This document shows, in pieces, positions 1-64,000 of a stretch of DNA of 64,000 nucleotides. The translations under genes and the position numbers were made by a program. Positions within the stretch are counted from its first letter, which is position 1; every line of letters starts with the position of its first letter. The DNA is taken from NCBI GenBank assembly GCA_026026165.1, contig JAPEUD010000019.1, forward strand, positions 186,001 to 250,000, given 5' to 3'. Source of the stretch: Sarea resinae. Lineage: Eukaryota. The notes beneath the pieces were generated by a model. That model was not told where the DNA came from, did not search any database, and worked only from the letters and a program-made list of their open reading frames with translations.

Positions 1-362
1 GTACCGCGGACTCGAGATGTGAATGCGATGACAGAACACGGCCTGCCCGCCCGCATTCCATTCAATTCAACTCCACTCAACTCCACTCAAATCTTATTAT
101 CGCGAGTTTAGGATATCTACTGCTCTATCTGAAGCCTTCGAATCTCGGACAGTCCGGGGGCCTCTCCCAGGTAGCTTGGTCGGAGCTTCATACGTTGCGA
201 CAACAAGCTGTCTGTCGTCGCTCGTCTCGTCTCGTCTCTGTTGATCCTCCGCTCAAGATGTCCTCAGCCTCCTTGGCCTGACGCCGTCGGTCCCTTTTCC
301 TTTGAAAGACCAAACGCAATCGTGGTACATGCCGCCTCCCTTCTTTCATGCACTGAATCATC

Positions 363-3300
363 ATGCCTGCGCAATTGCCTCGAGCGTCGTTCGAGCCCAT
401 CCCGCCAGACCTGGACCTCGACGCTCTGGTAGAATCGACGCCGAATTTCCACTATGTGACGAGGATCACCGTGGACATGATAGAGGAGCGTGGTCGCGAT
501 GAGTTTGAGAAGCTGGTCATGGCCCACGTCCTGAAGGGCGGCAAACCGTTGGTCATTGAAGGCTTCCAGGACCGGTGGGACCAATCGCTGTTTAGTCCTC
601 AATGGCTACGGAGTCGACACGGAACCAAAGGTGCGTACATGGGGGACTTACCTCTGTTCGTGAAACTAAGCACTGAACGCTGTAGTCGAAATGGCGACGG
701 ATCTGACCCTTCATCAACCTATGCCCCTCACCATTGGACACTATCTGAGAAACATGGGTAAACTTACCAATCAGTGGAACAGGCATAACTACAAGGAACT
801 CGAGCGGCAAAGGATCTATCTCAAAGATATAGACTGCCCCCCCGCCTGGCATGAGAAGCTCAAAGCCCTGATACCACCTGGGGTGTTCTACCTAAACGAA
901 AGTGTTGGCTCCGAAGGGGGCCCTGGCTCGACTGCAGCCCGCTCACCGGGTGGGAGGATGAGGACTACCAAGGGAATTGCCAAGGCGGGGGATTTGATGA
1001 GCAGCTTACCTGATGAGATGAGGGCAGAGAACCTCATGTGCTACATTGGTCACGAGGGCACCTATACGCCGGCACATCGAGAAATGTGTGCCAGCTTCGG
1101 TCAGAACATCATGGTTGAAACGTCCGAGCGGGGCGTGGACCAAGACGGCAGCCTTGAGAAGCCCGGCTCTTCTATATGGTTCATGACCGAGACTCAAGAC
1201 CGTCACATGGTCTCAGAGTACTGGCTCTCGGTCCTCGGGCACGATATTGAGATCGAGGCGCATTTCGCTCAGATCAACGCTTGGAAACAGGCACCTTTTA
1301 CGACATATGTAGTGGAGCAGAAAGTTGGTGATTTTATAATCATACCGCCTCTAGCTCCGCATCAGGTTTGGAACAGAGGCACTCGGACCATGAAGGTAGC
1401 ATGGAATCGAACGACGGTGGAGACCCTTGAGATGGCTCTCAATGAGGCATTGCCTCGAGCAAGATTGGTCTGTCGAGACGAACAGTACAAGAACAAAGCC
1501 ATCATCTACTGGACACTGAAGAAATATTCAAGTCTGCTTGAAAGTATACAACAACAGTTCCTCAACGCGCCGGATGACGAAACGGCGAATCGCTTGGCCC
1601 GGAATCCAAAGATACGCCAGCTCGGAAAGGACTTCAAACGACTGTACGATTTTTATACTAGCATCCTTCTTTCGGAGATGTTTTCACCCGCCGAACCGCG
1701 GGAAAGAAATATTGAATACCTTCCATACGACAGTTTTGTGACGTGCTCATATTGTCGTTGCAATATATTCAATCGATTCCTCACGTGCAAGACCTGCATC
1801 ATCCCGTTGGAACATGACGAGGAAGATACATATGACATATGCATGGACTGTTTCGTCATGGGTCGAAGCTGCGGGTGTATATCGAAGTTGAAGTGGGTTG
1901 AGCAGTTCAAATGGGAACAGCTGACGGAGCATCACGAGCGCTTTAGACAGCAGCTCATTGATCTCTCCGGCAAAGGCGATCCGCCTCCAACTCTCCAGAA
2001 GGCGCGTGCACTTTTTCCGAAAAAGACTGTGGCCGAGATTTGTCAGCAGCAACTCAAGATCCGACCGTGGCGGGATGTTACTAAGCCTCCACCCCCAAAG
2101 GAGCAAGATGACGACGAAGATGACATCGAGGTGAACGATGACGGCGCTGTAAAGAAGCGCAAGAAGAAGCGCCGATCCGAAAAGTGGTTGCGAGACAATG
2201 TCAACTGTCACATCTGTAAGACACGGGAAGAGTCGTGGAAGATGGCAAAATGTAGCTGTGGCATCAGCTATTGCTACGGGAGTCTGTTCCGAGCCTTTGA
2301 TCTGATGCCGCAGGAGATTATGGAGGACCCCGACTGGAAATGTCCTCGGTGTCAAAAGGTCTGCTCTTGCGGCGTGTGTCGAAAGAACCCGGAGCAGAGA
2401 GCGGTCCCACCAAAAGGCACCAGGCTCGGACACGACACGAGAAAAGTTGCAGATCCCCGCAGCGTCGAGAGTTTGGTCGATTTCGGCCATTCGAATATCC
2501 GGTGGCTAAAGACGTTACTCGGCGACGAGCGCGAACCGGACTCGACTCCTCTGGATAAGAAACGGAGAGAAGCAGCAAATGCGAAGTCCCGAGTTGATGA
2601 GGCTGATGACCTCGATAACGAGGAGAACGGACCACATATACATGAAAGCATTGCAGCAACTCGGCGGAAAAGCGGCCGTAGCTCTCAGCAAGACTTTCCT
2701 ATCGATCCGCGTCTGGAGCCAGACTACGTCATTCCCGCGCCGTTTATGCCTACGGATGCTTCTCTGCAGCAAGCTTTACGGTCGAACGAGCCTTACGGCA
2801 AACCGTCCGCTACAGCCAATGCTGCGAATGCCAAGACGTTGCATTACGCCAGTGAAGGCCTCAGGCATTTAGAGCAGTCCACTCTCAACCCCTCTACTCC
2901 CCAGGGTCTTTCAAACTCTAGCGCTCATCCACCTGATGCGTTTGTTGCTCCAGAGGCTCTGATGGTCAGGAAGGATGGCCGATTTGTCCCGCAACAGAAC
3001 GGCCTAGATCCAAACGCCATCACCTACCAGTATCCCGATCCGGAAATTGGGCAATCCGATAGTAATCCAGCTCTAGCGCCGTCGATGCCTCCACTCGCTA
3101 CCAAGCCATCCAATACTGTGGCTGGACAAAAACGCAAACGAGATCAGCCGAGTCTGATAAGAAGTGACATTTCGCGTCAGCCAGAGGAGACGACGGAGAA
3201 TGATGTCGATGAAGGAGCGACGAGTGATACAAACCTAGGCCCAAGGCATTCCACAAGAAAAGCTCCGAAGCCCAGCTCCTTTGGCGGAGACAGCCAACAT

Positions 3301-3909
3301 GACAGCATCGAAGCACGTCTACGGAACGCGCTTTTACATCATCAATTCTCTCCCGCAAAACGAGTCAACGCTGATTCTTACACGCCTTCGGAATCGTCTA
3401 AGCGCCTTAAAGGAGTAGCAGTATCAACCCCCGTGTCCACGACGAAATCACATAGCAACACGAAAAACACCACCAACAACAACAACGGAAACAACGGCTC
3501 CATCTTTTCGCGCCCCGGCATGTCCAACAAGAAAAGCCGAATCGTGTCAGCAAACTCCGCCTCCTCGTCTCCTCGCCAGGCAGCTCACTCTAAACCCGCG
3601 CAAGTCTCCATCCCGCATCCTTCTTCTTCTTCTTCCCTTGGGCGCTCTGCGTCCACCCGGTCCCGCCCCTCTACGAAACGCGTCTCGTACGCTGAGGACC
3701 CTGTCCTCAGTGATGGCGACAGCGATGACGATGGCGACGAAGCAGAAGAAAAAGACGATGATGTCGAATACCGGGATCAGGACGCCTACTCGGAACGCGT
3801 CTTGCGCGACCACGGTGGTGGTGGGCGCATATCGGTGCTATCGCAGGCTCCAACCAGCGCTGGACGACGGACCAGTGGAAGGAGAGTCAGCGCCCGGGGC
3901 CGGGGGTGA
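363..3909 (+). CDS. JmjC-domain chromatin protein with two Cys-rich zinc-finger regions (zf-4CXXC_R1-like); probable relative of Neurospora DMM-1
   Basis: Exons 363-630 and 686-3909; intron 631-685 (GTGCGT...TGTAG) joins the frames (~1163 aa). JmjC motifs YTPAHREMCAS (H-x-E) and PPLAPHQVWN (H). Cys clusters CSYCRCNIFNRFLTCKTC...YDICMDC and CHIC...CSC...CYGS...WKCPRC...CSCGVC. Basic NLS-like KKRKKKRR. Confidence 0.9.
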
Positions 3910-4079
3910 TGGTTGCAACATAGCTGCTGCTGCGAATCAACAAGAACGAAAATATGCTCTCTTCGACCGAGGCGAATGGGACGGGACGGCGCTAGGGGCA
4001 GAATGCGGCATGTTGGCTTGATGGTGGCGGTGGTGTCCTGCCGGGTCTTTTCTTCTCTTCTTTTCTTTTCGATACCGGG

Positions 4080-4114
4080 ACCTACCTACCTACCTACCTA
4101 CCTACCTACCTACC
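4080..4114. repeat. (ACCT)n tetranucleotide microsatellite
   Basis: acctacctacct... run read directly, 3' of the JmjC gene. Confidence 0.9.
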
Positions 4115-5075
4115 TGCATTGACTTCTTCCCTCCCCCCCTTTTCCCCCGCCAGCTTCCTCCCCCGTCTTACCTACCTACTGGCTTACCCCATTCTCTCTC
4201 TCTGGTTTCCGGCTCCTTTTCGTTTCTGTTCTTCTCTTTCTATTATTCGCTATTCTTTCGGCCCCTTTTATTTCCCCTTTGGCTCTCTTTTTGTTCTTTC
4301 TTTTCCTTTCCTCGTCCTTGGCAATGAAGGTGGGTATAGCGAATTAGCGTGATAGGGTCAGGATCCCTGAGGTTCGGTTAGGCTAGGTCAGGTCGATTTA
4401 GGATCGATTGATCGATCGAACGCAAAAAACGAACGGCTCTAATGAATGAATGGCTCTAACGAAGTCAAATCGTGTCAAGTCAAGTCGTTCTGATGATGAT
4501 GATGATGGAGTTATATCATGTCGCGTCGATGTCATGTCGATGTCATTTCACGTCACGTCCATGTCATGTCATGTCAAGCCAACCGACTGCCTACCTGCGT
4601 AACTATTGAAGATCTGGCTTTCTCTCCCTTTACGCAGTTGTGCTGCTATGGTACAGACTCGAGCGACTGACCGAGCTTGGCCCGATCCCACAGGGAGATA
4701 TAGTGGGGATCTGTGTTGATCTAGGATATCATTTTGAGATTTTATAGATAGGTAGGTAGGTAGGTAGGTACACAAGGCCAAGAGGGCGGGAAAGGGAAAG
4801 GGAAGAAGAAAATCTCGAGGCACGGAAAGAAACGCCAAAGTACAGAAACGCAGAAGGGATATCGGGAGAAAAGGGGGAAGAAAAGCAGTTCAGGATAGAA
4901 CCCAATGGCTTCTCAGGGGTATTGTTGCTGCTACAGCACCCAGACTGACTCCTTATGTTTGATCGTTCTTACGCCTGTGACCTGAGTGGATCGCTTACCG
5001 CCAAGCAAACAAAGGCCCCTCGACCTCTATATCATTTCCGTTTCTTCGTACAAGTGATCGCGCGTATTCGACAAC

Positions 5076-7008
5076 CTAGAGATCGGGCTCGAGCGCAGAC
5101 ATGAACGAAGGCGCCGGCGAGGACGGCGACGAGGGCGACGATGACGACGAGGAAACACCGTTCCCGACGACGCCGACGAGTGAGTCTTTGAGATCGCTGA
5201 GCGCGCGGATCGTGTCCGTGATGCTGGCGATGGCGCGTACGGTCTCTGGTGTGAGCGGGTGTGTGGATTTGGACTTGGGTTTGGGTTTGGTTTTGGTTCT
5301 GCCTGGCTCGGTTGGCCCTGCAAGTGGGGTTGGAGGGTGCTCTGCGCGCGTTGGTACTTTTGAATGTGCTTGCTGTGTTTGTGTTTGTGTCTGTGGCTGC
5401 TGCTGCGAGGCCTGAGGGGTAGGGGGCGTGTGGATATCGATATCTTGGTCTGGGACCATTTTGGCCGTTGGTGCGCGCGATGGAGGAGACTGAGGCTTCT
5501 CTGGGGCTCTCTGATGATGACGCGCAGAGGTAATCTTAGCTACTTCAAAGCTTTTCGGATCCATCGCCTTCGTCATAGGGGCACCCGTTCTTTTAGCCAA
5601 CTTTTGTGACTTTGGGTTTAGGACGATTCGCGAGGCAGCCATGGATGCGGGTTTAGGCCATCCAGGCTTATCGCTTCCCGGCTTTGCAACTACTCCGTCA
5701 CGGTTCGTGGATTCGATTCTCGCGTTGGTCGGAGGAGAAGCTTCGTGGCTCTCGTATCTAGTGAATTCATCTTCGGAGTCGCCACGTAAAGTGGGAGACG
5801 ACGAGAATTGTCTCGGGGAAGTGAACCTTACTCGTTTAGGAGACTGTCTGATGAGCCCCTCAATAGCTGGAAGATCCTTGTCGCTGTCGTCGTCTATACC
5901 CTCTTCTGCGTATTGGTGAGGAGGCCCGCGTGCTGCTAGCTTCCATGGGTGACGCTCGGAGTGTGAAACTGCGGCCTGGGCTGTGACATCTCTAGAAGAA
6001 TTTGAAGATGCGTGAGCTGGTATATTGAGGCCTTTGGACCCGGAGTTGGGAGATGGATGAAGGCTTCTGTCCTTCTTTGAGGGTTTCGGAGAGTTACGTT
6101 CGCTAGAGTCGTGAATAGGGGGCTGCTCGTCATCAGTGAGAAACAGGCTGTCCTCACTTCCAAACGGAGGCGGCGAGGAAAACATCTTGTTTCCCGCAGA
6201 GCTTTTCACTCTGTTCGAGCTGGTGGTGTCAGGACCAGGATCATCGTCAATGATGACTATCTCCTTAGGTGATGTGAATAAATTCTGGGGATGCTGGGTG
6301 CTTTTGCCTGCTGCGGCTTGGCGTCTCTTGTTTTGTGTTTGTGACGTTTGCGAAGACCTTATCCCGCTGAAAGGCGGAATTCCCGATTTGGCTGTCACTG
6401 GCGTCAAGGTGGGAGCCTCGGTCACCTCTTCATCAGTGGCTTCGGCAGTTTCAAGCATTTCGGTCGCGAAATCTGTATCACTCGATGGCTATTGTCAGGA
6501 GGACAGTCCAACGATTAGCCTTCCAAGCATTGTGAACAAGACCGAAAGTGGCAACTTACCGGCTCAAGTCTCGCCCTTCTTCCCCCTCGGGAGCATCCTT
6601 TGGTCCTCCTTTTCAGTTGGTAGCGCGCCTTGTTCTGTTGCTGTATCAAGAATATCTTCTCGACGCGAGGGACAATACTGCTGACGTTAGGGCACGAGAC
6701 AACAAACATCTAGACTTCACTTACTAATCTCGTTCTTTACTCCATCTGCCCTTGAAGTAGACGTCACAGGCCGGCGCAATATGGTCGTTGCCATCCTCCA
6801 GGAAAGCTCTCACCATCTCTTTGAAGGCATTAGACTCTCCATCAATGAAGTCAGAGCCTGCAGTGCCATCGCCGGTAGTGTATTGCTGCACCCATTCCTT
6901 GGCCTTTCGTACGAAGCTTGGTCGCTTTGACTCCTCATCATTGAAGTTCCGTTTCCTAGGGTCTTTGAGGCCAAGTTCTCGTAGCAATCCCTCGATTGTA
7001 GTAGCCAT
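5076..7008 (-). CDS. Hypothetical protein, Ser/Pro-rich and largely disordered (~604 aa)
   Basis: Exons 7008-6725, 6677-6560, 6488-5076. Both introns have GTAAGT donors, branch sites and CAG/TAG acceptors, and three ORFs join in frame (MATTIEGLLRELGL.../YIVPRVEKIF.../PSSDTDFATEMLET...). No recognised domain. Confidence 0.7.
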
Positions 7009-7812
7009 GGTGGCGATGTGAATTGAGTTATGAAGGTGAACGGAACTCGGCAGAGATGTTGAAGAAATTGAATCGAGCATAGGTAACTTCATCAACTTAT
7101 ATCGTTGATGGGTAGGCAGCTGGATCAACAGATGGCTGCGTTGCGGGTTGTAGGGACATGGCCGGTGAATGGCGCAGGGAATAGCGCAATGAATGACTGA
7201 CAGCAGTACATGGTTTCAAAACATTCAAGTAGAAGCACATCAATCGTCAACAATCATCACGAAAGATGAAGGCTGTGCTAGAGCCCTGACATCACATTCG
7301 ATCTAGACCCATAGGAGGCTATTCACTGCGTGCATCGAGTATCAGAACCGTAAAGCTCCCAACTCGAGCTCGAGTAGGCTGTGACGATCGAGGATGCTTC
7401 TTTAGCCTATCAGTCAATCAATACCAGGCTCACCAGCCTCCGATAGAAGAAGTTAGGCATCCATCGGCCCTGGATTGAGGCGTACGGCGAAGCAGCCGTA
7501 GCCGTTCACAGGCATGATTGACCACAATCAACCCCGGTCCCCACGGGATATGCTATGATAAGGGCCGTCCCGCACGGCCACGATCTTCTCAGGAACGGGG
7601 CTCTATTACCCCCGGAAATCGTCTTTCATGCCCTGGTCTCATGAGGATCAAGGTACTCACTCGACTCCACGGAATGGGGTTCTCGATCTTCACATCATGG
7701 TGTTGTGATTGGATTCGATCAAGAATTGACGGCATCCATGGATGTTAAGCGCCGGGCTACGATTGCGTATGGATGGATGGCGCATGAGGCAGGGGCAGTC
7801 ATTCCATCTATT

Positions 7813-8295
7813 TCAAGAACACCCGTCCCCTCCGCCCCTCCGCCCCTCTGCCCCTCCCTCCACCCCTCCCTCTACCCAAGGCTCCCCTCTCAAGCTGTCG
7901 CTTCGTAAGGTAACGTATTCGTATTCGTACCTTGCCCACCGATCCGGACACACAGGTCGCTGCCGTCGTCTCAGCGGCAGCATCTTCGGCAATTGACGGG
8001 AACGACGAAGACGAGGAAGGAGTAGCTTGTTGGCGAACGCGGCTGGTCCACCTATGCCACCTGCAGCCAATTGCTCCACGACGACGTCGAATGAAATGGA
8101 TGAGGTGGTCGCCATCATGCCATTACACCGCATGAACCCTCCCTTGCGGCTAAGGGCGTCAGAAGAACAATGGAATTGAATGGGATTGACGTGCTCATCG
8201 ACCGGGCAAGTATCAGGGCAAGTACCTCTGGCGTATGCCGCCTCGGGTGACACGACCTTGAACAGACAGTAGAAGCAGATCCATCGCCGTGTCAT
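7813..8295 (-). CDS. Possible small Cys-rich hypothetical protein (3' end uncertain)
   Basis: ATG ORF MTRRWICFYC...CPDTCP...HC...CNGMM with clustered Cys. A possible GTACGA donor near 7930 leaves the C-terminus uncertain. Confidence 0.35.
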   Translation of the reverse strand: MTRRWICFYCLFKVVSPEAAYARGTCPDTCPVDEHVNPIQFHCSSDALSRKGGFMRCNGMMATTSSISFDVVVEQLAAGGIGGPAAFANKLLLPRLRRSRQLPKMLPLRRRQRPVCPDRWARYEYEYVTLRSDSLRGEPWVEGGVEGGAEGRRGGGDGCS

Positions 8296-9069
8296 TTCGT
8301 TTCTACTTCTGAATTGCTCTCCAAACCAAACTCGATCGGGATCATAAACAACGACTCCCAGCGACTTATCTTGGACACTTTATTGGAACGTGTCCGGCGT
8401 AGATATCTCACAGCGATGGAACCCCTTCCAGCCTGCAATGGTTACCTGTAATCTTCCCTATCCATACCACTGACCCTGCCAGTCAACTACCGCCAGAATG
8501 ATATGCAACGACATCTTCGGTCTATATTTCTTTCACCTTCTTTCTGTTAGACCGCTTGATATATCCTTCTGGCCCATGGATCCATCCATCCTGAGGAAGC
8601 TTGAGGAACGTACACATCAAATGACTCTGAAGGCGCAGATGACTGATGGGAAGTCTAAATGGGGTCGCATTAACACTGCCTATGATACTATTCAATTTGG
8701 ACTACACATCCGAACTCTACGTATGTGCCTTTTGTGCATCACACAAATAGGCTGCGAGACCCACAAAGAAAAGCTACTTAAGAGCAGTATCACAAGGACT
8801 CTAGAGAGTCCGACTTACATGGAGAACAGTCAGGCGAAGCAATCAATTCCTTGTATTCGACTAGAAAACCAAACCAGACCGACCGAGAGCTAAACAAGAA
8901 CAAAAGTCGCAAAAACAAAAGCAGCTTGGACGCATACAAATCAAGGACCAAGGACTGGACTCACCTGAAGAAAAGCCGGGTCCAGAAGCGCGATGCAGAG
9001 TCATAGATGCTCAGCCAACAGCAGAATCTAGAGTCTGACAAGTTTTAGGGAGCTATTAAGGTCAGCAAC

Positions 9070-9516
9070 TCACTCCCCCCTCCGGAACAAAGCCGCCTCG
9101 CTCGTCTCATGACGATGGCCAGTCAAGCAGCGCAATCCGCGAGCCAGACTGCCCAAAATTTTCTTGCTTTTCTTAGGATTCCGGATCTCTTCCAAAGGAT
9201 GCTGAGCCAATTCCGCTTTTAACGCAGCTAATCGGGCCACAAAAACCTCACGGCTCTTTCCGGCTTGATACGCATAATGTGCTGCTTCCTCTTGATATAC
9301 GAACCGGGCACCCGTCGTTGTTGTATCTCGGTAGAGAGCTTGGCGGCGCTCGTGGCATTCGGGACAGGAAGCCTGAACTATTTCATGGTCATACCGGTCG
9401 AAGAAGTCGTTCTTGGTACAGTATCCCGTTCCACGAGACTTACTCTCGCAGGAGATAATGGCTACCTCCTCCCAGTGAGTGCAGCGGGTATAGATTCGCG
9501 AATATCCTATGCACAT
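9070..9516 (-). CDS. Small 'MC' Cys/His putative zinc-binding protein, copy A (148 aa if unspliced)
   Basis: MCIGYSRIYTRCTH-x8-C-x9-C-x17-CPEC. TATAAAA on the minus strand at 9612-9618. A GTGAGT donor overlaps the stop, so a spliced C-terminus is possible. Confidence 0.75.
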   Translation of the reverse strand: MCIGYSRIYTRCTHWEEVAIISCESKSRGTGYCTKNDFFDRYDHEIVQASCPECHERRQALYRDTTTTGARFVYQEEAAHYAYQAGKSREVFVARLAALKAELAQHPLEEIRNPKKSKKILGSLARGLRCLTGHRHETSEAALFRRGE

Positions 9517-9643
9517 CTTGATGGGAATTCTTTTCGTGAAATTTTTGGAAGTTTTTGATTGAGGGGAATGGGTATATCGGTTCCTCAGAAGTTGGGGGGC
9601 AGTTGAGAGGATTTTATAGCGAAGAATAGAGTGGGAGGAAATG

Positions 9644-10145
9644 CTGTTCAAAGGTTGTTGAAGTATGTTTAGGTTCTGTTCAGAGACAAAGAACCGCGAT
9701 GTTGTATTTCTCTTTGTGTCTGTCTTCGTTGAAGCCTTACACTTCCTTGTTGTCATTGGTGGCTTCTTTGTCGCCTTTCTCGTTGTCATTGTTGTCTCTA
9801 CCTTCATTCAATGGTACTCGTCAACTCCCTGACCTCTTAGATCTCCTCTCTCATACTGGTCTTCTTCTGTTCATCGTTATTGTTCCCCTTGAATGGTCAG
9901 CGATTCCTCACAGCCCCTTCTCTGTACACAAGACTCTTGTTCTGTATACACAAGGTCTTTCTTCTTGTCTTTTTCAGAATTGCTTTAAACTTTCTGGCTC
10001 TATTCGGAAATCCAGAAAGCTCGAGAGACTGTTCAGATATGAATGGACAAATCTGGCGATGAACAGCGCGGGAACAAGAACAGCAGTACTGTTCATCAGT
10101 CTATCAGACTGCCTTCATAACTCTGAATCCACCGAATGCTGTTCA
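9644..10145. promoter_or_regulatory. Seven CTGTTCA/TGAACAG motifs in the divergent promoter of MC copies A and B
   Basis: Exact 7-mer at 9644, 9676, 9867, 10029, 10060 (reverse), 10089 and 10139. TATA boxes at 9612-9618 (-) and 10168-10174 (+). Confidence 0.6.
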
Positions 10146-10316
10146 CATTTCCCCCCTCTTCACTTCCTATAAAAACCCATCTACCCACTCTCTCCCTACT
10201 TTTTTGAAACCAAGCCTCTCGATCTTCCGTTTCCTTCCTCTCCTGTTTTTGAACTATCACTTATCATCAACTAATAAATAGCAATCACTGCCCAATCAAC
10301 GTTACAGTCAGTCAAG

Positions 10317-10886
10317 ATGTGCCAAGGATATTATAAGCTCTACGACGGATGTGCGCATTACGACACGGAGATTCTTATCCCCTGCCAAGCTGGCGTCACA
10401 AATGCCTGTCCTGCCAACGCCTTCGTGCCTATCCAAGACCCCAAGCGCTACTCAATCCCTTGTTCTGTTTGCCTCGAGCAAGACACCGACTTGATGTACG
10501 CCTTCACGCAGTCTGAAGTCATCCCGCAGCCTCAACCAGAGCCGCAGGCCGTGCAAGAGGAGCAACTCGTCCGTTTGGCGCAAGATGTGATGGATATCGT
10601 CGAACCCAACGAGCGCCTGCGCCTTGCCGAGGTAGAAAAGGCCGAACGTGCACACCAAGAGGAAACGGAACGTTTGCGTTTGTTCCAGGAGAATGAGCCG
10701 CAGCGCCTGGAGCGCGAACGTGTCCATTTGAATCATGTGGCCTATCTCGAGGGGCTAGCTGCAGAGCGTGCGCAGGAAAAGGAGGCTAAGCGCGAGCGTC
10801 ATAGGCAGGCGGAAGCTAGCCGTGAGGAGTTTCGCCGACGGAGGATGGAGTCACTTAGGCCGAGGAAGTCGACGCCGAAGTATTGA
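10317..10886 (+). CDS. Small 'MC' Cys/His putative zinc-binding protein, copy B, with Glu/Arg-rich helical tail (189 aa)
   Basis: MCQGYYKLYDGCAH-x8-C-x7-C-x17-CSVC. Good start context (gtcaagATG) and TATAAAA at 10168. Confidence 0.8.
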   Translation: MCQGYYKLYDGCAHYDTEILIPCQAGVTNACPANAFVPIQDPKRYSIPCSVCLEQDTDLMYAFTQSEVIPQPQPEPQAVQEEQLVRLAQDVMDIVEPNERLRLAEVEKAERAHQEETERLRLFQENEPQRLERERVHLNHVAYLEGLAAERAQEKEAKRERHRQAEASREEFRRRRMESLRPRKSTPKY

Positions 10887-12689
10887 GAGAAGAGGTGAGT
10901 AAGAGAGATAGGGGAAGAAGAGGAAATAAGGGGATGTTGGTGTCGCTAGCTGGCTAGCTGACTGAGCAACTGACTTTGATTGTCAGTATCACTTCGCCAA
11001 CTGGCAGGTCCAGCAAACAGTTCAAACAGATATCGACAATAGCCGGGAGACGAAGCTGCAGGACATGCCCCCAACCCCCTACAAAGGGCCCTAAAGAACT
11101 CGAAAACAGACCGAGAGAAAGAAATCCACGGTGAGATCATTCATTCCCCACGCTCGTTAGCTGACTTGGACAGATTCTTTTCTTTGGTTTGATTTGCTCT
11201 ACTTTTTTTTTTCCTTTGCGTGCAAGCTCAACGTCCTGAACAGAGTTTGTTCGTCTCGAGGCTCCCTGGGGGGCTCTCAACACGCTCGTTCAGCAGTTCA
11301 GCAGCTTCAAGCTTTTCTTTTGTCTTGCCTTGTCTTGTCTTATCTTTCCTTTATCTCTTTTCTTTTACCGTCAACCTACTTTACTGGAGCCAATCTATCT
11401 TTTTACCTGTCTGTCAATATCAAATTAGGATCAAATCGATGTCTCACTGCTTTGATTTAGTACTCTATTTGTTGACTACAAGAGCTTCGACAATAGGAGA
11501 CTTCAGACCTGAAATACGTGCAATTCAAGCATGCAAATGTGACCTGAGTGATTCGTAGAGCACTAGGATAATGAAAAGTGAGATGGTTTGATGTCAGCCG
11601 TGGAAAACAGAATAGAAAAAGAGGCCTGATTTCCATGGCGAAAGCTCTATGAGGGGCTTGGCATAGATAGTCGAAAATTCAGCTACATCATGTCGTTCGA
11701 CGGTAACATTGCTCAGTGACGTGTCGCCCAAGAGGAGCTACAAAATGCTCAATTGAGCCTGGAGATAAGTCTACCTCTCGGAGCCCGGAGCGGGACCGAC
11801 GACCCTGAATAGCTCCGGCGCCACCCCCGCTTGCCAGTCAAGGGACGCCTTTATCCTCCTGCATCCCGTTGCTATCTAAGGTATGTACCGGATAGGTTAG
11901 CGTTCCGAGGACCCCTAAACGAGTTGCGGACCCCATTATCACGACATGCTCTCATTAGAAGGTGCAAGCAAGCACGCGTTTAGAGCGCTCCATCCATCCT
12001 TCAAGAATGATGCTTCCTACGTTGTTTTCGCGATATAAGGCGTATCTGACAGCGTATAGTGTAGTCCCAATTCTATCCGCAGGCTGGCCACTCATGCGCT
12101 ATCAACGATTACAGTCGAAAAGAGTCTATCGAGTACTAGAGTATCCCATGGGCCCCTCCTAGAATTGGGTCATCATCAATTGAACCACAAGGCCATGCGC
12201 GTCCCTGGACCAGGGCTGAGTGTGCTGCAGGGGTGTCGGTAAGTGTTGGCTTGACCGACGGATGTTATGTAAGTCCTGGACTGCAGCGTCAGCAGCTCGA
12301 CAGATATCAGCTCAATTCCCACCAGGCCCAGGGGGAAGGTCGGGATGCTACAGAGCTAGTCTGTTGGCCGCGCCGCTGGACAAGGAGGGCTTGAGCAGAT
12401 TCGGGTCCCTCCACGTTGATCATTATCTGCTTCTATCAACCGTTATCATGGCTGATCCATGCTGCCATGATGCTGTATACGCGTCAAATCCCTGATCAGA
12501 TCATCGCTACATTTCTTGGCGGCAAAGATGTGGGTTTGCCTTGACCGGAATGCGTTATCGCCGTTTTACCCTTCAACTTTCCCAGATGGCTTGAAGCTCT
12601 CTGCTGGTGAAGGAAGTTTTTAGGGGCAGTCTCCCTCCTCGAAGTTTCTCTCAGCTCTGCAGCATTGCTTGTATCGCGAGTCTTTTGTT

Positions 12690-14350
12690 ATGCATTCCCT
12701 TTCGCTTTTTGCTCTCTGTTGCATCGCAACCGCAACTTCTATTGGTGCGCAGACATGGCCCAATCAGACGTTCAAGACGGTCCGCTATCAACCACCACAG
12801 CTACAGATCTCCAAGTTGGGGGAAGCTCTTGCACCGGGCTTGCTCTTCTTCACGGCCACCAGCACTGATGGGTCCGAGGAGACGGCCCCCTTGATCATGA
12901 CCGATACGGGCGAGCTGGTCTGGAACGGTCAACAGGGCAAACACGGCAATCTTTTGGTCCAGACACTGGACGGCAACAACGTCTTGTCTATGTGGCGTGG
13001 CAGCGGCTCTGCGGATACAGCTATTGCAGGCCATGGATACGGAAAGGTCGAGATCTTGGACACCACTTATACCGAGATCTATACGGTGTGCCCAGAACTC
13101 GACCTCGTCACGCCCAATAATACCAAGTATGATTGCTATGCGGATCTCCACGAGTCTTATATCACGGAGCGAGGATCGATTCTCGTCACAGCCTATAACA
13201 TTACTACGGCTGATCTCAGGTCTGTGGGCGGGCCGCGGAACGGCTGGGTCTACGATCCGATGTTCTACGAGATCGATATCAAGACCAATGAGACGCTGTT
13301 TCATTGGAGTCCAACAGCCTCGGGCATCCCAATCAATGCTACTCATCAGCCCCTCGATGGGACAGGATCGAGTCAGTCGGACCCTTTTGACTGGTTCCAT
13401 ACAAACTCCGTGCAGTCTATTGGAACCGGCTACTTGGTCAACAGTCGGCATCTGTGGACTACGTTCTTGCTGAATTCCACGGGTGGTATCAAGTGGAACA
13501 TCTCAGTATGCTCTCTCCTCGATGGCTTGAGCGTTCTATAGTTCTGACTCCATTGAAGGGCGACACAGGAGGGTCTTTTACCCTGCCCAAGCAAAACATC
13601 TTCGTGAGTCTACCCATCCCTTTCCCCATTTGGGCATCAATATCTAACTCCTTCCACCATTTTCAGTCATGGCAACACCATCCTCGGGCGCAAAACATAA
13701 CATCGACCTCGCTAGAGCTGCACTACTTCAACAACGCCAACGCTGGCCCACCCTTCAACGGCACCAGTCCAACAACGGGTCTGGAACTCTCACTCGACCT
13801 GACCAATTTCACCGTCACAGTCATCCGGAACCTCAGCGATCCCAACGACGCCCTCTACGCCGACACGCAAGGGTCCTTCACCCCGCTCTCCAACGGCAAT
13901 GTCTTCATGGGCTATGGCCAGATCCCGAAGTTCAAAGAATTCGGGCCGGACGGTGATAGCGATGTCCGCATGACCGTCACCTTCGGCGACACCAAGACGC
14001 AGTCCTACCGCGCCTATCGCGAGTCTTGGAATGCGACGCCCTCCGCTGCACCCGACGTCTATGCTGAAAACGCTACGGCGTACATGAGCTGGAACGGCGC
14101 CACAGATGTCACGAGCTGGACCGTGTACACGGGGACAGACGGGGCCGATCTCGCGACGGCTGGGTCGGTCGATCGAAGCGGCTTCGAGACTTCGTTTGGA
14201 ATCGCCGCCAATGCGACGCGCGTCAAGGTCGCTGCGTATGCAGGGGATGTCTTTTTACGTAATTCGTCGGTCGTACTTGTGAATGGGGGTCATAATTCGA
14301 CGGCGAATACTAGTAGTGCTGCTGTTAGCCGCCGCTGGAGGAGAGGTTAA
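12690..14350 (+). CDS. Secreted arylsulfotransferase-family (ASST / Arylsulfotran_2) protein (~514 aa)
   Basis: Exons 12690-13505, 13559-13603, 13667-14350, in frame. Signal peptide MHSLSLFALCCIATATSIGA. Family motifs DLHESYIT, DWFHTNSV, YLVNSRH, SWQHHPR, SYRAYR, YMSWNGAT, GFET. Confidence 0.9.
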
Positions 14351-15609
14351 GTAATTGGCTCTTTCCTTACTTGACTTGGAGAACCCGGTGAGTGTTCTCT
14401 GGGTAGCTAACGTAGCGTAGCTGCGTAAGACACTGTTCATACTCTTTGTTCTACTATCAAAAATTCATCATAGAATCTATACTCAATCACCTCATCTCTC
14501 CTTTGATTACTCACAAAGCACTGTCTTGTTAGCAACCAAAATCAAGACGCTACAACCATCCATCCGGAATCTGGCCCTCTATTCCTTCCACACTCAAGAG
14601 ACATTACTATTCACGCAACCGAAACAGAGGCCCTTCTAGGGTGCTACCGCTTTGGCTCGCAGATCTCGATAATGCTTAACGTACCTCTGTGTGTTCCCCA
14701 GCCCCGTCTTTTCAGGAGTCCTTTATATCTGTCTCCCTCATCTTGACTCAATTTCGCAGATCCGGGCTTTTCACTTTATATTGACACCAATGCTACAAGA
14801 ACAGCAACAGTGCCAATAGTGACGATATGGAGATATACTTACTCTCTGCCATCCCTCTTTTCCCCTTTGCTATAGGAAGTGCTCTTGGCTTAAGACAAGG
14901 AGAATTATAGAACCGCCTGGAGAAAATACAAGAGAGTGAGAGGAGAGTTATTAGACGGCTGAAAGAGCTATAACCAACTAACTACACAGCTCTCTTCCTA
15001 ATCTTTCCGCCGCTATCCTATCCTACACTCTTCTATCTCTATACTATCCTGCAGAATGCCAGCACATAGCAGAACAAAGCCAACTACCTTTCAGTGAACA
15101 GGATAGCACAACCTACGTAAGAAAGAAGCCTAATCCCTTCTAGACAACAAAGGCTATTGTGTAGTAACAATGAATTGTTCAGCTGACAGAATAATAGAAC
15201 AAAGACTGCACGGTATAAATTTGCTACTAAGCAAACACAACATGGTTGACACTCTCAGCACCTAACAAAGAAAGACAAAGAGTATTACTCGACATTGTCG
15301 ATTCCTGAACAGATCTATGAACTCCCTCTCTTCTTCCTTCCAGTCATTGGCTCTTGTCGAGGGCGGCCCTGTTCAGGTAATCCTGCCAAGGGGGATCTTG
15401 TTCAGCGGAAGCATAAATCCCCCCCCCTCTCCTCCTTTTTCTCTCCGTATCTAAAATTTGATCAAATCAGTCTTCGAATACCAAACTCCAGCGCTTTTTG
15501 TTCCCTGATCTCTGCTTTCTGTCCCAGTGCTAACACTATACCAGTTACCAACCCCAAATCCACTTTTCTTTTGTCCACTTCGCCTTCAACCACCAACACA
15601 TACTCCAAT

Positions 15610-16338
15610 ATGTGCTTCGGCTACTACCGCGTCTATGCCGGTTGCCACCACATATTCGACCAAGTGATTACCTGCGAATGCTATGATGGCTATGATGAGC
15701 ACACAGGGTTGTGCAACACGGGCGATCTCTACGAAGAGGATCCCCCGCTCGAGCTCGATCCGGCGGAAATCGAATGTCCGCTCTGTGGCGGTGATCAGGG
15801 GCAGGATGGGCTGCGTATGTTGCTAGATGACACGGAGCTTTCGGACGATGAAGAGGAGAATAGAGAAAAGGGAGAGGATGAAGAAGAAGGTGCGTATGCT
15901 TCCGGAGAGCCCAATACCGTCGCCCAAGCTCAGGCTTTCCAACAGGCCCAGGCCCTGGCCCACCAGCCGGCCCAAGGAGAACCCGATCAAGACATGCTTG
16001 CACCCGAGGAAGATTATGGAGAAGCGGAAGAGGAAGTGGAAGAGGAAGATGACTACACTCACATCGAGAACGTAGTCTTCGCGCAAGCCCAAGCGATCCA
16101 ACAAGCCTACAACACCAACCAATTCGAAGTCGAGGTCCACCAACTAGCCTACGAGCCAACCGCAGAAGTAGAAGCAATCGAACAGGAGATCCTCGCGCGC
16201 CAGGAGCGTCGACGTGTCTTTCTTGCCAATTCGAACTATCACATGTCGCGCGGCCGGCAGATCCAGAATGCTGAACGCCGCTTTGTCAGGCAGGTCGTGC
16301 GTGATATTCGACGGCAGATGAGGCCGAGGGGTCGTTGA
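15610..16338 (+). CDS. Small 'MC' Cys/His putative zinc-binding protein, copy C, with acidic linker and basic tail (242 aa)
   Basis: MCFGYYRVYAGCHH-x9-C-x10-C-x20-CPLC. The first ATG is at 15610; the ORF track's TTG at 15295 is unlikely to be used. Confidence 0.8.
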   Translation: MCFGYYRVYAGCHHIFDQVITCECYDGYDEHTGLCNTGDLYEEDPPLELDPAEIECPLCGGDQGQDGLRMLLDDTELSDDEEENREKGEDEEEGAYASGEPNTVAQAQAFQQAQALAHQPAQGEPDQDMLAPEEDYGEAEEEVEEEDDYTHIENVVFAQAQAIQQAYNTNQFEVEVHQLAYEPTAEVEAIEQEILARQERRRVFLANSNYHMSRGRQIQNAERRFVRQVVRDIRRQMRPRGR

Positions 16339-16859
16339 CTTCCTCAAGGCCGACGACGCTTTTGAGGCTTGTAAATATTTTTGCTGATCGTTAGTAGGTA
16401 GGTACAGCTGGCTGGCCTGACCGATTGAGTGGATCGGAGATGCTTGAGAACACGAAAAAGGAGATCAATGACATTGACAACGTCGACTGGAATCGACGCC
16501 GACGCAATACCGATGCGAATTCTGCAGGCGCACAAGCAAGCCTGACGAAGAGCGAGAATCCTCGCGAACCGGAATATCACCCCAAGGAAAGACGAACGCA
16601 GGTGAGAGATCTCTATCTTAGCGCTTGCGCACACGCACATGTCTACCCCTTTCCTTTTTTACTAACCACAGCCACGACGGCAACCAACCACCATTTTCGT
16701 TTGTGGTTCTCTGCTACCTCCCTTTCCCTTTCCCTTCCCCTTCCTTTCCCTCTGCCCCCTGCTCCAGACCTCTGACCCCACAATACACAACCCCTAAGCT
16801 GGCTTAAGGGCGTTAGAAAGGGCTCGAAAGAGGAACGCTGTCTCTGTTATTCTGGCTTT

Positions 16860-17300
16860 ATTTTAAACTTCACACTCCTTTGGCTGCTTTTCCTTTGTTC
16901 TTCGCTTCACGCTTCTTTGGTTGCTTTTCTTTTGATCTTCTATCTCCACTTTCCTTTTGCCTTTCCTTCCTCTTTCGGTCTACTTTCCTCTGTCTTTCCT
17001 TTGGCTTTCCTTTCTACTCCTTTCTACTCCTTTCACTTTCCTTTTCCTTTTTCTAAACCCCTACTTTCCTTTCCTCTTTTCCTTCCTCTTTCGGTCTACT
17101 CTCCTTCCACTTTTCCCTTGTCTTTCCTTCCTTTTCCTTTTCCTTTTTTTCCTTTTCCTCTACTTTCGTTTTCCCTTCCCTTGCTCTTTTAGTCTACTTC
17201 TACGCTCACTTTCCTTTCCTTTCCTTTGTTGCCCTGAACCCTCTCTTTCTCTTCCTCTATCCTATCTATATACCCCTCTGCTCTCTCTCTCTCTAGAGGC
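16860..17300. repeat. Long polypyrimidine (CT-rich) low-complexity tract
   Basis: About 440 bp that is almost entirely C/T on the + strand (ttcctttcc-type units). Confidence 0.85.
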
Positions 17301-18622
17301 AGTCCTCTCTTATACCTAGACACATCTACATATCTACACGCCTACTCCTACGCCTACTTGTAGTCTAGTCTACTATGTCTAGTCATACATATATATATAT
17401 ATATACAAGTATCACGTTCCCTACCCCTATATCCCTCTCTTTTCCCTTTCCTAGTCTATCCTCTCTCTATTCCCTCTCTTCTATGTGTATCCTGTATCCT
17501 GTATCTTATATCCTGTATCCTACATCCTACACCCTACATCCTCCTATCCCGCATCCCCTATCCCGTATCTCAGTAGCCAGCCAAACCGCTAGACTAGCTT
17601 ACTAAACTAACTAAACTAACTAAACAACCTCTACCTCTTCTCTCTCATAAGCTAAGCCTTATAAACTACGCCCTTGTTGCCTTATCTTACTGTTTCTTAA
17701 GGCTGTTAATAGGTTAGGATAGATATAGGCACTGTAGGTAAGTAGGCAAGGGAGTAGATTAGTAAGGTAAAGTAAGTAGGTAGGTAGGTAAGAGAGTAGA
17801 TAGGTAAGTAAGTGAGTAAGCAAGCAAGCAAGCAAGCAAATAAACACGGTAAAAAACAAACAAACCACCCCCCCTCTTTACCCACCTAATCAATCAACCA
17901 CTAAAACAGCAGCGCTTAAGACTCTCTCTCTCTCTCTCTTTTTGTAGAATAGAGAAGAAGTGTAGGATAACTATTCAAACAGTGAAACTTAACGGCAAAA
18001 GAGAAGAGATTGTTTTATCGATACAACAACTGTTAGACACTAACACTAACTCTACTACTACTGACTACTACTACAGATAATATCATTCTAAGTGTGCTGC
18101 AATTGCAGCGTCTAGATAGATGATTTAAATGACGATTTCGTTTGATAGTAATGGAATATAATCTTGGTGCGTGCGTGCGTACGTGCGTTATAATCTTCGT
18201 TTTTCTCTGTTTTAGATAGAGGTTAGAGGCTAGAGAGATGGATCTGAACGAAGTGAGCTGAGAGCATTTGTATGTAGGTAGGTAGGTATGTTTGTATACA
18301 TGGCTAGTTCTAGACAGATGCAGAGAGACACACGGAGAAAGAGAGAGAGAGAGAGAGATGGATGGAGGGAGAGAGATGCGACTATACATATACCGTGAAC
18401 AGGTGCGAAATACCATGCATGCATCTTTTATACTATGCTGTAACTTATCATATCAAATCAGAAAACACCATCGTCATCGTCATCGTTATCGTCAATGTCC
18501 AAATCCGCACGCCCTCCAGCCAAGAAGGAAAGATATCCAGCCAAGCACAATGAATCTTAGTCCTCGCAGGGAGGAGGGATAAGAGGGAGAAAAAAAGAGA
18601 ATTCAACATGAGCAGAGCTCAC

Positions 18623-20362
18623 TCACGAAACTATGACCCACCCCACCACCACACAGACTGCCACAAAACTCCATCCACCTCCGATCAAACTGACGCGCCC
18701 ATCAGCCGCACTCTTGCCAGGCGCGATCTTGCCCACCGTCGCCCCCGCACTCCCACCACTCACCGTAGCCGTACAACTGCCCCCACACGCATAATCCTTT
18801 GGACAGCAGCCTCCTCCCTGAGCCGACGCGCAGCTGGCCCATCCAGATGCACAAGAGCCGCCGGACGCCGTTGTCGTAGAGCTAGCAGTAGCAGAAGCAG
18901 AAGCAGAAGCAGAAGCAGAGGCAGAGGATGAGGACGAGGAGGGAGTGGAGCCGCCAGAGGTACCCGAGACGGTGGTAGTGTCGCTACCCCCTGCTGTAGG
19001 CGCGACTATGGTGATGCCGTTGCTGTTGACGACGGAGGTGCTGGCTGTGGTCGGGCAGGAGGTGGTGTCGCAATTGCGGCCAACTCGGCAACAGCCACCG
19101 AGATAGTACGCCGAGCACATGTAGAATCCAGTTGGGCAGACAGAGCCCGTTGACGAGCTTTCCCCTGAGGTAGGCCGCACAGGTGGGACGACGGTCCCTG
19201 TTGTGGTCGTTGACACGGAGGAAAGAGGTGGGCAATTTTTAGGACCACAGGCTCGGTCCGTGGGACAGCATCCACCGCCCAATGAGGCAGGGCAGGACCG
19301 GTACGAGGCACTACAGGTCAAGCTTCTGGGTGGGGGTGTGGTAGATGAGGAGGGGGTGGTTGATGCCATGGTCGTTGTGGAGGTTGATAGTGGGATGCTG
19401 GTGGAGGTTGAGGAAGGGGTTATGATTACGGGAGGAACCGTGGAAGAAGAGGATGAGGCCACCGATGAAGATGACGTCGTTATTGAAGTTGAAGTAAGGG
19501 AAGAGGGCGATTGGGTGACTGTTGCCGTGCTTGCGGTGACGACGGTTGTGACGGTGGCGTTTACGGCACCTAGGACGAGAGATTACGTCAAAGAATATTC
19601 AACAATAGGATGTTAGGTTCATTACTCACAGCCAATATCATCACACCCATAATTTGGTATGCAACAACCCCCACCAGGATTATTCGGGCAATCGCTATAT
19701 CCCGGCTGGCAGCTCTCCACCTGCCCCGAGCACGATTGACCTTGAGCGCAGCATCCAACGTCTCCAAGCCCCGTGTCGGTGATGAGCTGGCACGTTTCGC
19801 CCTGGGCGCAGCAGCTGTTAGGACGGCCGACTGAAGTGCAGCTCTCTGTCCCAGCAGGACATTGGAAAGCGCGCTTTGACAGGACTGCTCGCGGCATAAA
19901 TCGGAAGAAGGGTTGTTGTTGTGAGAGTTGCTCATCACTATGGAGAAGGAATGGCGGCAGGAAAGGTAGTGAGACTGATCCATTTGGGCTTTCGGAGGGC
20001 TGAGCCACAGCCGTCCACCGCGGTCGTAGACTAGCAGCCACACTCTGACCACTTAAATTCAGAAAGCCGCCTTGTAAACCGTGATCTGCCGAATGGAGAT
20101 GCTCAAACTGCCAGTAGTCCAGGAAGAACTTCTCGCCTTCATCGTCGCTCATCTTGCGCATAGCCACTGGCACATCGGTTGCAATTCGTTGCTGGACACT
20201 CAAATGTCTCTTCACGAGTCCTTCGTCTTCGGGAAAGTATTTGACATTGGATGGTAGATTGTATGGCCATGGTCGCTCGTCGGCGGAAGTGTGCGGCGGG
20301 CAATTAGAGAGGAGCAGTAACAGCGATACGGGCAGGGCTACCAGGCTGGTTAGAGAATGCAT
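18623..20362 (-). CDS. Cys-rich, Ser/Thr-rich secreted GPI-anchored or membrane protein (~559 aa)
   Basis: Exons 20362-19630 and 19569-18623 (GTGAGT...TAG intron, frame joins at Cys). Signal peptide, KR dibasic site before the Cys region, repeated C-x6-C-x(7-8)-CC modules (GGGCC), Ser/Thr stalks, hydrophobic C-terminus. Confidence 0.85.
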
Positions 20363-21691
20363 TGCGCTCGCCAGATATTGATGTCGCAGCGCAATGCGCA
20401 ATCAGAAATCAGGCTATGAAGGCCGTGAGGAAGTCGAGCAGTAAAGGTCGATGCGTGTGATGCTAAGGCAAAATATAGATAGAAAGCAAAGACGCAGCGG
20501 ACTACTCGATTCTCGACGCTCAAAATGCTATGCGGAGTTTTGCAGAGCTGTGCTGGAATCTGACGCATTCATAGCAATCATGCAATCGAGTAAGCTGCAT
20601 GGCTGGTTAGAGCATTGTTGAGTTAGTTTTGATCTCGCGATAAGAGAAGCAAAAGGGCGGTGGCTGGGGATCTGCCACCCGCATTAGATCTGCTGGCATC
20701 CGTGAGTCGCAGCCCATGCCTAAGGACATACCAAGGCAGTAAAAGCCCAGATTCATAGATAATTAGTCACGATCCATGTCAATCAAACAGATCAGTCGTG
20801 TTCGATTATCATGGAGGCTGATTCCGATTATTTCCAGGGAATAGCGACAAGTATCGCCCCACGCCAATGAAGGCGTCAACACAAATGGCTCGCTAGAGTG
20901 ACGACAGTCATCCGGACAAGCTTCACCAGATGTGACCATGGCTTGACAATGATCATCTACGGTTCTGATCACAGAAAAGCATATGGCGAAATGAAAAATC
21001 AGTATTTTATCATCCACATGTTTGAAGTGCTACAAATGCCTCTCCCGTCACCCTTTCTGTGCTTTGTACGTGCACGGAGTTCGGCCCTTCATTGACCTAC
21101 CTTACTATATGAACCTACATTGCTATCAAGCTCATGTATAACCACGCGGAAAGGAATCAATGGAAGATTGGTAGTAAGATGAATTAGCAGATAAGCTACC
21201 TAGGTATAGAGACTCTAACACCGTATCGATGAAGAACATAACGAATTCACCCGAGACAACGCCTTTGATACGCCAACGCTGAAGCGCCGAATAAGAGGTG
21301 CAAAAGGAAGGCTCCAAGCCCCAGGGAGAAGTAAGTTCTGCTGCGTTAGGCGCTGCAAGCCGACAACGATGGGAATGCTCGTTCGCGCTGGGGTTTAGAC
21401 CGTAAGGCTGGCCGAGAGAAAGTAAAATGAACAGAGAATTAAGCGCCATTATGGGTATATACAATCTCGCTCCTTACCATTTCCGCGCTGTTCAGAATGT
21501 GAAAGGACGACAAGAGTATCATGCAAGAAGAGACAGAAGACTGATTATGAGAAAAAGAACGAGATATGATAAGATATGATGTTTCCTGGAGGGAAGGCGG
21601 AGAATACCTTGATCACTTATGCCTCTTCACTTGAGCCATAAAAGATAGCTTAGTTAGGGGCAACAGCGTCTCGATAAAGGTCCATTTCTCA

Positions 21692-24600
21692 CTATTCGGC
21701 GCTGGTAGCGGCCTCATTGACACCGTCCTCTCCAGCAACGCCGTTGGGACCTTCCTCAGAGTGCTCGGCCGCCTCCACAAACTCTGCATCTGGAGTCGTA
21801 TCACTGCCGCCATCATCGTCGGCGGCGGCTGGAACCTGCAATGCTTCGTCTACACCAGCAGCTGCCTGATTCGCAGCCTCTTGCTCCCTCTCTGCTGCAG
21901 CAGCAGCTCGAGCATTCATACGTTCCCAGACTTCCTTTCGGATACGTTCATCCTTGGCCTTGCGTAACCTCTCGGCCTCTTCAACTCCACCACTCTTCTT
22001 GAGTCGACCCTCTTCCACGAACGAGCCGAGCTCCTTCTGGAACTCGCCCCCACGACGACTTTCGAGCTCTTTCTGACGGGCTCGCTCTGCACGTTCGATC
22101 GCTTCTAACCTTGTCTCATGATTAGGCTGCAGTGCTTTGACCTCTCCCAGCACGCCATCTCTAGCCTTGATGGGATCGATGTCTTGATTGTCAATGCTGT
22201 TAAGACTCCGGAGATTCTGTGATGTTGATCGCATCTGTGGGTTCTGGAGGTTCTGCTGTTTCGTCGCCTGCTCGACGAGAGCAAAGGTCTGCGTCAATTT
22301 CTCCAGATCGTCTTCCAAGTCCGCAGCGAGCTCTTCTTGCATGGTCAGAAGATCACGGTCGTTGCAAACAAGTTCCAGCTCCTTTTCCCAGATCTTCGTC
22401 CAAATGGGTTTCTCCCGTTTGAGATATTCTTGCATCTTCTTGAGCTCTGTAGTGGCGCCGGAGATGTCTTTGCTGACCGTTTCTAGTTGGCGCGGCAGAG
22501 GCCGAACGCCGCGGGAGACGACGTCTTTGCGAAGATCTTCTACGAGATCTTGCAGATCGTCGACTCTATTCACAATCTTTTCAGAGTCCTCTCCAAGAGT
22601 CTTCTTGCCAACGTTGACATATGCTCGCCCTGTCTCCCCTTCTAGAGTAGGAATCACAGCACTGATGGCAGTAGTCTTCACTGAAGAAGCCTTGGAGCGA
22701 ATGGATGACATTGACGTCTCGATATCGGAAACGAAGCTCGAATAGGTCTGACGAACGACAGCAAGGTCCCGGCGAAGACTCTGAATCTCATTCAATTGAC
22801 CGGCACTATCCACCGATGCCGTCGACTGCCGCAGGCCATTCGACAAGGGAACACCAATCGTCGAGCTTCGGGTGCTTGAAGGAGGTGGGCCTGCTGCTAA
22901 GCGGGCGATCTCTTTCGCTGTTTCTTGTTGACGATCCGACACCCTTTGAATCGTCGATTGTTGATCATCAATGACAGTTCTAACGCCTTCCACTACTCGC
23001 CGCAGTCCACCAATACCGTCATCGATGTGACGTTTGACCTCATCGAGCACTTCCACGTTTAAGACGAGCACAGAGCGATCCTTGACATCCTCTAGATCTT
23101 CAAGCTCGTGACGCACACCAGAGACCGGATCCTGTATGTAGATTTCTGGGAGATCGTTGCCATTATTGTGAGTATTCCAGGCAAATTTCTCAATGAATGC
23201 CAATTGCAACCTTGCTAAGGATAGATCATTATAGCCGTCTGGAAGAATGAACTTCTTTATCTTGCTCTTGTACTGGAGGAATAGTGTGAGCTCTTTTCCC
23301 GGCATAGGAGAATGCTCTGGTACGAATGGAGGAGGCTGTGCCGATGTTGATGGTGCATTCAACCGTGTGTCATCTTGGGATGTCTGCGAGATCTGCCGTG
23401 CGACATCCTCGGTCCGGAGCTGCGTCCTTACATTTTTCACCCTGTCTTCGGCTTCCGCGTTGAAAGCAGCAGCATCGCCAACCGAATCGGCAGCAGATTT
23501 GTGGACAGCCGTCTCGACTCCGGGATCTTCACTGATACCGACATCAAGGTACGATGACCTAAGCTTATCCTCTGGTGTTTTGGGAATTGGACTACCCTCG
23601 GGTTCATTCTCAGGTGGCGGCTGAAAGGATGGACCATTTGAGAGCCCTTCTTCTGAAATGCGCTCCGAAACAGTTGCAGCCCTGTTCGGAGAGGTCTCCG
23701 CAGCAAAGCGGTTTGTCGAGCGTTGTCGATTGTGAAGAAACGATCCTCTTGTGCGGACAGCGTTCATAGACTCTCGGACATCACGACCTCGGTTGGGTAT
23801 AGGAGAATTTTGCGAGGGTGGAAGCATAGGCACTCCATTCGGCGAAGCTCCAAGATGCTTAGATATCTGGTAAGCTGAGAATCGTTTTGATGCTCGTCTT
23901 TCCAAGTCACCGCCACGTTGTAAAGCTGCTAGAGCATCTTGCTGTTTGGGCGGTAGAGGAGGCGGGGGGAATGAGGCCACGGAGTCGGAGAGCGGTTCCG
24001 ATATGGCGGGAATTTGCTCTTGCTGCTGATATGGCGCGAGTGTGGGTACATTTTGCATTGCATTGCCTGATGATGAATTCGTGGACTGATGAGCTGGTTG
24101 CGAGATCCCACGGTTTGATGAAGTCCGTCCACCAGGCCCTGATGGAGGCATACTGTCTTGCCGCACAGGTGAGACTCTTCGACTGGCAGCAGAAGAACCC
24201 CGTGGTGGTAGACCCTTTTCGTCGTCGAAGCTGCTCGCTCCGCTACCCTGTCGCCGCGCTTGATGCTGGTGATTCGAATGTTGGGCTTGCGTTTCGTCTA
24301 ACATCTGGCCCAAGCCACCTTCACCACTCCCGATGCTGCCGATGCTTCCTTGCCTCATACCGATTCCGTTACTTGAGGAAGAGCTGCCCTCTCTCATTCC
24401 TCTTTGCCGCAGTTTCTGCTGCTTTCGCTTCAACCCATGTAGTAGATTGATAATGATATCTCTTATGCGCGGTAGGTAACGGTCTAGACTTGCGCGACTT
24501 GCATCTTGACTCAGCGTGTCCTCGAGAATTGCACGCAATAAATCTGGGACTGGGCCGAGGTCAGCAGTCTCGACCCCGATTGCGGTGAACGCCCTGCATG

Positions 24601-25064
24601 CTATGTTGAACTCATAGCCCAATCTAACATAGACGTCTGAAACCTCTGCTTCGGTAGCATTGTGTCGGGACCATTGCGTGAGTGTCTCTAGCAGTTGTTT
24701 GGTTGCAATCAGTAGATGTGTGACGCTCTTCTCTATCTGGGAGAGTTGCTGTTGCGGTTGCTGTCCATCCGACGTCAGCAACTCGCACCTGAAGTCATTG
24801 TGCTCCGTCCGAGTGATCGGAGACTCTCTGAGGGAACCTCTCAAGAACCGAACCAAGCAGACTAACGGATCTACTCACATTTTGCCTCCTCTGAGGAGGT
24901 GATTTTGCTGATCCAGATGAGTTCCTCGGTGCTTGAGAATCTAGAAGTGAGGCGCTGGCCATGTTTCCTGACGATGTCGAAGGACGAGGAGTCGATGGCA
25001 GACCGGCATCAGGAGCGGGAGACCTCCTCTGCATCGGCCTCTGCGAGCCCTGGGGGGCCTGCAT
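21692..25064 (-). CDS. BUD6: Actin-interacting protein 3 / bud site selection protein 6 (polarisome component), ~1084 aa
   Basis: Exons 25064-24879 and 24760-21692. Motifs IEKSVTHLLIATKQLLETLTQW, LFLQYKSKIKK, LQLAFIEKF, VDDLQDLVEDLRKDV, EKPIWTKIWEKEL. Confidence 0.93.
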
Positions 25065-27039
25065 GTTTGCCCTCAGGTATGAAGCCAGCAGAACCCACAG
25101 CCAGCAAGAAAAGACGGTGGTGGTGCGCTATCGGTCAGGATTGTGCGATCGGTGGCCTGGCGCAAGAGTGAGGAGCGAGGTCCGAGATGGGCCAGTTAGG
25201 TGTGTATCTGAACGCGAGCTCACGGGCTGATTTGGCCAACAAGCATGGATGCTATCGAGTATCACCACGGCCGACACCGACCATCTTACAGATACACTCA
25301 GTTCACGCCTTCAATCATGAGGAGGATAACTGACCTCCAGCTACCGAGTGGTATCTCATGGTACAGAGAAGTACTTGGTCTGCAGACAGTCAACGTGAGC
25401 GAGCAAAGGTGCTTTGCAGGTACTTCGAGCACCGACTCAAATCAGGCTGTGACCTGAGCCAATGAGGCCCAGGAGTCTTGCACGGCTTCTTCCGTCAGAG
25501 CTCGAAGTGCAGAGCTAGTCCTCATGCGGACCACTAGCCACCCTATTGCGTACCGCAGATGGCCTGATAAGGAAAGGAATAATCGAATCCTAAGATGGTC
25601 CCCATCATTCTGTCTTCTACCTACCATCTTGGGCTTCTCAATGCGAGCAAAATACATGCTCAATCCATATGCGAACGGGATCAGCCAGGACCTCGGGCTT
25701 ACCTACCTTAGGTATCTTACCTAAAGGTAGGTGCATTCGCGTTTGATAGCCCTGGGGGCTTACCTAGCGGGCTATCATGGCTGTCACCACACCGTCGGCT
25801 GCTACCATATAGTGCCAGTTGCTAGCCAAGTGCCACCGATGGGCAAGCAGATCGAAGAGGGACAGAGCAACCTATGCACCTGGACTGGTCGTATATGTGT
25901 CGTAGGTGGAAAAAGAACGCGAAAACCAGATGATAGGGATCATCGTCGACGGAATGAGCATCTCCGTGTAGATAAATCAACTGTGGTCCGAGGTACTAGT
26001 AATAGCAACATCATTTGATACCTCGGGCTTTAGTATGTTTCGTGGAGATGATCTTCCAATGTACTACCGCGGTCGCTCTTACTTCTTCCAGCAGTGATAC
26101 AGGAGCGTCTACTCGAGTAGTCAAAGAGCTAATGACTGGGAGTCTGGGAAGGAACCTGGAAGGAAACGCCGTCGTACGAACCGAAGTCACTACTGCGTAC
26201 GAGTAAGGCACCTGCAACGAAACGATCGGGTACTCAGTGTACCAATATCTGCCCTGTGCAGCAGACACAACGGCCACTTACTGCTACCTCACCCGTTACT
26301 TTCTATCTCACCACAGTAGAGTGAGGTGGTAGGTACCTTATCTGTACCCTATTGAAGGAAGGTGAGTTCCAGCATCTGAGGTGTACAGAGTATACTCGTA
26401 AACCTAAGGTAGCCCGTATTGTTGTACCATAGAGTAAGGAAAGTACTGCCATTCACTCCACCTCAGTTGAGCTGGATTGGAATATGAATTCTTTGGCAAG
26501 GTGACTATCACAAACCTACCGCAATATTCGAGAGGTCCTCCCTGCCTAGAACTACCTAATGCCAAATCTTCTACTCTTCCCCGTCGACGCTGCCCGGGTC
26601 CGGAAGTCGTAGAGAACCAGGCATCATCGATCATCAATCGATCCTTACAGCGAAACTCAGGTTCCAGGTCCAGCCTTCCCACTCAAGTCGAAGTCACTCG
26701 TCAGACTTAACCTAGTCGAGACCTGTCGACTCGCAATCCGGTAAGCTCCCGCCTCGCTCGCTTTCCACACATCTTCTACTCTACTGCTACTACTCTACTT
26801 TACCTTACCCTACCTAAACCTCTCCTCAGCTTTCCTAAGGCTCATCTTCTTCGACTTCCTTTCTGTTGCGGTAAACACATCCCCCCCGTTCCCGCTACCC
26901 ATCGATCTCTCCCCCCGCCAATCGACTTCTCGTGCTCACCCGGCCGAGCCCGGACTCTTCCTTTTATCTTTGACAAGTCTTTCTCGACAGTCTTAGGATC
27001 GTGATACTTACAGGAGGCGACGTCGAATTCGTCGCGACC

Positions 27040-30000
27040 ATGGCGTCCACAGCCACGGCTGCCCCGTCGGCCAATGGTACCTCAGCCAACGCCAGCCTTT
27101 CCTCGACGCCGCCTAATCCGCCCGCGAGTGGGAATGGCAGGCCGCAATTCAAGACGATGTCGAGTAGCAAGTCAGCTGACGCCAGTCGAAAGACCGCCAG
27201 CAGTCCGTTTGACGGAGCTCAGCGGTAGGTCATCTTTCGTTTTGGACGACATCTACCTCGATCGAAGCGTTTCTCCAGACCTGCTTCCTGCATGCCGCCA
27301 CGGCATCAAAGCAATCCTTCCGTAGTTCCCGTCGAGTGGACCCTCTTCGCTTTTGCAGTGTCCAGATGTCTTACCCTTGATTCACACTAAGCACTCTCGA
27401 ATCTCATAACCATTTGTCTGCGCTCACCCTATTTTTTTTGCAAAACAATTGTATCAATCGCTTCCTGATATGCATTCATGCTCAACTTCTTACTAATACC
27501 GAACCGTGCTTTCGATTAGGAAACCTCCCACGCAGAATGCCTGGGCTCAGGGTACAAATCCTATCACTCAACGACCTTCACACTATGACCAGCAAAATGG
27601 CGTTGTGACTCAGACAAAGGGAGCGAGTACTTCGAGGGTGACCAATTCTACAACAAAAGAATCGAATACACCAGAGAAGCATGCGAACGATCGATTGTTA
27701 TTTCTGATGGCAAATTTCCTGGTGAGTGACGAGCAATTCCTTGTGGCTATCGAAGAATTAGTCATGTATGCCTCCATGCAACCGCACAATGTACTTTCGA
27801 GAAGATCTGATGTCCCAGGCCTGGATATGTACTCGTATTCTTGTTGAACACTCAGAGATTCCATTCGAATTTCTTTGTGCTGGATGCTTGGATGATCTGT
27901 ATTCAGCGTTCACGTCATATCAAAGCCCCTTGCTAAGAGTCTGGCTTCTCTAGGGACTCGATGCCTCGATTACTGTGAAAAACGGCGACAAATTCACGGG
28001 AATATTCTCTGGCGCGACGCTAGAGACGAATGAGACATCGTACGTCTTGAAGATGGTCAAAAAGGTAAAGGCGGTTGGGAAAGAGCAGGCCAATGGGGTT
28101 ACAGATGGGAGCGATGAATATCTGGGTACTGGGGACAGCCATGCAATGACATTTGAGATCAGAGATGTCATTGACCTTGCTGTTGAGGGTGCATCACTCA
28201 CTCAGACCCAGTCTAAATCTCAGAATGGTATGCTATATCTTCCGATACTTCCGTTCTATTTCAGTAGATCTGACTCTAGTAGGGATGGCTTCGAAGTTCA
28301 AGACCGATTCAGATATCTCTGGAAATTTCGCAATGCCGGTTCGCAACCTGCAACGCTGGGAGCCAGCAGATGACAGCGGTCTTGATCTCTCACTCGAAAG
28401 TGGAGGTAACACTGGCTGGGACCAGTTCGAGGCCAATGAACGTCTTTACGGAGTGAAGAGTGACTACGACGAGAACATCTATACAACGGCCATTGATCGC
28501 TCAAATCCATTGTATAAACAACGGGCAGCCGAAGCGGAAAGAATTGCCCGAGAGATCGAAGGGCAGGCTACGGCCAACGTCCACCTTGCCGAAGAGCGCG
28601 GGCTGAGGGGCGACGACACGGGTATCGATGAAGAAGAGCGGTATGTATTCCTTCAAATGCCACCTTCGGATCATCAATATTGATATTTCATAGATATAGT
28701 GGCGTACACCGTGGAGGAGCCGAATTTCCTCCATTGCAGTCTGGCCCGGGAAAAAAATACACTCCTCCCGCTCGACGACCGCCCACAGGCCAGCCTACCG
28801 TGTCAGGGGCGCCAGTGGATCCGGCAATAATCTCGTCTCAGATCGCTCGCCCTGACCCTTCTGCGAAGAAGCCTGCACAGGATAAGTCGGTTCCTCCGGT
28901 TTCTCGGCAAGAGGCCCCTAGCAAACAAGCCAATGAGCAGGTCAAGAAGACCAGCACTGATTCGACTGCCAAGCCCGACGAGAAACCAGTAGCTACAACA
29001 GTGACTAGCTCCGAGACTGTTCCCTCTATCAAAGGAGTCACCGACGCTGAGCACAAGTCTACGAACGCCAAGACCAGCGGACCAAGCGTCTCTGCTTCTC
29101 CGAATAGGACTCATGGAGGTCCTGAAAATGCCACAGCCAACGTGGAAACAGAATTGCTTGATTCGTTCAAGCAATTTGCTAATAGTGAGAAGATGCGCGT
29201 CCAGGAACGGCGTCGCAACCAAGCCTCTCATGACAAGGCCATCAAGTTGAATGACTTGATGAAGTTCTCAAAGAATTTCAAGCTCATGACGCCGGTACCG
29301 AAAGATCTCGTGCCCATATTAGCCAAAGATAAAACCAAACAAGAAGAGATTATCGAAAAGGCTCGACGTAATGCGGAGGCGCCCAAGTCCAGTCCAGGAT
29401 CTTCGGTTGCAAAACCGACAGCCACTCCCACTGAGCAGAAAACGCAGCGTCCTGCGGCTGCTACGAGATACGACACTAGTGCTAACACTTCAAATGCCGC
29501 AGCGGATCGCCAGAGCTTCTTGCGTGGACGCCAAGGGTACTCGACGCAAGCGCCTTATAACAATCAGACGTCAAGGGGCGAAAGAGGGGTCCCGCCACAG
29601 AATTTGCCGCTGACATCTCCTCGTGGACCTGGTCTCTTGAGCCAGAGATTAGCCAACATCCAGCAGCAAAATCGCGCTGGAGGAGCTTTGCCGAATGTTC
29701 CCTCACCCTTGCCGATACAGGAGGTCCGGCTACCGCCGACCGGTCCAGCCGCCGGGTCTACAGGAATCTCTAGTCCTCAAAAGACTACGGCAGGCCTCAC
29801 ACCAACCTCGGCCATGGCATCCAAATTTAATGTCAAAGCATTGGAATTTAAGCCAAATCCGGCCGCGAGCGCTTTCACGCCCACTGGAAACCCGAGCGTT
29901 TCCTCAAGTCCACGATCGAATACAAATGCTCGCCCAACTTCACGAGTCTCCAGTCCATCGAGCTTTTTTGGAAACAAGAAACCTCTACCCACAGCTGAGA

Positions 30001-31114
30001 GGCCGTCAATCAATGATCACTTCAGTCCTATCAAACGTTTGAAGAAAGAGGCTGAGACCGAGAAGAAGGATTATGCATTCAATGGAGACATTAAACCAGC
30101 TTATACTACTAAGCCGACCTGGGATGTCGCCAAAGAGAATGAAAACAAGTCATACAAAGACATGTTTGATAGAGTACCATCTGCTCCTCCCTCGCACACC
30201 GCGAGCCCTCATCCTCCTCTCCCCCATCAACATCAATTGCCGTTCCATCTACAGCAAGGCGCCCAAGGCGTACCACAGGTCCAAACGCCACATGCTGCGC
30301 CACAGCACCTTCAACCGCAACCTCACTATCCAGCAGGTGGCCCTCATCATTTTGATGACCACCGCATGCATGCTTCGGCGTCATCATCTTCCATGTTTCC
30401 CTCTCCTCGCCTACAGCAGATAAATCTCGCCTATCCTTCGCCAATGAGTCAGCATGCTCAGCTAGCAACTTATGGCCAACCGATGCCTCAGTATGCAATG
30501 GGGCCCGGCGGCCCACAAATTGCTCATGTCAGGCAGTATCCTGGCGGTCCGCAATTCGTCAATCCACAAGGAGGGCACATTGCTCCCATGATGGTACATC
30601 AACAATCTGGCGGACCTTTCATGGGCGTTCCGCAAGGCATTCCATTCCAGCCGCATATGTATTCGCCTGCCCAGGCTCATGCGTATCCAGGTGGTCCACC
30701 TCCACAAGGTACTAACGGCTATCCAAGCCCTGGAAGAGGGGCACCGATGATGATCCACCAAGGGTCTCAACAAGGTCAACCGCCGCAGCAAATGATGTGG
30801 ATGAGTCCCGCCCATCATGGTCAGCCAATGTATGCTGCACAACAACCAGGGCAAAGTAAAAAATATCCTGTCTTCTTCTTTAACAAATTCTGACCTCTTT
30901 AGTGACGCCAATGCGGGGTGGATATCCTCCCCAGCAATCGCACTTCGCAAGCAGCCCACATCAGCCGCATCATTTCCCGCCTCAACCACATCGAGCTGGT
31001 CCCAATGGCAACTATGGTCAAGGTCCCCCACCTCCTCATGCCGCTGGTCAGCAAGTACCGCCACCTACAGCAGCTGCCGCTCGTACGTCGGATGGGCCTG
31101 AGGATGCTAAATGA
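27040..31114 (+). CDS. PBP1: Poly(A)-binding-protein binding protein / ataxin-2 homolog (LSm, LsmAD, PAM2), ~1130 aa
   Basis: Exons 27040-27224, 27520-27721, 27954-28227, 28283-28640, 28694-30855, 30903-31114, all joining in frame. LsmAD WDQFEANERLYGVKSDYDENIYTT; PAM2-like SKFNVKALEFKP. Probable 5'UTR intron 26741-27013. Confidence 0.93.
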
Positions 31115-31842
31115 ACATCGAATGAAGTTTATTGATGCACATATTCTGCCTTGGTGGCACCAATCGCAATGACATGCGGTTGAACCTTGGTGTTGCTCAA
31201 ACCCATCTCTTACTTTGTTTATCTGTCCTGGCTGCATATAGCGTGGCTGTTGCAAAAGCTGCCTTCTTTCCTTTGCTGTTCTGACGGCATCATCAGCGAA
31301 GTGGCGTTCTGGAAAAGTCTCTCTATTCTCTGGTGTTTGAGAGAGCTCTTTACGCAGAGGCCACGGCTGCAGCAGTTGGGATGTTATGTGGGTCAAAGAT
31401 GAGAAGGGACGAGATCATGTCGCCTCGCATCGAATGCGGGTGAGGCGAATCTTCCAGGGGTGGATACTGGAGGGGAGAGCAGAGGAGAGAAGCGGTAAGG
31501 GAAACTTGTGGGGAGGCTGATGGGGATAGATGGAGAGGGCAGATGACATTGCTTGGTGGCTGGCTTGCACTGTTTTATAAAGAATCCCGATAGTAAATCT
31601 GGCAATAGACAATATTGCGTGCTGTCCCAGGTCTTGGCTGGGTCTGATTGCTGCGAGGGATGACCAAGCAGAGTGGCATGGTATTATCTACGTGCAGAAG
31701 GGGCTTACAGAGGTCGTTCCACGGGCATTGGTCCCAAAAGATAGCCCTTTATTGCGCCGAAGAAGTTCCTTTTAGGCATATGTTATGTACAGTAATGGCA
31801 AATCTCCACTCCGCGCCACGGCTTTGTAATCCCAAGTTGATG

Positions 31843-32714
31843 CTATGATGTGGTTTCAGCGCTATTCTTCCTGAACGAAACCTTTTCCACCCCAACCGTC
31901 TCGACTCCGTTGGCGTCGGTCCGCAATTGGTATACGTAAAGCACGAGTACATCCCCTTGGACCTGTGTTGAGCGGTAGGTGTGTCAGCAGCAGCACCGGC
32001 AGCGCGAGCCCCTGAAGAAGCCGTATCGACAGAGGGCACGGGAAAGGGAGATCGAAAGAGGCAAACTCACGTCCATCAGACAAAAGCTCGGCACGGGCTC
32101 CTCGCCCTCGCCCCACCAAGCCGTACTCACAGCCCCCGTCGCACTGCCCGGGTTCACGAAGAACTTGCCCTCCAACTCGTAAGCCTCGAAGCGATGGGTA
32201 CCACCCCACAGCAGGACATCGACATCCATCTGGCGAGCGGCAATCAGCAAGCTATCGGCATCGCCCGGCGGCACGATCGTGTGGCCATGCGTGAAGCCGA
32301 TGCGTAGCGTGCCGTGCGTGACCACCTTCGAGAGCGCGAGGTTGGGCGCGTCGACGTCGTAGTCGCCCTTGGTGATCTGGAGGTCGGGCGCGATCGTGCG
32401 CAGGTAGTCGTACGTCTCTTTCGACGTCAGGTTGCCCAGACATAGGATTTGGCCGATTTTCCCAGGCGTCAGGAGTTTCTTGAATTTCGTGGGGATGTCC
32501 TGGGGTTTGGGGGATCGCTGGGTTAGCTTGCTGTGCGATTTTCTTCGTTCGCCGTGATTGTCTGTCTCACGGGCTGGCTGGTTGGTCCACCAGCTGGCGG
32601 ATTGGGTCTGTGGGATCATGATAGAGGCAAGAAGCGGGGAACAATGGCTCGACTTACAGGTGCCCTGTCGGGGATGAAGAGGTCCCCTAGCACCAGGACC
32701 AATCTCGAAGACAT
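31843..32714 (-). CDS. VPS29: Retromer subunit Vps29 (201 aa)
   Basis: Exons 32714-32658, 32499-32071, 31962-31843. MSSRLVLVLGDLFIPDRAPDIPTKFKKLL...ILCLGNL...GGTHRFEAYE...NPGSATGA...PSFCLMDVQG. Confidence 0.96.
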
Positions 32715-33588
32715 GGCGGTTCAGGAGCCACAGTCTTCGATGCCGATTCTGCTGCTGGTGCTCACGCAGTTGATGCTCGGGGCGCAAGTATTATGGGAAG
32801 TCGGTCTAGGGGTTGTGGTTGTGGTTGTGATTATTGCGACTGGCGCGCCTACATCTCATGCATTGGCTACTACTGACACCGACTGATTGACTGACTGACG
32901 TTGGTGATGGACTGCGATGGATGGACTGGGATGGGTCGGATCTTGCCGAGCGAGCTGTACTATTATGTATGCAGACTGACAATAGCAGTTGGGGGGATGA
33001 CACTATGGGAGTATTACAATCAACCAGTCTACTACGAACTCGATAGATGAGGCTGAAGCCGTTCGATTCACTGTGAAGCTCAATCAATTTGAAGCGATAC
33101 TGGTGTTGTTGATATCATGCGCGCAGCCTGAGCATGCCCTCTGGAGGAGCGTGCCGGATTCCGCCAGTGACGCTACGGAGTACTGACTTGTGCGACTTTT
33201 GCCGTGGACACGAATTACGCTTAGGTAAAAAGTAAAAGAAGAGGCAAGAGTCATACGGCGGTTCACGAAAAGCCATCAATTGAGGGCGGTGACTGGACGG
33301 GGTGCAGTGATCATGCTTGGCTGGTAGAGGAAAACTTTTCAATCCGTCATCACCACTTCTTATAAACATCACGGTGTCCTGACCTCACTAGCCCTCCACT
33401 CCATTCCACTGTCATCGTCCATTGTCGTCATCTCCTCCCCTCTCCTCCCCTCCTCTCCTCTCCCCTCCTCTCTCGGACAAGCCTGTGCCTGTCCGCCTCG
33501 GCCAATCACCCTCCCCCGAGATATCCCGCCCCACCACCTGGCCCCTCCCCCCTCCCCCCACCTCCGCTACCCCGCCACTACCACCGCC

Positions 33589-33786
33589 CTGGCTCCTCCA
33601 CGGGCACAGTCCAGATTAAGTCTCATCTCGAGACATCTGGACAGACGACCCGTGCTTGAGCTACACACTCCTTTCACCACCGAAAGAGACGCATCGCCCG
33701 AAGACGACATCGATCCAACTGTCCCTGCCGCCACTCCCTCAAACCGTCAGCAACAGATCAGCACCACCGCCGAGAAGATAGGCAAT
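33589..33786 (+). CDS. Predicted CUG-initiated N-terminal extension of AGX1 carrying a PTS2 nonapeptide
   Basis: In frame with the AUG, with no stop back to 33328. accgccCTGg context at 33589. Encodes APPRAQS-RLSLISRHL (33613-33639). No AUG seen in any frame between the TATA box and 33787. Confidence 0.6.
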
Positions 33787-35161
33787 ATGTCGTCAGATCA
33801 AGCGTCCAATCAGGCAGCGCATCCCGCGCTTCTCATCCCCGGCCCGATTGAGTTCGATGATGCCGTTCTACAGGCCATGGGCCATTTCAGGTCCGTACAC
33901 GTCTAGTCAAGCCCCATTACTTGCCCATTACTGACTGTGTCCAGTGAGAGCCATGTCGGCGCGCCCTTCGTCAGCGTCTTCGGCGAGACGCTCACCATGC
34001 TCCGCAAGCTCTTTCAGACTTCGAATCCTGCATCGCAACCCTTTGTCATCTCTGGCTCCGGTACTCTAGGCTGGGATCTGGTGGCGGCGAATCTGGCAGA
34101 ACCCGGCGACGACGTCTTGGTGCTGCATACCGGGTATTTCGCCGATTCGTTCTCCGACTGCTTCGAGACCTACGGCGCCAAAGCTACTCAGCTCAAAGCG
34201 CCAATTGGCGACCGTCCCCAGCTTCCAGAGATAGAGAAGGCCTTGAAGGAGAAGAAGTATAAGATTGTCACCGTCACGCACGTCGATACCTCCACTGGTG
34301 TCCTGAGCGAGCTCGCCGCCTTGTCCGATCTAGTGCATCGAGTATCTCCCGAGACGTTGGTTGTGGTGGACGGCGTATGCAGCGTCGGCTGCGAAGAGAT
34401 CCGGTTCGACGACTGGGGTCTCGACGTGGTCCTGACCGCCAGCCAAAAGGCCATTGGGTGTCCAGCCGGTCTGAGCATCCTGATGGCCTCCGGCCGCGCG
34501 ATCGAGACGTTCAAAGCCCGCAAGACGCCACCGGGCTCCTACTTTGCTTCGTTCAAGAACTGGCTCCCTAGTAAGTTCTAGTATACACCGTTATCTTCAT
34601 TACCTTCTAACCGTGCGATTCACAGTCATGCAAAACTACGAAGCCAAGAAAGCATCTTACTTTGCGACTCCCTCTCCCCAACTCGTCCGCGCCCTCCACA
34701 CGACCCTCACCCAGATCCTCTCCAAGCCGCTCTCGGACCGCTTCGCCGCCCACCGCGCCGCATCGCAGAAAATCAAAGCCACGGTCTCGGAGCTGGGCCT
34801 CCACCAACTGGCTGACAAGCCGGAGAACCAAGCCAACGGCATGACGGCCATCTACCTGCCCGAAGGCGTCAAGGCGGCCGATATCCTGCCGAATCTGCTG
34901 AAGAAGGGTGTCATTTTCGCTGGCGGGCTACACAAGGAGATTGCCGCCAAGTATGTACGGTTTGGACATATGGGTGTCAGTGTGGTGAGTTACCTTTTCT
35001 ACCTTTATCTTCTTCCAACTTTTACGAACCGTCCCCACTTTTTCATCTCATCCTGTGCGCTAACTTTGATGTTCCAGACGGACCCAAAGAGAGATGATAT
35101 CGACCGTGCGCTCAACGCACTTAAGACTGGATTGGCCGAGGCTGGTTACTCAAAAGCGTGA
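33787..35161 (+). CDS. AGX1: Alanine-glyoxylate / serine-pyruvate aminotransferase (class V PLP enzyme), 390 aa from the AUG
   Basis: Exons 33787-33890, 33945-34570, 34626-34984, 35078-35161. Motifs LLIPGPIE, GSGTLGWD, THVDTSTGV, VDGVCS, TASQKAIG (PLP lysine), RFGHMG. TATAAA at 33361. Confidence 0.95.
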
Positions 35162-35685
35162 TTGATCATAGATAAAAAAAAGGGTCTCGTTGGATTTCTT
35201 CTCTGCAAGCCTAGAATATAAAATTCAAAACTCAAAACCATGGAACAAGAATACGCATCTGACTGAGTGATTATGTCTTCTCAATCTCCATTCTTTTAAA
35301 TTCTTTTCTTAAGACGCTTTCGTTGGACTCAATCTACTAGCTGATCAACGTTGACATCTCCCTTTCAGCTCATACCATTTCACGTTGGTTGGAACTTGGA
35401 TATAATCATAGCAACTCATTCATTCACTTACTCATTTAGAAGCTCATTCATTCACTGGTCAAGGAAAGAAAATGTGGACCTTGGCAATATCAACAAGTTC
35501 TCATCTTCGATCAACATTTATCTCGATAGAGAGATTTTTAGGCAAGGAGCCGACCGAAAATAAAATGGGAAAAGCAAAATAAAGCAAAATAAAACTTGAA
35601 CCAAGAGAACGGCATCCTCCAACTTCTCAGCCCAGGGACAAGAAACAAACCCGTCAGCTCATCAAAACCATCATCATCATCATCT

Positions 35686-36072
35686 CTACCTCGCCTTCCC
35701 CTGACCCAGCACCTGCGGATAATGATATATCTTCGACGCTCCTGCCGCCGCCACCACCACCTCATCGCCGCCTACCACACCGCCCATATAACCCAGCCCC
35801 CCCAACCCAGCCAGGCGAACCACACCGCCCGGCACATCGGCCCGCCGCGTGCCCGAGACGCGGATCCCCGTCCCCGCCCCCTCCTCGGCCCGATCGATCG
35901 CGCACTCGGCACAGCATCCCTCGTGCGCGGCGGCGCGCCGGAGCACCTCGACCTCGGCGCCGTCGACGCAGCGTTTCGTGCGTGAGTCGATGCCGTGCGT
36001 GCAGGGGGCTAGGATCGCGGTGCGCTTGACGTGCGCGCAGAGGCGGTAGGTTAGGCGCTGGATTTGACACAT
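35686..36072 (-). CDS. Small 'MC' Cys/His putative zinc-binding protein, copy D, with Gly/Val-rich tail (128 aa)
   Basis: MCQIQRLTYRLCAH-x9-C-x10-C-x18-CAEC. Start context caaccATG; TATAAAA (-) at 36270-36276. Confidence 0.75.
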   Translation of the reverse strand: MCQIQRLTYRLCAHVKRTAILAPCTHGIDSRTKRCVDGAEVEVLRRAAAHEGCCAECAIDRAEEGAGTGIRVSGTRRADVPGGVVRLAGLGGLGYMGGVVGGDEVVVAAAGASKIYHYPQVLGQGKAR

Positions 36073-36354
36073 GGTTGTTTTGTTGGTTTGTCAGGCGGAG
36101 GGAGGTGGGGTTGCTGGATTGGATGATGGTTGGTGGGGCTGTTGGATTGGAGTCGGTGTTTGTACTTTCAAAAAAAAAAAGTCCGAAGGCGCAGAAGATG
36201 CTTGATTGATGCTTGGGTATTGGTCGTGATGGGTTTTCTGGATCTAGCATGGCGCTCACGAGGGGGGGGTTTTATATCCCCCCTCTGTCCCTGTCGTCGC
36301 CATTTCTCGAAGACGGTGCGAGAGCCATCTGAGAACAGCATTAGATCAGCAGTG

Positions 36355-36394
36355 GAACAGTATGAGAACAGTATGATAACAGTATGATAGCAGT
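36355..36394. repeat. 11-bp tandem repeat (GAACAGTATGA, ~3.5 copies) upstream of MC copy D
   Basis: gaacagtatga gaacagtatga taacagtatga tagcagt. Confidence 0.8.
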
Positions 36395-36865
36395 CACAGA
36401 AGCGATCATAGATGTTGAATGCTAAATGTTGCCTACTGCCTGCTGCTTGTTACTTACTACCTTCTGCTAGCAGGAGTAAAACTTCTGTTCACCGAGCTTG
36501 CGTTGAGGCTTTCTTAAAACATGGTCTCATAGTGGTTCGCATAACACCAGTACGGGCTGCTTGCCGTCATCCATTTGAGAGTGCCGATGTTGTGTAGGTA
36601 CGCATTGTCAGAAGAGGGCGGGAGGTGAAGGGCTGGGGCTTTGTCCTGTTCTGAAACTATCGCTCTTCTGGCCGCTTTTGTGGTACTATTTCTTTCGGGA
36701 GGAGAGGGGGAAAAAAGAGAGCTGTAGATTAATTCCTTCTCTTTGTCCTTTCTCTCTATGTTCGTCTTTGCTTTCTTCCTCTTGTTCTTCTATATTCAAC
36801 ATGTTCGCGCGAGGCGTTCTTTGTGTCTAGTTTAGCTCTCTTTGTTCCTGTTTTCTTTCTTACTT

Positions 36866-37063
36866 ATGTGCTTTATTACTATCTCTACCTATACCTGTCT
36901 ACACGCACCTAAGTGTTCATAGCTTACGCGGAGGATTTTCCTTTGGTGTTTCTAGGTATCTGCTCTATTTTAGATTTGTGTGTCTTGTTCTTCCTATCAG
37001 GCTTGTTACAGTATATCTGTAGGTAATGCATTCACAGCCTACGGAATCTGCATAGGGCTGTAA
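36866..37063 (+). pseudogene. Degenerate 'MC' family copy interrupted by three in-frame TAG codons
   Basis: Reads MCFITISTYTCLHAPKCS*LTRRIFLWCF*VSALF*ICVSC...GL*. Matches M-C-x6-Y-x-C-x-H and has an in-frame CxxC; lies between copies D and E. Confidence 0.45.
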
Positions 37064-37364
37064 TAGAGATCCTTGTTTAGCACATTGCGTGATGTTTACT
37101 ATCATTTCTCGTTATAGGATTACGCGTCACATTTCACAGGATAATATATTCGATATTGAAGGGGACATAGGATTGCTTTACCTGATAAAGGAGATACTGA
37201 CCGCAAAACAGAACACAAAATGACGGAGGGGAGATCCAAACCAAAAGAGAACGAAAAGGAGCTCACTTACCTCGCCTATCATGACCAAAGTCCTCTCAAT
37301 CTAGATTCCTTACTGTCAGAAAAAAAGTCTAGGACAACATACCTTGAAGCAGAGATGCTCCGAC

Positions 37365-37595
37365 TCAGGCCCCACAACCAGAGCAAAGGGCCAACATACA
37401 GTCCCACAATTTGACAGGCCATGACCTCTGCTTCTTTGCCGCGCAAGGAGTACACTCTTCAGACACGTAGTGAAGAGGAAACTCCTCCCGCTTGAATTTC
37501 TGTATCGCACATGAGAACCCACGACGGCATTCTTCCTGGACGACAAGTCGCTTGTCGTGGTTGCACGAGTACACTTCGACGTATCCCAGACACAT
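37365..37595 (-). CDS. Small 'MC' Cys/His putative zinc-binding protein, copy E (76 aa)
   Basis: MCLGYVEVYSCNH-x9-C-x5-C-x18-CTPC. Start context caaccATG; TATA-like run near 37746-37754. Confidence 0.7.
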   Translation of the reverse strand: MCLGYVEVYSCNHDKRLVVQEECRRGFSCAIQKFKREEFPLHYVSEECTPCAAKKQRSWPVKLWDCMLALCSGCGA

Positions 37596-38024
37596 GGTTG
37601 CTGAGTATTTGGGTTTTGAGGGGGGAAGTGGTTCAACCGGAAAAGCGGACAGGATAGGGCTCGAGTTGGTGTTGTGAGGATGTTTGGTTCAAGACGATAC
37701 AGGAAGATGGTCTGCAGATATCGAAAAGGAAGGGATTATGGGGTCATATATATAGCTGCGAGGCCCATGGTAGTAGATGCACATCGACCCTCTTTTCGCT
37801 GATAATGAACAATTGCTTTGACAATGAGACGAATGGCATGAAAGGAAGGGAATCAACGTCTTTGTCAAAAAGGGGGATCGGACAATGAGCGATGAGAAGA
37901 CAAACATCGATGTTCATCTTCTTTGTGATGCACGTGCAACGGGTCGCAAGAGTCTAAGAAAATATGAGCTGATTGGGATACCTCAGCATCAAATGCCTTG
38001 CTTGTTAATGAGTCCATTGAAAGG

Positions 38025-38259
38025 GTAAACATCTGCTGAAAGTGCTTGACTTGTCAAATCGACCGGTGTCGAAAGGACAGTGCGTATTCGAGTACGCAGC
38101 ACGAACCCAAATACGGCAGGAAGTGGCCGCAGAGCAAAAGGCGCGCGGAACCGCGCTAATGGGTCGTTGCCATAGGAAACGAACTTCGGCAGCCCGACCC
38201 GGCGCAAGTCTATCGCGCGCTGAAGAAATCCGTCAACCGTGAATTGTGAACCGTAAACA
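38025..38259 (+). promoter_or_regulatory. RFX X-box flanked by two forkhead sites
   Basis: GTTGCCATAGGAAAC at 38166-38180; GTAAACA at 38025-38031 and 38253-38259. Confidence 0.55.
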
Positions 38260-38472
38260 TCACCAATCACCTCTCCTCTCGTCTTTCCCCTACCTCTTCA
38301 CATCAACGATCATCATCACGCTCCATTCTAGACTCCACACCATCACAACTTTACTCTCTGCGAGCCAAATTGATCACCGACAACGGGACTCTTTCTTCAT
38401 CTTGTGTGTCTAAAATACCCTGATATCGAGGCAATACAAGATACAATTATCGAGCATCGTCCAGAAGCAACA

Positions 38473-40536
38473 ATGCCGCGCATCACGCGTGCTCGCGCCG
38501 CAGCGAAACAGCAAATTACGGCACCTGATGCCAACAATTCCTCGAGCAGTGAAGGCTCGGAGACTGCTGGTGTGGCATTGTTGGCAGCGCCAGTGGAGAA
38601 GCAAGCGCCATTAGATGCAGCTGATCAAAAGCCTGAAAATGTGGTAGTGGAGTCCGCAAATGAGGTTGAACCCAACACCGAGGAGCTGCCGACGGCCGCT
38701 AAGAAAAGCCGCAAGAGGAAGCCAAAGAAGAAGAAGGGCAAGGCGGCCGAGTCAAACTGCGAGACTGCGGAATCAAAAGGCGACACAGTGGAGGAAGAGA
38801 CGCAGAAGACTGATGAAGTCCCTGAAGTCACACCTGTGACTGATGAAGTTGATACGGCTCACCAGAACGACGTGACGGTAACAGTTTCCTTTCCCACGCT
38901 TGACGTCGCCAACCCCATTCCGAGCGAGGATACTACAGACGCGCCCAACAAGCGCAGAAAGCGGAAAAACAGCAAGAAGAAGGGCCCCAAGACCGTCACT
39001 GCGACCGAGCAGGAGACATTCACACAAGAGCCAATCATCAACACGGAAAGCAAGGATGATTCATTCATCGAGAACATCCAATCACGCACTCCCGCCAGAG
39101 TCACCCGTGGTGAAATACCCACAACCGATGTTCAAGAGATTGAGCCATATCAAAGTGACAAGAGTCCCGAGATTGAGATTGACTCCTTCGTTGAGCAAAT
39201 CACCTCAAGAAGCCCGGCGAAGATGATCACAAGGATCGAAGATTCTGTGGAGGCGATTGACGCTCTCGAAGAGGCTATCGAGCAAGTCGGAGAAGCGTTG
39301 CCTGCAATCGATCAGCGTCGTTCACCAAAGAAGGTAGACAACACCAAAGAGACGGTGTCGGAAGCCAACGCTGAAAAGGCTACCGACGAAATGGCCGAGA
39401 CCAAGGTCAGCAGGTCATCGCCACGAAAGGCCGTGGCCACTAAATCGGCAACAAAGCCAGCTGCTACGCGCAGCACCACGCGAACTACTGTGGTACCAGC
39501 TTCGCGGCAGAAGGATCGGAAGAATTCAGATTCTTCAACCACATCTACCTCGGGAACACTCAAGTCAACCGACGGAAATGGTAGAACGGTCAACACTGAC
39601 ACGGCACAAAAGGCGGCAGCGGCCAAGAAGCCACGCGCCGGATCGGTTTCATTCCCTGCACCCGCTCCGCCTCCCAAATCCTCTAAGCCTCCAACTCGCG
39701 CGACCTTTGTCCTTCCTGGCGAAGCTGTCGCGAAAAAGCTGAAAGAGCAGAAGGAGGAACGCCTGAAGCGAGAGGCCGAGGAGAAGAAAAGAAAGGCAGA
39801 GGCCGAGGAACAGACAAAGAAGGCCAAGACTCGGGATTTGAGGGCACGTACGGCTTCAAAGACGTCCACAGCCACTACAGCAGATGCAAAGAGTCACGCA
39901 CCAGCGTGTGCCGATAAGCAAACAGCAGCCAGCAAAGCCCGCACCAGTCTGGTTCACCATGAAGTGAAGAACATCGAGCCAACGATGGCAGTTGAGACGC
40001 GTGTGCCTGCTACCACTGCTGTCTCGGCGCACAGACGTGTCTCCTCAATGACATCGCTGAGACCGACCACCCGCTCAAGCGTGCTGCCAGGGCATTCGAA
40101 GAACGGCTCCATCTCCGAGACGACTAAGAAGATCGAGCCACCGAAGGCGGCTACGATGACAACGCTTTCAGTACCCAAGCGCACCGCGACGGTCGCTCAG
40201 CCGTTCAAGCTATCCACTAGAGCCACCTCTACTTCTGCTTCTACGAGTACCAAATCCGCTGGCCGTGCTCTGTATGCCCATGATAAAGCAGACGATGACT
40301 CCAAAGAACGCGAGCGGCGTGCCAAGGAAGAAGCGGCCAGGAAGGCGCGCTCGGATGCCGCCGAGAGGGGACGCATTGCCAGCAGAGAATGGGCCGAGAA
40401 ACAAAAACTCAGAGTCAAGAAGGAGGCCGCTGCTCGCGCTGCTGGGTTAGCATCTTCGGCTGCTACGACTACCATGGCGGCTGCAGACAAGATGGACGTC
40501 GTACCTGTCTCAGTGGCTGAGGCAGGCATCGTCTAG
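38473..40536 (+). CDS. Lys/Thr/Ala-rich hypothetical protein with coiled-coil segments (687 aa)
   Basis: Long intronless ORF from acaATG (MPRITRARAAA). Ordered-looking blocks RIEDSVEAIDALEEAIE, KPPTRATFVLPGEAVAKKLK, AAERGRIASREWAEKQK. Confidence 0.85.
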   Translation: MPRITRARAAAKQQITAPDANNSSSSEGSETAGVALLAAPVEKQAPLDAADQKPENVVVESANEVEPNTEELPTAAKKSRKRKPKKKKGKAAESNCETAESKGDTVEEETQKTDEVPEVTPVTDEVDTAHQNDVTVTVSFPTLDVANPIPSEDTTDAPNKRRKRKNSKKKGPKTVTATEQETFTQEPIINTESKDDSFIENIQSRTPARVTRGEIPTTDVQEIEPYQSDKSPEIEIDSFVEQITSRSPAKMITRIEDSVEAIDALEEAIEQVGEALPAIDQRRSPKKVDNTKETVSEANAEKATDEMAETKVSRSSPRKAVATKSATKPAATRSTTRTTVVPASRQKDRKNSDSSTTSTSGTLKSTDGNGRTVNTDTAQKAAAAKKPRAGSVSFPAPAPPPKSSKPPTRATFVLPGEAVAKKLKEQKEERLKREAEEKKRKAEAEEQTKKAKTRDLRARTASKTSTATTADAKSHAPACADKQTAASKARTSLVHHEVKNIEPTMAVETRVPATTAVSAHRRVSSMTSLRPTTRSSVLPGHSKNGSISETTKKIEPPKAATMTTLSVPKRTATVAQPFKLSTRATSTSASTSTKSAGRALYAHDKADDDSKERERRAKEEAARKARSDAAERGRIASREWAEKQKLRVKKEAAARAAGLASSAATTTMAAADKMDVVPVSVAEAGIV

Positions 40537-42833
40537 ATCGAGAGCGAGAAGGAGAACCCCGAGGCCTGTATGTTTTATCTCCGTTTGTCATCTCGGTATT
40601 CTCTTTTGTCTTGTCTCGCGTCACTTGGCGAATGGGACTGGATCATGGGAAACGGGCTGGGTAGCCTGGCTCTTTTATTTTCGTTTGGGGGCGCTTTATG
40701 ATATCCGGATCGTTTTCGTTTGGTCAAACGATCGATCAGGGGAGTCTCAATATTCATTTTTCTTCTCGTCTCGAGACTTCACTTCTTGTACTAGACCTTT
40801 TTCTCTTCTACTTCTTGACAGCGGTAGGGGGACGGCCGGAAGGGGGTTTTAGACTGGTTTTCAGATGGTGTTTTTCAAAGATTGGGTCTTGTTCTATGGG
40901 GGAGAGCTTCTCTTGTCTTTCTTTTCCTGAATGATGGTTATTGTTGGATTGATTGGTTGGTTGGCTGGTTGAACGAGATGGGTGATTCTGCTTCTCTCTG
41001 TCTCCTTGGCTAAGATACCCGAAAGCCTTCTTTCTGACCATCCATCCCATCTGCCTGCCTGTCGGGAGGTACCCCGGGTTTGACTGTTGGGTCGTCCGTT
41101 CTCTTTTGGGGGACGGGCGGCTCACAATGTCCCCGGGTCGATGCTCCTGACAGGTGGATGGGTGGATGGATGGATGGGTTGTATGTAGGCAGATTGGGTT
41201 CCAGATAAAATCGATTACTTGTTCCGTTCGCTCGATCAGGACGTTCAATACAGACATATATTCATGCTTTCATGCTTTCATGCTTACATACGTGCCATCC
41301 ATACACAGTGTAGGCGCGCGACGGTTCTAAAGTTCCACTCACAGACACTACGCAGGGAAGCCCTCGGGGAGTACAGCGGACAGGATGTGGTGAGTGAGTG
41401 AGTGAGTGAGTAGGTGAATGGCTGAATAGTTGTTGACCGTGCCTCTTAATGATACAACTATCAACTTGCTATTCCTGTACTATTTATCCACCCTCCAGCC
41501 TAGTCTAGTGCAGTGCAGTCCAACCGGCGTCGTCAACAACAGCCCCTGAGCCAGGACAGGCTCAGCCATAGCGATTCTGGGCCCGGGGGCTGTGGAAGGG
41601 AGCTGGCTTGCCGGTCTATGATTGAGATTGTTCCTGTCTGGTGGGGTGCGGTATGGTACAGCAGGAGACAAGCCAATATAAGACGAGATAGGATGAGAGG
41701 AGATAGGATAGGAGGGGATAGGATAGGAGGGGACTTGCATGAGTGTACTTGGTATGAATGAATGAATGAATGAATGAATGATCAAAAACACGGTTTTACA
41801 GGGTGCGAATACGATGCGTGCCTGGGATTAGCTGCGCTGTAGAAAGGAGAGAGAGAAACGGACATAGAGAGAGACAGAACAGAGAGATAGAGAGAGAGAG
41901 AGGGAGGGGGACAGAGACAGAGGGGTAGAAAGAGATGCCTATGATTCTCAATAGCTCGCACGCAGCGAGGACCTAGCTAGCCAACTAGTTGGCTGACTGG
42001 GTCGTGGGTTACCGGGCCGGATGATGAGTTTTCCCTGGTTTCTTCGTCTTTGTGAGGTTGGGAGGGAGGAAGGTGTGTGTGAGTGGGCATGGATGATACA
42101 TCTTGGAGTTCAAAGCGGACACTGAAGCTGGAGTGGAGCTCGTGTCCGAGGTCTGGGTCGTTGAAGATGGTAAACGCACAGTACAGGATTCTTGATTCAA
42201 ATCATGGCGGTTGTAATGGAAGTAGGTACAGAGACGCAGGAGAGAGGAAATAGGAGGGAGCCTTTTTTCCCCCTTTCCCCGGCTATTTTGTGATCGTCAA
42301 AGCAGCACGACCTGCCCCCGACCCCCATGCCGATCAAGCATCAGAGGGCCGTTTTTGTTCCTTGACATCCATTGTCACCACCACCACTGTCGCCAGCAAC
42401 GGACCTCTACTATCGTGAGTGAAGAACAAGATATGCCAGGAAGACCACGCCACGCCACGCCTGCCTGCCTACGTACATGACCACCTACGGGCTGTCTAGA
42501 GGATACTATCTACCCATCCATGTTCCCACCTCCGGACGCGCTAGGGCAAACTATACAGTAATTTCGTACACTGCTCCCGTACCTAAGTTAGCTGCCGCAG
42601 CCAGCCGGATCAACCAGCCCAGGGCAGCCAGTCCATGGAGGAGGCCAGGGTAGGGCACACTGCGCCTTAGCTTGACGTTTGTATTCGTACCAAGGATAGC
42701 CTGCCTACTCCTAGATACTGGACCTCACCTCACCTCACCTCACCCCAGGTCCGCAAGGCAGGGCGTCGAGCGAGTCTGTCTGCCTGTCTCAGCCCGGCAC
42801 TTCGATCTCCCGGCGGCCCTGGCGGCCCTGGCG

Positions 42834-42864
<31 letters not shown>

Positions 42865-42883
42865 TAGCAACCCCGGGGCGTCA

Positions 42884-42887
<4 letters not shown>

Positions 42888-42928
<41 letters not shown>
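42888..42928. repeat. (CT)~20 microsatellite
   Basis: Read directly. Confidence 0.9.
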
Positions 42929-42932
<4 letters not shown>

Positions 42933-44031
42933 GATTCCCCACATTGCTGCATGGCTGCATGGCTGCATGTGTCTGGCTGAAAGAGTAACAGTAGCCATGC
43001 GTGTACCTACATTCGTCCCGGCCGGGCCAGCCATTCATCCAACTTATTGATGCAGACATGCAGACGGACTCATGAGGTGCAGCATCTGCGTGGAGACGGA
43101 GACTCCCGAGTAGGTAGCGTGTGGGTGGGGTCAGGGGAAGAAAAGTCGAGGGGCAGGGTGTGAGGGGCTGGCTGCTGCTGCTGCGAGAGAGAGAGGGAGA
43201 GCAAGGAAGTCGAGGCATTTCAAGAAACAAGCATGGCGTTCAGCACAGGACCTGGGATCAGGAAAGGGAAGAGAACAGGGAAACGAGGGGGAAGCTGAGC
43301 GACGTGCACGAGATGTGAGATGTGAGATGTGAGATGGGCAAAGCAGGGAACGACATATCCACATGGGTGCATCCACACATTTCCGTTTCTGTTCTTGTTT
43401 CTGTTTCTGTTTCTGTCCGAATAGTAATAACGATACCCTGATAACCTTCTTCTTCTCCTTCTTCCTCGTCGGCTTCCTTTCTGCTGCTGGTCTTCTGCTT
43501 CTGGTCTCGTGCATACCCTACGTACACACCCTCCATCTCGATCTCGATCTCCATTCGGGATCCGGATCCTTCGGTCTGCTCCCGTATGTACGTAAGGCAC
43601 TCTGCACTCATGCCGTCGTCGATCATGCAGCCCCCATCCCTCCCTCTCATCCGCCATTTACCAGTCCTATCAATGTATTCCCCCCTCCACACCTCTCCGC
43701 CCCCTCCAATGCAGGGAGTACGACTACACTTGACTTCCCTACAACAAGAGGAGGAGGGTGGAAATGAGATGAGCGTCTTTGTCTTTCTTGAGAAAGTCAC
43801 TTGGCAGCGTGTACGATACGATACGAAAGAACGGAGTGCGGAGTACATACGGAGCATGTACGGAACTTTGTCACGAGAGTAGATCTAGCAAGATCCGGAT
43901 GCTCGAACTCGAGTTCGACACAGCCCTGCTCTGTCCTGTCCTGTCCTGCCTTGTCCGGTCCTGTCTGGTAAGTCGGACGGAGTACATACTTCGCACTTCG
44001 TACATTAATCTGAATATCTCGCCCATCCCCC

Positions 44032-44032
<1 letters not shown>

Positions 44033-44066
<34 letters not shown>
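44033..44066. repeat. Poly-C homopolymer (34 nt)
   Basis: Read directly. Confidence 0.9.
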
Positions 44067-44067
<1 letters not shown>

Positions 44068-47000
44068 CCCTAAGAACGACCATCGCCCCGTCGTCGCTCC
44101 CGCCCGCCGTGGCCGTCGCTGCCGCCGTCGACGCCCCCCTCTCCCCACCCCACCCCACCCACACATCCCATACAAAGTTACCAAGTAACTCATGCGATCT
44201 CGCGCAGTCGGTGCAGCACATCAAGCAAGCAAGCAATGAAGCGGGCAGGGACCAACCCTGGGTCCGGTCCGGTCCAGTCAGGAAAAAGGGCACGAAAGCG
44301 CGGATCCCCCCCCGTCCAACCCCCCGTCACCCCCATCATCCATCATCCACCATACATCATACCGGGTCGGGTTAGGCTGAGCAGTCAAGAGAATACGTAG
44401 TAGATGGAAGTCATGGCTCAGGCCACTTGACATGCCACCACCGTCTTGCCCTGCCACCACCACAGCCAGATAGGTACTATTGGATACGTAGAGTAGTAAT
44501 GGTAGAGCACCTGCGCCCACTCTGCCCGCCCGACTACCTCAGGTACGAACGAGGTACTGCATGTATTCGTAAATTGATGGCTAGGTACGGTACGGTACGG
44601 CACGATACGGCACGATACGCAGGGGGCCGGTCGATCGATCGATCGATCGGTCGGTCGGTCGGTCGGTTGTCCAGTCCCGCCGCCGTCGTCGTCTTCGGTT
44701 CGGCTGGGGGGTTGGTTGATGGGTTGGCCGGTTCGGTCCGTGGACTGGAGCGCATCACGATCATTCGGAGTAGAGGATGCACATACTAAGTAGTAGTATT
44801 GATGTACGTATGTACGTATGTAAGTATGGCAAGACGACATGAGGCAGGCCAGACCAGACCAGACCAGACCAGGCCCAAGACAAGCCAAGCCAAGCCCAGC
44901 CCAGCCCAGCCTTGCAGACATTCGTGAGTAGATTCATTCAGCTCAAGGTAGGACTACGCGTGTGCGTGCGTGTGTATGTATGGATGTGCCTAAGTGCGGA
45001 AGAGCCGGCGTCGAAAGATGTTGGTCCGGACACACAGGCTCTATCCATGTTTCACAGGCCCGAGTCCCCGTCATCCACCTCCTCTATCAGAAGAGCTGTC
45101 AGAAGAGCTGTCAGTCAGTTGACGGCTGGCCCGGCTGGCTGGAGAGATGGCTGAATGGATGGCTGGCTGTAGCGAGAGATGGGATGGGATGAGAGGAGAG
45201 CAGAGCAGAGGGCATAGATGTGAGGGATAGATGGCACTGTCATAGAACTTGACGACCGAGAGAAGGGGAGCACTTGAGAAACAGACAGGGCGCGTTTGGA
45301 GCGATGGATATCTTCGAGGCGCCCTGCCCGGCGTCATAGAAGCATTGTTGTTCTTGTCCTCAGGACATAGATGACTAGGTACCTAGGCAGGTGGGTAGGT
45401 AGGTGACAGTGGCTCTGTTCTTTTGTTTGCCGTCTACGTAGACTCTATCATTCTTGCAACGTGCTATTGATGCTTCTAGTGCTACTCGAGTGCAAACGTG
45501 TAGAAGAGAATTGGAAATATAGAAAAGCCTTTTCTCTCTTGGAAAATCGAAGACCTTCCGTTTGAGTCGCACAAGGCCCTGCTGTCACTGAATTCGAAAT
45601 TTCTTTTCTGTTCCTTGGGTTGGTTGTACGGTGGAATTTTATGTTTATCGATGTTTGATTCGGAGCAAGCTAATAAGCATGCTGGATAAACATGAAACGG
45701 TTCTCTATCCTGATATTTCCACAACGATTTCGACGTATGAAATATATATCGAGCTTCTTTCTTTCAAGCGACTGTAAGGCACAGTAAATAGCAAACCTGT
45801 TCCTACGAGCGCCAAAAAGACTACCATAACCCGGCTCGTCCGGGTTATGCCTGTTTGCCTACTATATAGCGCAGCGCTCCTCACAGCCACTAAAAGAAAA
45901 AGTAAGAAAGAATCAATACAGTCACATCAGCCTCCTAGCCAACAGATACCAGTTATATCAATAACATTATCATCACCACCATCTCAGACCAGAAAGACTC
46001 ACTCTGATACTCGACCCCTCTCCCCACCGCGCCCCTTACATTGATCTTCACGTCGATCAAACGGCTGGTCCGTGCGCCCCGCTCCCCCTTCCCTTCGGTT
46101 CCTCCTGAGGGACTTTATCTGTGTAACCGGGTTCAACACACCGTACTCCGCACCCGGTCCAGTCATTCGTACGCCCACGAACCTCAGCATCTTCTTGGTT
46201 TCCCCCGGCTGACTTTTCTCTTCGATTTTCTAGTAGCAGCAGTGAATGACGGCAGTAAAGTGCTGCCTTTTTCCTGACCTAGATAATGGATTGAAAGGTA
46301 AAGTGAGGTAAGGTAGTATTTCCAACTCTCGGTACCTACCTTACTCGAGGACCATTACGACGCTTCGAAATCCGCACCTCGGGTCCCGCAGCAGTACCGG
46401 CATACGAACCCTCTCGGTAGACGAATAGGAACATGGATCCATGAACCAGAAGAAACGACGGCGCCGGCGCGGGCCGTCCACTAGGTACCTTAGGTAGGCA
46501 CTCGCTCCACTGTATCCCGCCCCCGAGCCCGAGCCCGAGCGACGGAGAAGGATTTGACTTTTTCCTTCCTCCATTTCGCTGTGAAGTGCGCGCTGCTGCG
46601 GGTAGGCCCCGCGACTAATGGCGTGGAGACAATTGGAGCTGGGTTGAATTTGAGCTGAGCAGAGCCGAGTTAGTAGAGTAGTTGGGCGATGCAGAGATCA
46701 CTTCGAGTAATTACCTTACCTACCCAGGGATCCATATGTGTGCTGCGATGAGGCGATGAGGCGATGGGGCGACGAGCTGTGTCGGAGCATCCCCTATGTT
46801 CCCTCTCCTGGATCTGTTCGCCTTACCTTTTCGAATACGCGCATCATTTCGCACATCGCATCGCATCGACATGCTCAACGTAGCGTACCTACTCCGTACA
46901 CCAGCATCAAACCTTCGAGTAGTACTAGGTAGCTACAGAGGCAACATCCGTACGTACATCGACATGGACGTTCTTGACTCCCGCTCCAAGTTGGGACGCC

Positions 47001-48766
47001 ATTCCATCCGATGCCAGCTGATGATCTCACGAGATCGATGTACCGACAGTACTAACGTGTGTTCCATATGGGAAGTACCTTGGACAGCTCGAAAACTAGA
47101 AAACTATTACCTAAAGTAGATACGCAAGGTGCAGTGAGGAAAGTAAATAGCTGATTACCTTTAGGTAAACAAAGACCCGGCCCCGTGAAAAGAGGGACGA
47201 TGATGATGAAAAGGCTGATAGAGGTTGCCTTGTATGGCACCGCGCGGTCTTCTCAAGGCGGTGGACAGCGGACGGTGGACGGTGGACGGCGGATAGTGGA
47301 TGGTAGCGGACGACGACGGCGGCGGCGGCGGCGGCGGCGGATAGTACCTGGACAGCCGGTGGACAGACGGTGGACAGTAGATCTCATCTCTAGGCGCAGG
47401 CCACTCTTCGCTATGTGCTGCGGGCGGGCGGACAGGCGGCTGTACTACAACAGTAGGGCGCCTGCTACTACTCGGAGAAGAAATCATGCATATATCGTCC
47501 CGGTCGCCGACTAGAGGGACTAAACAGGTATAGTAACTAGAGTAAGGAGATTTCTTTCCTCTCGGGCGATGCGCCGAGAGAGAGAGACTCAAGAGAGAAA
47601 AAGGGACGAGAATTAGGTAACCCATCGGCGATCTGACTGATCTGTGCTGGATGATCGCCCCGACCAGATACCCAAGGCAGTCTAGGTACCTGGGTGAAGT
47701 AGCCAGCGCATCCAAAAAGATTTTTCTTTTCTAATATCCGATCGAGATTTCGCCTAGAGATTATTCAACGACAACATGTGGTCATACGAGCGCCTACGCT
47801 ATTTGGTAACACCGCACGCACGTTGTGGAGGAGAGGACAGAAAGACAGAGACAAAGAGGTAAAAGTTGTGGTAGACCGTGACGATCTGCAATTGATTTCC
47901 CGCGCCATGATAATCCCTATTGGATACATGGGCGGTGAGCTGCTCGCTGCTGCTGTCGCTGCGGCCCGAGGCTGAGAAAGCCAAGCTAAGCTATGCTATG
48001 CGCTGAGTGGAAAAGACATGGTGATAGATACAAAGCAAGGGGTACACAAAATTCTCTCGCCCGCGCGCGTATAGTCTGCAAGTGGAGAAGATGTTCCATC
48101 GTCATCATCATCATTCAAAGTGTGTGAGAAGAGCATTTGGAGGCCAACAAAAGAAAAAGAAAAGTAATCGTGACGAAATAATGGTATGATGGATGGACAT
48201 TCCAATCCCAGTGTGATGACACCTGGCCGCGCTCGTTCGCCTGCCTCGCAGAATCCGTAAAGTCCTTGACGCTTGCACAACGTATGCCTCTGATGGTTTA
48301 GTGTAGTCTTGCGAGATATGCGCCAACTATCGACCGGAGCTGAGGCGCTCGCCCGCCGTGACAAAGCCGACAAACTTTTGGTTCGCGTACCAGACCGGGT
48401 GTACGCCTCGCGACATCAAACGAAAGGGACAAAGGGTATATGCCAGCTGTACAGGATGATAGAACACAAATGGTATTAAGAGGAATCCCTCAGATAGACA
48501 GAACGCCTCCCACACCACCGATGGTGTATGCTAGTATTGCTCGGAAAAGTCGAAGTCGACGTCGACAGTTGAGCGGCTCGTGATGTTGATGTAAATGTTG
48601 ATGTAAATGCAAGTCCCAAAAGAACCCAGTTTGGCACCTCCAGACCCTTCCTGATGCCCGATCCCAACTCTTTAACTCCATGGACCGACGACATGTTCGG
48701 CTTATAATGTGGTCGATATGATGATCAATGATGCGAAGTCGAACGAAGATGCTGCAAGTGGATATA

Positions 48767-49288
48767 TTATACAGTGCTCATGCGACGTTTAAGGTCTCGG
48801 ATCTGGTCGAAGGAGCTGGCATAACTGCGGAGCTCGTTTCGTGCCTGATCGGAAAGGTAGGCGTTGTCTTGGACCGAAGAGCTTCGTATCGAAGACAGCG
48901 AAGATCGCGAGGAAGAAGGTGTCAGGGCTCGATTGGTCGAAGTTGTGCCGCTACTACTTATGGTAGATTGGCTTCCGTTGAAAGGGTGAGAGAAATAACA
49001 ATTCGGGGCGTACGATGTGAGGGGACTGCTGCCAAGGCTTGGTGATTGTGCCTTGCCCGTCGGTTTGCAGGTGCCGAAGTTGAGTGGAGGAGGCAGCTGG
49101 AATCGACCGTTCGAAGACTTCCAGCTCGGGGACGGACCGCTGCTCGAGGGCGACACGGGTTCGGATCCACCAGATGCCCTCTCAATGTCGGCCAACCGAC
49201 AGGTCTGCGAGCAGTATGCACCACCCGATGTCTGCCTATCGCAGGCGAGGCAGAAGTCCGGAGTCCAGTCCATGTTTTCAGCCATCAT
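48767..49288 (-). CDS. ECL1: Ecl1/2/3-family (life-span regulatory factor) protein (173 aa)
   Basis: N-terminal FCLACDRQ-x5-YCSQTCRLAD zinc motif, Ser-rich middle, C-terminal LSDQARNELRSYASSFDQIR. TATA (-) at ~49378-49385. Confidence 0.85.
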   Translation of the reverse strand: MMAENMDWTPDFCLACDRQTSGGAYCSQTCRLADIERASGGSEPVSPSSSGPSPSWKSSNGRFQLPPPLNFGTCKPTGKAQSPSLGSSPLTSYAPNCYFSHPFNGSQSTISSSGTTSTNRALTPSSSRSSLSSIRSSSVQDNAYLSDQARNELRSYASSFDQIRDLKRRMSTV

Positions 49289-49395
49289 GGTCGACGTGTC
49301 TGATGGAACGAGAGGATAGTTGACAGTGAGGGTGGATGAAGCAGGAATTCAGAGATGCCGTCTGCTTCTGCTGGCACTTTATATAGAGCAGGCAA

Positions 49396-49476
49396 TGAGT
49401 CTGAGTGAGACTGTCATGGGTCGACGCTGGTGGTATGAGGCGAGCAAGGCAGGGCAAGGTAGGTGGGTATGAGTCA
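49396..49476. promoter_or_regulatory. Gcn4/CpcA-type sites in the Ecl1-family promoter
   Basis: TGAGTCA at 49470-49476 and TGAGTC at 49396-49401, just upstream of the TATA element. Confidence 0.45.
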
Positions 49477-52400
49477 ATGTAGGTAATGAGCCGACTAGGC
49501 AGAAGTTATATATCGACGAGAGAACTGAAGAAGACTGAGGGAGGGAAGAGCAACGAAAAAGATTGCACGTCCACTCCTCGCAAGATATTGACGAGATCTT
49601 TCACCATGATGAGGACAACAAGCTCTCCATATATTCAGAGCAGCCTAGTCAGGTGCGGCTGCACCGGCGAGCAATGTTTCGCAAGGAGGGGCCCTCAGGC
49701 ACAGATGGAATGCGTGGTCAGTGGGATTGGTTGAGAACGCAAATCAGCAGGACAAGGAGCGAATCAGAAAGGAGGCCGGGGGGGGTGGAGGGGGGAGGGG
49801 GGTGGTGGATGTACTGGGGAGGAGATGCACCGGGGGGTGGGAAGGGTGGTGGATGAAGGGTGGGAGGGGGGGTTAGTGAGTGGTAGGTAAGTGGTGTGCC
49901 GCCTGCAGCTGCTGCAGGGCTTGAGATCTGGGATTGGTACAGCAGGGGCCATTGTACTGCTTCAGTCGACTCTAGCACAAGAGGGTCAAGAGAGTCAAGA
50001 GAGAGGAGAGAGCAGCGAGGCCAGAGAGGGTAAAGAGTGGGAGGATTTCCATGGGCGGGCCGGGGTGCGAGGGGGGTGGAGAGGAGCACCAGAGGTACGA
50101 GGACTCCGTACTGAGTCTCCTATGGGATCTGCTATGGATCACTGATGCGAGAGGCACTAGGCTAGCCGAAAAGGTCTTCTGCTGCAGACGAGGTGGTGTG
50201 TTCTGGGAGGACGGTGTTTTGAGACTGGCGTGGGGTGAGCTGTCAAATGCAGCGGCAGTTCCGGCTTAGCAGTATTCTAGTGGTATTTGGTACCAGACAG
50301 CATGTCGCCGTGGGCCAAGGGGAACGAAGGCGAAGGCGCGAAGGCATGATAGCACGAATGCACGACGAGTGCAAAGTATTGCACCATTGCACCATTGCAC
50401 CATCGCAGTATTGCAGTATTGCACTACTCTATGCAGTACCTGATGTACCTGCCCTGCTTAGGGACCTTACTTACCTTGCCTACCTCATTCTTCCCGCTCG
50501 GCGTTCGCAGTGGAGTGGAGTTCACCTCATACAACTCCAAGGCACGAGGCCGAGAAGGGCCAAATGAGATACCTCCACTCCATTCTGCCTATCTCCATGT
50601 GCGTGCTGAGAGCCCCAGGCGCGGTCGATCATGGCTTCGGGGTCGAGGCAATGTGCGTGACCCCGATAAAGACGAAAGGGACGGGAGGTACTCGAGTACT
50701 CAGTGATCGCTGATGATGATGACGATGATGATGTACCTTGCCTCGCAGTGGTGGCCCTCTTAGTGTGGTGGTGATGGTGATGTTGACGATTGCAGTCGAC
50801 TACTCAAGTACCTAAGATATCTAGCAACTTACCTGAGCTACAAAGTTACATCAAGGTACTCCACTATCACTCGTCAAGTGGTATTGAGTCCCTTGGTGAA
50901 CGCTGCTGCAGTACTTCATACGACGGAATAGTCCGAATAGCGCAAGCGTCGAGTAGGGTGGGATGAAGACAATCCTTTCCTGCTAACTCTGTCAAATCCA
51001 TGAAGATTTTCCCATTCCCTGCATTAGCTCTGTACGTGCTCGCAACTTGGCCCCCCCCGCGCCTAACCCAACTGGACCTCCCAAACGGCTACGGTACGGA
51101 GCGGAGAGGGCCCACAATTTTGGCTTAGTGGCCACTGGGCAGTACAGTAGGTACCTTACTGAAGTAGTACTCCGCCGAGTGAGAGCGCGCCTTCGAACGA
51201 ACCCCTCGGCTTCCCCCTCGCGTGGACTGGACCCTGTCGACGGAGTACGGCCACCGCCAGCAGCGGCAAATTCAAAAAAAAACTTCCTTCTCGCTAAGAA
51301 AATGTCGTCAGGACGTGTACGGAGTACTCATGCTGGGCTCACGTAGTACTTCCGTCGCCGCCCTGATGCTTCACCTGGACCATCCACTGAATCCTGGCAT
51401 AATCAAGCCACTGCCCTCAAATAATCTCCCTCGAGAGGCGACACCCCACACACCACCTCCCCCGTGCCTGTGGAGGCGCGCTGACTTCTCCATGTGGAAG
51501 TGGATGGGCGACTCGCCCACCAGCTACCTTACTAGGCAGAGATGAAGAAATAGCTCCTGCTCGACTATCTCCTACCTTACTTTACTCGTACTTCGTACAA
51601 TGGCATCCGTACCAGCCCATACCTACCTTGGTCCTCCAGATGAACGTATACTTGGTATGTAGCTACATACAGACCTGTGCTGTGGGAAAGCCAAATCTTT
51701 AATCCGCATTTACCCGCCGCCGTTCCACCAAGCAGCAAGGCACATCAGAGCGCTGCCGATGCCTGCCGCGCCGTACCTCGCAACGATGGATGCGTCTCTC
51801 ATGGCATGATCAATGGATGAGTGCTCAGTGTCTACCTAGTACATGTGCATTCGGACAAATCGCATCGGTCTGCAGAGGGATGCTCTCCTTCGCTGCCGTC
51901 ATCTGTGCAAATCCTCGCGCCATCAGAGATGACGGACGACGGAACACCAAAACGACGCAATCCTCAGCGCCTTGGCATCAGCGAACAAGTGATCAGCGCT
52001 CCCCGTGATGGAGGCTATTGTTAGTACATCCATGGATAGCACCATTGCTGGGCTCCTCCTTCGATCATGTTGGAAGTCGATTCGCGTGAGTAGCAAGGGT
52101 CGGCCGGTGCAGGTGGATGGCGGCAGAGTGGCAGCTGATTGGGTCATCTCCCTCCAGGGCTCCTAGCTGTCTCATTGTCTCATTGTCTCATTGTCTCAGC
52201 GGCGTCCCTTCTGCGGCGTGCGTGCTTGCGTGCGCATTATTGCTGAGGAAGCTGAGGTGATCCTGGTTGTGGCTTTCGGTTGTTCTGTCGTCGTCTCCGT
52301 AGTCGGATATGATCGTCACGGCCGTCGATCATCTCGTTGCAGCGCCCACGATACGGTTTCGGCCGCTCGGCTTGGTCTTTCGACCCAAATGGAATGGAAG

Positions 52401-55400
52401 CCATGATGATACTCCTTGACGTACGAGTAGAACACGATGAGCCACGCAGAGGAATCATCGACGATACCCTAGTAATATCTCATGAGGCTTACTTATCACG
52501 TACGGCTCAGACAGACAAGGCTGAGCCCGTCGTTCACAGCCTCGCTGGATATTCGAAGACGGTTTCCATGGTCATGTACAGGATTGGCATTGGCATTGAT
52601 CACTTGGTGAAGCTGTGAGCCTCGAGCGCCGCGTCAATGATGCGATAAGCACCCAAAGTGCGCAAAGAACGCTTCGGTTTAGTAAGCGCAAACCCCCAGA
52701 GCGCTGTTCAGCTCCTACGAAGTCGTGCAGGTCTCTTCTGCTTGGACCTCTTTACGACCTGATCTGCGCACCCTGACTGGCTCGTCAAGCACCGTGGTCC
52801 GTAAGTCCGATAGACATAATACCACTCAATGCGTTCGACCCAGCAATGCCATCTCTACAACGGGATCTTCAAGTTGAAATTACCCAAATTACCCATGGAT
52901 GGGGCTGGACAGGGTCCGCACCGGTTCCCAAGACCCCACCGAGAGTGACCCCCACTCGGCTTATCATGCAGGCACGGATCTGGAAGCATATCGAAGGTCG
53001 TGATGGAGAAGAGAAAATCGAGCGACCTAGATTTCTCGAGATGGTCGCGGCTCGACTACAGAGTATGTAAGGTACGGAGAGCACGGCACGGTTGGCCTGC
53101 TGACTCTACTGAAGGAGCCAAGGGGCAAACATGATGGATGTCGAAGGCGCCACGGCGCACGCCCAAGCATGTCAATCATTGATGCTGGTGCCATTCCCCG
53201 CGACATCATTCTTGTTCTTGCATTGCGTACGACGACATGACCAAGCAGAGTCCCCAGCCAGCAACCCCGCTTGTTCATACTTCGTACTGGATGTATGCCT
53301 GCCGTCGTTGTAAATGAACAATCTTTCGCTAAGGAGATTACGAGTACTGGTGGTGGCTGGGGCGAGGATCCATTGGAAGGCAACATCACCGAAACATCCC
53401 AGTGCCGCCAAGACCTTTCCCCACACATACGACCAGACGTACGTGAACGGCACACAAGTCGATCTGCATTCAAGAGATCTCTGTCGCTTGCTGCTGAAAC
53501 GTGGGATGGCAAGAGAAGAGAACATGGCCGGGAAAATCGGCCAGTCAGCCACCAACACTTTATTTCCCAACAGGATCATCATCGTTGATCTGCGACGGCG
53601 TCTGACCGCAGAAAGAGCGGCAACGGCAGAAGCGGAGGCAAAGTGACGTACGGGGCAGTGATGTGCAAGACGCCGTGCTCGCGTCTGGGTAGGCATCGAT
53701 CTCTTTACTTTTTCTTTATTTGTCGTACATATTTTGCCTCATAGGGGCCCAGGGGTCTTCACTCTTGCTGTCTTCGACTTCTGCGCTTTGGCTCTTGATG
53801 TGAAGGTGGACGGCCGACCGATGGCCGATGAATAGGGAAGGCAAAAGGACTTCCAGGGCCACGAGGCAATGTATGGTGCACCAAAGGGAGCGCAGGATCC
53901 ATCGAGATACGAGCCCCTTGGAAAGGCTTGATCACCCTGCCGTTGGTCTTCAACGAGCGGGCAATGTCGAAAACGCGCGCGGAGATGCGAGATGCCATTT
54001 CCTACAGTTCTACGACCGCTTGCCACTTGGTGTCGCACTCGCACTCGCAGAAGCTTGAATGGATAGGACCATGCATCGAGGATGCTGTTGTTCTACGATA
54101 TATTATATAATACAATCACGTTGGTAGATTATTGCATTCTCCCTCTACTTGTACCACCCCGCTTCAAGCCTTTACGCCTTCACGCCTTCAAGCCTGGCTT
54201 TCTCCACTCGGTACTGCGGCCACCATCCTCATGCCAGCATGGGTGTGACATTGACAATCTATGATCCTTCTTGGGCCTTATCTTCCTCCTTGATCCTATC
54301 ACATGAAATACGTTCTCTCGATGATACGACGGTTCTATGCTCTTTACGCTGCAACGCTGCGCTCGAGCACTGATCTCTGGCTTATCGGTGGCAAATGATC
54401 ATGGGCATATCATGGGCATGATTGAGAGCAGAGCCCGTCGCGACAGCCAGAATGACAGCTGCAACAATGGGCCGGTTAGATGCTGGCTGTCAAAGCTCAA
54501 AGGCGATCGACGGACGAGGAACGCGAAGCCGTTTCGGAAGAGTCTGCAGAGCACGGTTCACCTGTCACAGGGAAGCGATGACGGCGGCCACCCGCATCGC
54601 TGCTGCATCAACATCCAGGTAGAGAGAGCATCAGCGTATGGACAGCATCCATGGATGGCACTCGAGGTATCTTCTACCATCCGTGATGTCCAGCTCGCTG
54701 CATGTGCATTATTCTTGTGAACAGCCGAGAGCTTGCATAAACGCCATTCCCAAACCTCCCCGACCTTGGGTGGGTGGCGATTCTCCTCGACGACGACTCG
54801 TCCAATCCATGGATGTCATTCCATTCTCGCTGTCCTGCCCGTGGCTGGACATGGGCCGTACCAGCTACGAGCTTGATTGGCTTTGGTCACCGTTGGACTC
54901 CAGCACCAACGTCGGGTTTCAGCGAAGAGACTGCTGCCACGAAGTCACCATGTATGTATGATGTCTTCGATCGACATTAATATGGATGAAATGCATTCAA
55001 AATCTCCGCGCCTCCGCACTCTCGGACCTCCTTTCCTGCTGGCGCCCGCTCCAGTGTCAGCGGAGACGGTCGACACCCGCGAAAGACGACGGGCGGCTGG
55101 CAGAAATCAGAGTCTACCATGGGTCTTGACACAGCTAACGAGCGAGCTATCCGCGGTTTCGAGAAACCTTGTGACAAAATGGCATGTTTGATGTTCGACT
55201 GGTGTGCGCTTGTTACCTTTTTGGGCTCTTCCGGCAAAGGAGGGGGACCCTCACTCAAGCTCAGACGATCTCCCGCTCTCCGTCTTCCAATGCTGGTGTG
55301 AAATGACTTTGGTGGCCCAATGCAAAATGCTTTTCTCCACAGTCTCGGCAGTAACAGTAACACGAGTCGGCATACATACATATCGTGGGGATTGGACGTG

Positions 55401-56915
55401 AGGTACGTTTTACATGGCTCTTAATTTCTTTTGTTGACGTTCCCCCTCGTGCAGTAGCGAACGAAACCCCCAGCAATAATCCTCAGCCAGAGCCGAAGTC
55501 CGTCGGCAGCGGCCTTCTCAACCGACCGATGCCCAACTTGGTGCTCGTTCGATGATCAGGCCATTCGAATCCGGACCTGAATAAGCAAAAAGCCCAGGAG
55601 TCGCACTCTTTCTTTTCTTTCCTCGCGTGCTCTGGAAGAAAATTGCCATATGGCACTAGCTAACCGTCGGCCGTGCAGTAGTCGAGTCCCACAGCGCGTG
55701 TCGATATTTTGATTTTTCGCTTTTCTCGTGGCATCATCTTTGTTTTCCCACGATCCCTATCGATGATTTTCTTAAATCTCCGCACGAGGCGGGACTTTTT
55801 CTCTTTCTCATCTCACGCCGGCCATTACGAGATTCGTCTCGTCCCCGTATCGTCTCCGAGTTTGACATGCGTTGAGAAAGAAAATTTTCCTTTTAGCGTG
55901 ATGAGATAGTCGAGAGCACGGATGCAAAACTCAAATTACGCCTCCTGTCGCCTCGCCCAAAGATGAAGATTTCAAGCGATTGCTAATGGCTCTGACATGG
56001 GCTTGATGTGCGGCCGACGTATTAGCGATCATCCAGAATCCCATGACACAGAATCGATATCCTCATCTCGCTTTCGCGTCGTGGCTTTTCTCCGTCATCA
56101 AAGCCGCCGTGCTCAAAGACTGTCCTTGGCACAGCGGGGCGGGTACTGTACGATCGCATCTGGACGCTGCGCTCAAGCCTTGGGGGAAGCCCTCTCTGTT
56201 TCCGCCAGCCAGTATGGATCACGATGGTACGAGCAGCCTCTTTGCAAGCGGACTCGAGACCCGGGAGCAGTCTTTCGATAAAATTGAGATCCGCTATGAT
56301 GATGCGAGCTGCTCCTCCCACTCTTACCGTGCAGCCTTGCCTTTATGTGCTCGACTTTCCCGACCGCAATTCTCTCCTCGACGACCGACTGCATTGAGAA
56401 CAGAACATTGGCAGGACTATATATCCCAGGAGCAATAACGGCTTTGACATTAATATCTACTAGCTAGCTCATGTATGATGAATCCACCAAGTCTTCGAAG
56501 TCGTTGTTCATCTGCTCAACGTGATTCGCTGTCGTTGTCGTTCGATTAGGTTCCCCTCGCTTTGGTCACTTTGTTCGCTGTGTCTGTCGTCCCGGTTCTC
56601 TCTCTCTTTCTACACCATCTAAGCCACGTCTATAACCATGTCTATGCGCCAGCACAGCACACCCACCACGACTCGGCGCCCCAATCGCTCCTGATCCGAT
56701 CGCCCTCGATCACAGACATACACACACAGAGAGAGAGAAGCCAAGAGCCAAGCAAGAAGGGCAGCGAGATAGGTGACGGATGATGGGTACTGCTGGATTG
56801 CGGGAATGGGTAAGGGGTAGGGGTTATGGAGTATGTGGTATAGAGTTTGGAGTATAGAGTTTGGAGTATGGGTAATGAGTAATAGGTATCGGGAGACAGG
56901 CAATCCAAACACAGG

Positions 56916-56916
<1 letters not shown>

Positions 56917-56971
<55 letters not shown>

Positions 56972-57039
56972 TTCTTCTTCTTCTTCTTCTTCTTCTTCTT
57001 CTTCTTCTTCTTCTTCTTCTTCTTCTTCTTCTTCTTCTT
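56917..57039. repeat. Compound trinucleotide microsatellite (CAT)18(CTT)23
   Basis: Counted directly; matches the 18 His + 23 Leu in the spurious ORF 56833-57060. Confidence 0.95.
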
Positions 57040-57745
57040 TTCCATCCGACTCGGCTTTGAAGAATTCTATGATTGAAGTCTCTATCGCATCTGTCCGACA
57101 AACGAACCAACGAACGAACAAACCAGCGAAATAAAGAACGGAAGAAGTGAAATAATCAACAGCATCCAGACACGGATCTAAGCATATACAACACCCTGCC
57201 CCTCTATCCATCTGTCCATCTGTCCACAACCCCATCTGATGCCCAAACTGCCCCTCTGTCCATCTACCCACCCACCAGCCCACCCATCAAGAGCATCAAC
57301 CCGGGGACATTGTGAGCCGCCCGTTGCGTTCCCCCCGGCAAAAAGGGAGAACCGGACGGCCCAACAGTCAAAACCCGGGGTACCTCCCGATGGGCAGACA
57401 GGCAGGCAGGCAAGCAGACAGGCGGAGGGAACGGTTCAGAATCAGAAAGCACAAAAAAGAAAGGAAAAAACCCCCCCCCAAACCAAGACTGAAGACCAAG
57501 AACGAAACCAGGACCCAAGAGATGAAGAATTCCCAAAACGAACGAGAACAGCTCCGATCGAGAACCCCGTACCGCGTGCCCAATGTACCCAAACAAACGA
57601 AAAAACGTTCCGATCGATGACCCTGCACCGCGTGTCCAACAGACCCAAACAAACAATAAGAGAAATCGCGTACGAGGACCACTGCTCACTAACACCAGTC
57701 GTCTCACTCCGCTGCCGAGCAAACAGAGAGTAGAGTACAGCTCAC

Positions 57746-59092
57746 TTATACGACGCTCCTACTGCGACCAGAGAGTATGATAGGCTGTTCGGCTGCAGGG
57801 CTGTGCCCACTACCGCTTCCGCTTCCGGAGCCAGCGCGCCTGTCGCCCGATCCGCCCGATCCGCGTCGAGCGGTGACGGGGAAGCCGTGCTCGCCGGCAT
57901 CGTTCTCGCCCGCGCCCCACCACTTGTCGAACACGAGCTCGTTCGCCACCATGCTCTCGGGCGCGTTGACGTAGTCCAGGTGCGTGTTGAGCGACTGCGG
58001 TGGCACGGGGATGTGGTTGTACGTGTAGTTGAACAGGGACGCGTAGGAGACCCGATACGCCACGAGGGCAGCAATGGTGCCGATGGTGGCGCCGGCGAGG
58101 ATGTCCCATGTCTGATGGTGCTGGTGGAGGTTAGCATATGAATGGGCCGAGCAGGGCGGGTGGAGTGGAAGAGAGAGAAAATTACTGTACCTTGTCGACT
58201 GTCAAGCCGCCAGCGATGAGAGTCGCGCCGATAAGGGGGAAGACCATGACCATTGGCCTCCAGAAATGCGGCGCGTGATCGCTCATGACCTTGAGCTTGG
58301 CATTGATATAGAGGGCTAGATAAACCCCCGATGCAAATGCGGCGGCTGTGTGGCCACTGGGAAAGGATTGAAGGCTAGATTCGACCACGAGAGAATGAAT
58401 CAGCTGGATTGCCAAGGGAAAAGAGCATTATGGCATTCCTCAGAAACGGATATAGGTGTGTCAGAACAGTCGAAATTCTAGTCAAGACTTACCCGTAAGT
58501 GACCATTTTCCTGCTTCCAGTACAAGCATCAACATTGAGATAGACGCTCCCATGTTGTGGCACCAAAGCCGGGTCCGGGCGACAGAGTTCGAGGAAGTTA
58601 GGACGAAAGCCACCGATGTAGTTCTTGAAAATCACTTGCACAAAGGTCCTGGAACGCGTTAGTAAATCTCGCGCAACACGCTGAAACATATAATCAAAAC
58701 AAAGTCAAAGATTAGTATACGCACGCAATGATCAGTGCTTTCAATAAACCCGTAACAGCGGCATGAGTGTCCCACACACTCCTTAACCTGCATTGGAACA
58801 ATGCGATTACGACGATGGGTACTCCCAGACAGACCGTGGCCGCAATGAGAGATGTGACCATTTGGGGCATCAGCGGGTGGCTGATGTAATGGTCGCCTTG
58901 AATGGAGCCGCTGTAACCGCGATGCACTTCGAAAAACCGTGATTGACGCCTGTTCATAGGGAGGTTGTAAAATCCCCACATGCTTGAAGCAATGAGGATC
59001 ATGGAGAGCAGATCCAACCACACAATCTGGAAGTACTCGCGCGAGAGCGTTCCGAACGCTCTCGCCCTTTCGCGAAAAGTGCGTTTTGCCAT
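57746..59092 (-). CDS. PAP2-superfamily lipid phosphate phosphatase-like membrane protein (~360 aa)
   Basis: Exons 59092-58725, 58648-58493, 58374-58191, 58120-57746, in frame. C1 KNYIGGFRP, C2 SFPSGH, C3 variant GLTVDKHHQTWD; several hydrophobic helices. Confidence 0.9.
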
Positions 59093-60689
59093 AGTCGCAA
59101 AGCGTAGAGATTCAATCTGCAGAGTGCAGATGGTATATGAGTATTTGAATGTGATGTATGAGTGGAATGGTGCTGTTGGCTGAGAACGGGGAGAATGTGT
59201 CGTGATGATGATGGAGAGGGTGGAGAGGAAGAGAAGCCAAGAAGATGGCTCGCAGGAAGAAGCTGATAGATGGCGCGTCCATGTGGAGGAGATGTTTCGT
59301 TGTTGTTGGCCGCATATCAACACAACTCGCGGTTAGAGTCGCGACTTCCATATTCAGGGTTCATATTTTGATTAGGGCCTTTTCGAGCAATCACGCAAAC
59401 ACAGAACCAGTATGGCAAGGTAAATGAGCAAAGAGCAGCAGCGTAAATCACAAGTCAAAGTCGTTTGGAGATGGACAAAGATTGAACTTGAAGAGAGTAG
59501 GAATGATAGATACCCAATCTTGATGGGTTTCTGCGAATGGAAACAAAAATTAAGAAGAGGTTGATGGATTCACCACAGCTATAGAAAGTACATGGAGACA
59601 TAATGAGACGGGCCGCTTGAAGCATAGACATAGAGATCTTTGAGATGCTATCATAGAATCGATAGACCGGAACTTTCAAAATAACAGAGCCGCAAGAGGC
59701 TGACGACAAGATCATCGTCTGTTCCATTGGGAGTCGTCCCATAACAAACCCTTTTCGCGCGCGGCAATTACGTAGACCCAATTTCGCGCTTCGGCGTCGC
59801 GCGTCTGCTCCTGTGCCTCACACGCTTCATGCACAACCGGTAGACTATTGTGAAGCTTTCAAGTTGATCAGAACGAGGGACATCAAAAGTCAATGGCCAC
59901 CAAAGCTGTGTCCTTTACTGCACCCGACACGAGGTGATAGAGGCTTTCGAGCGTCAGGTCAGGATTGTCGTTAGATCTTGCTTATGACTATCCTGAATAT
60001 AGATCATCAGCTCAAGTCTTTGCGATTGTTACCTACCTGCCAGTCCTTTCTGACCCAGGGAGTCTTCAGCTAGTAGCTGCTGATTATTCCTTGAATTACC
60101 GATGATCTTTGGCTTGCTAATATCAGTCTTACATATAGTATTCCGTATATGCCTACCTTAGCTCTGACATGATATCCGACTGCTAGCAACTAAGATTGCC
60201 CTGACCTCATTGCCCCGGGACCAAGCACCACGACCGAAGATGCATTGGGATTTGGAATGACGCTAAATTATCAGAGTGATTTCGACGAGGTTCGATGTCG
60301 GATTTGGACCATAGGAACAAAGAAATGGCAACTGCCCACGAGCGCATGACCCACGATACATTCCAAAATCGTCGATCAGCCGCTTTCTTTGTCTAGAATG
60401 CTCTTCTTAAATCACTCCTCTTCCCCGCTGCAAATATTTCGCTGATCCTTCGTTTCTGCGGATCGCAACTCAGAGAAACAACAGATATCCCTTTTATCAA
60501 GTTCTTCCCCTTGATTTCTCATAACCACCAATGGGGCTTGCCTGCTTACTTTCCAGGAGTATCCTACCTTGAACAAGCCCCAGCCTTTCGTTATTCCGCG
60601 CGTCATCAACGAACTAGACGAGACAGCTTTGCGATAAGTTATTTTGTTACCGAGAAAGCAGACTCCTTTGGTCTACTTGACGGCTCAAG

Positions 60690-61478
60690 ATGACTACCGC
60701 TGCTATTCCACCTGGACCTGAGGCTCCTGAATTACAAATTAAGGTCGACCCACCTGAGAGCCAAGACGGTCCCAAGCCTGACCATCGACTGGCCCAAACT
60801 ACCAATAAATTAAGACCACCTCGGAAACACATGCGTATTGTGCGCTTCGCCGGCTGCAATCATAGACACGACGGTCATCGCCAGAAGGGGGAGAGAATGG
60901 AATATGAAGACCCTCTCCCGAAAGAGAACATCGTCCGCGGTATAGTGACTCGTCCGCTTTGGTGTGATACATGTTTCACGAAGGAGGAGGATGAGATAAA
61001 CGCAATGTGCAATAGCAGCAACAAGCAAATCTGCGATGCAGCAAGGCGACTAATAGCCGCAGACCGCGATCCTTCAACCGCTCAAAAGGCGCTCCAAATA
61101 CGCAACCAGATTTTTGAGTGGGGAGGAATTGCAAAAGGAATGGTGGACTATATGAGATACCGTTTCTCAGACGGGGCCATCGACAAGCGTATAGCCATCT
61201 GGGCTAGAAAACAGTCGGATTGGGAGGAGGCTTGGGGGGAAGCCAAGAAAAGGTATCGGGAGACCAAGGACAAAACGGAACTCGAGACCCTATTGAAGGA
61301 ATCGCGCTGGATCCATGACAGAAATGGCTATCTTGCGGGCTGCGATGCTAGGCGTATCGAGGAAAAAGAGATGTTGAACAACCGTCGGCAGCAGAACCGG
61401 ATCGCGAGAGAGAGGCGAGAAGCGGGCGAAGCAGTTGAAGGTGAATACTCAGGTTCCGACGAGACCGTCTGTAGATAG
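60690..61478 (+). CDS. Hypothetical protein (262 aa) with CNH and CxxC motifs followed by a charged helical region
   Basis: Intronless ATG ORF in good context (tcaagATG); FAGCNH...WCDTC. Confidence 0.65.
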   Translation: MTTAAIPPGPEAPELQIKVDPPESQDGPKPDHRLAQTTNKLRPPRKHMRIVRFAGCNHRHDGHRQKGERMEYEDPLPKENIVRGIVTRPLWCDTCFTKEEDEINAMCNSSNKQICDAARRLIAADRDPSTAQKALQIRNQIFEWGGIAKGMVDYMRYRFSDGAIDKRIAIWARKQSDWEEAWGEAKKRYRETKDKTELETLLKESRWIHDRNGYLAGCDARRIEEKEMLNNRRQQNRIARERREAGEAVEGEYSGSDETVCR

Positions 61479-62447
61479 GCAAAGAGAAATGCCAGTTGAA
61501 CGATCCAACAGGGCATTATTGTGACGCCAGTCCATAGATGGAGAAGCCGTGAAGGTTCTATCCGCCCAGACGACTCTGCTGAGGCTATATGAAGAGAGGT
61601 GGGCTTTGGCAAGAGCACCCTAGCATTAGTAATATCTCATCATATAGAAGCATCTCGTCCGCCGTCTGATTTACGCTTGATGATACGTTCGTTGTGGCCT
61701 GTGAGGACAGGAAGTGCAGCGGATCGATCAAAGAGTCATGAACTGATGTCGTTGTTCGACCCTTTACGCTTGTTCGCGTGTAATGATCCCTGGGGCATCG
61801 ATCCATGCCGTCGCTGGCGCACGCGGGTGGCCGAGATGCCCGTTCCCGACAACAATGACGGCGGGGGCATCATCGATCGATGACTAATCAGATCAGATGG
61901 GGTGAGCCACACCACTGCAGTCGTTTGCCGCCCAAGATGGCCCACCGAGTCGATTCGTAGGATGAAGTACGAAGGTACGTAGTCCTTCATAGAGGAGCGA
62001 CCTTGAACAAGAGCTGCATAAGGTTGCCTATCCACACCAGTACTGTAACAACACTTCCATACACTACTGATCACTCCGCCATCTTCTCTTTCTCTTCTCT
62101 TCTCTTCTCATCAACCATTCACCTCATCCAGAAGACCCCATATCACGAACTCATACGCGTCCTCGATCTATCTCTAGGTGCACTGCTGTGGGAGATTGAC
62201 CGGCCCCGAAGCGCCCTCGACGAGAACCCCTCCATAACACACCTTTGCTGCCCCACCATCGAATATCAACCACGTCGCTTCCCAAGGCTTTCGACGAAAC
62301 CACGAATCTACTGCCCTCGCTCTTGAAGCCTCCGCTATCTCTCGTTCTAGCTTGACGTGGACTCAGACGTCTCGAGCCTGTCCAGACCATCGTTGAGGTA
62401 CCGCGAGGCTCTTTCGAGCAGAGACAGGTGGAGCTCAATCTCTCATC

Positions 62448-64000
62448 ATGTCTATGACTATTGAGGAGCTGGACACCACTGTCCGGTCCTTTTACGAGGG
62501 CAGAGGTGATGTGGTATGTGGATGTTGCCCATTTGCCTCCCTGATATTGCTATTAGCTACGTGGCAACGGTGCTGATTCTTGATGTACAGCAAAAGCAAG
62601 CTCAGGCTACTCTGAATCAGGTACGACCATCCGCCGTGCATCGAATAATAGTCCTCGTCATGCTGACATCGTATCTAGTTCAAGGAGAATCCGGATGCCT
62701 GGCTGCTCGTGGATAAGATATTACAGGAGGCCACATATCCGCAGACAAAGTGTAAGTTGGCCTCGTATTGTGCGATCCGGGAGACCATATTTGTTAACCT
62801 GTGGTAGACTTAGGACTGCAGGTCCTGGACAATGTGATCATGACGAGATGGAAAGTTTTGCCACGCGAGCAGTGCCAGGGTCTGTAGAAACCTCCATCGA
62901 GACCGCAGTCATGTCCATACTGATCCGTTCTCAAGGTATCCGTAACTTTGTCGTCAATTTCATCATCCAGAGCTCGAGCTCCGAAGAGTCGTTGCGGAGT
63001 CAACGCACCCTTCTAAACAAGCTCAATCTCGTCTTGGTATCTATACTCAAACAAGAATGGCCCCATCATTGGCCGACGTTCATCAATGAGATCATATCGT
63101 CTTGCCACACGAGCCTGTCGATATGCGAAAACAATATGGCTATTCTAAGATTACTATCGGAAGAGGTGTTTGACTACTCAGCCGACCAGATGACATCTGC
63201 GAAGACCAAAAATCTGAAGACCACGATGTGTGCCGAGTTTTCGGCCATCTTTCAGTTATGCTCTGAAGTTCTTACCACCGCAAACCAGGCCAGTCTCATC
63301 AAAGCGACACTGGAGACGTTGCTCAGATTCTTGAATTGGATTCCGCTTGGATACATATTCGAGACTCCAATCATTGAAACGTTGCGAAGCCGGTTTCTCG
63401 AAACACCAGAGTTTCGCAATATCACTCTGAAATGTCTTACGGAGATAGGAGGCCTGCAGATCGGACCTCAGTACTCGTACGACGAGAAGCTTGTGCAGAT
63501 GTTCACCGAGGTCTTGACGTCTATCTCCAAGATCATACCGTTAACTTTAGATCTAAAGGTCACTTATGCTTCAAGTAATTCCAGGGATCAAGAGTTCGTG
63601 CAAAATCTAGCGCTGTTCCTTTGCAATTTCTTTACTGTCCACCTCGGCGTAAGTGCCAGCATTCCAACAACACTCGACTTCTCTAACTATCTGACTAGCT
63701 CATCGAAAACCTCCCTAATCGGGACTATCTTACACACGCGCATTTCTATCTTATCCGGATAAGCCAAATTGATGACCGAGAAATTTTCAAGATCTGCTTG
63801 GAGTACTGGAGCAAACTCGTCAAGGAGCTATATGAGGAGATGCAACAGCTGCCTATTACCGATCTGAACCCTCTGGTCAACATGGGCGTCAGTGGCCTCT
63901 CCAATAGCGGTGCACCTCACCCAACCGTGCTCGCCAACTACCCACTCCGCAAGCACAAATATAGTGAGGTTCTATCAAACCTGCGACAAGTCATGATCGA
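62448..64000 (+). CDS. CRM1: Exportin-1 (CRM1/Xpo1), 5' part, truncated by the window end
   Basis: Exons 62448-62513, 62591-62620, 62679-62751, 62808-62879, 62936-63648, 63699->64000. FKENPDAWLLVDKIL, LKQEWPHHWPTFI, CENNMAILRLLSEEVFD, FLNWIPLGYIFET, EIFKICLEYW. Confidence 0.97.

Follow-up and report, generated by a model that had tools for sequence, protein, structure and literature searches.

RING fingers are built on eight ligands in the order C-x2-C ... C-x1-3-H-x2-3-C-x2-C ... C-x2-C, and their second zinc site combines a Y/F-x-C-G-H turn in a β-hairpin with a C-x2-C that starts the C-terminal helix. Treble-clef fingers hold zinc between a β-knuckle and the first turn of a helix, arranged in the treble-clef topology. 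Here, we describe five genes in a window of 64,000 nucleotides from Sarea resinae (the whole stretch of DNA analysed, contig JAPEUD010000019.1, positions 186,001 to 250,000), whose products start with a Cys/His module likewise predicted to have a Y/F-x-C-G-H hairpin turn and a helix-starting C-x2-C. However, the module differs from RING and treble-clef fingers by a single N-terminal Cys in place of a CxxC and by 8–9 rather than 2–3 residues between the His and the following Cys. Unlike RING fingers, it has seven instead of eight ligands and is always N-terminal. Membership in the RING family (C3HC4) was rejected: the ligand pattern does not fit, and the best Pfam RING match (E 0.061) concerned one of 67 members.

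A second point of comparison is the regulon controlled by FMF-1/PaHMG5/Ste11 through the TR-box. According to PMC11708053, RACAAAGA corresponds to the FMF1 motif TCTTTGTY (Table 3), which shows the strongest enrichment of all motifs in the sexual-stage modules of Fusarium, and hypothetical proteins account for over half of the genes that are regulated during sexual development in fungi. In PMC3730723, PaHMG5 bound the site (A/G)ACAAAGAA in EMSA, of which RACAAAGA makes up bases one to eight, and such HMG sites are common, occurring at up to 5% of Podospora genes. RACAAAGA is enriched upstream of the window genes and common to all five of their promoters. However, the more frequent word in the window, TGAACAG, is not described in the accessible text on this regulon, and the dispersed members of the family lack the enrichment.

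The initial annotation had listed five short ORFs with a shared Met-Cys motif, four of them starting MCxGY, and all five were found where it had placed them, with ligand spacers inside the ranges given there. Each begins with M-C-x8/9-C-x-H-x8/9-C-x5-10-C-x17-20-C-x2-C, a motif that the window contains five times, whereas 100 block-shuffled versions of it contain none. Named by their starts, the genes are 9516 (9070–9516, minus strand; 148 aa, module 9355–9516, ligand spacers 9/8/9/17), with a basic/helical tail containing PKKSKK; 10317 (10317–10886, plus strand; 189 aa, module 10317–10472, spacers 9/8/7/17), with a Glu/Arg-rich tail and a basic end; 15610 (15610–16338, plus strand; 242 aa, module 15610–15786, spacers 9/9/10/20), with an acidic, Gln-rich tail and a basic end; 36072 (35686–36072, minus strand; 128 aa, module 35902–36072, spacers 9/9/10/18), which has a Gly-rich tail and is the one gene that starts MCQIQ rather than MCxGY; and 37595 (37365–37595, minus strand; 76 aa, module 37443–37595, spacers 8/9/5/18), with a tail of 25 aa containing three Cys, in which a GTATGT donor may mark an intron that would shorten the product to 66 aa. 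The proteins are 23–30% identical to each other and retain all seven ligands and open frames. Their tails had been called unrelated and indeed differ in composition, and BLASTN among the five loci detected similarity only around the start codon (~21 nt) and in a few matches of 12–30 nt. ATG 9516 is favoured as start because a TATA box at -102 falls inside the longer ORF from 9807. By eye, a hydrophobic N-terminal stretch indicative of a signal peptide was not seen in the five sequences, in which Met-Cys is followed by a polar/aromatic strand, and the proteins are probably not secreted.

Two local clusters had been proposed. All five genes are present, but the first ‘cluster’ consists of the head-to-head pair 9516/10317, with 800 nt in between, and a third gene, 15610, separated from the pair by 5 kb and an arylsulfotransferase gene. 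Two candidates for a sixth member were dismissed: ORF 36866 (plus strand) matches MC..CxH, but is a chance ORF of 18 codons, and ORF 60690 (plus strand) keeps only C-x-H and CxxC and reached a profile-comparison probability of 1%.

The module is not confined to this locus. At least 22 members are encoded in the ~25-Mb genome, 17 of them on other contigs (pattern search, 21 matches versus 1 in the control). Scanning metagenomes with the pattern yielded 116 matches, and half of these (58) carry the complete motif in one frame, although the CxxC was outside the search pattern. When the ATG requirement was omitted, 14 matches were obtained, and the four family modules among them all start with Met-Cys. 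Across 67 aligned members, mean column identity is 23% and the residues between the ligands vary widely, whereas six Cys and one His are invariant or nearly so; the Cys directly after Met is invariant, the ligand order is fixed, and a conserved aromatic residue precedes Cys-x-His. Several members comprise little beyond the module (48–76 aa). In four conserved subfamilies, which do not include the five window genes, pN is 0.11–0.25 versus pS of 0.43–0.91. Conserved subfamilies are found in Dothideomycetes and Leotiomycetes, some keeping surface residues across fungal classes, which bears out the earlier idea of a module widespread in Pezizomycotina.

Gene 36072 stands apart in the tree, while the four MCxGY genes, the only ones with this start among the 67 members, form one local clade with moderate support (94/93; 58 columns, bootstraps unsettled). 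Local amplification, as originally suggested, is supported by this clade, but with the family numbering 22 or more it explains the five genes of this locus only. Against a profile built from 49 members outside the window, four window genes scored weakly (E 0.003, 0.005, 0.016 and 0.2; best reversed control 0.1), and gene 15610 was not listed at E 10. No orthologues of the window genes were found in the collections searched (HMMER, word-index searches), where they matched just proteins of their own genome; a five-sequence HMMER profile run against 1.84 billion representatives returned only P0001–P0003, which belong to this genome, and one unrelated repeat protein (E 1e-4).

A modular metal-binding domain without a named function had been predicted, with a search of Pfam/InterPro recommended, and both Pfam and PDB sequences remained silent: the five full proteins yielded no family at cut-off (best DUF5639, E 0.0005, below cut-off), nor did sets of 18 and 67 members, and PDB sequences gave 0 matches at E 10. 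The nearest ESM Atlas clusters are all ‘hypothetical protein’ from Ascomycota and share no common Pfam family. A literature search for the family or the TGAACAG word, in which subscription journals were poorly covered, retrieved nothing relevant. A link to the ‘metallothionein-like’ gene MAT1-1-4 was dropped when no paper on it was found. Judged by its sequences, this is an undescribed family of putative metal fingers, and about 20 members in one 25-Mb genome together with the wide spread among filamentous ascomycetes make it a sizeable unannotated one. With seven ligands and a start that is always residue 2, the module would be an unusual metal-site design, testable on a 50-residue peptide.

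Two AlphaFold2 models, of window member 37595 and of a conserved member (mean pLDDT 79 and 87), agree on strands at residues ~2–9, 14–20 and 35–43 and a helix at 48–55, predicting a three-stranded sheet plus helix. In the prediction, C-x-H falls on the turn of the hairpin and CxxC where the helix begins, and Cys2 opens a confidently predicted strand. From this secondary structure alone, we infer one metal site per end, one formed by Cys-x-His and CxxC, the other by Cys2, Cys22 and Cys32 with the fourth ligand missing. The latter may perhaps be the N-terminal amine; NatA specificity predicts N-terminal acetylation of Cys, which would take this ligand away. Zinc is the most likely metal, given the ligand pattern. 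A homodimer prediction for a conserved member with zinc, run without an alignment, scored 0.30 versus a mark of 0.32.

Foldseek revealed no match at E 0.001 in PDB or BFVD, which does not imply a novel fold, and the best VIA results were Z 3.1 (rmsd 7.4, 56 aligned) and Z 2.7 (rmsd 7.8, 54 aligned). Fold scores of this size do not suffice to place the module in the treble-clef class. The top-ranked, non-significant neighbours are zinc sites with a hairpin-turn plus CxxC layout. For the conserved-member model, these were the C-terminal Zn(Cys)4 domains of Fur/PerR (PDB 2fe3, 2rgv, 9ire; E 0.30–0.76; VIA Z 2.1–2.2, rmsd 5.7–8.1, 43–49 aligned, 9–14% identity), which share the predicted order strand-turn-strand-helix-strand-CxxC-helix. 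However, where the Zn(Cys)4 site of Fur/PerR is built from two CxxC motifs, the module carries Cys-x-His at the hairpin; it has a further three conserved Cys and a eukaryotic origin, and it begins at residue 2, leaving no place for the N-terminal winged-helix DNA-binding domain of Fur/PerR. For the window model, the top rows were the zinc-binding domain of bL31 (E 0.36–1.4, non-significant; VIA Z 2.1–2.2, rmsd 3.3–3.5, 38–39 aligned, identity about 5–18%), which shares a hairpin-turn C-x-C/H and a distal C-x2-C. In contrast to the module, bL31 has only one zinc site; the window genes lack a ribosomal context, and no Pfam or PDB sequence match to bL31 was obtained.

New in this work is the enrichment of TGAACAG and RACAAAGA in the window promoters. 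Among 8191 7-mers in the upstream regions, CTGTTCA (the reverse complement of TGAACAG) and ACAAAGA rank highest (11 versus 0.5 and 8 versus 0.55 expected), although both words were discovered after the fact. None of 1000 dinucleotide shuffles reached the CTGTTCA or CTTTGT counts, and 164 non-coding control windows contain on average 0.07 and 0.09 sites. Relative to the same 164 windows, RACAAAGA occurs six times in 2600 nt (expected 0.40) or eight times in 3200 nt (expected 0.49), and at least once within 800 nt upstream of all five genes. The divergent promoter shared by 9516 and 10317 (9517–10316) has seven of the 11 TGAACAG sites (9645, 9677, 9868, 10030, 10061, 10090, 10140), two RACAAAGA (about 9684 and 9765) and a TATA box near each end. 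Upstream of 15610 (14433–15609, plus strand), TGAACAG is found at 14433, 15096, 15307 and 15370 and RACAAAGA at about 14442, 15198, 15264 and 15274. The region upstream of 36072 (36073–36872, minus strand) contains five GAACAG, one of them TGAACAG and three in an 11-nt tandem repeat (about 36333–36394), and RACAAAGA at -675 and -774, and that of 37595 (37596–38195, minus strand) one RACAAAGA at -271 and two TGAACA, but no TGAACAG. As noted earlier, most genes have a TATA-like element: TATA(A/T)A is located at -102 (9516), -149 (10317) and -159 (37595) and TATAAA at about -200 (36072), with none upstream of 15610.

In the 17 dispersed and 106 metagenome members, both words are at background level; hence, the regulatory clue is not family-wide, and the contrast makes the window cluster look co-regulated, possibly in the sexual cycle as far as promoter sequences can tell. 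Genome-wide searches for TGAACAG pairs gave 12 versus 5, 2 versus 5 and 6 versus 0 control, the shared divergent promoter being the sole locus returned by all three, and the RACAAAGA-TGAACAG pair search gave 6 versus 5. A wider TGAACAG regulon did not emerge: most of the remaining loci are coding or lie beside unrelated genes, so that no known target anchors the word. RACAAAGA also occurs upstream of the genome's MAT1-1-1 and at two HMG genes, but not upstream of the receptor genes STE2 and STE3; L239 is presumably the FMF-1 orthologue. The promoters thus lend indirect support to the previously raised idea of stage-specific genes, and offer a first testable clue to function in the form of five candidate genes, a possible regulator and a novel cis-element.

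We infer that the first 51–59 residues may fold round two metal ions, most likely zinc, into an antiparallel sheet of three strands followed by a C-terminal helix. The hairpin-turn Cys-x-His would form site one with the terminal CxxC, while the three remaining Cys, at the opposite end of the sheet, would form site two; its last ligand could be the free α-amine that Met removal leaves on Cys2, a water molecule or a group from a partner. The module could serve as a portable binding or scaffolding unit, whose location or partner is determined by the unrelated tails. The family, widespread among filamentous ascomycetes, would be old, four of the five window genes being local duplicates that diverged fast, yet kept a common promoter code (HMG-box site plus TGAACAG) and would be switched on together, most likely in the sexual cycle. 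Taken as a whole, we give this account slightly less than even confidence. A bolder version appears unlikely, namely that these are ascomycete-wide two-zinc fingers closed by the processed N-terminus (Cys2 thiol plus α-amine), whose fold would be turned on or off by loss of Met, by N-acetylation or by oxidation, with the module reused on many tails and the locus representing a rapidly evolving sexual-stage expansion under HMG control that carries an undescribed promoter element of its own, TGAACAG.

It is conceivable, if doubtful, that the same zinc module and co-regulation serve a non-sexual programme, i.e. hypoxia, starvation, conidiation or another stress, under a Rox1/PaHMG8-like HMG protein or a TGAACAG factor. 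The dominant word TGAACAG is missing upstream of MAT1-1-1, STE2 and STE3, several HMG genes are present in the genome, and CTGTTC, the reverse of TGAACAG, resembles the Rox1 core, which is ATTGTTC. Rox1-type HMG factors function outside sex (PMC3730723). Against this stands RACAAAGA in all four upstream regions, the top motif of the Fusarium sexual-stage modules (PMC11708053).

The proteins could instead be metal carriers or buffers, binding Cu(I), Zn or Fe-S on six Cys and one His, with the open coordination position at work and the tails routing the metal. Two tetrahedral sites call for more than seven ligands, and the near module-only members and variable inter-ligand residues would fit. 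However, this is quite unlikely in view of the fixed ligand order, the aromatic residue before Cys-x-His and the predicted sheet, all unlike metallothioneins, and of the surface residues that some subfamilies conserve across fungal classes, which point to specific partners; on unsystematic inspection, no metal-response element stood out either. Metallothioneins have very high Cys contents in CC/CxC repeats, few aromatics and no regular secondary structure. The window proteins resemble them and secreted small cysteine-rich proteins in being small, Cys-containing and, as is often the case there, unannotated, but family members have ~11% Cys in a fixed pattern (six conserved Cys in 51–59 residues), Tyr/Phe and three predicted strands plus a helix, which rejects metallothionein membership; unlike secreted cysteine-rich proteins, they also lack an N-terminal hydrophobic signal, and they carry long charged tails.

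Local duplication, long branches, the lack of detected orthologues and HMG-type sites upstream would also suit genes that act selfishly or in recognition during the sexual cycle, such as spore-killer, antidote or incompatibility factors, which would be fast-evolving, clustered and lineage-specific. This is very unlikely, given tails that contain no domain of toxin-like, nuclease or membrane-pore type, ordinary base composition at the locus and housekeeping genes as neighbours.

The earlier suggestion that Cys2 is an N-degron was weakened. An oxygen/NO-sensing Cys/Arg pathway making the proteins short-lived would agree with the invariant Met-Cys start and the arginyl-transferase domain encoded in the genome, but the search for PCO/ADO (PF07847) gave 0 candidates, although it detects the intron-bearing ATE_C; an incomplete assembly could hide the gene. 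Degrons require an exposed, flexible end, whereas Cys2 begins a predicted strand, leaving a Cys N-degron a highly improbable reading.

That the five ORFs are non-functional chance matches or decaying copies, as missing orthologues and the absence of 9516 and 37595 among database proteins might suggest, is scarcely credible in the face of the shuffling result, the seven ligands and open frames kept at such low identity, an A at -3 in 5/5 starts, TATA boxes in 4/5 and the common promoter words. P0002 and P0003 are the database proteins for 10317 and 36072, respectively. Gene callers miss or mis-join members, and the family is under-counted as a result: P0001, for example, joins gene 15610 to the upstream arylsulfotransferase.

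The five short open reading frames of the initial annotation (9516, 10317, 15610, 36072 and 37595, named by start position) were recovered at the claimed positions, and all carry the pattern M-C-x8/9-C-x-H-x8/9-C-x5-10-C-x17-20-C-x2-C in an N-terminal module of 51-59 residues. The full motif occurred five times in the window and not once in 100 shuffled windows. Module identity to the first aligned sequence is 23-30%, and seven of the nine invariant columns of the five-gene alignment are Cys or His. The description of the tails as unrelated also held: tail composition differs among the five genes, and DNA similarity between the loci is nearly nil. The flanks carry ordinary fungal genes (JmjC, arylsulfotransferase, AIP3/Bud6, an LsmAD protein, a metallophosphoesterase-fold protein, a class V aminotransferase, Ecl1 and Xpo1). 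Genes 9516 and 10317 lie head to head, 800 nt apart, and 36072 and 37595 are arranged in tandem. An A at -3 precedes all five start codons, and four genes have a TATA box. In the 747-aa database gene call P0001 (12690-16338), the arylsulfotransferase and the 15610 ORF are fused via read-through of the latter's 5' leader. The fusion is probably erroneous, given that 15610 possesses an ATG context and an upstream motif cluster of its own. We regard the five genes and the family as almost certainly real. Gene 37595 ends in a short Cys-rich tail, a possible lipid anchor. Just downstream of 9516, a 160-aa ORF (7813-8295, minus strand) contains several Cys (CxxC, CxxxCP, later H-C and C). Right after 15610, positions 16001-18000 are CT-rich low-complexity DNA and form the sole 2-kb bin with RIP-like indices (TA/AT 1.55, (CA+TG)/(AC+GT) 0.84).

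A DNA pattern covering the first four positions matched 21 sites in the 25.5-Mb source assembly, compared with one for a control pattern. Wider DNA patterns combined with translation revealed 17 members on other contigs, 14 of which encode the whole motif in a single frame; L018 is interrupted by an intron, and in L022 no ligand beyond the fourth is in frame. The genome total is thus at least 22, a lower bound because a member with an intron within its first 13 codons would escape detection. Between the fourth and fifth ligand, locus L041 (889-1455, minus strand; ending C-x2-C-x2-C-G) carries a Ser/Pro/Thr-rich low-complexity insert of ~125 residues, judged by eye, and therefore this loop tolerates large insertions. 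Without the ATG requirement, 14 matches were obtained versus 16 for the control, and the four family modules among these 14 all start Met-Cys; in this small test, the module is N-terminal. Five members within 28.5 kb far exceed a uniform spread (binomial 7e-9). The dispersed members include four loose pairs, 22-37 kb apart (contigs C1, C76, C90 and C120); for 17 members, 0.43 such pairs would be expected (P about 0.001, with the 40-kb limit set after the fact).

Ranking of 8191 7-mers in the 2.6 kb upstream of the five genes identified CTGTTCA/TGAACAG (11 versus 0.5) and ACAAAGA/TCTTTGT (8 versus 0.55) as the two most enriched, and none of 1000 dinucleotide shuffles reached the counts of CTGTTCA and CTTTGT. 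Across 164 non-coding 600-nt control windows, TGAACAG averaged 0.07 and RACAAAGA 0.09, and a single window held two TGAACAG. The spacer shared by 9516 and 10317 (9517-10316) contains seven TGAACAG and two RACAAAGA, and the region upstream of 15610 three of each. Upstream of 36072 there are one TGAACAG (five GAACAG) and two RACAAAGA within 800 nt, none of the latter within 600 nt; 37595 is preceded by one RACAAAGA and no TGAACAG. An ~11-nt tandem repeat of the GAACAGTATGA type (36333-36394) yields three of the GAACAG of 36072. The shared spacer was the only locus common to all three genome-wide searches for TGAACAG pairs. As the promoters are not alignable, the words are not remnants of a recent copy. 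Within 600 nt upstream, TGAACAG was found in 2/16 and RACAAAGA in 3/16 dispersed members, locus L329 has neither, and metagenome members (n=106) show 0.11 per 600 nt for each word; thus, the promoter signal belongs to the window cluster and not to the family. Judged by these shared words, the five genes are likely co-regulated. The same promoter architecture occurs at locus L207 on contig C27 (1500-1610), where a 338-aa low-complexity orphan ORF is preceded, at a distance of 240-350 nt, by five TGAACA(G/A/C) and one RACAAAGA. No description of TGAACAG was met in the literature searched, mostly outside subscription journals.

Read on the opposite strand, RACAAAGA is the FMF1 motif TCTTTGTY, for which passages of PMC11708053 describe enrichment in Fusarium graminearum co-expression modules of the sexual stage. 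It also matches the first eight bases of the site (A/G)ACAAAGAA that is bound by Podospora PaHMG5, a Ste11 orthologue whose loss causes male and female sterility, according to passages of PMC3730723. In the source genome, which has a MAT1-1-1 alpha-box gene (L245, contig C17) and no obvious MAT1-2-1 among its eight HMG matches, RACAAAGA precedes MAT1-1-1, occurs at two HMG genes and is absent upstream of STE2 and STE3; TGAACAG is absent upstream of all of these. We infer a possible sexual-cycle role from the promoter words, and keep this reading conditional because up to 5% of genes carry PaHMG5-type sites and non-sexual roles are described for a Rox1-type HMG factor (passages of PMC3730723). 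We propose that the metal-stabilised module would act as a binding unit whose location or partner is set by the tails, which bear basic patches, long charged helices or terminal cysteines. Specific surfaces would be retained in the old subfamilies, and the window cluster would form a young branch, divergent and co-regulated, whose activity most likely falls in the sexual cycle. For this whole chain, from binding module through tails to sexually active cluster, we see slightly less than an even chance. Co-regulation outside the sexual cycle would fit the same words, and the Rox1-type factor speaks for it, the FMF1 likeness against it; we consider it rather unlikely. Two outside members have CaaX-like C-termini, CVVS (L036, 1501-1791) and CIVQ (L091, 401-619), possible lipid anchors.

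No Pfam family reached its cut-off for family members, solved-structure sequences gave no match to the family profile, and the Atlas neighbours were unnamed Ascomycota clusters. The AlphaFold2 model of 37595, built from the family alignment, has strands 2-8, 14-20 and 41-43 and helix 49-55 (mean pLDDT 79; residues 21-30 at 57); that of a conserved member has strands 3-9, 14-20 and 35-42 and helices 23-28 and 48-52 (pLDDT 87). The order of these predicted elements points to two metal sites, one at either end of a three-stranded sheet. Site one would comprise Cys11-x-His13 in the hairpin turn plus the CxxC after strand 3, and site two Cys2, Cys22 and Cys32. The latter supplies three thiolates, and the fixed position of Cys2 directly behind Met suggests its freed alpha-amine as a fourth ligand; the position could equally be taken by water, a bridging thiolate or a partner. 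NatA specificity would lead to N-acetylation of Cys, which counts against the amine. In layout, site one would match the zinc sites of bL31 and of the Fur/PerR C-terminal domain, both top-ranked and non-significant fold neighbours; the module was assigned to none of the treble-clef, Fur and bL31 folds. Inspection of the sequences revealed no signal peptide, so disulfides are less likely than metal, which, judged by the conserved Cys/His, is probably zinc. The module may work like a small zinc finger. That the proteins are instead metal carriers would draw on the same ligands and is unlikely; in membership tests, the module belonged neither to the metallothioneins nor to RING, and the family not to secreted small cysteine-rich proteins.

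No orthologues of the window five were detectable in the sequence collections searched. Relatives of L018 occur in Polychaeton, Pyrenochaeta, Botrytis, Monilinia and Xylogone, all annotated hypothetical or uncharacterized. Scanning metagenome contigs gave at least 116 matches; among the 116 listed, 58 have the complete motif in one frame, the terminal CxxC not being part of the search pattern, in eight a stop codon precedes the fourth ligand, and the other 50 are incomplete though open to it. Removal of one consensus intron completes the motif in 12 of these 50, and most of the remaining incomplete ones listed fit the same subfamilies by eye. In 596 billion bases of prokaryote genomes, the same pattern matched 16 times; 13 of these matches lack the motif and three are family-like, one with spliceosomal introns. 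Hence, as far as this pattern reaches, the family appears to be essentially confined to fungi. Records titled bacterial MAGs contain the family genes L284 and L291 (both OZ255840.1) and L277; as L284 has GT...CTAAC...CAG introns, OZ255840.1 contains eukaryotic, probably fungal, DNA. In four conserved subfamilies, pN was 0.11-0.25 and pS 0.43-0.91, with pN below pS in 256/257 pairs; grouping by protein pattern depresses pN, and the figures exclude the five window genes. When 1642 window segments were ranked with a profile built from 49 outside members, 37595, 10317 and 36072 came first (E 0.003-0.016, against 0.1 for the best reversed control), 9516 reached a domain E of 0.2 and 15610 was missed. 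The window genes are thus divergent members, tied to the family chiefly through their ligand pattern. In a tree of 67 rows (58 columns, bootstrap unsettled), the four genes starting MCxGY, found in no other row, form one clade at 94/93, slightly below the tool's mark for strong support, and 36072 lies elsewhere, within an open fork. The proposed local amplification thus stands for those four, whose duplication is old enough for DNA similarity to be lost. Selfish or recognition genes would suit such divergence, a reading somewhat less likely than metal carriage. We regard the family as undescribed; no description was met in the literature searched, mostly outside subscription journals.

The earlier suggestion of Cys2 as an N-degron fared poorly and is highly improbable, because no PCO/ADO candidate was found in the source assembly, where ATE_C was, and Cys2 opens a confident predicted strand. 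Scarcely credible, too, is that the five ORFs are non-genes, set against their start contexts and the shuffled windows. A 262-aa orphan ORF (60690-61478, plus strand) with an internal strand-C-N-H ... W-C-D-T-C stretch was rejected as a member: it keeps C-x-H and CxxC, lacks the other three cysteines, has an N-terminal extension and showed no similarity to the family profile (probability 1%). Its upstream region is the only one of the 164 control windows with two RACAAAGA.

Follow-up and report, generated by a model that had tools for sequence, protein, structure and literature searches.

The AGT Gene and Its Product

The stretch of Sarea resinae DNA analyzed here, referred to as the window, is 64,000 nucleotides long (GenBank assembly GCA_026026165.1, contig JAPEUD010000019.1, positions 186,001 to 250,000). 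Coordinates refer to positions within it, and all features described lie on its forward (+) strand. The window carries a gene for alanine-glyoxylate aminotransferase (AGT) with exons located at 33787..33890, 33945..34570, 34626..34984 and 35078..35161, the last of which ends in a TGA stop codon (35159-35161). Translation of this four-exon splice model exactly reproduces P0097, a 390-aa protein from a Sarea resinae MAG (NCBI), and the annotated protein begins at the main ATG (33787..33789), whose context is ggcaatATGt with A at −3. The three introns are 54, 55 and 93 nt long. An RNA contig from run X2 connects 34983 with 35077 (GT..AG, cut +1), which fits an intron at 34985-35077, and RNA contigs extend the 3′ end of the transcript to at least 35203.

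The protein matches Pfam family PF00266 (Aminotran_5) at 82.1 bits, the cut-off being 21.5. Its nearest solved structure is that of yeast AGX1 (2bkw, E 2.2e-92), and the next matches are further AGT/SPT chains. Judged by homology, the gene product is a class-V aminotransferase of the AGT/Agx1 type.

The last residue of a canonical PTS1 is L, although M is also allowed. The consensus is quoted as S/C/A-K/R/H-L in PMC3338719. The window's protein terminates in ..AGYSKA, and, as an earlier note on this DNA had pointed out, the final tripeptide SKA fails the canonical form (S/A/C)(K/R/H)(L/M). A canonical PTS1 was likewise found at the C-terminus of 0/88 full-length homologues, where the endings are YKA (16), KGL (15), QKA (7), KGQ (6) and others, and for this reason the PTS2 described below is regarded as the conserved targeting signal. 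In Magnaporthe oryzae, AGT1 was reported to be peroxisomal and its targeting was ascribed to a C-terminal QKA (Bhadauria et al. 2012, PMC3338719); residues 340-385 fused to eGFP yielded peroxisomal dots. Since that fragment brought eGFP to peroxisomes, ..SKA might be a weak PTS1, and by analogy PTS2 may not be the sole peroxisomal route for AGT.

A Presumed AUG-Less Leader in Frame with AGT

The frame of the main ATG is free of stop codons from 33328 to 33786 (153 codons), as the earlier note had described, and is bounded by a TAG at 33325-33327 that separates it from an in-frame ATG at 33313. Across the 473 nt from 33314 to 33786, presumed to be the scanned 5′ leader, ATG is absent from all three frames, in agreement with the observation that no AUG follows the TATAAA at 33361..33366. 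This hexamer, a possible TATA box judged by sequence only, is located 172 nt before an in-frame CTG at 33538 and 223 nt before another at 33589.

The CTG at 33589..33591, hereafter “start-2”, is the proposed non-AUG start. Its context (accgccCTGg, with G at both −3 and +4) is as strong as had been claimed, and it opens a 66-codon N-terminal extension (33589..33786) of precisely the predicted length, in frame with AGT and related by homology to the N-terminal regions of orthologues that begin with AUG. The extension reads L-APPRAQS-RLSLISRHL from this codon. The nonapeptide RLSLISRHL (33610..33636), 7 codons after the CTG, is indeed the exact PTS2 match that had been noticed. It fits both forms of the consensus given in PMC4585086, namely (R/K)(L/V/I)x5(Q/H)(L/A) and the extended R-(L/V/I/Q)-x-x-(L/V/I/H)-(L/S/G/A)-x-(H/Q)-(L/A), and begins at residue 8 if translation starts at 33589 or at residue 25 if it starts at 33538. 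A second conserved block, DRRPVLELHTPFTTER, follows at 33637..33684 and takes the form D.RP.LELNTPFSTER in relatives. Residues N43, T44, P45, E49 and R50 of this block are nearly invariant in alignment A1, and no Pfam match to the block was found.

Taken singly, these features of the window are only moderately improbable by chance. In 20,000 shuffles of 33328-33786, the probability of lacking ATG was 0.052, that of an open frame 0.037 and that of a strict in-frame PTS2 0.039. It is the cross-species comparison, rather than the statistics of the window, that rules out chance.

Among the 5 sequencing runs listed, 1 is RNA, with a word share of 0.17. Comparison of the window with runs X2, X1 and X3 gave RNA contigs over 34244-35203 only, with none over 33000-34243. 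The region from 33420 to 33590 is pyrimidine-rich, which was counted against the CUG reading. In filamentous fungi, such tracts often lie just upstream of transcription starts, and the AGT transcript could begin downstream of 33589.

Conservation of the Extension and Its PTS2

A protein search with the translation of 33538-33888 returned 182 proteins at E ≤ 1e-3, and the best 120 were analyzed. A strict PTS2 occurs at the same place upstream of the PGP motif in 106 among these best 120 of 182 homologues, and 10 more among the same 120 have a PTS2 with F or I as its last residue. Many homologues among the matches listed begin with M-x(3-12)-RLSLISRHL, and the PTS2 occupies residues 4-14 in AUG-initiated orthologues. 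Named homologues come from Dothideo-, Eurotio-, Sordario-, Leotio- and Lecanoromycetes. Some named models, flagged “partial”, lack an initial Met, which points to Aspergillus ibericus, A. fijiensis, Penicillium citrinum and Lachnellula as probable AUG-less cases. The check that the earlier note had proposed, conservation of frame and motif across Pezizomycotina, came out in its favor.

For comparison at the nucleotide level, 80 metagenome loci were collected, of which 78, together with the window, were parsed by script to give 65 unique sequences (the window plus 64). The extension frame is free of stops in 78/80 loci by script and in the other 2 by eye. More than half of the unique sequences (36/65, one of which reaches a contig edge) are AUG-less: followed back from the PTS2 to the first stop, their frame contains no ATG. 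The defining residues in these 36 sequences are always R/K, L, R, H and L/F, while PTS2 position 1 is encoded by 7 codons and positions 2 and 9 each by all six Leu codons. Because the residues are kept through synonymous change, the peptide is under selection even where no AUG exists, and by this comparative evidence the extension is conserved coding sequence. Raw counts overstate independence, since the sequences are related. A departure from the motif is seen in L076, where the CTG is present yet H replaces R at PTS2 position 1.

The Start-2 Column

Alignment of upstream peptides with MAFFT lined up start-2 in only 47/65 rows and scattered the start further upstream (“start-1”), and for this reason the start columns were anchored on the PTS2 instead. 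The codon aligned with CTG 33589 sits 4–11 codons before the PTS2 and is CTG in 37, ATG in 20, GTG in 8 and any other codon in 0 of the 65 unique sequences, so that near-cognate starts, the other check that had been suggested, are confined to CTG and GTG. The neighboring invariant Leu at PTS2 position 2 is spelled TTA (4), CTT (13), CTC (17), TTG (11), CTG (13) or CTA (6). Background usage of CTG is 0.196 among other Leu codons, and that of GTG is 0.162 among Val codons.

Codon context follows the same division. Among the 45 CTG/GTG codons, a purine occupies −3 in 45/45 and G occupies +4 in 44/45, whereas the context is relaxed around the 20 ATG codons, with A (10), G (7) or C (3) at −3 and G (9), T (8), A (2) or C (1) at +4. 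For near-cognate starts in Pezizomycotina, the positions reported as key are −3 (A) and +4 (G) (PMC5487733). A rough tree of 56 rows, a quick one built from roughly cut pieces, requires the column to have changed between ATG, CTG and GTG at least 10 times. One exception was seen in L058, whose PTS2 is perfect. None of ATG, CTG and GTG occurs within 13 codons of it, the closest CTG (−16) has a poor context, and ATGs in the same frame are found at −62 and −97.

The depletion of ATG observed in the window recurs among its relatives. From start-2 to the main ATG, 55/65 sequences are ATG-free in all frames, and 15 ATGs were observed versus 119.5 expected, only 5 of them out of frame. In control pieces from exon 2, 0/56 were ATG-free and 201 ATGs were counted versus 169 expected. 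In 7/65 sequences the main ATG was set by script as the Met two codons before PGP, a choice that can only inflate the count of ATGs in the interval. Such depletion fits leaky scanning, which requires it, and lends support to that interpretation as put forward in the earlier note.

Alternative Readings of the Extension

Several other readings of the extension were weighed. It might be a relic, if the Sarea lineage lost an upstream AUG and the region is now leader or promoter, with only the 390-aa protein being made. This would agree with the absence of AUG from the extension, with a database model (P0097) that begins at 33787 as do the short models in 76 among the best 120 of 182 homologues, and with RNA contigs that cover 34244-35203 only. 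Against it, the window retains the 153-codon frame, a perfect nonapeptide, the ..LELHTPFTTER.. block, a CTG in good context and zero ATGs, and 36/65 sequences are likewise AUG-less and yet keep the PTS2 residues synonymously, which is not expected of decaying sequence; a relic is accordingly considered improbable. It is judged very improbable that the PTS2 isoform starts at an AUG in an upstream exon, joined to the extension by splicing of a longer or alternative transcript. A full scan returned 61 formal combinations of in-frame ATG, GT donor and AG acceptor, and some relatives' database models do carry such exons (P0015, P0030 and P0183), although these are invented, and in P0015 and P0030 they disrupt the conserved nonapeptide. 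In the window, one candidate (ATG 32921, donor 32967, acceptor before 33392) combines a consensus donor, a branch-point-like CTRAY and a YAG acceptor, but its 425-nt intron is 4–8 times the length of AGT's three introns and would excise the TATAAA region. As the single combination with consensus signals requires this implausible intron, the upstream AUG exon was rejected as unsupported. In many AUG-less loci, moreover, an in-frame stop lies only 2–12 codons before the upstream CTG, and a spliced exon leaves unexplained why the start-2 column holds only ATG, CTG and GTG with start-type context. Finally, a DNA or RNA regulatory element of the promoter or leader, with no translated peptide, could be imagined in view of the pyrimidine-rich region between TATAAA and the AUG. 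Residues are kept while codons change, with six Leu and six Arg codons used in the nonapeptide, and the frame is kept across loci. This combination points to selection at the protein rather than the nucleotide level and leaves a regulatory element with very little credibility.

A different possibility is that the extension is translated from upstream of 33589, at CTG 33538 or another near-cognate codon, in which case the longest isoform may be mitochondrial rather than peroxisomal. Evidence for an additional start comes from the relatives: 46/65 sequences have a second start-like codon 12–29 codons upstream of start-2 (CTG 31, ATG 14, GTG 1), and the peptide between start-1 and start-2 contains 2–5 R/K and 0 D/E in 46/46 of these relatives. 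Features of this kind, i.e., an N-terminal, Arg-rich sequence nearly free of acidic residues, characterize mitochondrial presequences (PMC4585086). In the start-1 region, Leu before Ala is CTG in 37/54 cases versus 8/134 for other Leu (Fisher p 2e-18, the sequences not being independent). A R.(Y/F)P(S/A) motif found upstream of start-2 is also present in the window (..LRYPATTTA..). Other observations weaken the case. A qualifying start-1 is absent from 19/65 sequences, and its favorable context in 31/31 is partly circular, because a purine at −3 and G at +4 were the selection rule. Within the window, the in-frame CTG-GCC at 33538..33540 lies in a weak context (caccacCTGg), and the peptide that follows it, APPPSPHLRYPATTTA, has 1 Arg and 0 D/E. 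With C at −3, CTG 33538 would be a poor start, and with a single Arg its peptide would be a poor presequence. Translation of the extension from upstream in place of 33589 is, on balance, unlikely in the window.

The second in-frame CUG that the earlier note had listed is present at 33538, as stated. Its role as a mere alternative to 33589 is not favored, and the codon is probably the counterpart of a separate conserved start further upstream; lined up by eye with L001 and L008, the window reads [L]AP...YPAT...[L]AP. Initiation at 33538 can coexist with initiation at 33589, and the PTS2 would then lie ~25 residues in, after a presequence-like leader.

Proposed Mechanism

Leaky scanning is probably the means by which the AGT mRNA would yield a minor, CUG-initiated isoform with a PTS2 alongside a major AUG isoform, and the extension most likely begins at a CUG codon. 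The mRNA would begin upstream of 33589 with an AUG-free leader. Most scanning ribosomes would reach the AUG at 33787 and produce the annotated 390-aa enzyme, an isoform assumed to be cytosolic, whereas a minority would initiate at CUG 33589, with its purine at −3 and G at +4, to produce a form extended by 66 residues. At its N-terminus, (M)APPRAQS-RLSLISRHL.., this form would present its PTS2 to Pex7 for import. Part of the AGT pool would in this way enter peroxisomes, where the glyoxylate cycle makes a substrate of AGT.

A more elaborate arrangement is tentatively suggested by the comparison of relatives. The AGT mRNA of Pezizomycotina may be three-in-one, with the outermost start giving a mitochondrial, the middle a peroxisomal (PTS2) and the main AUG a cytosolic form. 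Two conserved starts would be nested ahead of the main AUG, with CUG or GUG often taking the place of AUG at each, and the outermost would add an Arg-rich, acid-free presequence. If so, isoform proportions would depend on how efficiently the near-cognate starts are used and, through this, on start-codon stringency in the cell. In the window's lineage, the outermost of these starts seems to have weakened.

Comparison with Known Systems

Targeting of mammalian AGT varies through the use of alternative start sites. The mammalian enzyme belongs to the same family, and in both cases the inclusion of a N-terminal signal would determine localization; its variable mitochondrial and peroxisomal targeting was described by Danpure (cited in PMC3798809 and PMC4585086). 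The signals themselves differ. Mammalian AGT has a C-terminal PTS1 variant as its peroxisomal signal and a mitochondrial N-terminal extension, whereas here the N-terminal extension is AUG-less and carries a PTS2. The AGT1 of M. oryzae is closer, being the orthologous enzyme of a Pezizomycotina fungus and reported as peroxisomal (PMC3338719). That study employed a 385-aa model from the main AUG, and a PTS2 is not discussed in its available text.

The earlier note was right to cite fungal 6-phosphogluconate dehydrogenase as a precedent for a non-AUG PTS2 isoform: Kremp et al. 2020 (PMC7214817) reported a cryptic PTS2 accessed through non-AUG initiation. The signal of that enzyme resides in the annotated 5′ UTR, is in frame with a metabolic enzyme and is conserved among fungi, as is that of AGT. 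Near-cognate initiation gives dual localization from one mRNA, and the same layout is proposed for AGT. The two differ in the nature of the start. In Ustilago maydis it was identified by experiment as AGG AUU (PMC7214817), whereas that of AGT is a CUG/GUG/AUG column across Pezizomycotina, supported by comparison alone. The available text of PMC7214817 contains 0 occurrences of “aminotransferase” and 0 of “glyoxylate”.

A near-cognate-initiated N-terminal extension is also known from Neurospora crassa cpc-1 (Ivanov et al. 2017, PMC5487733). Like AGT, cpc-1 has near-cognates with A at −3 and G at +4 that are conserved in Pezizomycotina, an extension under purifying selection and annotations that fail to resolve the start. 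Unlike AGT, it encodes a transcription factor, with uORFs and without an organelle signal, and its start has support from in vitro translation and ribosome profiling.

Significance

Full-text literature searches returned no paper that assigns fungal AGT a PTS2 or non-AUG initiation. By analogy, the enzyme would be a new case of what was demonstrated for fungal 6-phosphogluconate dehydrogenase. A systematic annotation error is also apparent, as the models of 76 among the best 120 of 182 homologues, including that of the window, begin at the inner AUG, and some other homologue models contain invented exons. The contrast between a column restricted to CTG, GTG and ATG and adjacent leucines spelled with six codons constitutes a simple comparative test, and its genome-wide use to reveal hidden isoforms is possible. 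If true, the proposed mechanism would explain how an enzyme linked to the glyoxylate cycle enters peroxisomes without a canonical PTS1 in filamentous ascomycetes. It would provide a second example of organelle targeting encoded within a supposedly “untranslated” leader and accessed by non-AUG initiation, one that is unusually clean and subphylum-wide.

The AGT Gene and Its Upstream Extension

The alanine-glyoxylate aminotransferase (AGT) gene of the window has four exons on the forward strand (33787–35161), and its spliced model, when translated, exactly reproduces P0097, an NCBI entry of 390 aa from a Sarea resinae MAG. The product carries an Aminotran_5 domain (PF00266, 82 bits; cut-off 21.5), and among solved structures yeast alanine-glyoxylate aminotransferase 1 comes closest (2bkw, E 2e-92), ahead of other AGTs and serine-pyruvate aminotransferases. 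The last intron is confirmed by a junction (34983–35077) in a metatranscriptome contig of sequencing run X2 (record 8); the RNA contigs found span 34244–35203 only. A divergent upstream neighbor (31984–32790, reverse strand) encodes a calcineurin-like phosphoesterase domain (PF12850, E 4e-13), in a product that presumably resembles Vps29, and the two genes share an intergenic region at about 32800–33330. Downstream, at 35583–36270, overlapping long open frames occur on both strands of very GC-rich DNA (GC up to 0.77).

An earlier note proposed that the frame of the main ATG (33787) continues upstream as an AUG-less extension with a hidden type-2 peroxisomal targeting signal (PTS2), initiated at a CUG by leaky scanning. 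Its description of the sequence is borne out: the frame is open from 33328 to the ATG, the leader (33314–33786) is free of ATG in all frames, and in-frame CTGs lie at 33589 (accgccCTGg) and 33538 (caccacCTGg). From CTG 33589 the frame reads L-APPRAQS-RLSLISRHL, and the nonapeptide (33610–33636) matches the PTS2 consensus in its classical as well as its extended form, both as given in PMC4585086. Each of these features, taken singly, arises by chance in ~4–5% of shuffles, so the window alone can only suggest an extension.

A C/T-rich tract at 33420–33590 (GC skew about −0.6, GC up to 0.74) lies over the leader and the beginning of the extension. Its coding frame is rich in Pro, Ser, and Leu, and stops are scarce in all three frames, so an open frame there is by itself weak evidence. 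Directly after the PTS2, a block at 33637–33684 reads DRRPVLELHTPFTTER in the window and D.RP.LELNTPFSTER in relatives; its conservation equals that of the PTS2, and it matches no Pfam family.

Conservation of the Frame and the PTS2

The earlier note suggested comparing the frame, the motif, and near-cognate starts across orthologs, and all three proved to be conserved. A search with translated 33538–33888 against longer proteins gave 182 matches at E ≤ 1e-3; most of the 120 listed span 80–97% of the query and thus include the extension. A strict PTS2 precedes the PGP motif in 106 of these 120, and the window’s form of it is the most frequent. Among the other 14, ten end the motif in F or I, two have it cut by the gene model, one lacks it, and one is the window’s own short model. 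Many named models among the matches listed, from Dothideo-, Eurotio-, Sordario-, Leotio-, and Lecanoromycetes, have a Met a few residues upstream of the PTS2. Taken together, the strict motifs and the Met-started models of five classes indicate that the PTS2-bearing N-terminus is an old, conserved portion of AGT in Pezizomycotina.

NCBI labels several models “partial”; these lack an initial Met, and their first residue is a short distance ahead of the PTS2. In a separate count of the best 120 homologs of the short (390-aa) protein, 76 models start at the inner AUG and 44 are longer; a PTS2-like motif occurs in 31 of the longer ones, and exons cut it in some of the rest. Six database homologs (P0015, P0030, P0183, P0182, P0210, and P0211) either begin within the extension or join invented exons to it, and look like artefacts of AUG-seeking gene finders. 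The PTS2 is itself cut in some relatives’ models (e.g., ..G-LSLISRHL).

An alignment of short ORF-type matches (A1) was used to retrieve 80 metagenome loci of relatives, 78 of which were parsed by script and, with the window, yielded 65 unique sequences. In the 78 loci and the window, the PTS2 and the main ATG share one unbroken frame. The remaining two loci were read separately: L076 keeps a CTG-GCT start but has His for Arg at PTS2 position 1, and L058 has a perfect PTS2, no ATG, CTG, or GTG within 13 codons upstream, and in-frame ATGs at −62 and −97.

Putative Start Codons and Depletion of ATG

With sequences anchored on the PTS2, the codon aligned with CTG 33589 (start-2) is CTG in 37, ATG in 20, and GTG in eight of the 65 unique sequences, never another, and is mostly followed by GCN. 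As an internal control, every one of the six Leu codons occurs at the invariant Leu residues of the PTS2; in the regions compared, CTG amounts to only 0.196 of the other Leu codons and GTG to 0.162 of Val codons. The CTG and GTG codons of start-2 have a purine at −3 (45/45) and G at +4 (44/45); the context of the 20 ATGs is relaxed. A strict context is expected where near-cognate codons must initiate, and a relaxed one where AUGs must leak. According to PMC5487733, near-cognate initiation in Pezizomycotina hinges on A at −3 and G at +4. A tree built quickly from 56 rows requires at least 10 switches among ATG, CTG, and GTG, a value that indicates an order of magnitude, not a precise count, since the tree is rough.

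The layout for leaky scanning recurs among relatives, as 55 of the 65 sequences are free of ATG in any frame from start-2 to the main ATG. This interval holds 15 ATGs in total versus 119.5 expected, five of them out of frame, and part of the 15 are true main ATGs, misplaced by the script in seven sequences. Equal-sized control pieces of exon 2 were ATG-free in 0/56, with 201 ATGs versus 169 expected. Depletion also extends to the 150 nt upstream of start-2 (24 versus 81.9 expected). The distance from the main ATG to the PGP motif that follows is 12 codons in 49/65, and A stands at −3 of this ATG in 53/65.

Alternative Explanations

In 36 of the 65 unique sequences, including the window, the frame from the closest upstream stop to the PTS2 holds no ATG codon (one of the 36 reaches a contig edge). 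Such an extension could be a remnant left after loss of an upstream AUG, with only the 390-aa protein being made, or its conservation could reflect a DNA or RNA element as opposed to a translated peptide. In this AUG-less subset, the PTS2 residues are R/K, L (36/36), R (36/36), H (36/36), and L/F, while seven codons are used at position 1 and all six Leu codons at positions 2 and 9. Because key residues are kept while codons vary, selection in the AUG-less lineages acts, on the sequence comparison, at the level of the peptide, not of a nucleotide motif. Persistence of peptide selection in these 36 makes a remnant quite unlikely, and constant residues with variable codons make a regulatory element scarcely credible. 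An upstream AUG exon spliced onto the extension is also very improbable: one candidate has consensus signals, but its intron would be 425 nt long, nothing was found in its support, and the start-type column would be left unexplained.

A Possible Outer Start

A second start-like codon (start-1) lies 12–29 codons upstream of start-2 in 46/65 sequences (CTG 31, ATG 14, GTG 1); where the codon is ATG, position −3 is mostly C and +4 mostly T. In an unbiased count of the region upstream of start-2, Leu that precedes Ala is encoded by CTG in 37/54 cases, versus 8/134 for other Leu. From start-1 to start-2 the peptide carries 2–5 Arg/Lys and no Asp/Glu in 46/46, a composition that agrees with the mitochondrial presequences described in PMC4585086, and a motif R.(Y/F)P(S/A) also follows the start-1 column, upstream of start-2. 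This Arg-rich, acid-free peptide suggests a third, possibly mitochondrial, isoform. By eye, against loci L001 and L008, CTG 33538 aligns with start-1; its −3 base is C and the peptide it would start (33538–33588) is poor in Arg, so the outer start looks weakened in Sarea resinae. The bolder reading of three isoforms from the AGT gene is offered as a tentative one, and is rather doubtful.

Predicted Targeting and Relation to Known Cases

A canonical type-1 signal (PTS1) is absent from the window’s AGT, which ends in SKA, and from 88/88 full-length homologs. A weak C-terminal peroxisomal signal besides the PTS2 might nonetheless exist, and is still to be reckoned with, since a Magnaporthe AGT1 fragment ending in QKA carried eGFP into peroxisomes (PMC3338719, available text).

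A full-text literature search found no description of a fungal AGT with a PTS2 or a non-AUG start, and AGT is not mentioned in the available part of the paper on the PTS2 of 6-phosphogluconate dehydrogenase (PMC7214817). In the proposed mechanism, transcription would start upstream of 33589, and the majority of ribosomes would scan the AUG-free leader and reach AUG 33787. A minority would initiate at CUG 33589 to yield a protein longer by 66 residues, whose PTS2 would be read by Pex7, giving a putative peroxisomal isoform. Given the lack of a prior description and the prevalence of inner-AUG database models, the AUG-less PTS2 extension of fungal AGT is well supported as a new case of an already known mechanism.
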